This document shows positions 1-43,088 of a stretch of DNA of 43,088 bases, in pieces; within the stretch, counting starts at the first letter, position 1; the number at the start of each line of letters is the position of its first letter. The notes under the pieces were generated by a model. The model saw nothing but the letters and a program-made list of their open reading frames with translations. It was not told where the DNA came from and did no database searches. Both the position numbers and the translations under genes were made by a program. The stretch spans positions 1-43,088 of the forward strand of contig DATHEH010000217.1 of the NCBI GenBank assembly GCA_035318685.1, in the 5' to 3' direction. Source of the DNA: Ferruginibacter sp. Its GTDB lineage: Bacteria; Bacteroidota; Bacteroidia; Chitinophagales; Chitinophagaceae.

Positions 1-32
1 TATATTTGGTCTTCAAAATAACAAAAGGCACA

Positions 33-2840
33 ATGAAGCAATTTTTTCTTACAACCATAATCTTAATTTTTTCATTTACCTCTTTCTCCCAAACCGGCTT
101 GGTTAGCGGGAAAGTAACAGATACGTCAGGACAAAAAGTAATGCCTTTAGCCACCGTTACAATTTTTAAGGCTAGAGATACAACTATTGTTACTTATCGT
201 TTAAGCAATGAGAATGGTGAATTTAAAATTCCCGGCCTTCCATTGGATGTTGCTTTAAGATTAATGGTTTCTTATTCCGGATTTGAGGCATACAGGAAAG
301 ATTTTATTTTTACTGCTGCAAATAATACCATACGTTTTGATAGCGTAATGCTTATTTCAACTTCTAAACAATTAGATGAAGTGATGGTATTTGCAGAAAG
401 GCCGCCGGTAATTATTAAAAAGGATACTATTGAGTTTAATGCCTCTGCTTTTAAAACATTGCCCAATGCATTGGTAGAAGATCTTTTAAAAAAATTACCT
501 GGCGTACAGGTAGATAAAAACGGAAATATCATGGTTAACGGGAAACCTGTTAACAGGATATTGGTGGATGGTAAAACCTTCTTTGGTGATGACCCAAAGA
601 TGGCTACCCGTAATTTGCCGTCGCAGGTGATCGATAAAGTGCAGGTAACGGATGATAAAGAAGAGATGTTGCGTAATGGAGATGATAATGCGAATAACGT
701 AGGCAAGGTGATCAATCTTACCTTAAAAAAAGGGATAAAGAAAAGCATGTTCGGTAAAGCCTATGCCGGTGGTGGCGGCGGGCCGCAGGGTGGCCGGTAT
801 GAAATGGGAGCTATAGCAAATATTTTTAGGGATACACTGCAGGTAAGTGTAATGGGCTATTCCAATAATCTTAACCGCCCCGGCTTTAGCGTAACTGATA
901 TGCGGCAAACAATGGGTATCAACCGTTCGGTCGAAACGATGGGCGGCAACTCTAACAATAACAACAATACCAGTAATTTCGGTTCCTCCTTTAGTATCAA
1001 TGATATCAATTTTGGAGGAGAATCACGAAACGGCGGTATCACAAAAAGTGATGGCGTAGGCATTAACATCAACCATTCACCCAACAGGAAGCGATCTATC
1101 TACGGTCAATATTTTTATGGGCGTGTTCATACAGATGTGCAAACTGAGAACAGAACCGATATCTATAAAGAAGATACTGTAATAAATAATTTTTCAAAAC
1201 AGCGGTATACCGAGACAGGTAATTCGCATGTGTTTGGAGCCGGTGCAAATTTGAAGCCCGATTCCACAATAAACCTCATCATGGGATTAAACTATGTAAT
1301 ATCCGGAACCACATCTGAAAGAAATGATGCCAGGAGCGGCGTCAATAATTTTCTTGGAAACTTAAACAACGGTCTTGTAAATAATACAGGTGATCTGAAA
1401 ACGAACATGTATAGTCATAATATAATGTTCACCAAACTATCCAGGAGTAAAAAAGGGCGACGATTGAATATTACGCATTACACGGGATGGAACAAAAGAG
1501 ACAGGGATGACTATACTAATGCTGACATTTCATACCTGCAGCCTTTTGCCAAAGATACCGCTTACCAGCAATTGCGTAATGAATGGGTACCAACATGGAC
1601 GGTTAACGTGGCCGGTAATTACAGCGAACCCCTGGTCAAAAACTTTTTCTTTAGGCTGGGTGCACGCTACGATTATGAAAAACTGGATAACAGGGTTGGC
1701 ACATTTGCAAATAACACAGGTGACCCTGTCAAAGATCTGAGCAGCAGGTTTACCAGGACAAGCAATAAGTATAGCATTTCCGGAGGAATTGAATACAGGT
1801 ACAAAAACTTTACTTTCCGGCCAGGCATACGTTATCAATCGCAAAAATTTGATAACAATATATACTCATTTAATCAGTCAATTACACAGGAGCAGCGAAA
1901 TGTGCTGCCACAGTTTGATTTTGTATATAAAAAATTATCGCTTTCGTATAACCGGGATGTAGTGTTACCTTATTATAGCAACCTGGTACCGGTATTGAAC
2001 AACAGCAACCCTTATATGACAAGGCTGGGTAACCCTAACCTTCGACCGGCATTACAGGACAGGGTACGTATTACATTGAACACTTATAGCCCTAAAAGTA
2101 CTTTGGGTGTATGGTCATGGTTTGAAGCCTCGCAATCGAAGAATGTGATAGTAGACAGCATTACGCTGGATCAGCGTGGTATACAAACAATATACCCCGT
2201 AAATGCAAATGGGTATAAGCGTGTTGCAGCCAATTTTGGTTTATACCAGAATAAAAGGAATGCAAAGAATTTTATGATCCCATGGAATTTTGGCACCTGG
2301 ACCGAATATCTTCAAAATTATTTTTACTTTAATGGAGTTCGAAGCCGGCAAAACAGGTTGAATTGTAATTTCTGGAGTGGCATTGGACTTAATTGGGATG
2401 ATAAACTGGAGTTGAACCAGGAGTATTCTTTTGGTTACCGGTTTGTAAAGAACAGTAATGCTGGTTTTGAAGATATCAAAACATTTAGCCAAACGATCGG
2501 TACAGAGGTAATAGCCCGTTATATAAAGCATGTAATATTTGATACAAGATTGCGTTTGATCACGAACAATGTGTTTGATGATCCGGCATTGAAAAAGATG
2601 TATCTATGGAATGCTGCAGTAAATTTTACTTTCTTTAAAGATGAAAGAGCAGTTTTGAGGATAAGTGCAAATGATATATTGGACCAGGGGAAAAATGTGT
2701 ACATGTCGCCTAATCAAAATACAGCATTCTTTTCCAGGGGGGATGTACTGGCGCAATATTTTTTGTCAACATTCACTTATAATCTAAGGCCTGCCGGCGC
2801 AAAGAAAACAGCTGCGGGAGGAAAGTGGTCTTTGTTTTAA
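33..2840 (+). CDS. Outer-membrane beta-barrel protein (TonB-dependent-receptor-like) with N-terminal carboxypeptidase-regulatory-like domain
   Basis: Signal peptide from ATG 33 (MKQFFLTTIIL..SFS); plug-like 'DTIEFNA..EDLLKKLPGVQVD..I.VNG' segment; 'GNPNLRP' motif; aromatic beta-strand-rich C-terminal region. Confidence 0.8.
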   Translation: MKQFFLTTIILIFSFTSFSQTGLVSGKVTDTSGQKVMPLATVTIFKARDTTIVTYRLSNENGEFKIPGLPLDVALRLMVSYSGFEAYRKDFIFTAANNTIRFDSVMLISTSKQLDEVMVFAERPPVIIKKDTIEFNASAFKTLPNALVEDLLKKLPGVQVDKNGNIMVNGKPVNRILVDGKTFFGDDPKMATRNLPSQVIDKVQVTDDKEEMLRNGDDNANNVGKVINLTLKKGIKKSMFGKAYAGGGGGPQGGRYEMGAIANIFRDTLQVSVMGYSNNLNRPGFSVTDMRQTMGINRSVETMGGNSNNNNNTSNFGSSFSINDINFGGESRNGGITKSDGVGININHSPNRKRSIYGQYFYGRVHTDVQTENRTDIYKEDTVINNFSKQRYTETGNSHVFGAGANLKPDSTINLIMGLNYVISGTTSERNDARSGVNNFLGNLNNGLVNNTGDLKTNMYSHNIMFTKLSRSKKGRRLNITHYTGWNKRDRDDYTNADISYLQPFAKDTAYQQLRNEWVPTWTVNVAGNYSEPLVKNFFFRLGARYDYEKLDNRVGTFANNTGDPVKDLSSRFTRTSNKYSISGGIEYRYKNFTFRPGIRYQSQKFDNNIYSFNQSITQEQRNVLPQFDFVYKKLSLSYNRDVVLPYYSNLVPVLNNSNPYMTRLGNPNLRPALQDRVRITLNTYSPKSTLGVWSWFEASQSKNVIVDSITLDQRGIQTIYPVNANGYKRVAANFGLYQNKRNAKNFMIPWNFGTWTEYLQNYFYFNGVRSRQNRLNCNFWSGIGLNWDDKLELNQEYSFGYRFVKNSNAGFEDIKTFSQTIGTEVIARYIKHVIFDTRLRLITNNVFDDPALKKMYLWNAAVNFTFFKDERAVLRISANDILDQGKNVYMSPNQNTAFFSRGDVLAQYFLSTFTYNLRPAGAKKTAAGGKWSLF

Positions 2841-2951
2841 GCGGTTGGGTGAAAAGTAATTGACCAGTTCTCCTGTCGCATCGGGGGTGATATTTTTTTG
2901 CCCTTTACTTCCTTGTTCAATATTCCTTATTCCTTGTTCCTTATTCCTTGC

Positions 2952-2998
2952 GGGATCCTGAAGGGAGCATCCACGGTAGACCTGGTTTGAAAGAACCG
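2952..2998. repeat. Dispersed intergenic repeat, copy 1 (GGGATCCTGAAGGGAGC...CCTGGTTTGAAAGAACC)
   Basis: Near-identical to 3264-3310 and similar to 10661-10698. Confidence 0.85.
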
Positions 2999-3017
2999 GG
3001 CTTTTTTTGCCCTTTAC

Positions 3018-3213
3018 TTCCTTGTTCAATATTCCTTGTTCCTTGTTCAATATTCCTTGTTCCTTGTTCTACATTCCTTGTTCCTTGTTCAATATTCCTT
3101 GTTCCTTGTTCTACATTCCTTGTTCCTTGTTCTACATTCCTTGTTCCTTGTTCTACATTCCTTGTTCCTTGTTCAATATTCCTTGTTCCTTGTTCCTTGT
3201 TCAATATTCCCTG
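3018..3213. repeat. Tandem array of 28 heptamers (TTCCTTG / TTCAATA / TTCTACA) with a 21-bp higher-order period; shorter copies at about 2909-2950, 3249-3262 and 3331-3399
   Basis: Parsed directly: mostly (TTCCTTG)2 followed by TTCAATA or TTCTACA. Confidence 0.95.
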
Positions 3214-3263
3214 TCGAATCCTGGAGTAACCCTGGTTCGGGATTCAAATTCCTTGTTCCTTGT

Positions 3264-3310
3264 GGGATCCTGAAGGGGAGCCTCGGCGGTAGGCCTGGTT
3301 TGAAAGAACC
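3264..3310. repeat. Dispersed intergenic repeat, copy 2
   Basis: Matches 2952-2998 and is followed by the same TTTTTTGCCCTT(T)ACTTCCTTG junction. Confidence 0.85.
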
Positions 3311-3346
3311 GGAATTTTTTTTGCCCTTACTTCCTTGTTCAATATT

Positions 3347-3377
3347 CCCCGTCCGAACGGATGTTCATCCGGGCGGG
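3347..3377. repeat. REP-like GC-rich palindrome within heptamer repeats
   Basis: CCCGTCCG...CGGGCGGG outer stem; alternative inner GGATG-TT-CATCC hairpin. Confidence 0.6.
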
Positions 3378-3649
3378 CTTGTTCCTTGTTCTATATTCCC
3401 TCCGGGTTATATCAAATTTCCATTCTATATATTCATTAACAACCGTCGAATTTGGATTAGCATGTATTAACCGGGAAAGATTCTCCGGGCACACACTTTA
3501 CCTCCTGCTGAACTAACAATCGCCGCTATAGGCTTAACCTTTTATAATTCGCTTTTCTTTTTCATTCAATCTTTAGTTCCTTTATAACATCTACCCATAA
3601 ACACAGCTACCAAATAATGATTACATTTGAAAACTAAATTTAGAGACAA

Positions 3650-4087
3650 GTGAAAAATATCTTTCTTGCTGAAGACGATGCTGATGACCGGATGCTGTTT
3701 GAAGATGCACTTAAAGAAATAACTATCCCAACCCAGCTCACAGTTGCAAAGAATGGTTTAGAGTTAATGAGTAACCTTGAAACTGTAACCGCGCCGCCGC
3801 CACCTCATGTTGTTTTCCTTGACCTGAATATGCCTTTGAAAGATGGCTTTGAATGTTTGCAGGAAATCAGGAATACTTCCAGGTTTAAAGGCATCCCGGT
3901 GGTCATATTTTCAACCACAGCCAGCGATGATGCGGTAAATAAAACATACGAAGATGGTGCCAATTACTATATCTGCAAACCCCGTTCCTTTCAACTTTTA
4001 GTAAAAGCAATTGAAACTGTATTAACGCTTGAAATGTGGCAGGCACCACGACCACCTATAGATAAATTTGTTTTAGAAATTGCATGA
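3650..4087 (+). CDS. Single-domain response regulator (receiver only)
   Basis: AEDD acidic pocket, 'FLDLNMP' phospho-Asp, 'GANYYICKP'; TACATTTG -7 box at 3622-3629. Confidence 0.9.
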   Translation: MKNIFLAEDDADDRMLFEDALKEITIPTQLTVAKNGLELMSNLETVTAPPPPHVVFLDLNMPLKDGFECLQEIRNTSRFKGIPVVIFSTTASDDAVNKTYEDGANYYICKPRSFQLLVKAIETVLTLEMWQAPRPPIDKFVLEIA

Positions 4088-5160
4088 AAGAAAATCAACT
4101 ATCAGATGCTATCAGGGAACTTGCTTTTCAAATGGACGAAAAAGAAAAGCGGGCAGCAGAATTAGTCATTGCCAACAAAGAACTTGTCTTTCAGAATAAA
4201 GAAAAAGAAAATCGTGCAGCGGAATTAGTCATTGCTAACAATGAACTTGTCTTTCAGAATAAAGAAAAAGAAAAGCGGGCAGCGGAATTGGTCATTGCCA
4301 ACAAAGAGCTCATTTTTCAGAATGAAGAAAAAGAAAACCGTGCAGCGGAATTGGTTATTGCTAACAAAGAACTTGTTTTTCAAAATGAAGAAAAAGAAAA
4401 GCGGGCAACAGAATTAACCATTGCTAACAAAGAATTAGAGTCATTTACCTATGTATCCAGCCACGATTTGCAGGAGCCATTACGAAAAATACAAACTTTC
4501 GCTACCCGTCTTATTGCGGATGAATCGAAAAATTTATCTGATAAAGGCAATGAATATGTTTTACGAATGCAGGATGCAGCCAGCCGTATGCAAACTTTGC
4601 TTGCTGATCTGCTTACATACTCCCGCGCCACTTCTTCTGAACAAAATTTTGAAAAGACCGATCTCCATATAATAATAGAAGAAGTAAAAAAAGACCTGGC
4701 AGAAACCATTGCTGAGAAAAACGCGACCATCGAAGTAGTTGAAATGTGCGATGTCCATATAATCCGTTTCCAGTTTCGCCAACTCATGCACAACCTCATT
4801 GGCAACTCACTCAAGTTTTCTAAACCGGGCATAGCACCGCACATAATACTAAAGAGCAGAATTATAAATGGCAGCGAAGTGCCTAACCAAAAACTTTTAT
4901 ACGAAAAAAATTACTGCCATATCACTATTACTGACAACGGCATTGGCTTTAAACCGCAATACAAAGACCATATCTTTAAATTATTCAAGCGCCTTCATGA
5001 CAAAGAACAAATTACAGGCACTGGCATCGGGCTTACCATCGTAAAGAAAATTATTGAGAACCACAACGGTGTAATTATTGCAACAAGCGATTTAAATAAA
5101 GGTGCAACCTTTGATATTTATATTCCCCAACCTGGCACTGAACCCCACCGGCCGGGTTAA
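4084..5160 (+). CDS. Cytoplasmic histidine kinase with N-terminal 21-aa coiled-coil repeats
   Basis: H-box 'SHDLQEPLRKI', N-box 'NLIGNSLKF', 'DNGIG' and 'GTGIGL'; ATGA overlap with the upstream regulator. Confidence 0.9.
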   Translation: MKENQLSDAIRELAFQMDEKEKRAAELVIANKELVFQNKEKENRAAELVIANNELVFQNKEKEKRAAELVIANKELIFQNEEKENRAAELVIANKELVFQNEEKEKRATELTIANKELESFTYVSSHDLQEPLRKIQTFATRLIADESKNLSDKGNEYVLRMQDAASRMQTLLADLLTYSRATSSEQNFEKTDLHIIIEEVKKDLAETIAEKNATIEVVEMCDVHIIRFQFRQLMHNLIGNSLKFSKPGIAPHIILKSRIINGSEVPNQKLLYEKNYCHITITDNGIGFKPQYKDHIFKLFKRLHDKEQITGTGIGLTIVKKIIENHNGVIIATSDLNKGATFDIYIPQPGTEPHRPG

Positions 5161-5197
5161 GGACTGTTTTTATTTAATTCTCTCCCGGATTTCTGAG

Positions 5198-6073
5198 TTA
5201 ACACCGAACATTCACCAGCAGTTTATAACCTATCCCCCGGATATTTACAATTTTCACGCTTGTATCAACCTCAAGCTTCCTGCGCAATTTAGATATAAAA
5301 ACATCCAGGGTTCTTCCCACATAGGCGCCTTCGTCTCCCCAAACATTTTTGAGAATGGCTTCCCGTTCAACGGTAGTATTGGCGGCGTTATATAGTAAGA
5401 GCAGCAGGTCGGATTCTTTAGCGCTTAACGCTATTTTCTGATCCCCGATCAGCAATTCCGCATTCACCCGGTCAAACCGGTATGCACCTATTGCCAGCAG
5501 GCCGGGATCCGCTGCTGTGATGAGGGGTTCCGGCTTTTTCTTCCGGGCATAAATAAATAAGGGGGGCAGGCCGGCAATGGCAAGGGCCAGCAGGGCGATG
5601 ATAAAATAATTAGCCTGTTTTTTACCGGGAGCTGCTGCGTCCAGCACGGTAATTAAAATGCTGTAACAATCTTTGCCCTGCATTCTTGTTCCGCATGGAA
5701 CCAGGTCATCCTCAGCCCTGTTGCCTTTTTCGAAACTATAGACAACTTCGCCTGTTGCGCATCTTACTACCCCGGCTATATACCTGCTGGCGATACCGCT
5801 TGCCTTGACTACGCTGTCAACTATTGCAACCAGTTTTTCCGGGCTAAACTCAAACTCAGATGCAAAACGGATCCTGTAACCCCCGGCTTCCTTCTCAACC
5901 GGCAATACAAGAGAGGAACTGTCGCCGGAATGGAGCAATACCTTATGCCCGATCATCCGCATCGACACCAGGATATGTTTTTCGGCTTTATCCGCCTGCG
6001 CATATCCTGTTATGGCAAACAAAATAATGTTTATGAAAAACAATAAACCTGTTTTGAAATGTCCTGTTGGCAT
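5198..6073 (-). CDS. Membrane-anchored transcriptional regulator with C-terminal OmpR/PhoB-type winged helix
   Basis: Signal peptide; TM 'YFIIALLALAIAGL'; C-terminal 'RTLDVFISKLRRKL...IVNIRGIGYKL'; no receiver domain. Confidence 0.85.
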   Translation of the reverse strand: MPTGHFKTGLLFFINIILFAITGYAQADKAEKHILVSMRMIGHKVLLHSGDSSSLVLPVEKEAGGYRIRFASEFEFSPEKLVAIVDSVVKASGIASRYIAGVVRCATGEVVYSFEKGNRAEDDLVPCGTRMQGKDCYSILITVLDAAAPGKKQANYFIIALLALAIAGLPPLFIYARKKKPEPLITAADPGLLAIGAYRFDRVNAELLIGDQKIALSAKESDLLLLLYNAANTTVEREAILKNVWGDEGAYVGRTLDVFISKLRRKLEVDTSVKIVNIRGIGYKLLVNVRC

Positions 6074-6111
6074 GCTGCAAATTTACCTGGTTATACTATC
6101 CGCTGAAATCT

Positions 6112-6148
6112 TTTACATTCAATTTACATTAATTTACGCAGGTTAACA
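6112..6148. promoter_or_regulatory. Four TTTAC/TTAAC direct repeats, putative wHTH binding sites
   Basis: TTTACA 6112, TTTACA 6123, TTTACG 6133, TTAACA 6143, spaced 10-11 bp, in the divergent intergenic region. Confidence 0.55.
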
Positions 6149-6191
6149 CCTCGCCCAAACCTGCCTGTTTACCTTTAAAGAAAACAGCTAT

Positions 6192-7967
6192 ATGATCAAG
6201 ACCAGCCTAAGTACCATTTGCTTTATCCTCCTCCCTTGCTGCGTGTTCCTTTCCTGCAGGCTTAATAAGAATACCAGCACGGCCGTTGAGGATGCAAAAA
6301 AAGAAACCGTTGTAAAAACCCAAAAGCTGTCCATTGTACAAAAGCTTAAAGAGAGTGATCATTTGCCGGTTGCGGAAAGGATCGCACTATACCACAAACT
6401 GAAAAAAGAAGGTCCGGCTGTTTATGATTTTGAGAATGAGACCGAGCTTACCCTGTATGGCTACGCGTCGCTATGGGCCAATAAAACGACCGAGGCCATC
6501 GAAATATTCAAGCTGATCGCTGCAGAATTTCCCAATTCCGCCAATGCCTATGATAACCTGGGCGAAGCATACGGGAAGAACGGGAACAAAGAATTATCAC
6601 TGGCCAACTATAAAAGGTCGCTGGAGCTTAACCCCGATAACTTTAATGCCGAAGACCAGGTAGAGCGCATTAACTACCCTGACCGGATACCGCTAAAACC
6701 GCAGGAGAAGTTCGCCAAGGTCTATAGCGCTGCGGCATACCGTGCCGACCTGGACCAGCTGGGCAATACCTTATTAAAAGTGCACCCCAATGCCCTCAAG
6801 TTCATTTCCAAAAAGGCTTTTTGGAAGACCATTGAAGAGAAGAAGGCCCTTGTTACGGACAATACCACCTACGGTGAATTCGCCTGGCATTGCAGTGAAA
6901 TAATTGCCAGTGTTAACTGTTCGCATACCGATATGGGCAGCTTCTATGCTCAGAATGAGATGCTGCCCGCTGCCTTAAGATTTCCCCTGCAAACCCGCTG
7001 GACAGATAACCGCTTATACGTTATTGATCCGTCGGCCAATGCCGGGCTAAAGGTAAAAGACGAGATACTGAGCATAAACGGAACAGCGGTTGCCGAAATT
7101 ATGCCTGCCATTTACCGGCATATTTCCTCCCAGGGCTTTACGCAAACCTCCCAAAAGCATGTTTTCAATACCTGGTCATCCAGAATGATCCCTTATGCGC
7201 TCGGTTTCCCCGCATCCTATAATATTGTCATTAAAGGAGTGAAAGATCCTGTTGCGTTGAACATGCCCGGAAAAGTTAAGAACCTGTTTGAAGACCCTTC
7301 CGTAAAGGGCTGTCCCTCCAAATTATGTTTCGAAGTATTAAGCCATCCTCAAAAAACAGCCATACTCAGCATTTATTCCTTTAACTATTATCCCTGGGCC
7401 AATCTTTCGGTCTTTAAAGATTTTATAGACAGCAGTTTCAAAAAGATAAGGGAAGGCGGCGTTGAATACCTCATCATCGACCTTCGCTTCAACAGCGGGG
7501 GTTCGCAGCAGGCCGGCATTCATTTGCTGCGGTACCTGGTTGACAAGCCCTTCACCTATTATTCAAAAGCCGACTTTAAAGGAAAAACGGAAAAAATAGA
7601 CGGCGAAGAACCTACCGTTCCTTTTGAGAACGGGTTCAAAGGGAAGCTATACTACCTGATCGATGGGAACGGTAAATCCACCACCGGGCATTTCATGTCG
7701 CTGGTAAAGGTTTTAAAGCTGGGGACCATCATCGGCGAGGAGCTGGGCTCAAACCAGTTTTGTTCGGCAGGACAAACCATCTGCAGGCTTAAGAACACGA
7801 AACTGGAATATTATGTGGCGGATAATACGCATGAATCCACGGCTACTTCCCTTCCTGATGAAACGGGGATCTTACCGGATCACTATGTAACACAAAGCAT
7901 AGATGATTATTTGAATAAGGTTGACGCGGTGAAGGGGTTTGCGATCAAATTGATTGAAAAACAGTAA
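6192..7967 (+). CDS. S41-family peptidase lipoprotein with TPR region
   Basis: Lipobox-like FLSC; TPR 'ANAYDNLGEAY...NYKRSLELNP'; PDZ-like 'DEILSING'; 'LIIDLRFNSGG', 'IIGEELG', 'GILPD'. Confidence 0.85.
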   Translation: MIKTSLSTICFILLPCCVFLSCRLNKNTSTAVEDAKKETVVKTQKLSIVQKLKESDHLPVAERIALYHKLKKEGPAVYDFENETELTLYGYASLWANKTTEAIEIFKLIAAEFPNSANAYDNLGEAYGKNGNKELSLANYKRSLELNPDNFNAEDQVERINYPDRIPLKPQEKFAKVYSAAAYRADLDQLGNTLLKVHPNALKFISKKAFWKTIEEKKALVTDNTTYGEFAWHCSEIIASVNCSHTDMGSFYAQNEMLPAALRFPLQTRWTDNRLYVIDPSANAGLKVKDEILSINGTAVAEIMPAIYRHISSQGFTQTSQKHVFNTWSSRMIPYALGFPASYNIVIKGVKDPVALNMPGKVKNLFEDPSVKGCPSKLCFEVLSHPQKTAILSIYSFNYYPWANLSVFKDFIDSSFKKIREGGVEYLIIDLRFNSGGSQQAGIHLLRYLVDKPFTYYSKADFKGKTEKIDGEEPTVPFENGFKGKLYYLIDGNGKSTTGHFMSLVKVLKLGTIIGEELGSNQFCSAGQTICRLKNTKLEYYVADNTHESTATSLPDETGILPDHYVTQSIDDYLNKVDAVKGFAIKLIEKQ

Positions 7968-8144
7968 GGTTTAAAAAGATAAACGTACAAACAGGTTGAC
8001 GGTATCAGGGAGTTTCCAGGCCCGCTGCCCGGAGGTTGAATGCCAGCTCAAAACCCGGACTGGTTGGCCGGACCCTGTCTTTTATAGCCTTTTGTAATAA
8101 TGCCCCAATGTTCTGCGTTGTTAGCCAAATTCACACACATCACT

Positions 8145-8756
8145 ATGACGGGGAAACTATTGTTATCAATAAATATTACTGCCCTTTTCTTATTGACCTC
8201 TTCACCGGGTTTATATGCACAGGAAAATGTAAGTAATAGCATCACGTTCATCCAGGGTGACAGTTCATATACCATCTTCAAAAGCAGTGACTCGGTAATA
8301 TTGGAAAGAACAGCTTTTGCTTTAAGGTATTTTGGTAAACAGTATGACGACAAAAAAGGAATTTTTAACGCCGCACAGGTTGCTGTTTTAGATAACCCTG
8401 CTGATACAGTCTCCTTAAAAACCGGACAATACACTAAACACATTCCTTACTTCGAGCCAGGCACAGGTATGGCTCCGGGTGAAAATGAAAGGTATGACAC
8501 CATTATTATATCAAATACCGGCCATCACTACCTGACCTATGAAAATGAAAAAGAAAAAAGAGTAAACCTGATCTCCCGGAACCAGGACATACTTCAACTT
8601 GAATGGAAAATTTCTGCTGCCTTTTATGAAGAAAAAGATATCCCCTTTTCCGATCTGAAATTAACAGCTTTATACTTAGTTATTTTTATAGATAATAACC
8701 TGAATGATATAATAGACAATGCCGAATTGAAAATAATAAAACTGGTATTTAAATGA
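8145..8756 (+). CDS. Exported hypothetical protein
   Basis: Signal-peptide-like N-terminus from ATG 8145 ending '..GLYAQ'; start could be 8100. Confidence 0.6.
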   Translation: MTGKLLLSINITALFLLTSSPGLYAQENVSNSITFIQGDSSYTIFKSSDSVILERTAFALRYFGKQYDDKKGIFNAAQVAVLDNPADTVSLKTGQYTKHIPYFEPGTGMAPGENERYDTIIISNTGHHYLTYENEKEKRVNLISRNQDILQLEWKISAAFYEEKDIPFSDLKLTALYLVIFIDNNLNDIIDNAELKIIKLVFK

Positions 8757-8802
8757 TCCAACTTACAAGATGGGTACAAATTGGATTGATAAAAAACACA
8801 AA

Positions 8803-9324
8803 ATGAAGTGTAATATAAAACTCAAAATTTCACCCCTGACATTTGCTTGTTTATTTTTCAGCCTTCTGCTGGCAATTGCAGCCTGCAAGCCCGGGACACG
8901 AAATGACGAACAGGAAACTAAAACAATTAATGCAAATGATATTTCATTGGGCCCTCCCAGGCATGATACCTTAAGTTCTCAACAATTAAAAAAAATCAAA
9001 AAGATCCACGAGACTTTCGCAGAAGTAAACCCAGCCAGCCTGGAAGAAACAATTACAAACTTTAAACGGGACCTAAACCCCGACAATGAAATTTCAGTCT
9101 GGTTAAGTATGGCCGCAGCTTATGAAAAATTCATTTTATTGAAAGGCCAAAATGTAGATTTGAAAATAAAGGAAGAAGCATTCAAGCTTATTTTGATGCG
9201 GTCAATGATGCCGGAAGAAGAGGCAAAAGCTAAATCTGACTTAAAGATACTATCGCACAAAGACGTTCAAATAATTCTTAACTATTACAACCAGGCTCCG
9301 AAGCCAATAACCGTAGAGAAGTAG
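8803..9324 (+). CDS. Hypothetical lipoprotein
   Basis: Hydrophobic stretch and lipobox-like IAAC; start may be 8770. Confidence 0.65.
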   Translation: MKCNIKLKISPLTFACLFFSLLLAIAACKPGTRNDEQETKTINANDISLGPPRHDTLSSQQLKKIKKIHETFAEVNPASLEETITNFKRDLNPDNEISVWLSMAAAYEKFILLKGQNVDLKIKEEAFKLILMRSMMPEEEAKAKSDLKILSHKDVQIILNYYNQAPKPITVEK

Positions 9325-9425
9325 AAAGAAGCAGGCTTTGGTGAAGACATTTATAGTTAACGCACAAGCAACATAAAGATCAGATGTAAAAACTACAACG
9401 CTCCCCACCAACATAACTGCATATG

Positions 9426-9510
9426 AATGCGGCGAATAAACCCATTATTCGCCGCATTTTTTACGGCTAAACTTGAATATGCGGTGATTATTTAGTATAT
9501 TCACCGCATA
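9426..9510. promoter_or_regulatory. Two related inverted repeats upstream of the Fic gene (operator and/or terminator)
   Basis: AATGCGGCGAATAA-n5-TTATTCGCCGCATT (9426-9458) and TATGCGGTGA-n13-TCACCGCATA (9478-9510). Confidence 0.6.
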
Positions 9511-9521
9511 ATATACGGTAA

Positions 9522-10628
9522 ATGGCTGTTTATATTCATCAATTGCCTGGTTGGCCCCGGTTTACCTGGCAGGAAGAGCAGGTAGGCCCCATGCTGGGCG
9601 CAATAAGGCACAGGCAGGGCCGGCTCGTTGGCAGGCTGGAAGGGCTGGGATTTCCCCTCCGGGAAGAAGCAACCTTACAAACCCTTACCCTGGACGTCCT
9701 CAAGTCAAGTGAAATTGAAGGAGAATTGCTCGACCCCGGCCAGGTAAGGTCTTCCATTGCACGCCGGCTGGGGATGGATATTGCCGGGCTGGTTCCGGCA
9801 GACCGGCATGTGGAAGGCATTGTTGAAATGATGCTTGATGCAACACAGCAGTACCATCAACCCCTATCCGCGGAGCGGTTTTTTGGCTGGCACGCAGCTT
9901 TGTTCCCAACCGGCAGAAGCGGTATGCATAAAATTGTGGTGGGTGCCTGGAGAGATAATAAAAAGGACAACCCGATGCAGGTGGTATCCGGCGCCATGGG
10001 AAAGGAAAGGGTTCATTACGAGGCACCCGATGCGGATCGCCTTAATGCAGAGATGGCTCATTTTATGACCTGGTTCAATGAAGACAAGACGATGGACGCA
10101 GTGTTAAAGGCAGCACTGGCGCATTTATGGTTGCTGACCATTCATCCTTTTGATGATGGCAATGGCCGGATCGCACGGGCCGTTGCGGATATGCAACTGG
10201 CAAGAGCCGACGGATCTCCCCACCGCTTCTATAGTATGAGCGCACAAATAAGGAAAGAAAGAGCAGCGTACTATGATATTTTAGAAAGCACCCAACAGGG
10301 TTCGGCGGATATCAGCCGCTGGCTGCTGTGGTTCCTCCAATGCCTGGACCGGGCCCTTGCCGCTACCGATGAAACGCTGGCAGCCGTATTAAAAAAAGCC
10401 AGGTTTTGGGAAAAGCATACAGCCATCCCATTGAATAGCCGCCAGCTCATGATGCTAAACAAATTACTGGACGGCTTTGAAGGTAAACTCAATAGCTCCA
10501 AATGGGCAAAGATGATGAAGACCTCGCAGGATACCGCCCTGAGAGATATACAAGACCTGTTAATAAAAAAAGTATTGGTAAAGGAAACCGGGGGAGGAAG
10601 AAGTACGGGGTATGTACTGGCGGAATAG
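9522..10628 (+). CDS. Fic family protein (DUF4172-like N-terminus, C-terminal HTH)
   Basis: Canonical 'HPFDDGNGRIAR' motif; 'SSEIEG' inhibitory-type motif; C-terminal 'SQDTALRDIQDL..GGGRSTGY'. Confidence 0.92.
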   Translation: MAVYIHQLPGWPRFTWQEEQVGPMLGAIRHRQGRLVGRLEGLGFPLREEATLQTLTLDVLKSSEIEGELLDPGQVRSSIARRLGMDIAGLVPADRHVEGIVEMMLDATQQYHQPLSAERFFGWHAALFPTGRSGMHKIVVGAWRDNKKDNPMQVVSGAMGKERVHYEAPDADRLNAEMAHFMTWFNEDKTMDAVLKAALAHLWLLTIHPFDDGNGRIARAVADMQLARADGSPHRFYSMSAQIRKERAAYYDILESTQQGSADISRWLLWFLQCLDRALAATDETLAAVLKKARFWEKHTAIPLNSRQLMMLNKLLDGFEGKLNSSKWAKMMKTSQDTALRDIQDLLIKKVLVKETGGGRSTGYVLAE

Positions 10629-10660
10629 AGAGGTTCTCAGGCTCGTCCCTGTTATCCGGC

Positions 10661-10742
10661 GGTCCTGAAGGGAGCATCGGCGGATAGAACTGGTTTGAGT
10701 TCCGCACATGCGAGACTAATCCAGGGCCGCAGGGTCTTGGAT
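10661..10742. repeat. Dispersed intergenic repeat, copy 3, plus hairpin between convergent genes
   Basis: GGTCCTGAAGGGAGCATCGGCGG..AG..CTGGTTTGA matches the 2952 and 3264 copies; ATCCAGGGCC...GGTCTTGGAT hairpin at 10719-10742. Confidence 0.7.
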
Positions 10743-10791
10743 CACCAAATATTAACGAATAATAACCCTCCCTTATTATCACACATCTATA

Positions 10792-13700
10792 TTAATGCTG
10801 CGCACTCCAATCAACATTTTGATTCTTCTTAAAATTCTCCGCCTGCTCAAATATTTCCACATATACTTCATCCCTCTCCACAGGCGGATATCCAAATTCA
10901 TCCAGCAATAAAATCAATCCAACTTTTAAAGCCGACTTAATATCATCTCTCCTGTTCCAATCAGGGAACCTGGCCTGCCCGTCAACCAATTCTTTAACAG
11001 CTCTTGCCAGTTCTATGAGTTTGTCTTCAGGATAAGTAAAATCGTATTTTATGCAGAGTTCTTTAAGAATATCGTAAAATGCTTTTTCTTCAAAGTTGAT
11101 ACCCATGGCATCACCGGCATTAAATTCTCTTTGTACTGCCCAGATCATGTTAGTAAGTTGCTCCGCCATTTCCTCAAACACTTCGCTTCTGAAAATATCA
11201 TTCTTATCCCGGTTGTTATACTCGTTTACAAGTGCCTCCATTTTTTTTGAGAAATTAATACCCTTTACCTTGTTTACTTTTTTAATCTCTCCTATCATTT
11301 TGGATAGCAGGTGCTGCAACATTTTTATCTTAGTATTGGGTAGCTTTATTTTATCAATCTTTGCCAGGTAGTCTTCATCAAAAAGATCCTGGCCGCTCTC
11401 ATTTGTTTCGCCCATTTTAAACAGCTCTTCCACGCCATCGCTTTGTAAAGCATCTTTTATCATTTCCCTTACACGGGCATTCATTTGTGCTGTATCGGGT
11501 GCATTGCCTTTAGTGAGTTTGAATACTATGGAGCGGACAGCCATGTAGAAGTGGGTATAATCTCTTTCTGTTTGTATAAGCTGTTCGCTGCCAGCACATA
11601 TATCATAAGCGACTTTCAGCCGCTGTACAAGGCCCATAAACCGGGTTTCGCTGTCCTTTGTTTGCTGTACAAATTCGGCGGCCATATTCAGCGTGTTTAA
11701 CTGCTGAAGGGTAGTGCCTTTAAAATAGTTAGTACTGTCAAACTTGTGCATCAGCTTTGCCAGAAGGTCTAAATGATTTCTTACAATGATGATAGATTCT
11801 GCAATGTCTTCAAAGTTGTCCCTGTCCCCTTCGCTATATTGTTTCAGTGCAAGGTTCATTTGCTTTTTAATGCCGATATAATCCACCACCAAACCTTTGT
11901 TCTTGCCTTCGTAACGGCGGTTTACCCTTGATATGGTTTGTATCAAATTATGCCGCTGTATCGGTTTGTCTATGTATATCGAATCTAAGAAAGGCACATC
12001 AAAACCGGTAAGCCACATATCTACCACAATGGCAATCTTAAAGTTTGATTTTTCATTTTTAAATTGCCTGTCCCATTCTTTTCGGTTGTCCTTGCTGCCC
12101 AGCAGGTCGTACAATTCTTTGGTATCATCCTGACCACGGGTCATGATCATTTTTATGCGCTCAATCGGTTTCAGTTCACGCATGTCTTTTTCGGTAAACA
12201 CCGCTCCTTCTTCTGCCGCTCTTATTTCATTCCATTCTGGTTTAAGGGCAATAATATTTTTATAGAGTTCATAAGCAATTTCCCGGTTGGCGCATACAAA
12301 CATGGCTTTGCCTTTTACGGTAGCGCCTTCCAGCACCCGGCTTTCATAATGCTTTACAAAATCTTCCGCCACCGCTTTCAGGCGGTCAGGGTCGCCCAAT
12401 ATGGCGTACATACTGGTTACTTCTTTTTTACTTTGATCTACCTGGTATTCGTTGGCACCGGCTTTGGCAGCTTCCTCGTAATATTCTTCTATCTTTTTAA
12501 GCTCACCGCTTTTTAAAGCTACTTTGGCGGCCCGGCCTTCATACACAATGCGTACGGTAATTTCATCTTTTACCGATTCCGTCATGGTGTAGGCATCTAC
12601 TACTTTTCCAAACACATCCAATGTGGCATCTATGGGTGTGCCGGTAAAGCCAACAAAGGTTGCATTAGGTAAAGATTGATGCAGGTAATGCGCAAAGCCA
12701 AATGTTTTGGTTACTCCTTTCTCCGTTACTTTTATTTTCTGGTCAAGATTTACCTGGCTGCGGTGTGCCTCATCCGAAATACAAATTACATTGCTGCGGC
12801 TGGTAAGCAATTCGGTATCTTCGGTAAACTTGTGTATAGTAGTTAAAAATACACCCCCGCTTTGCCTGCCCTGTATCAGTTCACGTAAATTGGCCCGGCT
12901 CTCTACACTCACCACAGTATTATCGCCAATAAAGTTTTTGGCATTGGTAAACTGGCCGCTAAGCTGGTCATCCAGATCAGTTCTATCAGTAATTAAAACA
13001 ATGGTAGGACTTTCAAAATACTCACTCTTCATCAGCAACCGGGTAAGGTAAAGCATGGTAAAACTTTTACCACAACCCGTAGCGCCAAAATAAGTGCCTC
13101 CCTTTCCATCACCGCCGGGCTTTTGGGCTTTCATTATGTTATTGAACAAGGCACGGGCCGCATAGTATTGAGGGTAACGGCAAACCACTTTTTCATTTTT
13201 CTTGCTGCTGTCGGGAATATAAATAAAGTTGCGGATAATATCCCGCAGGCGGTTGTGCTCGAACATGCCTTGTATAAGGGTGTACATGCTATCAATGCCA
13301 TCCACATCCTTAGCCAAGCCCGCCACCCTGCGCCAGGCATAGTAAAACTCGTAAGATGCAAAAAAGGAACCCGCTTTATTGTTTACCCCATCGCTTATAA
13401 CACAAAAAGCATTGTACTTAAACAGTTCCGGTATATCCCGTTGGTAGCGTACTGTTAACTGCTTAAATGCATCATGTATGGTAGCTTCTTCCCTGATTGC
13501 TGATTTAAATTCCAATACAACCAGCGGCAGGCCATTTATATAAACAATACCATCAGGTACCCGTTTTTCGGTACCGAGTATTTCAAGCTGTGTTACAAAC
13601 TTGTAGATGTTGTTATCAATTTCAGCCTGGTCTTCTGCGGCAAGGTTAATGAGTTGTTCTGCCGGAGGCCTTCGCTGTTTTTGTAATCCTTTATAATCAA

Positions 13701-14019
13701 TCAGCTCAATGTAAATATCTTTTTTATTCCTGTCTTCTCTTTTTAAAATAAAACCATCAGCCAGCATTTTCATTATGGTTTTATTCGTTTCGTACAGGTC
13801 GCTGGCAGGCAGGGATTTTAGTTGCAGAATAATAGATTTAACTTCTGTTATTGTTATGCCTTCTGCATAATATTGGTTTAGCAAATAGTTTTGCAGATCT
13901 GCTTCAATCAGTACTTCATCTGCCGAACGGGAAATAGTAATACCCAACTGGTGGGGAAAGTTTTCGTTTCCCAACAATTCGGTAAAAGCCTTTTCTAATT
14001 TTGCTTCGGTGAATTTCAT
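10792..14019 (-). CDS. hsdR: Type I restriction enzyme R subunit
   Basis: Nuclease 'PDG...LEFK'; Walker A 'ATGCGKS'; 'DEAH'; 'FTGTP'; 'TGFD'; 'QTISRVNR'. Confidence 0.96.
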   Translation of the reverse strand: MKFTEAKLEKAFTELLGNENFPHQLGITISRSADEVLIEADLQNYLLNQYYAEGITITEVKSIILQLKSLPASDLYETNKTIMKMLADGFILKREDRNKKDIYIELIDYKGLQKQRRPPAEQLINLAAEDQAEIDNNIYKFVTQLEILGTEKRVPDGIVYINGLPLVVLEFKSAIREEATIHDAFKQLTVRYQRDIPELFKYNAFCVISDGVNNKAGSFFASYEFYYAWRRVAGLAKDVDGIDSMYTLIQGMFEHNRLRDIIRNFIYIPDSSKKNEKVVCRYPQYYAARALFNNIMKAQKPGGDGKGGTYFGATGCGKSFTMLYLTRLLMKSEYFESPTIVLITDRTDLDDQLSGQFTNAKNFIGDNTVVSVESRANLRELIQGRQSGGVFLTTIHKFTEDTELLTSRSNVICISDEAHRSQVNLDQKIKVTEKGVTKTFGFAHYLHQSLPNATFVGFTGTPIDATLDVFGKVVDAYTMTESVKDEITVRIVYEGRAAKVALKSGELKKIEEYYEEAAKAGANEYQVDQSKKEVTSMYAILGDPDRLKAVAEDFVKHYESRVLEGATVKGKAMFVCANREIAYELYKNIIALKPEWNEIRAAEEGAVFTEKDMRELKPIERIKMIMTRGQDDTKELYDLLGSKDNRKEWDRQFKNEKSNFKIAIVVDMWLTGFDVPFLDSIYIDKPIQRHNLIQTISRVNRRYEGKNKGLVVDYIGIKKQMNLALKQYSEGDRDNFEDIAESIIIVRNHLDLLAKLMHKFDSTNYFKGTTLQQLNTLNMAAEFVQQTKDSETRFMGLVQRLKVAYDICAGSEQLIQTERDYTHFYMAVRSIVFKLTKGNAPDTAQMNARVREMIKDALQSDGVEELFKMGETNESGQDLFDEDYLAKIDKIKLPNTKIKMLQHLLSKMIGEIKKVNKVKGINFSKKMEALVNEYNNRDKNDIFRSEVFEEMAEQLTNMIWAVQREFNAGDAMGINFEEKAFYDILKELCIKYDFTYPEDKLIELARAVKELVDGQARFPDWNRRDDIKSALKVGLILLLDEFGYPPVERDEVYVEIFEQAENFKKNQNVDWSAQH

Positions 14020-14056
14020 TGTTCTGAACTATGATTAATGTTGATTTTATGAAGGA

Positions 14057-14449
14057 CTATGATTTTTTATTTGGTTTCATTACCCGCTTAAACTGCAGGC
14101 TCCTGCTACCAAAGTTTATTAATAATCCAATATCCATCTTGTAAGCTTCCAGATAGTTAATGGCTTGGGCTAAATGAACATCTTCCAATTGAATAATGGC
14201 TTTTAATTCTACCATGATTTTTCCTTCTACAAAAAAATCTACCCTGCGTTCTCCTATTGATTCACCTTTGTAAAAAATTTCCATTTCATGCTCTCTGCTA
14301 AATTCCAATGCTGACTTGCGAAATTCAATCGCTAATGCCCTCTGATAAATAACCTCCTGAAATCCATTGCCTAAAAAGCTATGCACCTCCATTGCACAAC
14401 CGATGATTTTACCGGTTAATTCACTTTCCGGGTATTTGTGATCAATCAT
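14057..14449 (-). CDS. GxxExxY family protein (PD-(D/E)XK-like)
   Basis: 'GFQEVIY' signature; 'VDFFVE..VELK'; 'GLLINFG'. Confidence 0.92.
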   Translation of the reverse strand: MIDHKYPESELTGKIIGCAMEVHSFLGNGFQEVIYQRALAIEFRKSALEFSREHEMEIFYKGESIGERRVDFFVEGKIMVELKAIIQLEDVHLAQAINYLEAYKMDIGLLINFGSRSLQFKRVMKPNKKS

Positions 14450-14571
14450 ATTCTTTATCGCTTTTAACTTTGATTTTAATGATTCATTGGTGGGCTATAA
14501 TTTTCGTGTGTTGCATTTTTTATAATCATAGTCTTCATCCAATCACCTAAAAATCATAGTTCAGACAAATT

Positions 14572-15576
14572 TCATTTCTTCGGTTTCTTCAATTTCTTAA
14601 TATCTTCTTCTATTTCCTTCAAACTCTGCTCTTTTTCTATCCCTTTTTGCGCCTGCTTATATTTTTCAAATTCTTCTCCCGATTTTTCCAGCGCTTTTTC
14701 GTGACTTATCTTTCCTGCATGGGTAAGCAGCTCCCTTCCGTTTAATTGTAAAATGGCATCCAATCGCTGAATCCAATCTGCCATGTACATGGGGGTGCGT
14801 TGCTGCGCCATGGTTTCGGCAAATGCCAAATATTGTTCCACCAACAAACCAAGCAATTTTATTTCATCTTCGTTCAGATAGTTTTTTGCAATGCTTATGT
14901 CAGATTTTTTTATGGAGACTGCATTTTTCTTATCAAGTGACTGCATACCCAGCAAAGGCAAAGCGGCATCTGCCCTTCGGTACACCAGTTCCGCCGCTGT
15001 TTGCCGGCTGATGGCCCAAAGTAATTTATTTTGTACTACTTTAAAAAATGCTGTTGTCTTTTCGTCTTTGGCATCGTAATCAATACTGGTGGTATAAATG
15101 TCTTTTATTTTTTGATAGAAGAAACGTTCCGAAAGCCGTATTTCCCGGATGCGTTCCTGCAGTTCGTTGAAATAATTCATTGAAGTGCCCGACTTAAAAC
15201 GGTCATCATTAAGGGCAAAGCCTTTGATGATATATTCCTTTAAACGCTGCGTTGCCCAAATTCTAAACTGCGTGCCCTGTGGCGATTTTACCCGGTAGCC
15301 AACGGAAATAATTACATCCAGGTTATAATGGTCAATATCCCGTTCCACTTCTCTTGCACCTTCTTTTCGAACTTGTCGGAATTTCCGACAGGTTGGATTT
15401 TGTTCCAGTTCCCCCTCCTCATACACATTGGCCACATGCTCCGCAATGGTACTCCTGCCTTTGCCAAACAACATGGCCATTTGCTCAATGGATAACCAAA
15501 CCGTTTCTTCCTCCAGGCGAACATCTATTTTGATGTTGCCATCGGGGCTTTGGTATATAATTATTTCGTTGTTCAT
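14572..15576 (-). CDS. rhuM: RhuM-family protein
   Basis: 'ETVWLS..QMA.LF'; 'YNLDVIISVGYRVKS..GTQFRIWAT..LKEYIIKGF'; 'IAKNYL'. Confidence 0.9.
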   Translation of the reverse strand: MNNEIIIYQSPDGNIKIDVRLEEETVWLSIEQMAMLFGKGRSTIAEHVANVYEEGELEQNPTCRKFRQVRKEGAREVERDIDHYNLDVIISVGYRVKSPQGTQFRIWATQRLKEYIIKGFALNDDRFKSGTSMNYFNELQERIREIRLSERFFYQKIKDIYTTSIDYDAKDEKTTAFFKVVQNKLLWAISRQTAAELVYRRADAALPLLGMQSLDKKNAVSIKKSDISIAKNYLNEDEIKLLGLLVEQYLAFAETMAQQRTPMYMADWIQRLDAILQLNGRELLTHAGKISHEKALEKSGEEFEKYKQAQKGIEKEQSLKEIEEDIKKLKKPKK

Positions 15577-15590
15577 TTTATTGTATTCTT

Positions 15591-15704
15591 TTAAAACATT
15601 TCATCTGCCGAACGGGAAATAGTAATACCTAACTGGTGAGGAAAGTTTTCGTTTCCCAGCAGTTCGGTAAAAGCCTTTTCTAATTTTGCTTCGGTGAATT
15701 TCAT
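15591..15704 (-). pseudogene. hsdR: Truncated duplicate of the hsdR 5' end (37 aa)
   Basis: 15600-15705 matches 13915-14020 at 102/106 nt; reads MKFTEAKLEKAFTELLGNENFPHQLGITISRSADEMF*. Confidence 0.92.
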
Positions 15705-15705
15705 T

Positions 15706-16692
15706 CTATACTATTTCGGTCATCTTTAAAAGTGTAACCTGATCCATTTTTAATCCTAAATCAAGTAGTTTTTGTTTTTTTATTTCTAATTCCCCTGGGT
15801 TATGATAAGAAACAATCCATTCAACTAAATTTCCTTTTGTTGATGAAATTATTTTTTCAAAATAGTTTTTGTCAACCTCAGCAAGAGAATGTCCAAGAAC
15901 GTAAATCTTATTTATTGATTTCAAAGACTGGAAAAAACCTTCATTATTCTGAATTATTTGATCTGTTGCCTTAAATGACTTTGTAAAATATTGGATTAAT
16001 TCATCTCTGCCTCTTTCAATGGAAAAATCGAAATCATCAGCTTGCCTTTCTCTCCATTGGTCTAATTCTTCAAAGGTTAATCCTTCCGGTGGTTGCTCAT
16101 CTTGCTTTCTAAATTTTTGAGGATTCATTCCATGACCCAAAACTAACATCTCTTCACTTTCCGCACGATTATGTATGTAAAGAATTTGTTTTTGTGGAAT
16201 TTGATAATAATGTTCAAGTGTTTTTGAATAATTAAAATTAAAGAACAAAGCATTTTTATTAATGCTTAGAATATCGACGAGCGACTTGTCAGGAAATTCA
16301 ATGTTTAAGATAAACTCTTTGAATAATTCCAACATTTTTATAGTTAAATCGTCTCTAATTTTAGCTACATAGACTGCTATGGTGTCCCAATCTCCATCAC
16401 TAAAATCATCGCTGCCAGGATTAGCTGCATAATCAGAATGATCACTTAAGATTTGGTCAATATCTAATGTTGCCAGATTCGCTTCAAACTCTGACCACAA
16501 AGGGTCTTTCAAGCTCTCAGCATCATCTTCATCTAACTCAGGAAATCCAAAATATTCAAGAAAATAATCATAAATTTCAGAATGATTATGTTTTAAAAAC
16601 AAACCAAAACTGGAGTACCAAGTATCAAGTTTATGATACAAATCGAATCCATTTCCAATAATATACAGCGTATTTGGTTGAGTTTCTTTCAT
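15706..16692 (-). CDS. AbiH-family (abortive infection) protein
   Basis: 'LYIIGNGFDL' N-terminus; 'FNFNYSKTLE..Y'; 'YIH'; 'IYVLGHSL..VD..YF'. Confidence 0.85.
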   Translation of the reverse strand: MKETQPNTLYIIGNGFDLYHKLDTWYSSFGLFLKHNHSEIYDYFLEYFGFPELDEDDAESLKDPLWSEFEANLATLDIDQILSDHSDYAANPGSDDFSDGDWDTIAVYVAKIRDDLTIKMLELFKEFILNIEFPDKSLVDILSINKNALFFNFNYSKTLEHYYQIPQKQILYIHNRAESEEMLVLGHGMNPQKFRKQDEQPPEGLTFEELDQWRERQADDFDFSIERGRDELIQYFTKSFKATDQIIQNNEGFFQSLKSINKIYVLGHSLAEVDKNYFEKIISSTKGNLVEWIVSYHNPGELEIKKQKLLDLGLKMDQVTLLKMTEIV

Positions 16693-16701
16693 TTTATTTT
16701 T

Positions 16702-17703
16702 TTAAAACAAATCAAGTTGTGTCGGATTTTTTACAATCTTTGGTTTCTTCTTTTTTGGTTTAACTTCTATTCCTTGTGCAGGAGTATCGTTATTAAAATA
16801 CTCGCTAACATCTAGAATATTGTATTCTGTTATTTCTTCGATACCTTCATTATTTATTTTTCGCTTTATCTCCAAAAGGCATTTTATGGATGTGCCATTT
16901 TTAAATTCTACTGCTCCGGTTTGTACCAATGTCTTAAATTCATTCGACTTCATGCTAAATAAAATCGAGGCACCATCATAAATGCCTCTCCATCTGTAAT
17001 TCCCTTTTTTTAGTACTGGAGAAATAATTTCAATAATCGCATCATTAATTTCCTTTGGCTCTAATTCATCTGATACAACTATATATTTATTAAATTCATT
17101 TTTTTCTACAGTGAAATCTCCAATAATATTCTTTTTGTTTTCATCCTGTAGACTAAATGAGATTTTTGTGAGCTTTGGATATTTAGACAGTGTGTCATAG
17201 AAATTTGACCTTCGCTTAATTACCGTGTTATTTTTTTCAAGTTGCTTTTCTTTAATTTCTATGTCCAGATTTATATTTTTTATCTCAGCTTCCTTCTTTT
17301 CATTATCGAGTTCTTTGCCCTTTTTTTCAATTGCTTTATCCTCCTTATCCTCAAAAGCATTTTCAATTAAATGATCTGCAACCTTTGTAATAACTGAACC
17401 AATGGGTGTGACAATCAAAGTTGTTACTATTGAAGTAATTATGGCTGCGGTTATAATCCCGGTTCTATTTTCTGATTTTCTAATGACTCTAAACCACCTT
17501 CTTAAACCACCCTCGCCAATTGGCTCTGTTTCTATAATTATATCTTCTCCAAGTGATGAGGCTATTGCTTTTATTAGATTAAGAAACTCTGCTTCGCACT
17601 TATTTTGTAGCAAAGCATCCATATTATGGCTTTTATCATTAAACCAATAATGTAATTCAATAGCAGTTGCTTTTACAAATAAATTAGGATAATAATAGGC
17701 CAT
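16702..17703 (-). CDS. Hypothetical protein with hydrophobic segment and coiled coil, inside the R-M operon
   Basis: 333-aa ORF, 6 bp from hsdS and 9 bp from the AbiH-family gene. Confidence 0.8.
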   Translation of the reverse strand: MAYYYPNLFVKATAIELHYWFNDKSHNMDALLQNKCEAEFLNLIKAIASSLGEDIIIETEPIGEGGLRRWFRVIRKSENRTGIITAAIITSIVTTLIVTPIGSVITKVADHLIENAFEDKEDKAIEKKGKELDNEKKEAEIKNINLDIEIKEKQLEKNNTVIKRRSNFYDTLSKYPKLTKISFSLQDENKKNIIGDFTVEKNEFNKYIVVSDELEPKEINDAIIEIISPVLKKGNYRWRGIYDGASILFSMKSNEFKTLVQTGAVEFKNGTSIKCLLEIKRKINNEGIEEITEYNILDVSEYFNNDTPAQGIEVKPKKKKPKIVKNPTQLDLF

Positions 17704-17709
17704 AGTTTT

Positions 17710-18903
17710 CTATTTTTCTATTGTTGCAAGTTTGGAAAGAAGTAATTCTGAAAATGATTCTAAAAACTTATTTTCCTTTTTTAACCCTGTTGCCATTGAA
17801 AAACTCTTCGTTGTTAATTTAGTAAAGTTCTTAAGTATCGAATTTTCAGGAATAACAACTGGATATTTTAATATCCAATTCTTTTCCCCTCTTGGCATTT
17901 TTGTTCCTTTACTTCCGGCCATCACATAATCAAAGAAAATATCCTTTTCAAGTATGTAATAAATAAACATTGACGATATATCTTTTTTAGGAGTAAAACA
18001 CAAAACATCATTTGAGCAACCACCTGTAAAGTCAGCCATCCATATTTTCTTGAAGTAAGGTCTAATATTAGAAATTAAGATTTCGCCAATATCAAATTTT
18101 GTAACTGTACTAGCAGAAGGTAGATTTGCAGCTTGATAAATTCCACCTCGATTTTGTTTCATGTTTTCAGTAGAAATATAAGTGTCTAAATTCAACTTAC
18201 TAACTGAAATTCTATTATTAGAATAATTTAAAACATCCTTTAATGTACCTACTTCCCAACCCTTCGGTATTTCTCCCAATTCACTCTCCACCATTTCCCC
18301 ACCGCTACTCTTATAAGGCTTTTCATCTTCATCCGGAAATTCAAAATCAACAAACCAATGCTTATAAATAGCCTGTGCAGTTTCTTCCAGTTTTTGTATC
18401 AGTTGCTTATTCAGGTTAATGCGGTTTATGATAGTATTGTATTCCTTTACTATTTCTTTTTGTTTGGCGGGAGAAGGAACCGGTAAAAGTGTATTGCACA
18501 TTTCATCCCAACCAAAAATTTCTCTGGCGCTGCCGTGGCTCATAAATCTGGCATACCTGTCAAACTCTGGTCTTCTAAACCACATCATCAAATATTCCGG
18601 TAATAACTTTTCGGTGTCTTTTACCTCAAAGGGGGTATAAGCCTGCGACACAAGCATCTTATCAAAATCTTCAGAAAGCGCAATAGCAATTTTATCTCCT
18701 CGCCTAGATGTGTCTGCTATGTAAGTGAACTGATTTTTGGAAACAATTTTGTAAGTAGACATATCTGTTCCTACAAGATTGGCAATTGTTGGGAAGAAAA
18801 CTTTTGAGACACTTAATCCCATTAAAGGCAAATCCTCCAATTTAATATTTCGTTCCTCAACAAGGCTTATATATTTTCCCAAAGGCTTATAATTTGATCT
18901 CAT
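17710..18903 (-). CDS. hsdS: Type I R-M specificity subunit
   Basis: Two TRDs around the conserved 'LEETAQAIYKHWF...ELGEIPKGWEVG' spacer; overlaps the hsdM end. Confidence 0.93.
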   Translation of the reverse strand: MRSNYKPLGKYISLVEERNIKLEDLPLMGLSVSKVFFPTIANLVGTDMSTYKIVSKNQFTYIADTSRRGDKIAIALSEDFDKMLVSQAYTPFEVKDTEKLLPEYLMMWFRRPEFDRYARFMSHGSAREIFGWDEMCNTLLPVPSPAKQKEIVKEYNTIINRINLNKQLIQKLEETAQAIYKHWFVDFEFPDEDEKPYKSSGGEMVESELGEIPKGWEVGTLKDVLNYSNNRISVSKLNLDTYISTENMKQNRGGIYQAANLPSASTVTKFDIGEILISNIRPYFKKIWMADFTGGCSNDVLCFTPKKDISSMFIYYILEKDIFFDYVMAGSKGTKMPRGEKNWILKYPVVIPENSILKNFTKLTTKSFSMATGLKKENKFLESFSELLLSKLATIEK

Positions 18904-20449
18904 AACCCAGTTCTTTAAATACGGTTAATAAATCATTTTTAGATTGGGCTTCGGCTTTCAGCATATCAACAAATTGCGTTTTTAATGCATTCATTTTTTC
19001 ATCAAAGTCAATATTCTCATCCCGGTTTACAAACTCTATGTATTTGCTTGGCACCAGTGAATAATCTTTCTTTACTACTTCCTCATATTTTGCTGTGCAA
19101 TAAAACTCCGGAATGTTTTCAATAGCTTCTGCCTGCCATTGGTGATAAGTGGCAGTTACTTTTTTAATATCAGCATCCGAAAACTGGGTGTATTTTTTTT
19201 CAAAGGGTTCGCCCATTTGCCGCAGATCCATAAAAAGAATTTCTTTTTCCCTATTGCGGAACTGGCGTTTTTCATCACCTACATTTTTGCTTTGTGCTTT
19301 TTTGTTTTTATTCAATATCCAAAGCGTAACACTGATATCGGTGGTGTAAAATAAATTGCGGGGCAATACCAAAATGGCTTCCACCAGATTATTTTCTATT
19401 AAGGTTTTGCGTATTTTATATTCTTCGCCACCGCCGCTTAATGCGCCGTTTGCCAATATAAAACCAGCCACACCATTATCGCTTAGTTTGCTTACCATAT
19501 TCAGTATCCAGGCATAGTTGGCGTTGCTTTTAGGTGGCACATCGTAACCACGCCAGCGGGGGTCGTCAACCAGTTCTTTATCGGCCCGCCAGTCTTTTTG
19601 GTTAAAGGGCGGGTTGGCCATTATGTAATCGGCTTTCAGGTCTTTGTGCTGGTCGTCGCCAAATGTATCGGCGGCTTTTTCGCCCAGGTTGGCACTTATG
19701 CCCCGTATGGCCAGGTTCATCTTGGCCAGTTTGTAGGTGGTGTTGGTGTATTCCTGTCCGTAAATAGATACTTCTTTTTTGTTGCCGTGGTGGTTCTCAA
19801 TAAACTTAATGGATTGTACAAACATACCACCCGAGCCACAGGCGGGATCGTAAATAATGCCTTTGTAAGGCTCTATCATTTCGGCTATCAGGTTTACAAT
19901 ACTTTTAGGGGTATAAAATTCTCCCTTGCCCTTTCCTTCGGCCAGGGCAAACTTACTGAGGAAGTATTCGTACACCCGGCCCACAATATCCTGTGCCTTG
20001 TCTTTAAGGGTATCCATATCGTTGATGGTATCCAACAGCGAAGCCAGTTTAGTAATATCCAAACCCAGGCGGCTGAAATAATTATCGGGCAGGGCTCCTT
20101 TAAGAGCTTTGTTGTTCTTTTCAATATGGTGCAGGGCGGTATCAATCTTTAAAGCAATATCGTTTTGCTTGCTGTTTTTAATGATATAGCTCCACCGGCT
20201 GTTCTCATCTAAATAAAACACATTGTCTTTATTGTAGAAGTCGGGCATTTCAATGTACTTCTCTTTGCCATCGGCAATTAGTTTTTTACGATGCAGTTCA
20301 AACTTATCGCTGGCAAACTTTAAGAAGATCAATCCAAGTACTACGTGTTTGTATTCGGCAGGCTCAACACTGCCCCGGAGTTTATTGGCGCTTTCCCACA
20401 GGGTTACTTCTATGCTTTTCTCTTTTACTGCTTTTTTTTGCTTGTCCAT
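18887..20449 (-). CDS. hsdM: Type I R-M N6-adenine methyltransferase
   Basis: 'GEFYTP'; 'DPACGSGG'; 'NPPF'; 'LWESANKLRG' N-terminal domain. Confidence 0.96.
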   Translation of the reverse strand: MDKQKKAVKEKSIEVTLWESANKLRGSVEPAEYKHVVLGLIFLKFASDKFELHRKKLIADGKEKYIEMPDFYNKDNVFYLDENSRWSYIIKNSKQNDIALKIDTALHHIEKNNKALKGALPDNYFSRLGLDITKLASLLDTINDMDTLKDKAQDIVGRVYEYFLSKFALAEGKGKGEFYTPKSIVNLIAEMIEPYKGIIYDPACGSGGMFVQSIKFIENHHGNKKEVSIYGQEYTNTTYKLAKMNLAIRGISANLGEKAADTFGDDQHKDLKADYIMANPPFNQKDWRADKELVDDPRWRGYDVPPKSNANYAWILNMVSKLSDNGVAGFILANGALSGGGEEYKIRKTLIENNLVEAILVLPRNLFYTTDISVTLWILNKNKKAQSKNVGDEKRQFRNREKEILFMDLRQMGEPFEKKYTQFSDADIKKVTATYHQWQAEAIENIPEFYCTAKYEEVVKKDYSLVPSKYIEFVNRDENIDFDEKMNALKTQFVDMLKAEAQSKNDLLTVFKELGYEIKL

Positions 20450-20559
20450 TAAATGAAGCCGATGTTAGTTTTGGAATATTTGCAAGGTAAATCAATTGGT
20501 TATCTAGTTCCCAAGCAGGAGGCACAAATATTTTCAAGCATTTTTTTAATACCTCAATT

Positions 20560-22101
20560 TTATTCCTGATCACCTGAGAGAATTTTTTCACTCGATAAAT
20601 TTATCAGGTTCTCCGGCAGGCTCTTTTTGGTTTTTAATCCAAGATCTTTCAATTTGGTTGCCTGTGTAACCAGGTTATCATTTCCCGTTGCCAGCTGCTT
20701 AAAAGCTTCGCCATATTTGTTTTGAGCTTTTTGTAAATGATCGCCTACATCCTCAAGGTTTGAGATAAAGCTCACGAATTTATCATACAACTTAGCACCC
20801 CGCTCTGCGATCTCATTCGCATTCTGGTTCTGGTATTCGCGTTTCCAAAGATCTGCTATCAGTTTCAATGAAGTGATCAGGTTAGTCGGACTCAATAACA
20901 ATATCCTTTTATCGTAAGCATAATTCCAGAGTTCCGGGTCAGCCTGTAGTGCAGCAATATAAGCCGGTTCACTTGGGATGAACATCATTACAAAATCCAG
21001 GCTTTTATTATAATCATCATATCCTTTAGCACTAAGCAGGCTGATATGTTTTTTTATACAGGCAACGTGTTCATTCAGCTCATTCATCCTGATGGCGTCA
21101 TCCATTGCATTTACACATCTTTCAAAAGAATTCAGCGATACTTTTGAGTCAATGATAACATGTCGGTTATCCGGGTACTTGATCACAGCATCCGGCCGCA
21201 TTTTCTTCTCCCCGTTATCCGAGCGTAATGGATTTCCCTGTTCATCAGATAACTGATGTTCCATAAAGTACTCCCGGTTTTTTACCAGCCCGGAACGTTC
21301 AAGAATATTTTCAAGTATCATTTCACCCCATCCCCCCTGGGTTTTGGATTCTGATTTCAATGCACGGGTAAGATTATTAGCCTCTTCGCTGATCTTTCGA
21401 TTCAATTCGGCAAGTTCTTTTACACGTTCGCCCAAAGAGAATCGCTGTTGTGATTCTTTATGATAAACTTCTTCAACCTTGGTTTTAAACTCAGTGATAT
21501 TTTTACCCAGAGGTTCCAGGATCAGGTTCAGGTTTGCTTTATTCAACTCGGTAAACTTTTCGGTCTTTGTTTCAAGAATACGATTGGCAATATTCTCAAA
21601 TTCCAGGTTGAATTTCTTGTTTAACAGCTCCATCTCGTTTTTCTGGGTAGTAAGTTTCTCCCCAAGGGCGTCATTGTTTGCAGTTTGACTGGCAAGTCGT
21701 TGCAAAGCTGTTGAGAGTTCCTGCTTTATTGAACGCAGTTCTTCTTTAAGTGTTTCTGCTTCCGTGTTCTTATCCTGCACACCCTGGTTAGTTGCCCTCA
21801 GGTCAGCCTTTGCGCCGGCAAGCAATGCGCCCGATTCAGCAAGCTGGCCCTGGATTTCTTTTGCTGATTGCAACGAGGCCGTTAACTCAGCCGCCTGGAT
21901 TTGTAGTTGTTGGCGTACATTTTCCAGTTGGGAATTTTGTGTGGCCTGATAACCAACGAATTCCTTTTCAAGTTCAATATATTGTTGTTGATTCACTGCA
22001 TTTTTCTTTTCCCATGCAGTGCGGCCATTTGATTTTCCGAGCACCCAGCCGATCAGTGTTCCGATTGCTAGACCGGCAAGCAAGTATAAGACCATGTCCA
22101 T
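20560..22101 (-). CDS. rmuC: DNA recombination protein RmuC
   Basis: N-terminal TM, long coiled coil, 'QGGWGEMILE', 'RPDAVI..IIDSK', 'DFVMMFIPSE'. Confidence 0.93.
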   Translation of the reverse strand: MDMVLYLLAGLAIGTLIGWVLGKSNGRTAWEKKNAVNQQQYIELEKEFVGYQATQNSQLENVRQQLQIQAAELTASLQSAKEIQGQLAESGALLAGAKADLRATNQGVQDKNTEAETLKEELRSIKQELSTALQRLASQTANNDALGEKLTTQKNEMELLNKKFNLEFENIANRILETKTEKFTELNKANLNLILEPLGKNITEFKTKVEEVYHKESQQRFSLGERVKELAELNRKISEEANNLTRALKSESKTQGGWGEMILENILERSGLVKNREYFMEHQLSDEQGNPLRSDNGEKKMRPDAVIKYPDNRHVIIDSKVSLNSFERCVNAMDDAIRMNELNEHVACIKKHISLLSAKGYDDYNKSLDFVMMFIPSEPAYIAALQADPELWNYAYDKRILLLSPTNLITSLKLIADLWKREYQNQNANEIAERGAKLYDKFVSFISNLEDVGDHLQKAQNKYGEAFKQLATGNDNLVTQATKLKDLGLKTKKSLPENLINLSSEKILSGDQE

Positions 22102-22223
22102 AGCGTAATATTAATTATGAAGAGGAACTTCGTTATGAGAAACTTTAAAAAGGGTGCGGATTAAATTTACTACAACTTTATTACTTTTTGGGCCACTATA
22201 TTGAGCGTTTCAAAGATAATTTT

Positions 22224-22469
22224 CTAGCTTTTGCTCATAACACAACGAACAAATTTATCCCTGGGCCTTGGAGCCGGAATTTCCCTACAACATGATGTAA
22301 TAGCTACCCTGATGGCCGACTCTGATTTTGATGGATAGTTTTTCCTGATCCTGGAGGCCAAATAGTCAACTTCCCACGCTTCTTCGCAGGAAAAGAAAAA
22401 ACGGTCCATATATCTTTTCTTTTTGTTGTCATATTCCGACCAATCTTCATTTAAAATTTTTTCTGGCAT
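22224..22469 (-). CDS. Small hypothetical protein
   Basis: 81-aa ORF with AT-rich leader, co-oriented with neighbours. Confidence 0.65.
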   Translation of the reverse strand: MPEKILNEDWSEYDNKKKRYMDRFFFSCEEAWEVDYLASRIRKNYPSKSESAIRVAITSCCREIPAPRPRDKFVRCVMSKS

Positions 22470-22508
22470 GATTAATAGTTTTTGTTAGTAAATAAAAAGA
22501 TTAAGAAT

Positions 22509-22715
22509 TTATTGGGTATGACATTCTGGTGAACAAGTCTTACACCCGTTAACCAGGTCATAATGATTTTTCGCTGCAATTACCGCAGGCTTGCAATTGG
22601 AAAACTCTCCCAAAAATTTTCTGTTTTGAGAATTAGGAAGATATATGCAATCTTCATGATGAACTTCATGATCGCCGTTGCTCTGGGCGTTATCATTAAC
22701 ATAATACTTTTTCAT
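22509..22715 (-). CDS. Small Cys/His-rich protein (68 aa)
   Basis: 'HEVH..DC', 'CKTC...CH'; ATG 22715 lies downstream of the -7 box at 22737-22744. Confidence 0.75.
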   Translation of the reverse strand: MKKYYVNDNAQSNGDHEVHHEDCIYLPNSQNRKFLGEFSNCKPAVIAAKNHYDLVNGCKTCSPECHTQ

Positions 22716-22736
22716 ACTTATAAATTTTAGTATGAT

Positions 22737-22781
22737 CAAAAATATTTGTTATAGAGTCCAAAATTTTACGGGAACCCTTTA
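22737..22781 (-). promoter_or_regulatory. -7 box plus degenerate palindromic operator
   Basis: TATTTTTG (minus, 22737-22744), 21-bp gap, TTACGGGAACCCTTTA at 22766-22781. Confidence 0.6.
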
Positions 22782-22800
22782 AAAGCATGATCCCAGTTGA

Positions 22801-23013
22801 TCAGTGGTAACAATACCCGCATTCCCGTCTATGCCTGGCTTTTGCAGTTGCAATATCAATGGCTTCAATATCTGTAGAGCACCTTCTCAATCCCTGGCAA
22901 TGACTTGATTTGTGGTATACTTTTGACTGTGGGCCGTTGCAGAGATAGACCATGTCGCTGCTGCTGCAGCCTAGCAGGCTTATAACAACTACAAGGACGA
23001 ACTTTTGCATCAT
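22801..23013 (-). CDS. Small Cys/His-rich lipoprotein
   Basis: Lipobox LLGC; 'VYLC...VYH...C..L..C...CGYC'. Confidence 0.75.
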   Translation of the reverse strand: MMQKFVLVVVISLLGCSSSDMVYLCNGPQSKVYHKSSHCQGLRRCSTDIEAIDIATAKARHRRECGYCYH

Positions 23014-23022
23014 TATAGCTTT

Positions 23023-23571
23023 TTAATGTTTCCTCCAGTTCCAAGGGGCAATCGGATTTGGTTCACTCCAAAGCCCGGCCTTATTAGTCCTGGCTACTAT
23101 TTCTAATTGTGCATATGCTGCATCGCTGGAGTATTTTTTAAAGTGCCATGCCAATCCATTTTTAACAAGCCGCTTATTTAGGTTGCTGCCATCGGGTAAA
23201 ATTATTTCGGCGATCAGGCGTTTGTTCCTGTCGTATTTATTATTTTGAACTAGCCTAACATACTTTCCGAAACACAGGTCAGCCGCAAACTGTTTTGCCT
23301 TATTGCCAAAGGGTTGCTTTTTTTCGGGGCAGTCAATATGAGCCAGTCTTATAACCTGTTCTTTACCATCTACAAGTAATACAAAAGTATCTCCGTCCTT
23401 TATGCCAATAACTTTACAGACTGTTTGATCTGTCTTGTTTGTATGGATGCTGCCTGCAAATATTTTAAGACTTGTATCCTTTTTACCATCGTGATGATCG
23501 CAGCTTAGCAACCATGCAAGCAGGAAGGAAAAGAATAGCCGGGTAACAGGTTTTATATAATTATGCTTCAT
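23023..23571 (-). CDS. Thermonuclease (SNase-like) lipoprotein
   Basis: 'DGDT', 'IRLAHIDCPE', 'DRNKRLIA', 'LVKNGLAW', 'GLW..P..PWNWR'; lipobox LLSC. Confidence 0.92.
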   Translation of the reverse strand: MKHNYIKPVTRLFFSFLLAWLLSCDHHDGKKDTSLKIFAGSIHTNKTDQTVCKVIGIKDGDTFVLLVDGKEQVIRLAHIDCPEKKQPFGNKAKQFAADLCFGKYVRLVQNNKYDRNKRLIAEIILPDGSNLNKRLVKNGLAWHFKKYSSDAAYAQLEIVARTNKAGLWSEPNPIAPWNWRKH

Positions 23572-24349
23572 TTTTCTTAGGCCAGTTCAATAGCCAGCTG
23601 GTTATAATAGGTATAAAGAAAATAGCTACTGTCAATACAGAGATGCCGATATCGGCAGCATGGCTGCTTAAAAATTTGCTCGTGGGTGATGCAGGGAAAA
23701 AATGCTCGTACAGTGAAAGTAAAAGTTTTACCCCTAAAACCCCTATTACAATAAAAGCAGCTGTTTCTAAAAAATTGTATTTCTCCATCAACTTCACAAA
23801 CCACTGGGCAATAAAGCGCATTGCTAAGATGCCTATAAAAACGCCCGTACACACCAAGATGATATTAGGCGTAAAAGCTACGGCTGCAAAAACATTGTCG
23901 ATAGAGAATGCCATATCCATCAGCTCTACCAGGCAAACGGTTGCCCAGAAATTTCCAAGCGATCCAACGGTAATCTTGTAAAGCCAGTTGCCCTTTTTGT
24001 CTATAAAATCATCTTCCTTTGTTTCTGTCTGTTTTCCTTTGTACCAATCATACACGAGGTACAAAAGATATAGCCCCCCCAGCGGTTTCAGCCACCATAT
24101 CTTTATCAGAACGGCTGCGAATACCATTGCCAACCCTCTAAAGATGTATGCACCCCATATTCCATATTTTAATGCTTTGCTTCGCTGCTTTTCAGGCAGG
24201 TCCATCACCATGGTGGCCAGTACGGCTGCATTGTCAACAGATAGCAGGCTCTCGATAATGATGAGGTTACCGATGACAGCCATGGATGCACCGGGACGGC
24301 TTACAATATCCTGCCAAAGTACGCTGAATTGATGAAGTATATCGTTCAT
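23561..24349 (-). CDS. terC: TerC-family membrane protein
   Basis: 'ESLLSVDNA', 'GAYIFR', 'ELMDMAFSIDNV'; multiple TM helices. Confidence 0.92.
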   Translation of the reverse strand: MNDILHQFSVLWQDIVSRPGASMAVIGNLIIIESLLSVDNAAVLATMVMDLPEKQRSKALKYGIWGAYIFRGLAMVFAAVLIKIWWLKPLGGLYLLYLVYDWYKGKQTETKEDDFIDKKGNWLYKITVGSLGNFWATVCLVELMDMAFSIDNVFAAVAFTPNIILVCTGVFIGILAMRFIAQWFVKLMEKYNFLETAAFIVIGVLGVKLLLSLYEHFFPASPTSKFLSSHAADIGISVLTVAIFFIPIITSWLLNWPKKNEA

Positions 24350-24362
24350 AGCTTTTGTTTAT

Positions 24363-24560
24363 CTATATCTTTTTTATCACGGCTTTTACAGCCGATAGTA
24401 AAAAAATGATGAGGAATGCTGCCAGCAGCGGTGCAAATACATCCAGCCAGCCTATGCTTTTTAAAAATATTTTCAGGATAAACAACATGCCGGTAAATAC
24501 AATGCCCATATAAACCAGGATAGCCTTAAGGCCCGTACTCCTTTTCTTCTTTTTTCCCAC
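24363..24560 (-). CDS. Small two-TM membrane protein
   Basis: Basic N-terminus, two hydrophobic helices; GTG start; fits the operon spacing. Confidence 0.7.
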   Translation of the reverse strand: MGKKKKRSTGLKAILVYMGIVFTGMLFILKIFLKSIGWLDVFAPLLAAFLIIFLLSAVKAVIKKI

Positions 24561-24577
24561 GATGCCGCGTTAAATGA

Positions 24578-25324
24578 TCATTGAAATACTATTTCTACCC
24601 GCCTGTTCTTTATGCGCCCTTCTTCCGTATCATTGGAACCGATCGGATTGCCGATACCCTTACCGGTGGCGTTGATCCTGGCGGCGGCGATGCCTTTTGA
24701 AACCAGGTAGCTTTTAAAAGCATCGGCCCTTAACTGCGATATTTGTTGATTAACGGCCAAGTTGCCTTCGCTGCTGGCATACCCATGCACATTGATCACC
24801 GAACCGGAATTTTTTTGCAGGAAGGTAATAATGTCTTTTACTAAAGACTGATCCAGGTTATTGATCGCATTCGACCCTTTCGCAAATGTTGCAGGCGTCT
24901 TGTTGTTAAGGCCGGTGGAGGAAATAGTAGTTGGTTGACCGGCATTGTTATCATTGACAGGTTGAGCAGCGATATTAGCGGTTTTTTCTGTAGTACTTGC
25001 AATGTTTGTGTTTTCTGGCTTCATAATAGCAACAGTATCTCCAGTAGTTTGTGTTACTTCAGTTTGATCGCTGGAATTGGTCTTAGCCACGTTTGAATCC
25101 GCTGTTGCTATTGTAGCTGTAGTGTTCTCTGTATGCGGGCCGGAGCTTGACGAGAAATACCAAGCGGCTATGCCTGCAACCAGTAAGCCGGCTATAACAA
25201 AAGGCCAGGCTTTAGACCTTCGTTTTCCCTGTTCAGCGCCGGCTATAGTTGACGGATTGTCTTTTGAAAGATCAAACTTCGATGATGAGTTTGCTCCTTC
25301 GTTTTTATTAAGATTGAATGCCAT
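24578..25324 (-). CDS. Single-TM protein with C-terminal OmpA/MotB peptidoglycan-binding domain
   Basis: 'N..ISQLRA..', 'G.G..NP..SN....GR..NRRVEI'; Thr/Asn-rich linker. Confidence 0.9.
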   Translation of the reverse strand: MAFNLNKNEGANSSSKFDLSKDNPSTIAGAEQGKRRSKAWPFVIAGLLVAGIAAWYFSSSSGPHTENTTATIATADSNVAKTNSSDQTEVTQTTGDTVAIMKPENTNIASTTEKTANIAAQPVNDNNAGQPTTISSTGLNNKTPATFAKGSNAINNLDQSLVKDIITFLQKNSGSVINVHGYASSEGNLAVNQQISQLRADAFKSYLVSKGIAAARINATGKGIGNPIGSNDTEEGRIKNRRVEIVFQ

Positions 25325-25351
25325 GATGATCGGTTTATGGTTTACTAAAAA

Positions 25352-26005
25352 TTAAGTGTACATATCTACGAGTGTCTGTAGGCTGCCGGTATGCCCTCTG
25401 CCCATGGCTTCAAATTCCCAGCTGTTGCCCACACGGAATAGCCTTCCAAACTCGATGGCATCATTATTGTTAGATTCTTTCGCCAGGTCGTACCGGAGTA
25501 TTTCATTCCCTGTTGTTTCATCTGCAATGCGGATATAACAATCGTCTACCATACCGAAATTTTGGTCCAGTGTTCTTCTGTCCTTTTTATTATCATTGGG
25601 GTATTTGCATATCGAAGCGCATATGATGATCTGCTCTATCTTGTCATTCACTTTGGTAAGATCAATGATCATATCCTCGTCATCCTCGCCATCGCTTCGC
25701 TTTCCATCCGGGTCATCAATGGCGCCTAAGATGGAACGGTCATCGGTAACCGGCCGGAACAATCCTTTTTCCATTTTATCTTCCACGCAGTTGCCCATAC
25801 GCACCTGTCCGTAAAAAACAAAATAGCTGTCGGAAGAAATTTTGAAATTGCTGTTGATGGCAAATGCAGATACATCCAGGTCAAAGTCAGGCCCGCCAGG
25901 TTCCTCATTGGGATCCCAGCCCATGCCTATACGGACAGTTGACAAGCCAGGCGCCGCCTTCGATAAGGAGAATCTCTCTCCCTTACTTAAATTAAAACTT
26001 CCCAT
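25352..26005 (-). CDS. terD: TerD-family protein
   Basis: 'GMGWD', 'DLDVSAF', 'FVFYG', 'DDED', 'WEFEAMG'; start set at MGSFNLSKGE. Confidence 0.9.
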   Translation of the reverse strand: MGSFNLSKGERFSLSKAAPGLSTVRIGMGWDPNEEPGGPDFDLDVSAFAINSNFKISSDSYFVFYGQVRMGNCVEDKMEKGLFRPVTDDRSILGAIDDPDGKRSDGEDDEDMIIDLTKVNDKIEQIIICASICKYPNDNKKDRRTLDQNFGMVDDCYIRIADETTGNEILRYDLAKESNNNDAIEFGRLFRVGNSWEFEAMGRGHTGSLQTLVDMYT

Positions 26006-26021
26006 ATTTTTTGTTTTTATT

Positions 26022-26588
26022 TTACTGATACAATTCAATTAATGTGGCTAACCCGCCTGAAAAGGGCTGTCCCAATGCTTCCACATTCCAGGCCCCACCA
26101 TTACGTGATATAGAAGCGATGATCAGGGAGTCCTGTCCGTCAAAGCTTTCTTTTAATTGGTACTCGCATAGAACAGTGTTATCTGCACCGTTGCGTATCT
26201 TGATGAAGGAGTTCTCTACAATCCCGAAATGATGGCCTCGGGTTTCAGATTGGTGGATAGTAATGGCAAAGTATAAGTACTCAACACGGTTGTCCATTTT
26301 AGAAAGATCGATCTTGATGGATTCATCATCTCCATCACCATCGCCATCGCGGCTGTCGCCCGTATGCATTACGGCGCCATCAGGACTTTTGAGGTTATTA
26401 TAAAAAACGAAGTGTTCCTCGGAAACCAGCTTGCCGTTTGCACCCAGTAAAAAAACACTTACGTCACAGTCTACCGGTACGCCGTTGATGGTCGCTTCAT
26501 CCCATCCGAGCCCTGCTACAATATGCTGCATACCGGGTTTTTCTTTTACCAACGAAATGGGTTTCTTTTTTTCTAATGTTATCGCCAT
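26022..26588 (-). CDS. terD: TerD-family protein
   Basis: 'GLGWD', 'FVFYNNLKSPDG.V.HTGD...GDGDGDDE'; start set at MAITLEKK. Confidence 0.93.
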   Translation of the reverse strand: MAITLEKKKPISLVKEKPGMQHIVAGLGWDEATINGVPVDCDVSVFLLGANGKLVSEEHFVFYNNLKSPDGAVMHTGDSRDGDGDGDDESIKIDLSKMDNRVEYLYFAITIHQSETRGHHFGIVENSFIKIRNGADNTVLCEYQLKESFDGQDSLIIASISRNGGAWNVEALGQPFSGGLATLIELYQ

Positions 26589-26622
26589 GATTGAAATTTT
26601 TAATTTTAATTGATCGGTATTA

Positions 26623-28107
26623 CTATTTTTTGGGTGGCAACGGGGGCAGTGCAATTTTTTCTACCTGTACATATTTTTTTCCGCTGGTGCCAATAACTTT
26701 CACTTTTGATCCTGCCGCGATTTCGTTTTTTTCTGTGATGGCTTCGTATATTTTGTTATTGATCTCTACCTTGCCGCTAAGCGATAATTTGGATATTACT
26801 ATTCCCACCCTGCCAACAAGCATGTTCAAATTCACGCAGGAAGGCAGGGGAGGGGAATTAATGATTTCATTGTTTTTTTTGGGTGGCAGCGCCGGAGGCA
26901 ATTTTACTGCCGGCTTTTCTGGCTCTCTTGTTTTTACCGGCGGCAAACCAGGCTTCGCAACCGCAGGAGGATCTTTTAATTCATTCCTGTCGGGTATAAC
27001 AAGAGGATGACCCGGACTAACAGCATGCACTGCATATCCCGAAGCCGCTATCCTGGAAAAGATCAGCTTCGTCGTTTCCAGGTCGTCGGCTGTTCCGATA
27101 CCTTTTACATGCGGGTATTTCTTCAATAGCTTATTGGAAAAATAAACAGTATTGATCTCTTCGCTTGCTAATAATATAGTGGTGGTTTTAACATCAAGAC
27201 CATAGGTTTTAACCAGGTCGTCAAGGGCAGTATAGATCACGCTGTCGGCCGATAAGAACAACAGCCGTTCTTCCAGGTTTCTTTCATTTACCCTGAAGTA
27301 ATAAGGCTTACCGTCTGATAAAGTGGCTTCTCCTTTTATGATAGGCGAGATATTATGCAAGAGGCCTGAAGCATAAGGTAAAATAGAGGCGATCTCCGCC
27401 TCCTTATTTATAGACAAAAAAGGGTTTTGTAAAACGATGTATTCCAGGATCATGTCGGCTAAAATGCTCACCCTTGGGTCAGAGCCCTGTCCTTCTATTT
27501 TTGTGTGGCTGACGAGACCTTCGGAAAGATCTTTGTACAGCTCTACATACAAGTTGTTATCGATACCGGTAAGCTTAATGATCGAAGCTTTATTGGTAAT
27601 GATCCTTTTTTCCTGCAACACTTCAAACAGGCTTTCATTGTATTCCACCCGCTGCACATTGGTATAGCCTGCATCCGTGAACAAGGCTTCCACCAATGCT
27701 TTTTCTTTTTCTTCCATATCCGGTTCAAACAGGAAGCGAAGCGGGAAAAGATTGCGGTAGGTTTCAATAGAATCGCTTTTGTATAGTACGGTATTGATAA
27801 AATGAGATAAGTATTTCTCTATACCATAATAAAAAAGCTGCTTTACCGGTTTCTTATTACCTGAAATGGTAAAATGGAGGCTGGGGTCTTTTACAACTTC
27901 AAAATAATTTCCAAAAGCATTCGGGTCGTTTGAATAGAATCGATCCCTGGCAATACCTCCAAAAAGAAAATCATTGCCGTTTACATAGAAGAATAAAGGA
28001 ATTTCGTTCGACTCTTTAATTACCAGCGGGATATAGGAGTTCCCTTCTGTTTGATACCAGAATGAGACCATCCGCTTTGTAATTTTTACCAGCACACAAA
28101 AATTCAT
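26623..28107 (-). CDS. Hypothetical protein: unknown (possibly degenerate Hsp70/actin-like) N-domain, Pro-rich linker, C-terminal NfeD-like OB fold
   Basis: C-terminal 'VGRVG.V...L..SGKVEI....YEA......I..G.KVKV' resembles NfeD-C; the N-domain assignment is tentative. Confidence 0.65.
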   Translation of the reverse strand: MNFCVLVKITKRMVSFWYQTEGNSYIPLVIKESNEIPLFFYVNGNDFLFGGIARDRFYSNDPNAFGNYFEVVKDPSLHFTISGNKKPVKQLFYYGIEKYLSHFINTVLYKSDSIETYRNLFPLRFLFEPDMEEKEKALVEALFTDAGYTNVQRVEYNESLFEVLQEKRIITNKASIIKLTGIDNNLYVELYKDLSEGLVSHTKIEGQGSDPRVSILADMILEYIVLQNPFLSINKEAEIASILPYASGLLHNISPIIKGEATLSDGKPYYFRVNERNLEERLLFLSADSVIYTALDDLVKTYGLDVKTTTILLASEEINTVYFSNKLLKKYPHVKGIGTADDLETTKLIFSRIAASGYAVHAVSPGHPLVIPDRNELKDPPAVAKPGLPPVKTREPEKPAVKLPPALPPKKNNEIINSPPLPSCVNLNMLVGRVGIVISKLSLSGKVEINNKIYEAITEKNEIAAGSKVKVIGTSGKKYVQVEKIALPPLPPKK

Positions 28108-28113
28108 AACAGC

Positions 28114-31100
28114 TTATACTTTTTGAATTCCTTTCAGTAAATGTTTCTCAAAAAATTTCATGCCTTCCAGGATGATGATGGGAACGATATAGTCGAACTT
28201 TTTCTGTTCTTCTTTTTTCCTTCGCTGGGCTTCTATGAAATCCGGGTCTTCTTTTACATAGCTCTCGATATTCATATCCTGGAAACCGTTCATAAAATCT
28301 GCCTGGCTCATTTTTAACCCGAACATGGAAGAAGACACTTTAAAGAACAGGTCGGCAAAGTCCATAAACCTCGGGCATGGTTGTTGTCCCTGCTGGGGCG
28401 AGCTGATAAAATATTCGCCTATATACTCCAGCATTTCTGCTGTAATAGAATTGCCGTAATCCAGGTATTTCAATTCGCCTGATGGAGCAATAACACAGAA
28501 ATTTTCTTCGCCTAATATTTCTATCGCTTCTTTATTCTTGGGTACCAAAATGGGGGTGATATGTGTGGGGATGGCCAGACCCTTGGATACTTCGTATTTT
28601 ACATCAGCATTATTTTCTTTCTTTTGTGTATTGATGTTGATGATCTGGCTGGGGAAATTAATGGGGGTGATTGTTTGCTTTGCCACCGCTTCGCCACCAA
28701 TGCCCCTGATGAACATTTTTGTGTAATAGTCATTTGCGGCAGAAGGATTAACGGCATTGAACCAGTCAAATATCCTGGCGCCCTTACCGGCAAAAGCAAT
28801 ATTTATTTTTGGCAACAGATTTTTTACTGCCGGTGGCGCATCTTCAGACTTCACTATTTCCGTTCTGAGCTTATAGGCTAACTGGCCGGCATAGTACATG
28901 ATCAAACCGGTAACATATAAATTCACGCTCATCATTTCCTTGCACTCTGCCGCAATCAGGCGATAAAAATCATCAAAATCTGCCGTCTCGAGCCTGTCAA
29001 CCACCTGTTCGAAATAATAAGGCGCCGTGTTCTCATTGAATTTATTCTCACCGGCATTCAATCCTTGTATCTTTATTTTTTTTCGTTCACATACTTTCAA
29101 TAAAACCGACTTGAAGTTTGGAGCGGACCTGGTAGCCTGGGCAACCCGTTGTGCGGCAAAGCGGATAGAGTTCTGCTTGATCATCGCCTTGCCACCGTCC
29201 ATCTGGCATAAGGCAGTAATATCTGTTGTGCTGCCCCCTATATCAAAACAAAGCACCAGTTCACCGGGCCTTACGGAATATCCGGAATTGACTAAATAAT
29301 TGGCCACAGCACAGGCTTCAGTTAAGGATTCATTATTGCTTAAAGGCTTGAAGTCAAAACGCACAGGGGCGGTTTCGGTCGCGATATCAATCACTTTTTT
29401 ATTCTTCGTTGCATTGTCATCGCCCCATCCTGCAGCAGGCGTGTTGGTGCCGCTGTTTCCCCAACCTTTGTCATCATTACCTGAACCCCATGCTGAATCT
29501 GTTGTAGCATCATTGTTTCCCCAACCGGTCTTGGTTTCTGCACTGGCCCAGGAACTACCACCGGCATCGCCAATATCCGCAAGATCAGAAGGAGGGTAAA
29601 TTTCTAAATTAACATTACTCTTGATCGGGCTTATTTCTTTAAGCGAATCCCAGATTCCCCTGTATTCACTTAACAATCCTTTACCCATTGAAGAGGGATA
29701 AGACCATTTTAAAGTATGCGGCTCGTGTCCCTCCACGAACAGCTGGGCGTATATATGCAATAGCAGGGAACTTAAATAAGCTTTCTTGTAACTTTTATCA
29801 ATACGCTGGGTTGACCATTTCATATTGTACACCAGCTCGGCCTTACCTACCCTGTTATAGCCCAGGATATACCTGTTGGCGGTAGCATTTTCAATGGGCA
29901 GGTTCTTTTCAAAACAGGGAAAGCCTCCTTTTACTACCTGGGCAAACAAAGAATCGTTTGAAATATTATCAGTATTCACCACCCGGCGGGAGTCATGGAT
30001 GGTTAAGACCGACTTGATAGAATTGGAGATGATCTCGTCATTCTGGAAAAAGAAGATCTCGTCTTCAATAGCCGGTCTCTCATCATTATTTTTTGCATCA
30101 TTTGAAAGCAATGAGATCCTCCGGTTATTGAACTTCAGGCTTTTGCAAACCTCGTTAGTGCTCCCCGAAAAATAAGCAATAGACGAATTAGTGCTTCCAA
30201 AATCAACACCTAAATAAGCGGGGGCTAAATCAACAACGGGGTTTTTAAGCATATTGGCGGGTAAGTATTTATTATTACCCGTACCATCATACCTGATAAT
30301 ACCGAAGCCACAATCCTTTCCTGCATGCGCAAACCTGATACCTTTAAAAGGCTGGTTGCTTTCATATATCTCGTACTTGTATTTATTGTCGGCCACTGCA
30401 TTGTTCGAGGCGATATGCAGCTCTACTTTTATGTTGCCATATTTTTCCGGGATGATGGCAGCTTTGCCATTATTTGCCAAATACAATGGGGCGTTTTTTT
30501 CATTCAGAATGATCCTGAAAAAATCATCATTCACATTCCCTATAAAAGGCGTGGCCTGGAACTTCGCATCATTATGCGTTATTTCCGAGAACATAAAATA
30601 CCTGTTCCATTGCTTCGAGATAAAATTTGGCCATATCAATATGTCCTGGCCAATGATCGAGTCCCTCGTTACTTTATAAATGATCTGCTTGGTGATCTCA
30701 TTACCAGTATTGGTAAACAGCTTTAATTGCACCATTAATTTTTCTCCATCCTTATCATTAGGATCATAAGTTGCAGAGATCCTCGATTTTACATTAGAAG
30801 TTTCGTCCAGGCCAACCAATGCGGTGAGGTTAGCGCCAAATACATTTAAAGCCAACGGGGTAAGCGGCAAGGTAAAGTAAGCGAAATTATTCGCCTGCCC
30901 TTTGGTGCCAGCTTCCAGTAACAGTAAAGGTTTCGACCTTAAATAGTTCTTTGTTTCCGCTCCTTCCTTCCCAAAATCTATCTGGGCAATTTCGGTCGAT
31001 TCCGGCAGCAACAGGTCTTTAGGGTCGAAAGGAATGCTTCCTTCCATTCCCAGCTCATTCGAGATCATTCCTTCGGAACCATACAATTCGGTTGAGAAAT

Positions 31101-31992
31101 TAAAAAGAAGGCCAAACGGGTAATTGAAAAGAGAACCGACCTCGGGAGGCGTTTGATTTTCTAATTTAGGATATCCTTTTGCCCCCTGGTATTTGATCAT
31201 ATCGAACATCCAGTTCTGGATGCATCCGTAAATATTACTGTAATCCGGCTTTAACAGGTCTTCCAGTCCATTAAAATTCTTTTTGAACTTATCAATATTG
31301 TTCAGAATATGCTTGGCATAGCCGTATATCTTGAACAGCTCTTCGGGCTTAAGCTCCGATTGCAAAGGATCGATGAACTTGCCGTTATTGATATTGATAA
31401 AGGGTAATTTCTCTTTGATCCGGTAAGAAACAGAAGAAAATAAAAAACAATCAGGCGAAGTGCCGCCAACTACATTTCCCTTAAAGGAAATAACATCGAT
31501 GAAAGGGATTTTATCAGCATTATTGAATAGTGACTGATCGCACCATAATGGCTGCCGCTCAAATAAAACATTGCCAAAAGCGCCCAGGGGTTCATACAGG
31601 TTTGTTGTATCGCCAATCTTCTTCGCATCAGTATATGCTAAATGAACTCTGTCAATTTGAATATCTTTATAATCCAGGGCAATGCACGCAATGAATCCTT
31701 TCCACTCACTGATCAATGATTTATAGAATCGCATCAGCCCGCCCGTTTCCGCGTCTTTATCGGTAACGGCATCCAATGCATTCCTGAACAGGTTTGCCCT
31801 TGCATAAACGGTTGGCATCCCTGAAACAATAGACCCGATATCGACAGATGAATTACCATCTTTGTCAACAGCGATTTCAGGTATTAAAATATTCTTCGTA
31901 AAATTTGGCAATTCCTTGATACTATCCCAGGCATATTTGACTCCCGGTTGAACCGTTTTAGAATTTATTGTGAGCGCTTTTATATCTGCCAT
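28114..31992 (-). CDS. Large (1292 aa) actin/Hsp70-superfamily ATPase-fold protein
   Basis: Phosphate-1 'LGVDFGSTNS', 'WSYPSS', connect-1 'TEACAVA', phosphate-2 'FDIGGSTTD', adenosine-like 'AGKGAR'. Confidence 0.8.
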   Translation of the reverse strand: MADIKALTINSKTVQPGVKYAWDSIKELPNFTKNILIPEIAVDKDGNSSVDIGSIVSGMPTVYARANLFRNALDAVTDKDAETGGLMRFYKSLISEWKGFIACIALDYKDIQIDRVHLAYTDAKKIGDTTNLYEPLGAFGNVLFERQPLWCDQSLFNNADKIPFIDVISFKGNVVGGTSPDCFLFSSVSYRIKEKLPFININNGKFIDPLQSELKPEELFKIYGYAKHILNNIDKFKKNFNGLEDLLKPDYSNIYGCIQNWMFDMIKYQGAKGYPKLENQTPPEVGSLFNYPFGLLFNFSTELYGSEGMISNELGMEGSIPFDPKDLLLPESTEIAQIDFGKEGAETKNYLRSKPLLLLEAGTKGQANNFAYFTLPLTPLALNVFGANLTALVGLDETSNVKSRISATYDPNDKDGEKLMVQLKLFTNTGNEITKQIIYKVTRDSIIGQDILIWPNFISKQWNRYFMFSEITHNDAKFQATPFIGNVNDDFFRIILNEKNAPLYLANNGKAAIIPEKYGNIKVELHIASNNAVADNKYKYEIYESNQPFKGIRFAHAGKDCGFGIIRYDGTGNNKYLPANMLKNPVVDLAPAYLGVDFGSTNSSIAYFSGSTNEVCKSLKFNNRRISLLSNDAKNNDERPAIEDEIFFFQNDEIISNSIKSVLTIHDSRRVVNTDNISNDSLFAQVVKGGFPCFEKNLPIENATANRYILGYNRVGKAELVYNMKWSTQRIDKSYKKAYLSSLLLHIYAQLFVEGHEPHTLKWSYPSSMGKGLLSEYRGIWDSLKEISPIKSNVNLEIYPPSDLADIGDAGGSSWASAETKTGWGNNDATTDSAWGSGNDDKGWGNSGTNTPAAGWGDDNATKNKKVIDIATETAPVRFDFKPLSNNESLTEACAVANYLVNSGYSVRPGELVLCFDIGGSTTDITALCQMDGGKAMIKQNSIRFAAQRVAQATRSAPNFKSVLLKVCERKKIKIQGLNAGENKFNENTAPYYFEQVVDRLETADFDDFYRLIAAECKEMMSVNLYVTGLIMYYAGQLAYKLRTEIVKSEDAPPAVKNLLPKINIAFAGKGARIFDWFNAVNPSAANDYYTKMFIRGIGGEAVAKQTITPINFPSQIININTQKKENNADVKYEVSKGLAIPTHITPILVPKNKEAIEILGEENFCVIAPSGELKYLDYGNSITAEMLEYIGEYFISSPQQGQQPCPRFMDFADLFFKVSSSMFGLKMSQADFMNGFQDMNIESYVKEDPDFIEAQRRKKEEQKKFDYIVPIIILEGMKFFEKHLLKGIQKV

Positions 31993-31997
31993 ATTAC

Positions 31998-33653
31998 TTA
32001 ATTAAAATTGAAGTTTTGAGACACAGTTATTGCATTGTAGATATGCGCCAGGAATTTTTCCTTTGTCGTATTCACCTTTTGTTCGTCTTTGGGCGACGTA
32101 TTAATTAACCTGTCAACAAAGGTTCCATACCTGTCAGCTAACAGACCGCCTTTTGGCCAATGATATTTTTCATCATTAAAAAGAGTCCCCACATCCAGTT
32201 TTTTTAATTCTGACGGGGTATCCGGAAAAGCTTTACTGTCAAACAAAAAAGAACCGGGTGCAACTGTATTCCTGATTTGGTACAACCACCCTGGTGAAAA
32301 CCGTACATTACCATTTTCATTATCAAAATGATAAGCAAACTGTTTAAAATACTCGTTAATCTCATCACATTCCGTATCTGTAATCGTACTGTATTGTGTT
32401 AATTTTTGTTTTTCACATCTTGTAATAAATCCTTTAATTCCGGAATCTCCTGTTGATGCGCCATTAATGGTTAATGAAACATGTGCCAGGGAAAAAAACG
32501 CACCTAACCTATTCGCGAAATTCTCTCCTGCCTTGTTATAATTGCCAACAAAGTCATCAAAAGAAAAATTAAACGTATTCTTCTCAAATTCCACCGCTTT
32601 ATATAAATATTGAGCTATCGCAGTATCAAAACCGTCTTTTCGTGTAAAAAAATCATACGCTGCACAGGCGCATAACAACTCTGTAATATGGCATGGATTT
32701 TTTTGAGTAGCGCCTCCGGTAATAGTTTTATGACCTGATGTTTCCTCATCGATCTTTTTGCTTTCAATGGGCCAGCCAATATGGTATAATATTTTATAGC
32801 TTTTCTGTACAGTGGGGTCGTTCTGATAAAATTGCAAAGCAGCCTGGCTGTTCAGCGGGAAAAAAGAAGAGTCTGCTATAACGCTGTTTTCCTTGGTAGA
32901 TTTCTCTTTATTATCCGGCTTTTTGAAAGTAAAATACTCGGTGAGAAGTGTCGAACCGAATTTAGCCTTTGAAAAGTCGATCGTTTCTTTACCCCCGGAT
33001 CTTGTTTGTATAAAGTCCTGCAGAGCTTTTGGAATAATGGGTATGGATGAAGCGCCGGTGCCACCGAAAATGGAACCGAAAATAAAAACACGGGCGTTTG
33101 CACCCGCAACCTTTATTTTAGAAACAAACGATTCCAATGCTCTTTCCTCGGGCTTAACATCTTTACCACTTGCTATGTTCCTGGCTGCCTCTACAATACC
33201 GTGGTACATCAACAAAGATCCTAAATGTGTCTGAGCCCTGTACCCATGAGCCAGGTTGAATTCCTGTACCGAACTATTATCTAAAAAAAGATCAGATATT
33301 AGTTTATTAGCCTTTTGCACTTCCGGAGAACCAGAAGAAATTTTAGTTATGTTTTTATAGTTTTCCCGGCCCGTACCTGAATAGTTCGTATAATATTTGT
33401 ACAAATTTAGTTTTGCAGAGAAAAAAGTATTTGCATTGGGCGTACCACCTTTAGTATTACCTGAAGATTTTACCTGGTTATACAGTGAGATCAGGTCCTC
33501 GGCTCTTTTCTTATTGCCATTGGTGGAGTCGGTATCTAACGTTAATACATCAATTTCCTGGTTATCGAACATCCCTATGGCGCATAAATGCGTAAAGGAT
33601 TCCAAACAACGCATACCGGTTCCGCCGATCGCTATTACAAATAGTTTATCCAT
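31998..33653 (-). CDS. Tubulin/FtsZ-superfamily GTPase-like protein (Tubulin_2-like)
   Basis: N-terminal 'VIAIGGTG', 'LDTD', T4-like signature 'GSIFGGTGAS'. Confidence 0.82.
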   Translation of the reverse strand: MDKLFVIAIGGTGMRCLESFTHLCAIGMFDNQEIDVLTLDTDSTNGNKKRAEDLISLYNQVKSSGNTKGGTPNANTFFSAKLNLYKYYTNYSGTGRENYKNITKISSGSPEVQKANKLISDLFLDNSSVQEFNLAHGYRAQTHLGSLLMYHGIVEAARNIASGKDVKPEERALESFVSKIKVAGANARVFIFGSIFGGTGASSIPIIPKALQDFIQTRSGGKETIDFSKAKFGSTLLTEYFTFKKPDNKEKSTKENSVIADSSFFPLNSQAALQFYQNDPTVQKSYKILYHIGWPIESKKIDEETSGHKTITGGATQKNPCHITELLCACAAYDFFTRKDGFDTAIAQYLYKAVEFEKNTFNFSFDDFVGNYNKAGENFANRLGAFFSLAHVSLTINGASTGDSGIKGFITRCEKQKLTQYSTITDTECDEINEYFKQFAYHFDNENGNVRFSPGWLYQIRNTVAPGSFLFDSKAFPDTPSELKKLDVGTLFNDEKYHWPKGGLLADRYGTFVDRLINTSPKDEQKVNTTKEKFLAHIYNAITVSQNFNFN

Positions 33654-33670
33654 AAAATGATTTTTTTAGA

Positions 33671-34006
33671 TCAGAACCAATGGCCAAGCTTGCCATTCCT
33701 GAAAATTTTGCTCAGTATAAACCCAATGATGATATATAAAACAAATCCAACTCCCGTTGCAACGGGCAGCACTTTCATATAGTCATCATACACCATTTGA
33801 TCATTATCGGGATTTGGTGCTAATACAAACCTGCCCAGCACAAAAAAAACAATCGGGTTAAGTACGGCTAATATCCAAAACCAGGCTTTTCTTTTCCCGG
33901 GATCATTTGGGTTGGAACCTCCCTTATATTGTATTGCCATTGAAATTAATGCAGCGATCAGGATCATTGCACCTGCTACTATAGCGGCGATAATGTAAGA
34001 TGTCAT
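33671..34006 (-). CDS. Small three-TM membrane protein
   Basis: Three hydrophobic helices; tight operon spacing. Confidence 0.8.
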   Translation of the reverse strand: MTSYIIAAIVAGAMILIAALISMAIQYKGGSNPNDPGKRKAWFWILAVLNPIVFFVLGRFVLAPNPDNDQMVYDDYMKVLPVATGVGFVLYIIIGFILSKIFRNGKLGHWF

Positions 34007-34040
34007 AGTATTAATTTTGGTTGATGCTTATTTAATTGGT

Positions 34041-35591
34041 TTAGGGTTTTTTAGTGTTCGCAAATTTTATGTAGTAGGAGTAAATGATCTTTCCTTTAGG
34101 GTTTATTGAAGGTTCTAGTAAAGTATTCCGAATAGCTTCTGAGAGTGATGTATTGGGTTTATCTTTTATTGTGGAAGAAGTCCATTGAAAATCTGACAAT
34201 TTGGGATTTGAATCATTAAAAATTGCATCCCCTATAACATAATCAATTCTAATGAGTGCATTTTCCTTTTTTACATTTTTGATTTTATAATTAGGGTGGA
34301 AGATTGTTTCTAATCCTATTTTAGCTGGATCATTTTTTAAATGACTACTAAATATTTCTTTGTTATAATCAAATACTTCTGCCCATTCATATTTACTCAA
34401 ATCAATAGATTTATAAATCCAAGCTTTTTTTATATCTGTAGTGTTTGTTAGATAACATTTCTCAATAATGGCGTCTTTTTTCGATTTCTCATCCCATACA
34501 AAATCTTTTTTTGAATCTCTAATTAGAACAGGAACATGGTTTTTTGCTTCAGAGCAGCGAGCATAATTTTCATAATCATCTGATACATCATAAACTTTAA
34601 CTGATACATTGCTTAATTTATATGCAGATTGATCAGATGCATTCAATAGCAAACCATTTAGAAAAAGACCAGCTTCTTTTTTTATTGAATTCTCAACGTA
34701 CTTTTCTAAATCTTTATTCCAAGGCTTATTTATACCGATTACCTCAAATGGTAATTTCTTGTCGACAGAAGAATTTAAATTATAATTTACCCATTTAGCA
34801 AATGTTTGATTTGAAATTCCAGTTTTATCTTTACCTCCATAATCGTTTGAAATATTATATGGACTATTATTTAATTCAAATACTTCCGTTTCAATACGCC
34901 CTTTAAAAGCATCTTTGATCTGTGAAACAAAACTATTTGGAGTAGGTTTTCCATGAGTAAACACCGTGAAGTAAAGGTGTTTGTCTGTTTCAATTTGAGG
35001 CTTCCTACTTTTATTTATTTCATGAAAGGAGGTATAAAAAAAAGTTATTGAATTTCCACCCCTAAGCCAATTAATAAAATATTTCTTAGGATAATCTAAA
35101 AATTGTTCAACCCTGTCATTGGTATATTCTTCAAAGTCAGTAATCAATAAAGCATCATTTGAATCCGAGGTGATTCTTATTAATGCCTTTTCAATTGGAG
35201 CCATAATATCTTTATATTCTTTTGGATCATTAATCTTATTAAAAAGCTCTGTACTCTTATATTCTAGTTTTTTAATTGTATCATTTCCCAAAGAATACCA
35301 ATCTATTTCGTCGCTTATAAGCTTATGAGCAATGGCCTGGATTATTTGACTGTTTTTTGAATTGCTTTTATATGCTTGTATCAAGCCGTCTGAAAAATCT
35401 ATATATACAGCAGGGTTACCGCTTTTTGGATTAACTGCTTCTCCCAATGAAGCATTATAATACCCTTCGATATTTTTATCGATCTCATTCAACGGTTTGA
35501 ACCCAGCCCATGGACCTGCATCCTTATCTCCACTACAGCCGGTCAATAAATAAACTGATGAAAGCAAAAGGAGAATTCTTTTTATATTCAT
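34041..35591 (-). CDS. Lipoprotein with putative vWA-like domain
   Basis: Lipobox LTGC; MIDAS-like 'VYIDFSDG' and 'ALLITDFE'. Confidence 0.7.
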   Translation of the reverse strand: MNIKRILLLLSSVYLLTGCSGDKDAGPWAGFKPLNEIDKNIEGYYNASLGEAVNPKSGNPAVYIDFSDGLIQAYKSNSKNSQIIQAIAHKLISDEIDWYSLGNDTIKKLEYKSTELFNKINDPKEYKDIMAPIEKALIRITSDSNDALLITDFEEYTNDRVEQFLDYPKKYFINWLRGGNSITFFYTSFHEINKSRKPQIETDKHLYFTVFTHGKPTPNSFVSQIKDAFKGRIETEVFELNNSPYNISNDYGGKDKTGISNQTFAKWVNYNLNSSVDKKLPFEVIGINKPWNKDLEKYVENSIKKEAGLFLNGLLLNASDQSAYKLSNVSVKVYDVSDDYENYARCSEAKNHVPVLIRDSKKDFVWDEKSKKDAIIEKCYLTNTTDIKKAWIYKSIDLSKYEWAEVFDYNKEIFSSHLKNDPAKIGLETIFHPNYKIKNVKKENALIRIDYVIGDAIFNDSNPKLSDFQWTSSTIKDKPNTSLSEAIRNTLLEPSINPKGKIIYSYYIKFANTKKP

Positions 35592-35631
35592 AACTGGTTA
35601 GTTTATTTTATAATTGTTGTGATCGTGATCC

Positions 35632-36435
35632 TTATAATTGTTCATCTTTTATGAGCTCAGTTTTCAGTTCGTGAAGCACAGAATCGCTGGGTAAGTGCGG
35701 ATCCATCACTACCACCTTTTTCTCCTTCTTCGTCCTCACCCTCGCCATCTTAAACGGCTTAATCAACGCCGGGTCCATCTCTTCAGCTACTATCTTGTGC
35801 AGGGCAGCCAGGATCATCTCATCTTCACATTTTTCATTGTACCTGGTCTTGATCATCTTTTTGATACATTTCAGCACTGCATCAGAACATAAAATGCCTG
35901 CGATATTATATGGATCAGTTGCCTCACATTTATTCCAGAGCGGCTTAAAGACGTGTTTAACTACACTTTCTTTATGAAGATGTTGTAAGTGGCCGGCAGC
36001 ATTCCTCAGGCTGGCAGCATCACCGAGGTCCAGGGAAAATATCAGGTGCGATGATATCGGTTGCTCAAATATGATCTTATAGAATTCGAAGTTCCTTCCA
36101 TTCGTAAGCAAGGCATATTCGATGCCTTCATTGGCTCCGTAATTGACCGTTTGCCGTAAATGCCTTTCTGATAGTTGAAAGGAGAGGGCTTTTACTTCCA
36201 CCAGGAAATGCCGTTTTATATTTACCTGGATCACATAATCGGCATAAGTACCTTTAATCATGTACTCCGTCTTTATTTCTTCCAGCTGCTTATACCCGAG
36301 GACATCCGAAAGAAACCGGTTGATCATGATCCTGGTGCCCGACTCGTCCAACTCTTTTATATTCCCATCTAAAAAATCCTTGCGATAGGCTTTTAAGGAA
36401 TTAAGTAACTTTTGTTGCTTTAACGCAGTGAGCAT
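35632..36435 (-). CDS. Stand-alone HsdR_N-like PD-(D/E)XK nuclease-domain protein
   Basis: 'E..TR', 'ADYVI..LVEVK', 'Q..NY', 'LTNG'; no helicase domain. Confidence 0.82.
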   Translation of the reverse strand: MLTALKQQKLLNSLKAYRKDFLDGNIKELDESGTRIMINRFLSDVLGYKQLEEIKTEYMIKGTYADYVIQVNIKRHFLVEVKALSFQLSERHLRQTVNYGANEGIEYALLTNGRNFEFYKIIFEQPISSHLIFSLDLGDAASLRNAAGHLQHLHKESVVKHVFKPLWNKCEATDPYNIAGILCSDAVLKCIKKMIKTRYNEKCEDEMILAALHKIVAEEMDPALIKPFKMARVRTKKEKKVVVMDPHLPSDSVLHELKTELIKDEQL

Positions 36436-36471
36436 GGTAGTTAGTTTGGAATGATAAATGCGGCTTCATTT

Positions 36472-36516
36472 CAAAGCTAACAGGTGGGATCGTCTTTTTA
36501 TTACGGTAAACCGTAA
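36472..36516 (-). promoter_or_regulatory. Operon promoter: -7 box plus perfect palindromic operator
   Basis: TAGCTTTG (minus, 36472-36479), 21-bp gap, TTACGGT-AA-ACCGTAA at 36501-36516. Confidence 0.75.
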
Positions 36517-36606
36517 AGCCCCGTTTTTAAACGAAACTTACCTGTTCATTTGCCGTAAAATTTTATGGAACGATCAATGTAGATGGTAGCTATTATAGCC
36601 CTTTAC

Positions 36607-37254
36607 TTATAATATTCCTTTTTCTTTACAGAAAAGGACCAACTGCTCATTTTTTAAAAACCCGAATTCATCGCGGATCTTTTTGAGGCTTTTTTCTACC
36701 GTGCTGAGGCTTCGGTTGAGGTGATCGGCTATTTCTTTTTGCTGGTTTCCCTGTGATAATAGGCGGATAATATCGATATCGAAATCCGTGAACTCATATG
36801 CATTGGACTGTTTCACGATCTGGGCCAGCGCCCTGGGATAATATTGCTGGCCTTTTGCCAGGACATCAAATGCCGATTTCAGCTCTTTTACATCGTGTCG
36901 GGCCTTTCGCACAAAGCCGTCAATTTCGTAGTCATCGTACAACGATTTTATTTTCGCGGGTTTGATCTCTGCAGAAAAAACAAGGATCATGATATCTGGC
37001 TGCACCTCACGGGCTGCCCTGATCAGCTGAAATCCGTCTGCAATTTTTTGTGATCTTCCATCATCTTCAAAGTACAGGTCGGTGATCAGTACATCATATG
37101 GCAGTTCAGCCTTCTTAGCCATCTTAATCCTGTTCAACGCATCGTCACAATAAAAAACATAGTCGCTTTGCCTGATGTGCAATTCCTCCATTGTTTTTTG
37201 AATGGAAAGATTGGAGCTTTCCTGGTCTTCGGCTATAATTACTTTATCGATCAT
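36607..37254 (-). CDS. NarL/LuxR-type response regulator
   Basis: Receiver 'IIAED', 'LITDL', 'FVRK'; HTH 'LLSQG..QKEIA..L..S.STVEK.L'. Confidence 0.9.
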   Translation of the reverse strand: MIDKVIIAEDQESSNLSIQKTMEELHIRQSDYVFYCDDALNRIKMAKKAELPYDVLITDLYFEDDGRSQKIADGFQLIRAAREVQPDIMILVFSAEIKPAKIKSLYDDYEIDGFVRKARHDVKELKSAFDVLAKGQQYYPRALAQIVKQSNAYEFTDFDIDIIRLLSQGNQQKEIADHLNRSLSTVEKSLKKIRDEFGFLKNEQLVLFCKEKGIL

Positions 37255-38920
37255 GTTTTACGGGTTCAAGCGGAAAGCAGATCGTGATCGACGCCCCGCC
37301 CTTCTCGCTTTTTCCAAAAATAACTTCTCCGTTCAATGATTTAATACGGTTAACCGTATTCTTCAAGCCATTTCCAAATTCAACGTGGGAAGAGAAGCCT
37401 GTACCATTGTCGCTATAATAAAGGAAGGCCTTATTATCTTTCCGGGCAAACCTTATCACCACACTTTTGGCGTCACTATGTTTTTTCATATTTACCATCA
37501 TCTCACTAAGGATCAATAACAGTTCATTTCTCTGATGCATGGTAACCTGGTCCCAGAATGTTTGCTGGTTCCCCACCACGAACACTTCGGTGCGATCATT
37601 TGTAAAATCGTTCAAGAGGTCATGGATCTGGTTATCGTAATGCGGGCTGTCATCGGTTGAGATCTCTTCGTAAGATATATTCCGTGATCTTTCATACATC
37701 CCTTCGATCCTTGTCATTAGTGGTTCCCTGTCGATGGCTTTGCCGTGCTCCAGTTCATTCATAATCCTGTACAACCCGTTTGCTACAACATCGTGCACTT
37801 TTTGAGAGGTCTTAAGCTTAGCGTCCCTTATCTCATTTTCAGCATCCTGCTTGATCTTCCTTCTGCGTTTGGCATACCAGGCCCACAGCAGGATAATGAT
37901 CCCGATGGCAAGTAAAGCCACGCCATAGATCAATACCCGTTGCTTTGTAATATGTTCCTGTAATGCAAGGTTGTCGGCCTTGCTTTTCTGAGCATCGTAT
38001 CTTATGAGTGCGAACCGGTTCACCGTTGTATCCCTTGATAACTGAAGACTGTCGTCAAGTCTTTTGTATTCCTCGTACCAATACGTTTTTAAAGAGGAAG
38101 CGCTGTTCAACCTGATCAGTTTATCGATGGCTTCGAGAATATCACTAGGGCTTTGGTTCTCTATCGCTTTTTCCCGCATTTTTTGTGCATACCATAATGC
38201 TGAATCAGGATTTTCTTTTGCATAATAGTCGGACAGATGAGCATAGCTGGCGTTCAATCCCAAATTATTATTACTGTCGGTCCTTATTTTTAATGCTTCC
38301 CAGAATTCTGGCAAAGCAGGATAGCCGGGATTCTGGAGCCATTTTGTTTTGGCCCTGTTATCGATTATCCTGGCAACAAGCTGTTTGTCGGCTGGCTTCA
38401 AAGCGAATGTTGAATCATAAACAGCAATGGCATCATTATAGCTTCCCTTCTTTTGAAATGCTGTCGCCTTACTATTCATTATTTCAAGCAGGTAACCTGA
38501 CCCTGTAAAAGCAGGTATCGCGTTATTATAAAAATTGATGGCCTCATCGTACAGCTTTAAGTCCAGGCTCACATTCCCTAATATGCTGTATGTATATCCA
38601 ATATCCTCGCGATGCTTTTCATTGAGCGGGTCCAGGGTACGAATAGCGCCGGCAAGGCTTTCCTGGGCACCATACAGGTCACCAATATTCCACTGCATTT
38701 CGCCCATATACCGGTATGCTTTGCCTTTTTTAAGGGTATCATCCGGGTTATTAATATAGCGGTTGAACATCAGGAAGGCAGAATCCAACTGTCCATAATA
38801 CATCAGTCTATAGCCACGCTCATAATCCGTGTATTTGCTTTTACTGCTTTGCGACCTGGTGCTTAAGCTCAAAAGCACAATAAAACATGCTGTTAAGAAT
38901 AAGTGATTTGATGATTTCAA
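37244..38920 (-). CDS. TPR-containing membrane sensor histidine kinase (HisKA_3/NarX-like)
   Basis: TTG start; signal peptide; extracytoplasmic TPR-like helices; one TM; 'KVHDVVAN', 'EMMVNMKKHS', 'DNGTG', 'GNGLKN'. Confidence 0.9.
   Translation of the reverse strand: MKSSNHLFLTACFIVLLSLSTRSQSSKSKYTDYERGYRLMYYGQLDSAFLMFNRYINNPDDTLKKGKAYRYMGEMQWNIGDLYGAQESLAGAIRTLDPLNEKHREDIGYTYSILGNVSLDLKLYDEAINFYNNAIPAFTGSGYLLEIMNSKATAFQKKGSYNDAIAVYDSTFALKPADKQLVARIIDNRAKTKWLQNPGYPALPEFWEALKIRTDSNNNLGLNASYAHLSDYYAKENPDSALWYAQKMREKAIENQSPSDILEAIDKLIRLNSASSLKTYWYEEYKRLDDSLQLSRDTTVNRFALIRYDAQKSKADNLALQEHITKQRVLIYGVALLAIGIIILLWAWYAKRRRKIKQDAENEIRDAKLKTSQKVHDVVANGLYRIMNELEHGKAIDREPLMTRIEGMYERSRNISYEEISTDDSPHYDNQIHDLLNDFTNDRTEVFVVGNQQTFWDQVTMHQRNELLLILSEMMVNMKKHSDAKSVVIRFARKDNKAFLYYSDNGTGFSSHVEFGNGLKNTVNRIKSLNGEVIFGKSEKGGASITICFPLEPVKHDR
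37315..37360 (-). promoter_or_regulatory. Internal promoter/operator inside the kinase CDS, upstream of the regulator gene
   Basis: TATTTTTG (minus, 37315-37322), 21-bp gap, perfect 18-bp palindrome AATACGGTTAACCGTATT (37343-37360; aligned 16-mer starts at 37344). Confidence 0.7.
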
Positions 38921-38942
38921 GAAATCCGGTTTTTCTAAATAT

Positions 38943-38974
38943 AAAAAAAAGGCAGGGATTATTCTGCCTTTTTT
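38943..38974 (-). terminator. Intrinsic terminator (potentially bidirectional) between the peptide and kinase genes
   Basis: A8-GGCAG-n8-CTGCC-T6, 9 bp after the peptide stop codon. Confidence 0.8.
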
Positions 38975-38983
38975 ACAATTGAA

Positions 38984-39163
38984 TTAACCCGCGGGTGGTG
39001 GCGGAGGTGGCGGAGGTTTGGGCGTACCCCCGGTTTCGCCGCCGGTGTCTGAGTCAGGAGTAGGGGTAGTTGTATGTATCAGGGTACAGCTACCATGATT
39101 GTTGGTTGTATGGCCTGGGTTTGGGCAAAAGAATGACGCAAACCAGATAATGATGCTTATCAT
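38984..39163 (-). CDS. Unannotated 59-aa exported-type Pro-rich peptide (candidate signal precursor)
   Basis: Translated by hand: MISIIIWFASFFCPNPGHTTNNHGSCTLIHTTTPTPDSDTGGETGGTPKPPPPPPPPAG*. AT-rich leader, own -7 box and terminator; shorter than the ORF-track cutoff. Confidence 0.8.
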   Translation of the reverse strand: MISIIIWFASFFCPNPGHTTNNHGSCTLIHTTTPTPDSDTGGETGGTPKPPPPPPPPAG

Positions 39164-39366
39164 TGTTTGATTATTTAAATTGTTAGAAAAATTGCCCGTG
39201 CCGGGTAGCGAACCTGGCCGAGACTGGTTTGTAAGAAGCGCTTCTTACCTTGGGAAGGAAGAGCGTTGATCGCAGTTTGGTCAGCAACTTCCCATGCTGA
39301 CTAACCTCGCTGCGATCTTTGCTCTCAGCAGATCTGTTGGTTTGATTTTGACTTACCAAATGATCA
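39164..39366 (-). other. Putative structured 5' leader (about 200 nt) of the peptide gene
   Basis: -7 box TATGTTTG at 39372-39379 (minus); nested stems 39268-39317, palindrome 39231-39248, hairpin 39200-39218. Confidence 0.5.
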
Positions 39367-39436
39367 TGATGCAAACATATGATCGGTTAAGAGCCTGATC
39401 AGCAAACGATTCCGATAATTCCAATCATTCCAATCA

Positions 39437-39481
39437 TTCCGGTTAACCGTAATTTGGTTTTCCAATTATGCAATAATTTTC
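39437..39481 (+). promoter_or_regulatory. Palindromic operator plus -7-like box for the 39536 gene
   Basis: TTCCGGTTAACCGTAA (39437-39452), 21-bp gap, TAATTTTC (39474-39481, one mismatch to TAnnTTTG). Confidence 0.6.
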
Positions 39482-39535
39482 GCCGGTTATCCGGATAATT
39501 CCGGCTATTGTTTATCTTGTTTGATATACTAAAAG

Positions 39536-40519
39536 ATGCCGTTGCTGTTTGTAGACTATACCAATTTGATATTAAAAGAGTATGAAGCAAGAAGGGAAGC
39601 CAACAGGCTTTCTCGTTTACAGCATCCAACTACAGTTAATATCAGGCAGGAATGCCTTAACGTTTATAATGAAAAGGTCAGAACAGAAAAGCCGCTTGAA
39701 GAAAACACCTTACGTGCTTTTTTTGGTGTATCCCCCACTGAAAATGATTTTGCTGAAATCATAATAAATTACCCAGCAGATAAATTCAGACCACTTCAAA
39801 ATTTTATCAAAGGAGAAATAAAAAACCCGGCCTTGCCTACGGTGGAGTTGCTAGCCTGGTTGATCGATTTTAAGCCCAGACCCTTAGCATATGCACAAAG
39901 GATACTAGCTAATGGAGGCCAATATGAAGATACGTTAGACTCTAAAGGGCAACAGGTAAAAACTGAATGCTCTGATGAAGTCATTATAGTCCCGGAAGAT
40001 CTGTTAGGGGATGTGAGAAAAATTGGGATCTCTTATGAAGAATCTAATAAACAAAGCACGAATCCAAAGATCAACTTTGTTACTGTGATCGGTGTGACCA
40101 TCGCAATTCTTTGTGGAATGGTATCTGTTTTCAGTCAGTATACAAGATCAGAAAAAGATGTCTATGAAACCACGAATAGCGGCTGCATGCAATGGGTAGA
40201 TGATCATTTTGAAAGGGTATCTTGTGATGAACAACGGAACGGAACTCCCGTACTACCGATGAATGAAAAAAAGGTAAAGAATTTTAGAATGATCACAAGG
40301 CAAGACACGATGACGAAGTGGTCGATCGGGAAAGCTTATTATATAAAAGATAAGGGAACAATTAAGTATTACACAGAAGCTGGCAACTATCCTGAGGACC
40401 TTAACCGGCCTTTAAAAGTACTTTCATCTTATATGTTCGATAAATACTTGCGTAAAAAGGAAACTGAAGGCAACGACTCTTTAACTGAGCAAAACATGAA
40501 GCTCACAGGTAACAAATAA
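39536..40519 (+). CDS. Single-TM hypothetical protein divergent from the peptide/two-component locus
   Basis: Soluble N-domain ('DKFRPL.NF...VELLAWLIDF.PRP'), one TM, C-domain with 'CMQW...C'. Confidence 0.8.
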   Translation: MPLLFVDYTNLILKEYEARREANRLSRLQHPTTVNIRQECLNVYNEKVRTEKPLEENTLRAFFGVSPTENDFAEIIINYPADKFRPLQNFIKGEIKNPALPTVELLAWLIDFKPRPLAYAQRILANGGQYEDTLDSKGQQVKTECSDEVIIVPEDLLGDVRKIGISYEESNKQSTNPKINFVTVIGVTIAILCGMVSVFSQYTRSEKDVYETTNSGCMQWVDDHFERVSCDEQRNGTPVLPMNEKKVKNFRMITRQDTMTKWSIGKAYYIKDKGTIKYYTEAGNYPEDLNRPLKVLSSYMFDKYLRKKETEGNDSLTEQNMKLTGNK

Positions 40520-40529
40520 ACGAACTGCT

Positions 40530-40829
40530 ATGAAGGTCATTTCAATTTTATTCTTGTCTTTGATACTCTGTTCCTGTTACAATAACGAAAACAGATCGGA
40601 AAAAATAGATGAACTGAACCGGCGTATTACCCGACTTGAGCAACGAATTGATTCCTTATTGGGTATACAAAATAATGGATCAAGTGGATTGGATATTAAG
40701 AGTAAAGACAATTCCGGTTCTTACGGTAATACCGCGGTAAGTGGTCGTTGCCAGTCCATCACTAAAAAAGGTTCGCAATGCAGAAGAAAAGCAAAAGCTA
40801 ATGGCCATTGCTGGCAGCATGGTGGGTAA
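40530..40829 (+). CDS. Small lipoprotein with coiled coil and C-terminal CCCH motif (DUF5763-like)
   Basis: Lipobox LCSC; 'RCQSITKKGSQC......GHCWQH'. Confidence 0.8.
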   Translation: MKVISILFLSLILCSCYNNENRSEKIDELNRRITRLEQRIDSLLGIQNNGSSGLDIKSKDNSGSYGNTAVSGRCQSITKKGSQCRRKAKANGHCWQHGG

Positions 40830-40928
40830 CGCAATATGCTTTAAATCATTTTTCTTTAAGTTCGAAAACAGAGAGCGAGAAAATTTTGTCTGATTAATTT
40901 AAGAACTTCAACCCAAATAATTATCAAT

Positions 40929-41282
40929 ATGTTCGCATTGAGTCATAAGCATCTTTTTTTACTTCTTATCTGGTTAATGCCGGCCTTACTAAAAGCACAA
41001 ACAGTTTATAAAACACCCTCGGGGAAAAAATATCATTTAGCTTCCTGTAGAATGGTAAAGAATGTTTCAGAGGAAATTACCATTGAAAAAGCTGTTGACA
41101 TTGGCTTGGAGCCCTGCAAGATCTGTAGTCCACCTGTCTCTTACGGATCAACAACCAAAACCAAAAAACCACAGGGCCAAAATACTACTGTACGATGCGA
41201 GGGTTTAACCAAAGCCGGAACCCGCTGTAAGCATATGACACGTATAGCAAATGGATATTGCTATCAACATCAGCCTGAGTAA
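40929..41282 (+). CDS. Exported Cys/His-rich protein (Ada-metal-binding-like plus DUF5763-like motifs)
   Basis: 'VYKTPSGKKYH...C...PCKIC' and 'C...TKAGTRC......GYCYQH'. Confidence 0.8.
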   Translation: MFALSHKHLFLLLIWLMPALLKAQTVYKTPSGKKYHLASCRMVKNVSEEITIEKAVDIGLEPCKICSPPVSYGSTTKTKKPQGQNTTVRCEGLTKAGTRCKHMTRIANGYCYQHQPE

Positions 41283-41294
41283 TTTTAAAGCCAT

Positions 41295-42086
41295 ATGACC
41301 CTCAAAAGAAAGATCCATGAAATTTTAGATCCAACAGAAGGCGGAAGTTTACCGGACAGAATCGTAAATAGCTTCCTGGTTATACTTATCCTATTAAACA
41401 CTGTTGCAGTCATTCTGGAAACCGTAGAAAATATTTATCTACCGCATAAAAATCTTTTTAAAGCTTTTGAAATTTTTTCTGTCATCGCTTTTTCAATTGA
41501 GTACTGCCTAAGAATTTGGACATGCACTGAAATCGAAAGATACAGGCATCCTGTTACCGGAAGGATTAAATACATGGTAAGTACTAGTGCCATAATTGAT
41601 TTACTGGCAATTCTACCTTTTTATTTACCCTTATTTGCTAGTTATGATCTGCGGTTTATCAGGATATTTCGTTTACTTAGATTCTTCAGGTTTTTTAAGC
41701 TGGCAAAGTATCTGAATGCATCACAAATGATAAGAAACGTTTTTACGACAAAAAAAGAAGAGCTGGTCCTGAGTTTTGTCATTACATTGTTCCTAATCAT
41801 ATTTGCTTCCAGTGTCATGTACTATACTGAACATGATGCACAACCTGAAAAGTTTTCAAGTATCCCAGAAACCATGTGGTGGAGTGTTGCGACTTTAACC
41901 ACAGTAGGTTACGGTGACACATATCCAATTACCGGGCTCGGGAAATTTTTAACAGCCTGCATTTCAATATTAGGAATTGGCATGTTCGCTCTGCCTGCAG
42001 GGATTTTAGCGTCGGGATTTTCAGATGAATTTAAAAAGCTGAAAAAAGAAAAAAATATTTGCCCGCATTGTAATAAGGAAATATAA
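41295..42086 (+). CDS. 6-TM voltage-gated-type potassium channel
   Basis: Selectivity filter TVGYGD; Arg-rich S4 'RFIRIFRLLRFFRFFK'; C-terminal CPHC. Confidence 0.93.
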   Translation: MTLKRKIHEILDPTEGGSLPDRIVNSFLVILILLNTVAVILETVENIYLPHKNLFKAFEIFSVIAFSIEYCLRIWTCTEIERYRHPVTGRIKYMVSTSAIIDLLAILPFYLPLFASYDLRFIRIFRLLRFFRFFKLAKYLNASQMIRNVFTTKKEELVLSFVITLFLIIFASSVMYYTEHDAQPEKFSSIPETMWWSVATLTTVGYGDTYPITGLGKFLTACISILGIGMFALPAGILASGFSDEFKKLKKEKNICPHCNKEI

Positions 42087-42281
42087 TGATTTCACTGGTA
42101 CAGTGAACCCGTCCGCTGACAGGTTAAGAAAATTTAAAAATTAAATCTGAAAATTCCGTAATGCAGTAATGCTGATAATGGATCCGGTTTAAGTATAGCT
42201 GTAATTCAGAAGCAGATGGAAATATAATTAGTTATATTTAATGGAAACCTCATTCAAGCTTTTGGCGATGCTTGATATCTT

Positions 42282-42415
42282 TTCCCAGCAAAGTCTATCA
42301 ATGAGCCTTGCAGTTTTAGCTGAGGATGTTGTGTATTTGAACAAATTCTCTTATTCTTGTTTCCCAGCAACGTCTCTCAACGAGCCTTGTAGTTTAGCCT
42401 GGGACGTTGCGTCTT
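42282..42415. repeat. Two diverged direct repeats of about 55 bp, 79 bp apart
   Basis: TTCCCAGCAA.GTCT.TCAA.GAGCCTTG.AGTTT... begins at 42282 and 42361. Confidence 0.75.
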
Positions 42416-42527
42416 CAAGGCAGTTGGTTCCAGCAAGAGCAGGTAAAAGTTATTAATATGTACCTGGTGAATAGGCCTGGTCTTCTTTAGGGCTTAAGCT
42501 TTTGAAACTTAAATTCTATATTTACCC

Positions 42528-42989
42528 ATGCAAAAGATCCTGTACGTGGATATGGATAATGTGCTGGTGGATTTCAAAACCGGTATAGACAAGCTGGATG
42601 AAAACTTAAAACTTCAATACGCAGATCGCCTGGATGAGACGCCTGGCATTTTTGGCTTAATGGATCCCATACCTGATGCTATTGATGCATACCAGGAGTT
42701 GAGCAGATCTTTCAACACCTATATTCTCTCCACCTCGCCCTGGAATAACCCCTCGGCCTGGCATGATAAGATAGTCTGGGTGCAAAAACATTTGGGTGCT
42801 GAAGCGCACGGCCCGGCATATAAAAGGCTGATCCTGTCTCACCACAAAAATCTTAACCATGGAGATTTCCTGGTTGACGACAGGGAAAAGAACGGGGCAG
42901 ACCGGTTTACCGGTGAGCTTATCTTATTTGGCTCAACAAAATTTCCGGACTGGAAAACAGTAAAAGGCTATTTGCTGGATAGAAAATAA
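42528..42989 (+). CDS. NT5C-like 5'(3')-deoxyribonucleotidase (HAD)
   Basis: 'YVDMDNVLVDF', 'ILST', 'K..W', 'GDFLVDDR'. Confidence 0.88.
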   Translation: MQKILYVDMDNVLVDFKTGIDKLDENLKLQYADRLDETPGIFGLMDPIPDAIDAYQELSRSFNTYILSTSPWNNPSAWHDKIVWVQKHLGAEAHGPAYKRLILSHHKNLNHGDFLVDDREKNGADRFTGELILFGSTKFPDWKTVKGYLLDRK

Positions 42990-43088
42990 ATGACCATTTG
43001 AACTTTAAGTGGTTATATAATAAGCTGCCGATGTGTGCGATCTCCGATAAATTGAAATTATGTACCTGTGTTACAGGTGCAGGTAACC

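What the first reader, a model, noticed from the sequence alone, without database searches (positions are those of the whole stretch)
22737..39481. One palindrome at an exact 21-bp distance from the -7 box at four promoters
Seen: TTACGGGAACCCTTTA (22766), TTACGGTAAACCGTAA (36501), ATACGGTTAACCGTAT (37344) and TTCCGGTTAACCGTAA (39437). Each is 21 bp from a TAnnTTTG box (three exact, one TAATTTTC) oriented toward the next gene. TAnnTTTG is the Bacteroidota -7 element, and 7-2-7 inverted repeats are typical NarL-family sites (established). Inference: the local regulator activates the tubulin/actin/Ter operon, itself and both flanking gene sets.
Basis: partly seen in the sequence, partly recalled or inferred. 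Interest (0 to 1): 0.82.

Follow-up and report, generated by a model that had tools for sequence, protein, structure and literature searches.

The report
Operator of a peptide-sensing defence regulator
A 16-letter DNA palindrome sits exactly 21 letters before the promoter box at four places in this gene island, and beside the same regulator gene in dozens of related bacteria and in many of their phages; it is likely the switch by which that regulator, probably triggered by a small exported peptide, would turn on stress and anti-phage genes.

Summary
Observation confirmed: four sites, each exactly 21 bp from a TAnnTTT[G/C] box; shuffles give 0.01. The element is TTACGG-N4-CCGTAA (6-4-6, not 7-2-7), at -49 to -34, and these promoters lack the -33 TTG. 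It tracks the local regulator: 25 of 30 genomes with the regulator carry it, against 7 of 371 without. The copy inside the kinase gene is under synonymous constraint. It is present in 41 of 55 loci, and its tail co-varies with the sensor domain. The tubulin/actin/Ter operon is one swappable cargo that often carries its own operator. Unlinked copies precede Lamassu, CBASS and other defence genes (7 of 26 vs 8 of 84 controls, p=0.04). Phage contigs carry 76 sites, three in front of cI-like repressors. Best reading: a peptide-sensing two-component system that activates a defence/stress regulon as a class II activator. Not found in 10 literature searches. Two earlier AI notes describe the peptide-kinase cassette in marine flavobacteria.

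The parts
36501..36516 (-). Operator 2 (perfect core); -7 box at 36472-36479; drives the cargo operon from 36435
   Evidence: an equivalent site within 900 bp downstream of the regulator in 48 of 57 loci
37344..37359 (-). Operator 3, inside the kinase gene; -7 box at 37315-37322; internal promoter for the regulator
   Evidence: present in 53 of 57 loci; the three strongest synonymous-codon biases of the kinase gene fall here
39437..39452 (+). Operator 4; degenerate -7 box at 39474-39481; faces the divergent gene at 39536
   Evidence: a site with TAnnTT at 21 bp faces this gene in 16 of 39 loci that have it
22766..22781 (-). Operator 1 (weak); -7 box at 22737-22744; drives the 68-aa ORF
36607..37254 (-). 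Response regulator, REC + LuxR/NarL-type HTH; predicted binder of the operator
   Evidence: Pfam weak hits; NCBIfam RcsB E 1.4e-15; PDB RcsB E 2.5e-13; D59 invariant in 17 of 17
37244..38920 (-). Sensor kinase: N-terminal signal/anchor, periplasmic TPR domain, one TM helix, NarX/DesK-type kinase core
   Evidence: (H376 nearly invariant)
38984..39163 (-). 59-aa exported peptide gene (hydrophobic N-terminus, conserved acidic-Gly motif, Pro-rich tail); candidate ligand of the kinase
   Evidence: 41 of 55 loci; substitutions 1452 at codon position 3 vs 759 and 590; tail tracks the TPR domain; no family match
38945..38974 (-). Terminator-like hairpin between the peptide gene and the kinase
   Evidence: 28 of 41 loci by a loose rule
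39164..39367 (-). About 200-nt structured leader of the peptide gene: a long hairpin whose loop (39288-39293) can pair with 39252-39257 as a pseudoknot; -7-like box at 39372-39379
   Evidence: z -4.3; both pairing segments in 40 of 41 loci; no Rfam match
39410..39445 (.). Array of 9-bp-period direct repeats abutting operator 4
   Evidence: 66 pairs at 9 bp in 11 kb of these zones vs 11 in 405 kb of flanks
39536..40519 (+). Divergent membrane protein: helical N-domain, TM helix, C-domain; possible binder of the 9-bp repeats
   Evidence: 39 of 57 loci; model pLDDT 82; only weak POU/XRE-like matches, Z at most 4.8
35632..36435 (-). First cargo gene, HSDR_N-like nuclease domain
   Evidence: Pfam HSDR_N_2 E 3e-8
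31998..35591 (-). Cargo: 516-aa lipoprotein, 111-aa membrane protein, tubulin-like protein (31998-33653)
   Evidence: Pfam Tubulin and Tubulin_2, both below cut-off; gaps of 40 nt or less
28114..31992 (-). Cargo: 1292-aa protein with actin/Hsp70-type phosphate and adenosine motifs
   Evidence: motifs conserved in alignment A6 (motif identity from recalled knowledge); 813 homologues, one labelled SrfB; no PDB sequence hit
23023..28107 (-). Cargo: NfeD-domain protein, two TerD, OmpA-domain protein, TerC, thermonuclease
   Evidence: Pfam
22224..22715 (-). 68-aa Cys/His-rich ORF (22509-22715) and 81-aa ORF behind operator 1
   Evidence: no family match

Best explanation
The palindrome TTACGG-N4-CCGTAA is likely the binding site of the neighbouring response regulator, which would activate these promoters from position -41.5 in place of a -33 element, after the TPR kinase is probably switched by the small exported peptide encoded just upstream of it. 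Shown in sequence: the fixed geometry, the co-occurrence with the regulator, DNA-level selection on the copy inside the kinase gene, the peptide gene, and co-variation of its tail with the sensor domain. Inferred steps: (1) the peptide is exported and its C-terminal tail enters the periplasmic TPR groove; (2) the kinase phosphorylates D59; (3) the dimer binds the 6-4-6 site and contacts sigma-A region 4; (4) an internal promoter amplifies the regulator, a positive feedback loop; (5) outputs are a swappable downstream cargo (here the nuclease-tubulin-actin-Ter operon), the divergent membrane protein, and unlinked genes that are modestly enriched in anti-phage systems. My odds by step: regulator binds and activates 0.85; peptide is the kinase ligand 0.7; signal acts between cells 0.45.
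For: Geometry: of 79 perfect cores in 57 loci, 70 have TAnnTTTG at 21 bp and 2 at any other distance up to 40. The box is at -12 to -5 (PMC9723704 passage), so the site spans -49 to -34. TTG in the -33 zone: 2 of 68 operator promoters vs 45 of 229 ordinary ones in the own genome, p=0.0005. The promoter-proximal half-site is the better conserved. Binder: pattern in 25 of 30 regulator-positive and 7 of 371 regulator-negative genomes. The unqueried next base is A in 67 of 67 hits in positive genomes and in 1 of 7 in negative ones (read). The match holds inside families: f1 1/21 both; f6 4/7 both, the same genomes. With 20-bp spacing the own genome has none. The divergent gene was not found in 3 of 5 complete genomes that have regulator and sites. 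L080, with a degenerate recognition helix, has no site. Selection: R525 uses CGT in 43 of 48 (background 0.17), N524 AAC 33 of 34, I533 ATT 35 of 35, F535 TTT 47 of 47. Peptide. In 11 close loci, TPR identity follows tail identity after removing kinase core and regulator (partial Mantel r=0.77, p=0.0002), while core and regulator do not follow the tail once TPR is removed. L005 and L006 are 84% identical in the core and 89% in the peptide body but 54% in the first half of the TPR domain, and their tails differ. The kinase model is a TPR superhelix whose best natural matches are peptide-bound LGN TPR domains, on a DesK-like core. Targets.
Against: No binding, start-site or expression data. Five of 30 regulator-positive genomes lack the strict pattern; four have variant sites and one has none. 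Kin are not independent, so all p-values overstate. The peptide tail and the TPR region are adjacent DNA, so one recombination block could move them together without binding. Across the wider tree, peptide class follows lineage, and L070 has a TGG-type peptide with a receptor that falls in the clade holding the GPG-type and peptide-less loci. 14 of 55 kinase loci had no peptide by my filter, and most of them still have operators. Defence enrichment is modest: 7 of 26 vs 8 of 84, p=0.044; at E 1e-30, 4 of 26 vs 3 of 84, p=0.053. Most unlinked targets are not defence genes (amidase, SbcCD, lysozyme, lipoproteins). For ComA, an inverted repeat placed next to -35 cut activity more than 10-fold (PMC4797271 passage). 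The F. psychrophilum start-site table has none of six perfect-core variants and one degenerate match.
Confidence: 0.66

Rival explanations
1. The operator and the activating regulator are as described, but the peptide is a cell-internal envelope sentinel (an RcsF/NlpE-like lipopeptide). It trips the kinase when lipoprotein traffic or the envelope is disturbed, so the output is an envelope-stress regulon and not cell-to-cell signalling.
For: The nearest characterised regulator is RcsB. Many peptides carry a lipobox Cys, and one is annotated lipoprotein. Targets include TerB/C/D, OmpA, NfeD and lipoproteins.
Against: Allelic swapping of tail plus sensor among close relatives is expected for pherotypes and not for a housekeeping sentinel. 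The kinase is a plain NarX/DesK type, not an RcsC hybrid.
Confidence: 0.25
2. The regulator binds the site as a repressor that blocks the -33 region, and signalling lifts the repression.
For: The site abuts the -33 zone. Defence operons are often under repressors (recalled: CapH, BrxR). ComA bound to an inverted repeat near -35 activates poorly.
Against: A repressor needs no exact phase, yet 70 of 72 box distances are 21. The promoters lack their own -33 TTG. The proximal half-site is better conserved.
Confidence: 0.08
3. Another protein binds the palindrome: the divergent membrane protein at 39536 or an unlinked lineage-wide factor.
For: The divergent gene is in 39 of 57 loci and has a weakly HTH-like N-domain. 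Phage contigs carry the site without the regulator.
Against: The divergent gene was not found in 3 of 5 site-bearing genomes, and its subtype tracks the separate 9-bp repeat. Site presence matches regulator presence genome by genome within families.
Confidence: 0.05
4. The sites are by-products: protein constraint in the kinase G2 box, terminator-like hairpins, or chance.
For: One site is coding, and the 22766 site is degenerate.
Against: Synonymous positions are fixed. Intergenic copies keep the 21-bp spacing across four families. Shuffle and scrambled controls are near zero.
Confidence: 0.01

Closest known systems
ComQXPA of Bacillus subtilis (ComX peptide, ComP kinase, ComA regulator)
   Same: Peptide gene, kinase and NarL-type regulator in one cassette. 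The operator is a 6-4-6 inverted repeat; the ComA hexamer TTGCGG with a 4-nt spacer (PMC4797271 passage) differs from TTACGG at one base per half. Signal and sensor vary together.
   Different: Gram-negative host. Single-pass kinase with a periplasmic TPR sensor. No ComQ-like modifying enzyme at the locus. The inverted repeat itself sits in the class II position, where ComA uses a direct repeat. ComA was not among the profile hits.
RRNPP peptide receptors (NprR, PlcR, Rap, Rgg)
   Same: TPR domain next to a small exported peptide gene. NprR is among the TPR sequence hits (E 1.7e-11), though below generic TPR proteins.
   Different: RRNPP receptors are cytoplasmic and need peptide re-import (recalled). 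Here the TPR domain is outside the inner membrane and fused to a histidine kinase.
FimS-FimR of Porphyromonas gingivalis
   Same: Bacteroidota kinase with a periplasmic TPR sensor and an unknown signal; the authors suggest a polypeptide ligand (PMC11053733 passages).
   Different: Controls fimbriae. The passages read describe no adjacent peptide gene and no such operator. Orthology was not tested.
RcsB / Rcs phosphorelay
   Same: Closest characterised regulator by sequence; envelope-linked input.
   Different: The kinase is not a hybrid, and no phosphotransfer partner is encoded at the locus. The operator differs from the RcsB box (recalled).
Tubulin/HSP70-containing conflict systems and Ter neighbourhoods (Aravind group)
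   Same: The cargo pairs a tubulin-like and an Hsp70/actin-like protein with TerD genes. PMC7159879 passages describe tubulin and HSP70 with GTPase systems.
   Different: No DO-GTPase or GAP1 was identified in this cargo, and the passages read say nothing on regulation. The 2012 Ter paper could not be opened; it is recalled only.

Membership tests
NarL/FixJ-type two-component system | REC domain with phospho-acceptor Asp, plus LuxR-type HTH | tested here: met
   D59, E9, D10, K117 invariant in 17 of 17; RcsB E 1.4e-15
NarL/FixJ-type two-component system | Cognate NarX-type kinase with intact H, N, D and G boxes | tested here: met
   H376, D377, N477, D504, G506 conserved; NarX, LiaS and UhpB hits; DesK fold
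NarL 7-2-7 operator | Two heptamers with a 2-bp spacer | tested here: not met
   68-site logo: six conserved bases per half; the 7th positions are T 48 of 68 and mixed C/T/A
Class II activator promoter | Site centred near -41.5 at fixed phase, with a weak -35/-33 element | tested here: met
Class II activator promoter | Activator-sigma contact and activation in vivo | not testable with these tools
   needs reporters or in vitro transcription
ComQXPA | 6-4-6 ComA-type box | tested here: met
   same form, 2 of 12 bases differ
ComQXPA | ComQ isoprenyl transferase beside the peptide, and a polytopic ComP sensor | tested here: not met
   no such ORF between the divergent gene and the kinase in the gene maps; the sensor is TPR with one TM helix
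ComQXPA | Signal and sensor vary together as pherotypes | tested here: inconclusive
   strong in 11 close loci but confounded by linkage; lineage-bound with one exception on the wide tree
RRNPP | TPR domain plus adjacent exported peptide gene | tested here: met
RRNPP | Cytoplasmic receptor without a kinase | tested here: not met
   signal/anchor, TPR, TM helix, then kinase core
RRNPP | Peptide binds the TPR groove | not tested
Rcs phosphorelay | Hybrid kinase RcsC with RcsD, IgaA and RcsF | tested here: not met
   the locus kinase is a 558-aa non-hybrid; the genome was not searched for the other parts
FimS-FimR | Orthology to FimS and FimR | not tested
   architecture shared; sequences not compared

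The most novel reading that the evidence does not exclude
This is a widespread peptide-pheromone (quorum or alarm) system of Gram-negative Bacteroidota with strain-specific pherotypes. It works as a master switch for a mixed anti-phage arsenal (Lamassu, CBASS, restriction-like nucleases, a tubulin/actin/Ter system), which is recruited simply by acquiring a 45-bp operator-promoter. Temperate phages eavesdrop on it by placing the same operator in front of their repressor and other genes.
Probability: 0.33. Interest if true: 0.93.

Novelty: new variant of a known kind. Interest (0 to 1): 0.8.

Why it matters
My searches found no peptide cell-to-cell signalling described in Bacteroidota, and the signal for their TPR kinases (FimS) is unknown. 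This locus names a candidate ligand, receptor, regulator and a precise operator, so the whole circuit can be tested with a synthetic peptide and a 45-bp reporter. The operator is specific enough to read the regulon from any genome. It links an unstudied tubulin/actin/Ter operon, several known anti-phage systems and prophage genes to one input, which bears on how defence systems are switched on. Even on the modest reading it is a clean class II activator promoter for Bacteroidota sigma-A.

Tried and rejected
One search used a pattern one base short (20-bp spacing): 26 of 401 genomes, own genome 0; kept only as a spacing control. Sequencing-run search: no RNA holder listed. F. psychrophilum start-site table (PMC9723704 supplement file 3, term searches only): no match to six perfect-core variants and one degenerate match at 21 bp from TAATTTAG, T_0460. 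I did not check that this strain has the regulator, and the paper's appendix file could not be read. Rfam found nothing at gathering level for the leader. Pseudoknot pair counts: 3 pairs with two-sided changes, 2 of 500 shuffles, but percent paired was not above shuffles, so support is weak. Divergent protein: no significant fold match. The 1292-aa protein: no PDB sequence hit and not folded. The kinase-core tree did not finish. RgzAB of F. johnsoniae is a different, GAF-type system. No regulator relative was found in viral contigs with two peptide patterns. The sigma-70 promoter scan was at chance level. Literature searches that did not find this operator or cassette: (open-access library only; listings and abstract starts, with passages read for five papers). 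For the defence tally, 3 of 26 loci (L125, L132, L135) had no sizeable sense ORF scanned and were counted as misses, an IS gene in L113 was skipped, and the control used 84 of 111 promoters found. The type I RM, AbiH, PDC-S42 and PDC-S05 genes at 10.8-20.4 kb have no operator-promoter and are not counted as direct targets.
Full report
Observation. The four 16-mers are at 22766, 36501, 37344 and 39437. Each is followed, towards the next gene, by exactly 21 bp and then TATTTTTG, TAGCTTTG, TATTTTTG or TAATTTTC. The composite pattern with up to two mismatches finds exactly these four in the window; 100 shuffles give a mean of 0.01 and never more than one. In the whole 3.53-Mb assembly only 7 places fit at 21 bp, four of them here, against about 1.5 per other distance. 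In this genome the regulon is therefore essentially local.

The locus. On the minus strand lie a 558-aa kinase (37244-38920), a 215-aa regulator (36607-37254) and a closely spaced run of genes: HSDR_N-like nuclease, lipoprotein, small membrane protein, tubulin-like protein, a 1292-aa protein, NfeD-domain protein, two TerD, OmpA domain, TerC and thermonuclease. The tubulin hits are below Pfam's cut-off. The 1292-aa protein keeps the motifs DFGSTN, FDIGGSTTD and AFAGKG across 19 aligned relatives. I read these as actin/Hsp70 motifs from recalled knowledge; no PDB sequence matched. The regulator is REC plus LuxR-type HTH, closest to RcsB, with D59 invariant. The kinase has a periplasmic TPR domain and a NarX/DesK-type core.

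The element is conserved and travels with the regulator. I gathered 57 regulator loci: 20, 36, and the window. Named records are Chitinophagaceae and Pedobacter; the others include Flavobacterium- and Chryseobacterium-type genomes. Among 79 perfect TACGG-N4-CCGTA cores, a TAnnTTTG box lies at 21 bp 70 times and at any other distance twice. The site inside the kinase is found in 53 of 57 loci, and a site just downstream of the regulator in 48 of 57. In 401 genomes of the phylum the regulator occurs in 30. The strict pattern occurs in 25 of these 30 and in 7 of the other 371, once each. The base after the pattern's core, which was not queried, is A in all 67 hits from regulator-positive genomes and in 1 of the 7 others. 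Of the five regulator-positive misses, three use a TTATGG variant, one uses TTACAG-N4-CTGTAA (both halves changed), and one, whose recognition helix is degenerate, has no site. A pattern one base shorter gave scattered hits and none in the own genome. Kin are not independent, but the match holds genome by genome within families.

The coding copy is real. Over 48 non-redundant kinases and 139 conserved columns, the three strongest synonymous biases fall on the operator and the box: R525 CGT 43 of 48 (background 0.17), N524 AAC 33 of 34 and I533 ATT 35 of 35. N521 AAT 45 of 46 and F535 TTT 47 of 47 agree. So selection acts on the DNA, and the regulator has its own internal promoter.

Activation rather than repression. 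The box occupies -12 to -5 in Flavobacterium start-site data (PMC9723704, passages read), so the operator spans -49 to -34 with its centre at -41.5. That is the class II position. The logo of 68 downstream sites is 6-4-6, not 7-2-7, with a better-conserved promoter-proximal half. Only 2 of 68 have TTG in the -33 zone, against 45 of 229 ordinary promoters of the own genome (the two sets come from different genomes). The site differs from the ComA box of B. subtilis by one base per half (PMC4797271, passages read). That paper also shows that an inverted repeat next to -35 is a poor activator site for ComA, which counts against a simple analogy.

The binder. The rival at hand is the divergent membrane protein (39536-40519; 39 of 57 loci), whose N-domain resembles POU/XRE domains only weakly. 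It was not found in 3 of 5 complete genomes that have regulator and sites. It seems instead to go with a separate array of 9-bp repeats: 66 pairs at that period in 11 kb, against 11 in 405 kb. The five loci with a different N-domain subtype lack the array.

A 59-codon ORF (38984-39163) precedes the kinase. In 41 of 55 loci with a kinase the same slot holds a 45-81-aa ORF with a hydrophobic or lipoprotein-type N-terminus and an acidic-Gly, Pro-rich tail. Substitutions concentrate at third codon positions, databases call these ORFs hypothetical, and no family matches. It has its own -7-like box, a roughly 200-nt structured leader and a terminator before the kinase. In 11 close loci, TPR similarity follows the peptide tail after controlling for kinase core and regulator (r=0.77, p=0.0002), and not the peptide body (r=0.2). 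This is the pattern of signal-receptor alleles, but tail and sensor are neighbours on the DNA, so linkage alone could contribute. On the wide tree, peptide class follows lineage with one mismatch. Fourteen loci had no peptide by my filter. FimS of P. gingivalis has the same sensor design and an unknown signal (PMC11053733, passages read). I noted the peptide idea. At two earlier AI notes from this scan turned out to describe a like cassette in marine flavobacteria. They are not independent evidence, and one prompted the test.

The regulon. Cargo behind the regulator varies. Recurrent members include two HSDR_N nuclease families, a TerB-like protein, DUF4236, an exo/endonuclease-phosphatase and small Cys-rich proteins. 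The tubulin operon follows the regulator in only 2 of 57 loci. Of 25 tubulin-operon loci examined, 9 have an operator-promoter upstream, 8 have none and 8 are too short to tell. In G258 and G398 the operon lies about 20 kb from the regulator and has its own perfect operator directly in front. Three of the genomes without an operator also had no regulator match (no positive control in that call). Among 26 unlinked operator-promoters, the first genes include a complete Lamassu system, a CBASS cyclase, PDC-S06, NsnA/GmrSD and SngA matches. That is 7 of 26 with a PADLOC hit at E 1e-12, against 8 of 84 control promoters from the same genomes, p=0.044; at E 1e-30 it is 4 of 26 against 3 of 84, p=0.053. 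The enrichment is modest, and many targets are unrelated to defence.

Phages. In viral contigs the exact pattern occurs in 74 stretches at 21 bp, 10 at 20 bp and 11 at 22 bp; a scrambled palindrome gives 5. The 76 sites fall in 42 independent contexts and also lack the -33 TTG (3 of 64). No regulator relative was found there. Three sites are single copies pointing at cI-like repressor genes; others precede a head protease, a terminase, an O-antigen acetylase or small unknown genes. Use of the host regulator by prophages is an inference; a phage-encoded binder is not excluded.

Verdict. The larger finding is an operator-defined regulon of a widespread Bacteroidota cassette: peptide, TPR kinase and NarL-type regulator. 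It works like ComQXPA with an RRNPP-like sensor, but it is a member of neither family. Ten searches of the open-access library did not find it. Binding, start sites, ligand and physiological role remain untested.

Noticed in passing
window 39164-39367 (-); alignment A5: Conserved leader RNA before the peptide gene: a long variable hairpin whose loop segment pairs with a segment just 3' of the stem (pseudoknot-like), present in 40 of 41 loci, with no Rfam match. A candidate new cis-regulatory RNA.
   Followed up: partly
window 39410-39445 and 39536-40519: 9-bp-period direct-repeat array next to an uncharacterised membrane protein with a helical, weakly XRE/POU-like N-domain. The array is absent where the N-domain subtype differs, so this may be a second, membrane-tethered regulator of the peptide promoter.
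   Followed up: partly
L166, L179, L213 (viral contigs): Single operator-promoters pointing at cI-like repressor genes; in L179 and L213 a small gene diverges directly behind the site.
   Followed up: partly
L175, L185, L196, L215, L221, L222 (viral contigs): Operator-promoters in front of a head maturation protease or a terminase small subunit gene.
   Followed up: partly
window 9522-22101: Defence island without the operator: Fic-like protein (read from sequence), type I RM with AbiH, PDC-S42, PDC-S05/RhuM and GxxExxY genes inserted, and RmuC.
   Followed up: partly
L085 (G162), just downstream of the regulator: A distant regulator (27% identity) has the same half-sites with a 5-bp centre, also 21 bp from a TAnnTTTG box. 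Possibly a sister family with a 6-5-6 operator.
   Followed up: no
L128 and L130: A 43-aa basic, Pro/Lys-rich ORF lies directly behind unlinked operator-promoters in two genomes; no PADLOC match.
   Followed up: no
L073, L076, L078: Paralogous loci with two or three TPR kinases in tandem before the regulator and no peptide or divergent gene; they may listen to peptides of other strains.
   Followed up: no
window about 2940-3270: Run of short tandem repeats downstream of the first outer-membrane gene, visible as repetitive ORFs in several frames.
   Followed up: no
alignment A3: Most kinase relatives have an N-terminal Ser-Cys lipobox-like signal before the TPR domain; the window's kinase lacks the Cys.
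   Followed up: no

What the first reader, a model, noticed from the sequence alone, without database searches (positions are those of the whole stretch)
36607..39379. Candidate peptide-signalling (quorum-like) system: hidden peptide, TPR kinase and NarL-type regulator
Seen: a 59-aa ORF missing from the ORF track, with a hydrophobic N-terminus ending in Cys, a polar spacer and a 'DTGGETGGTPK-P8-AG' tail. It has its own -7 box and terminator and lies directly upstream of a kinase whose extracytoplasmic sensor is TPR-like. TPR domains bind peptides, and precursor-kinase-regulator cassettes underlie Gram-positive agr/com signalling (established). Inference: the processed tail is the kinase ligand or inhibitor, giving a density- or damage-sensing switch in a Gram-negative phylum.
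Basis: partly seen in the sequence, partly recalled or inferred. Interest (0 to 1): 0.88.

Follow-up and report, generated by a model that had tools for sequence, protein, structure and literature searches.

The report
Peptide ligand for Bacteroidota TPR kinase
A conserved 59-residue protein is encoded just ahead of a sensor kinase in a recurring four-gene cassette of soil and water Bacteroidota, and its short tail co-varies with the kinase's predicted peptide groove, so it is likely the signal that switches on a neighbouring, probably protective, set of stress and defence genes.

Summary
The 59-aa ORF is under purifying selection (17 of 17 pairs), and a homologue precedes 96 of 130 related kinases across four Bacteroidota families.

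The unit is larger than reported: a divergent membrane protein, a pseudoknotted RNA leader, the peptide, the TPR kinase and a NarL/LuxR regulator. A palindrome (TTACGG-N4-CCGTAA) follows the regulator in 93 of 120 loci, 21 nt before a -7 box in 81 of those 93, and here heads a Ter/tubulin/nuclease operon.

The conserved part of the peptide is the DTGGETG core, not the poly-Pro. Core residues co-vary with TPR-groove residues in antiparallel order (E43 with residue 187, z 8.2; rho -0.78). Spacer-less 30-aa and four- to six-core precursors favour a clipped ligand.

It is not agr/com: wrong kinase and regulator class, no exporter in the cassette, no pherotype diversity.

The scan noted this cassette twice before on other DNA. 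Neither short note shows the covariation register, regulator box, pseudoknot or multi-core precursors. Ten paper searches found no description.

The parts
38984..39163 (-). Peptide precursor gene, 59 aa: short uncharged hydrophobic head, dispensable spacer, core, Pro-rich end
39017..39049 (-). Conserved core D39-K49 (DTGGETGGTPK), predicted ligand of the TPR groove
39164..39372 (-). Structured 5' leader: long hairpin (about 39258-39326) whose loop GGGAAG (39288-39293) pairs with CTTCCC (39252-39257) as a pseudoknot, a hairpin at 39231-39248, and a GC hairpin before the start codon; no Rfam match
39372..39379 (-). -7 promoter box TATGTTTG of the peptide transcript (TTTG lies 23 nt upstream)
39409..39440 (-). 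Four GGAAT direct repeats at 9-nt period, predicted site of the divergent protein
39437..39481 (+). Second regulator box (39437-39452, one mismatch) followed 21 nt later by TAATTTTC (39474-39481): predicted regulator-driven promoter of the divergent gene
39536..40519 (+). Divergent 327-aa membrane protein: helical N-terminal domain (1-125), TM helix (about 181-205), C-terminal beta domain with invariant Cys217 and Cys230; no Pfam family; predicted membrane-bound transcription regulator
38945..38974 (-). Intrinsic terminator between peptide and kinase genes
37244..38920 (-). Sensor histidine kinase, 558 aa: signal sequence, extracytoplasmic TPR superhelix with conserved N112/N149/N150/R184/N188/H228, TM 326-350, His376 and HATPase boxes intact
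36607..37254 (-). Response regulator, 215 aa, REC (Asp59) plus LuxR/GerE-type HTH
36472..36516 (-). Palindrome TTACGG-N4-CCGTAA (36501-36516), 21 nt, -7 box TAGCTTTG: predicted regulator-activated output promoter; best-scoring site in the genome
23023..36435 (-). Predicted output operon of 11 co-directional ORFs of 100 aa or more: HsdR-N-type nuclease, lipoprotein, membrane protein, tubulin-like protein, 1292-aa and 494-aa unknowns, two TerD, OmpA-like, TerC, staphylococcal-type nuclease
   Evidence: no exact -7 box in the gaps

Best explanation
The 59-aa ORF is a conserved precursor whose DTGGETG core is likely exported, clipped from its hydrophobic head and bound in the groove of the neighbouring kinase's TPR domain, which would activate the kinase and, through the regulator, likely switch on the adjacent stress and defence operon. 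Shown: conservation, selection on the protein, four-gene linkage, residue covariation and the conserved DNA and RNA motifs. Inferred steps: (1) The divergent membrane protein binds the GGAAT repeats and sets peptide transcription in response to an envelope-side cue. (2) The pseudoknot leader and the terminator let peptide mRNA exceed kinase mRNA. (3) The core lies extended and antiparallel along TPR1-6, with E43 near residue 187 beside invariant N188. (4) His376 passes phosphate to Asp59. (5) The regulator binds TTACGG-N4-CCGTAA 21 nt upstream of -7 boxes at the output operon and at the divergent gene, closing a feedback loop. It works best as a damage-alarm relay and amplifier; whether the core also reaches neighbouring cells is about even odds.
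For: Linkage: peptide and divergent gene are both present in 89 and both absent in 33 of 130 kinase loci, with 8 discordant. Loci picked by the RNA motif alone carry the peptide in 107 of 111, the kinase in 67 of 73 and the divergent gene in 64 of 68; the 4 peptide misses are chance matches in GC-rich coding DNA. Selection: pN < pS in 17 of 17 pairs. Groove: N188 149/150, N149 141/150, R184 133/150, N112 132/150, H228 131/150; nearest folds are LGN-type TPRs solved with extended peptides. Covariation over 130 pairs: top pair is core position E/D/N with residue 187 (E-S 53, D-T 31, E-D 26, N-N 6, other 14; z 8.2); 7 of the top 15 pairs fall in 25 pre-defined groove columns of 260; core order runs against TPR order (rho -0.78). 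The signal part of the same peptides gives 1 of 15 against 7 of 15 for the core on the same 116 rows. Independent contrasts go the same way in about 5 of 7, never the opposite way. Clipping: spacer length is free, down to three 30-31 aa precursors with none; anchor type switches between lipoprotein (32 of 33 type B, 27 of them net acidic just after Cys vs 13 of 72 kinase lipoboxes) and uncharged head; two precursors carry 4 and 6 cores. Output: palindrome after the regulator in 93 of 120 loci (0.7% of shuffles), 21 nt from a -7-like box in 81 of 93; the two best genome sites are 36501 and 39437. His376 is in 131 of 131 kinases and the acceptor Asp motif in 113 of 121 regulators. GGAAT arrays of 3 or more occur with 58 of 67 class-I and 0 of 22 class-II divergent proteins.
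Against: No direct evidence of expression, processing, binding or sign. The independent-contrast test is short of significance (7 pairs on supported branches, median p 0.0625). Distance-level covariation of groove columns is no higher than random TPR columns (partial r 0.154 vs 0.129 +/- 0.091). On the 73 full-length rows only 4 of 15 top pairs are in the groove, and 3 of 60 control sets reach that. Groove positions come from TPR register, not from a complex model. 33 kinase loci were scored without the peptide yet keep the groove residues and 20 of 30 keep the output box, so the kinase can persist without its own peptide. No conserved cleavage site or dedicated protease was found. DNA binding by the divergent protein rests on weak XRE/POU likeness (Z <= 3.9) and on co-occurrence among kin. 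The upstream box is present in only 62 of 149 loci, with a strict -7 at 21 nt in 23, so the feedback loop is not universal. The protective role of the cargo is inferred from family names.
Confidence: 0.55

Rival explanations
1. The small protein stays membrane-anchored in the same cell as a kinase accessory (CpxP-, MgrB- or LiaF-like logic). Its tail occupies the TPR groove and holds the kinase off or on until envelope damage removes or moves it.
For: It explains the covariation and linkage equally well. Type-B members are lipoproteins (32 of 33 with Cys) and 75 of 161 type-A members have a Cys after the head. The core is shared across families rather than strain-specific. The cassette has no exporter or maturase. 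An earlier scan note (e1-5275780) reached this view.
Against: Distance from anchor to core varies from none to about 50 residues, and anchor type switches. Four- and six-core precursors exist. The acidic residues after Cys in type B resemble the surface-export signal (PMC5080379 passages), which would put an intact protein on the wrong side of the outer membrane. A 12-residue uncharged head is short for a stable membrane anchor (inference). Loss of an obligatory inhibitor in many intact kinase loci would leave a large operon on.
Confidence: 0.27
2. It is a classical density-sensing pheromone system like agr, ComCDE or ComQXPA: steady secretion, kin-specific receptor, autoinduction.
For: Precursor-kinase-regulator order; a second regulator box in the cassette's own control region in 62 of 149 loci; receptor-ligand covariation defining E/D/N types; peptide-less kinases that could listen in (4 of 5 such genomes showed no peptide or divergent gene elsewhere with these profiles).
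Against: Kinase and regulator are NarX/LiaS- and NarL-like, not the LytTR class of AgrC/ComD (PMC8895600 passages). The core is conserved over four families, unlike hypervariable pherotypes (recalled). The upstream box faces the divergent gene, not the peptide gene. The cassette carries a second membrane-spanning protein with a predicted extracytoplasmic domain, which suggests an input other than cell density.
Confidence: 0.12
3. The peptide's partner is the divergent membrane protein, or the ORF is only a translated leader serving the RNA structure, and its place beside the kinase is historical.
For: Peptide, leader and divergent gene are lost together while kinase, regulator and box remain. 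Covariation with the divergent protein's outer domain was not tested.
Against: Core residues, not signal residues, co-vary with kinase groove columns in ordered register. The ORF keeps an export-type head and pN < pS.
Confidence: 0.06

Closest known systems
Porphyromonas gingivalis FimS-FimR (PMC11053733, passages read)
   Same: Bacteroidota sensor kinase with a periplasmic multi-TPR domain; TPR residues are needed for sensing; the authors propose a polypeptide ligand and state the signal is unknown.
   Different: No adjacent peptide, leader or divergent regulator in the passages seen; output is fimbriae. FimS was not aligned here, and most families of the phylum sample had no match to this kinase at 1e-30 (23 of 301 genomes matched), so orthology is not claimed.
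RRNPPA receptors and their propeptides (Rap-Phr, PlcR-PapR, Rgg-SHP, AimR; PMC9765709, abstract start and one passage)
   Same: Small exported propeptide gene beside a TPR receptor; a short linear core bound in the TPR groove by conserved Asn residues (groove chemistry recalled).
   Different: RRNPPA receptors are cytoplasmic and need re-import, and occur in Firmicutes. Here the TPR is the extracytoplasmic domain of a membrane kinase; no RRNPPA chain was among the fold hits listed.
Bacillus ComQXPA
   Same: Peptide, kinase and NarL-type regulator in one cassette (ComP/ComA class recalled).
   Different: ComP senses through a polytopic membrane domain and ComX is prenylated by ComQ (recalled). 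This cassette has a TPR sensor with one TM after it and no ComQ-like gene.
Staphylococcal agr and streptococcal ComCDE (PMC8895600 passages)
   Same: Precursor-kinase-regulator gene logic with feedback.
   Different: Those are LytTR-family pairs with dedicated processing or export; none of that is here.
Kinase accessory proteins: CpxP/NlpE-CpxA, MgrB-PhoQ, RcsF, LiaF-LiaS (recalled); PorA-PorXY (PMC12152298, listing and abstract start only)
   Same: A small envelope protein encoded or regulated with a kinase and acting on its sensor domain.
   Different: No sequence family match. The small protein here has a short conserved linear core, repeated in some members, not a folded domain or a full TM helix.
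ToxR/CadC-type membrane-bound regulators (recalled), for the divergent protein
   Same: Cytoplasmic helical domain, one TM helix, extracytoplasmic domain with a conserved Cys pair.
   Different: No Pfam or clear fold match; two N-terminal domains without detectable likeness to each other are used.

Membership tests
agr / ComCDE | LytTR-family response regulator | tested here: not met
   Regulator matches REC plus GerE/LuxR HTH and RcsB/NarL-type models, no LytTR
agr / ComCDE | AgrC/ComD-type polytopic kinase with HATPase_c_5 | tested here: not met
   One TM after a TPR domain; best kinase matches MctS, NarX, LiaS, DesK
agr / ComCDE | Dedicated maturase or exporter (AgrB, ComAB) in the cassette, and a double-glycine or thiolactone precursor | tested here: not met
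   None among the window's ORFs scanned or seen in the 4-kb flanks of L001-L006 (read by eye). Residues before GG co-vary with the receptor, which argues against cleavage at GG. The rest of the genome was not searched for an exporter.
ComQXPA | NarL-type regulator with NarX/LiaS-type kinase | tested here: met
   all matches are below family cut-offs
ComQXPA | ComQ prenyltransferase gene next to the peptide gene | tested here: not met
   The neighbour is the divergent membrane protein, with no Pfam family
RRNPPA | Small exported propeptide gene adjacent to a TPR receptor | tested here: met
   96 of 130 loci
RRNPPA | Cytoplasmic receptor with N-terminal effector domain | tested here: not met
   TPR lies between a signal sequence and a TM helix of a histidine kinase
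RRNPPA | Mature peptide binds the TPR groove | tested here: inconclusive
   Covariation supports it; no structure or binding data
FimS-like TPR sensor kinases | Periplasmic multi-TPR sensor on a histidine kinase of Bacteroidota | tested here: met
   FimS architecture
FimS-like TPR sensor kinases | Sequence orthology to FimS | not tested
   FimS sequence was not fetched
Functional two-component pair | Phospho-His, N/G boxes and acceptor Asp intact | tested here: met
   H376, N477, D504, G506 in 131 of 131; acceptor motif in 113 of 121
Quorum sensing (functional sense) | Signal accumulates outside and output depends on density | not testable with these tools
   needs culture experiments
Bacteroidota surface lipoprotein | Lipobox Cys plus acidic export signal | tested here: not met
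   The window's peptide has no basic n-region, F-F before Cys13 and PNPGH after it. The feature is met by 27 of 32 type-B relatives.
XRE/HTH membrane-bound regulator (divergent protein) | Recognisable HTH domain | tested here: inconclusive
   XRE/POU/HipB rows at Z 2.7-3.9 only; RpiR E 0.65 for class II
Known Rfam RNA families (leader) | Match to a curated model | tested here: not met
   No match over the leader at E <= 1 in the window or E <= 0.5 in 10 related loci

The most novel reading that the evidence does not exclude
Free-living Bacteroidota have their own cell-to-cell peptide alarm. A membrane-bound damage sensor drives a pseudoknot-stabilised precursor, the released core crosses to neighbours of several families and binds a periplasmic TPR kinase, and Ter, nuclease and restriction-type defence cargo is switched on community-wide. 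Peptide-less kinases act as eavesdroppers, and E/D/N core types are dialects.
Probability: 0.3. Interest if true: 0.93.

Novelty: new variant of a known kind. Interest (0 to 1): 0.78.

Why it matters
The ligand of Bacteroidota periplasmic TPR kinases is an open question (stated for FimS in PMC11053733). This cassette supplies a named ligand, a predicted binding register with a swap-testable pair (core E/D with residue 187), and a ready reporter (the palindrome promoter). If the core is released, it is a linear-peptide pheromone read by a two-component system in a Gram-negative phylum, a form known mainly from Gram-positive bacteria. It would also link signalling to Ter and anti-phage cargo in common soil and water bacteria (kinase in 52 of 101, 44 of 400, 16 of 61 and 16 of 81 genomes of four families). 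The leader is a candidate new structured RNA.

Tried and rejected
Complex prediction of core with TPR was not available: no verdict. No RNA holder listed; four DNA runs gave only contig pieces, so nothing on expression. A direct protein search with the peptide found only itself. No cassette, leader or kinase in viral contigs, phages or plasmids. No Rfam family. The sigma-70 scan is uninformative for this phylum (6 found vs 7.6 expected). Fold searches of the divergent protein gave no clear match, and its C-terminal domain was barely tested; the Atlas gave only unnamed Bacteroidota clusters and two later Atlas calls did not complete. An IQ-TREE run did not finish; FastTree was used. Partial Mantel test showed no groove-specific excess. 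Covariation at residue 191 did not survive independent contrasts. The Riemerella system in PMC5399024 is PhoP/PhoR-like with no TPR mention: rejected as a match. A paper on Ter-linked operons recalled from memory was not held under the id tried. Rejected ideas: cleavage at the GG as in bacteriocin leaders (upstream residues co-vary with the receptor); poly-Pro as the active part (length free; many cores end in PPRK or similar); the 63-aa TTG ORF over the leader (39183-39374), set aside because the conserved features there are base pairs, though its reading frame was not tested formally. Rows left out: L008-L011 (weak partial hits), L107 (no kinase ORF recovered), L052 and L078 (too little upstream DNA); 20 of 150 pairs without an anchorable core were left out of the covariation. 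Eight automatic peptide calls were rejected and five added by eye. One 'orphan' (L042) later proved to have peptide and divergent gene 1.1 kb further upstream; other orphans had only about 1.5 kb of flank examined.
Full report
OBSERVATION. The ORF at 38984-39163 (-) encodes 59 aa exactly as described. A Bacteroidota-type -7 box (consensus TAnnTTTG, recalled) lies at 39379-39372 and a terminator at 38945-38974. The kinase (558 aa) has a signal sequence, a TPR superhelix, one TM helix at 326-350 and a NarX/LiaS/DesK-like kinase core. The regulator has REC plus a LuxR/GerE HTH. Each of the genes is single-copy in this 88%-complete genome. The closest titled relatives are Ferruginibacter and other Chitinophagales MAGs at 60-65% identity.

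THE PEPTIDE IS A REAL, CONSERVED GENE. The kinase was found in 23 of 301 genomes of the phylum, 44 of 400 of the own family (0 of 4 of the same genus), and 52 of 101, 16 of 61 and 16 of 81 genomes of three other families. I read those three as Flavobacteriaceae, Weeksellaceae and Sphingobacteriaceae from record titles and annotations. Of 130 testable loci, the window's own included, 96 have a small export-type ORF just upstream (eight automatic calls rejected and five added by eye). pN is below pS in 17 of 17 pairs, about as strongly as in the kinase, and motif codons vary synonymously. Among 194 distinct precursors (30-164 aa), 169 have PP in the last 20 residues. The core consensus is DTGG[ED]TG[HQ]IPP. 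There are 161 with a short uncharged hydrophobic head (K/R in the first 12 residues in only 6; Cys at 10-17 in 75) and 33 with a basic signal peptide, 32 of these with Cys. No Pfam or NCBIfam family fits.

THE UNIT IS A FOUR-GENE CASSETTE. A divergent 327-aa membrane protein (39536-40519) travels with the peptide: both present in 89 loci, both absent in 33, peptide only in 7, divergent only in 1. Peptide presence changes 19 times on the kinase tree, so loss is repeated; kin are not independent. Its model shows a helical N-domain, a TM helix and a beta domain with two invariant Cys, with only weak XRE/POU likeness (Z <= 3.9). Two N-domain classes without detectable likeness to each other exist. 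An array of three or more GGAAT repeats, mostly 9 nt apart, occurs with 58 of 67 class-I and 0 of 22 class-II proteins. In one kinase clade, class-I members with arrays (L028, L085) sit beside class-II members without (L102, L103). I infer that it binds these repeats.

RNA LEADER. The 209-nt leader folds at z -4.3; 72 of 89 homologous leaders have z < -2 against mononucleotide shuffles. A purine hexamer in the hairpin loop with its complement just 3' of the stem occurs in 83 of 96 peptide loci, 0 of 34 peptide-less loci and 0.4% of shuffles. Two of its pairs show double changes (8 and 2 of 70 sequences). The 70 rows, taken from the 83, were chosen for having the pairing, so the pairing percentage is by construction; the flanking helices show further double changes. 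Rfam has no match. Picking 118 metagenome loci by the RNA pattern alone gave the peptide in 107 of 111, the kinase in 67 of 73 and the divergent gene in 64 of 68 testable loci; the four peptide misses are chance matches in GC-rich coding DNA. Its function is inferred: mRNA stabilisation or translation control.

OUTPUT. TTACGG-N4-CCGTAA (up to 2 mismatches) follows the regulator gene in 73 of 90 peptide loci and 20 of 30 peptide-less loci (0.7% of shuffles), 21 nt before a -7-like box in 81 of 93. In this genome the two best sites are 36501 and 39437; four other high-scoring sites checked lack the promoter geometry. The first heads 11 co-directional ORFs (HsdR-N-type nuclease, tubulin-like, TerD x2, OmpA-like, TerC, nuclease), beyond which lie RmuC, type I R-M, AbiH and PDC-S42. 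Cargo in relatives varies: HsdR-N, TerB-like, DUF1508 and small Cys/His proteins in 49 of 121 loci by motif (62 of 104 first genes were scanned). The second site faces the divergent gene; such a box occurs in 62 of 149 loci, with a strict -7 at 21 nt in 23. That the regulator binds this box is inference from position and co-inheritance.

LIGAND-RECEPTOR EVIDENCE. Polar residues at groove positions of successive TPRs are nearly invariant (N188 149 of 150; N149, R184, N112, H228 87-94%). The nearest folds are LGN-type TPRs solved with extended peptides. Over 130 of 150 non-redundant pairs, the top APC-corrected pair is core E43 with residue 187 (z 8.2): E goes with S or D, D with T, N with N. 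Seven of the top 15 pairs lie in 25 groove columns fixed beforehand out of 260, and core order runs opposite to TPR order (rho -0.78). The signal part of the peptide gives 1 of 15. Against this: independent contrasts are few (about 5 of 7 same way, none opposite, p 0.0625; column 187 ranks first of 280 over 12 contrasts). The partial Mantel test shows no groove excess, and on 73 full-length rows the enrichment (4 of 15) is matched by 3 of 60 controls. I put direct contact at about 0.85.

FREE OR TETHERED. For clipping: no spacer in three 30-31 aa precursors, four and six cores in two others, switching anchors, and acidic residues after Cys in 27 of 32 lipoprotein-type members vs 13 of 72 kinase lipoboxes, like the surface-export signal of PMC5080379. 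For a listener role: peptide-less kinases keep groove and box, and 4 of 5 such genomes showed no peptide or divergent gene elsewhere. For tethering or within-cell action: lipid anchors, no exporter or protease in the cassette, and a core shared across families. The window's own peptide lacks the acidic export signal.

COMPARISON AND NOVELTY. It works like an RRNPPA propeptide-TPR pair wired to a two-component system. It fails membership of agr, ComCDE, ComQXPA and RRNPPA on tested features (see membership table). The nearest studied protein architecture is FimS, whose ligand is unknown. Ten full-text searches returned no description of this cassette; subscription papers are mostly outside the library and supplements were not read. 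I read passages of PMC11053733, PMC5080379, PMC5399024, PMC9765709 and PMC8895600, and only listings or abstract starts of the rest. Two earlier scan notes describe the same cassette on other genomes. One favours a built-in partner over a free pheromone; the other reports the leader and the divergent protein, which I had seen before the look-up. They are not independent support.

VERDICT. Observation confirmed; interpretation partly supported; new variant of a known kind; interest 0.78. Best explanation 0.55, tethered accessory 0.27, classical quorum 0.12, other partner 0.06. The cell-to-cell alarm reading has probability 0.3 and interest 0.93 if true.

Noticed in passing
window 10792-22101 (-): Defence cluster downstream of the Ter operon: RmuC, type I restriction-modification M/S/R with PDC-S42, AbiH, RhuM and a PD-(D/E)XK gene inserted.
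   Followed up: partly
window 26623-35591 (-): Tightly packed lipoprotein, membrane protein, tubulin-like protein, 1292-aa and 494-aa proteins ahead of terD-terD-ompA-terC; three of the large proteins have no family or only a short domain match.
   Followed up: partly
window about 22800-23013 (-): Small Cys/His-rich exported-looking ORF of about 70 aa. The same motif class follows the regulator in 23 of 121 loci, and a second small 'HEVH' class in 16 of 121; the examples scanned had no Pfam family.
   Followed up: partly
window 40530-41282 (+): Two small exported-looking proteins with DUF5763-like Cys/His ends follow the divergent gene; similar genes follow it in L001 and L004.
   Followed up: no
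L115 oriented 576-1070 and L121 758-1147: Multi-core precursors: six tandem near-identical cores in L115, and four cores with diverged spacers in L121. Neither has the standard leader or a detected divergent gene.
   Followed up: partly
L187, L219, L238: Minimal 30-31 aa precursors with the core directly after the hydrophobic head.
   Followed up: partly
L160: Rearranged cassette: regulator, then divergent gene, leader, peptide and cargo, with no kinase directly after the peptide.
   Followed up: partly
L041, L043; L112; L025; L042: Leader largely deleted (L041, L043); an apparent second peptide copy upstream (L112); frameshifted kinase with intact peptide (L025); a gene inserted between peptide and kinase (L042).
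   Followed up: partly
G000:C81 3897-4547: Second copy of the HsdR-N-type nuclease, 52% identical, elsewhere in the genome.
   Followed up: no
window 6192-7967 (+); 41295-42989 (+): TPR-containing S41 peptidase 30 kb away, not shown to be linked; ion-channel and NT5C genes beyond the divergent gene.
   Followed up: no
G183, G195, G267, G647: The kinase was not found in 4 of 4 other genomes of the same genus, so the cassette is patchy and probably island-borne.
   Followed up: no
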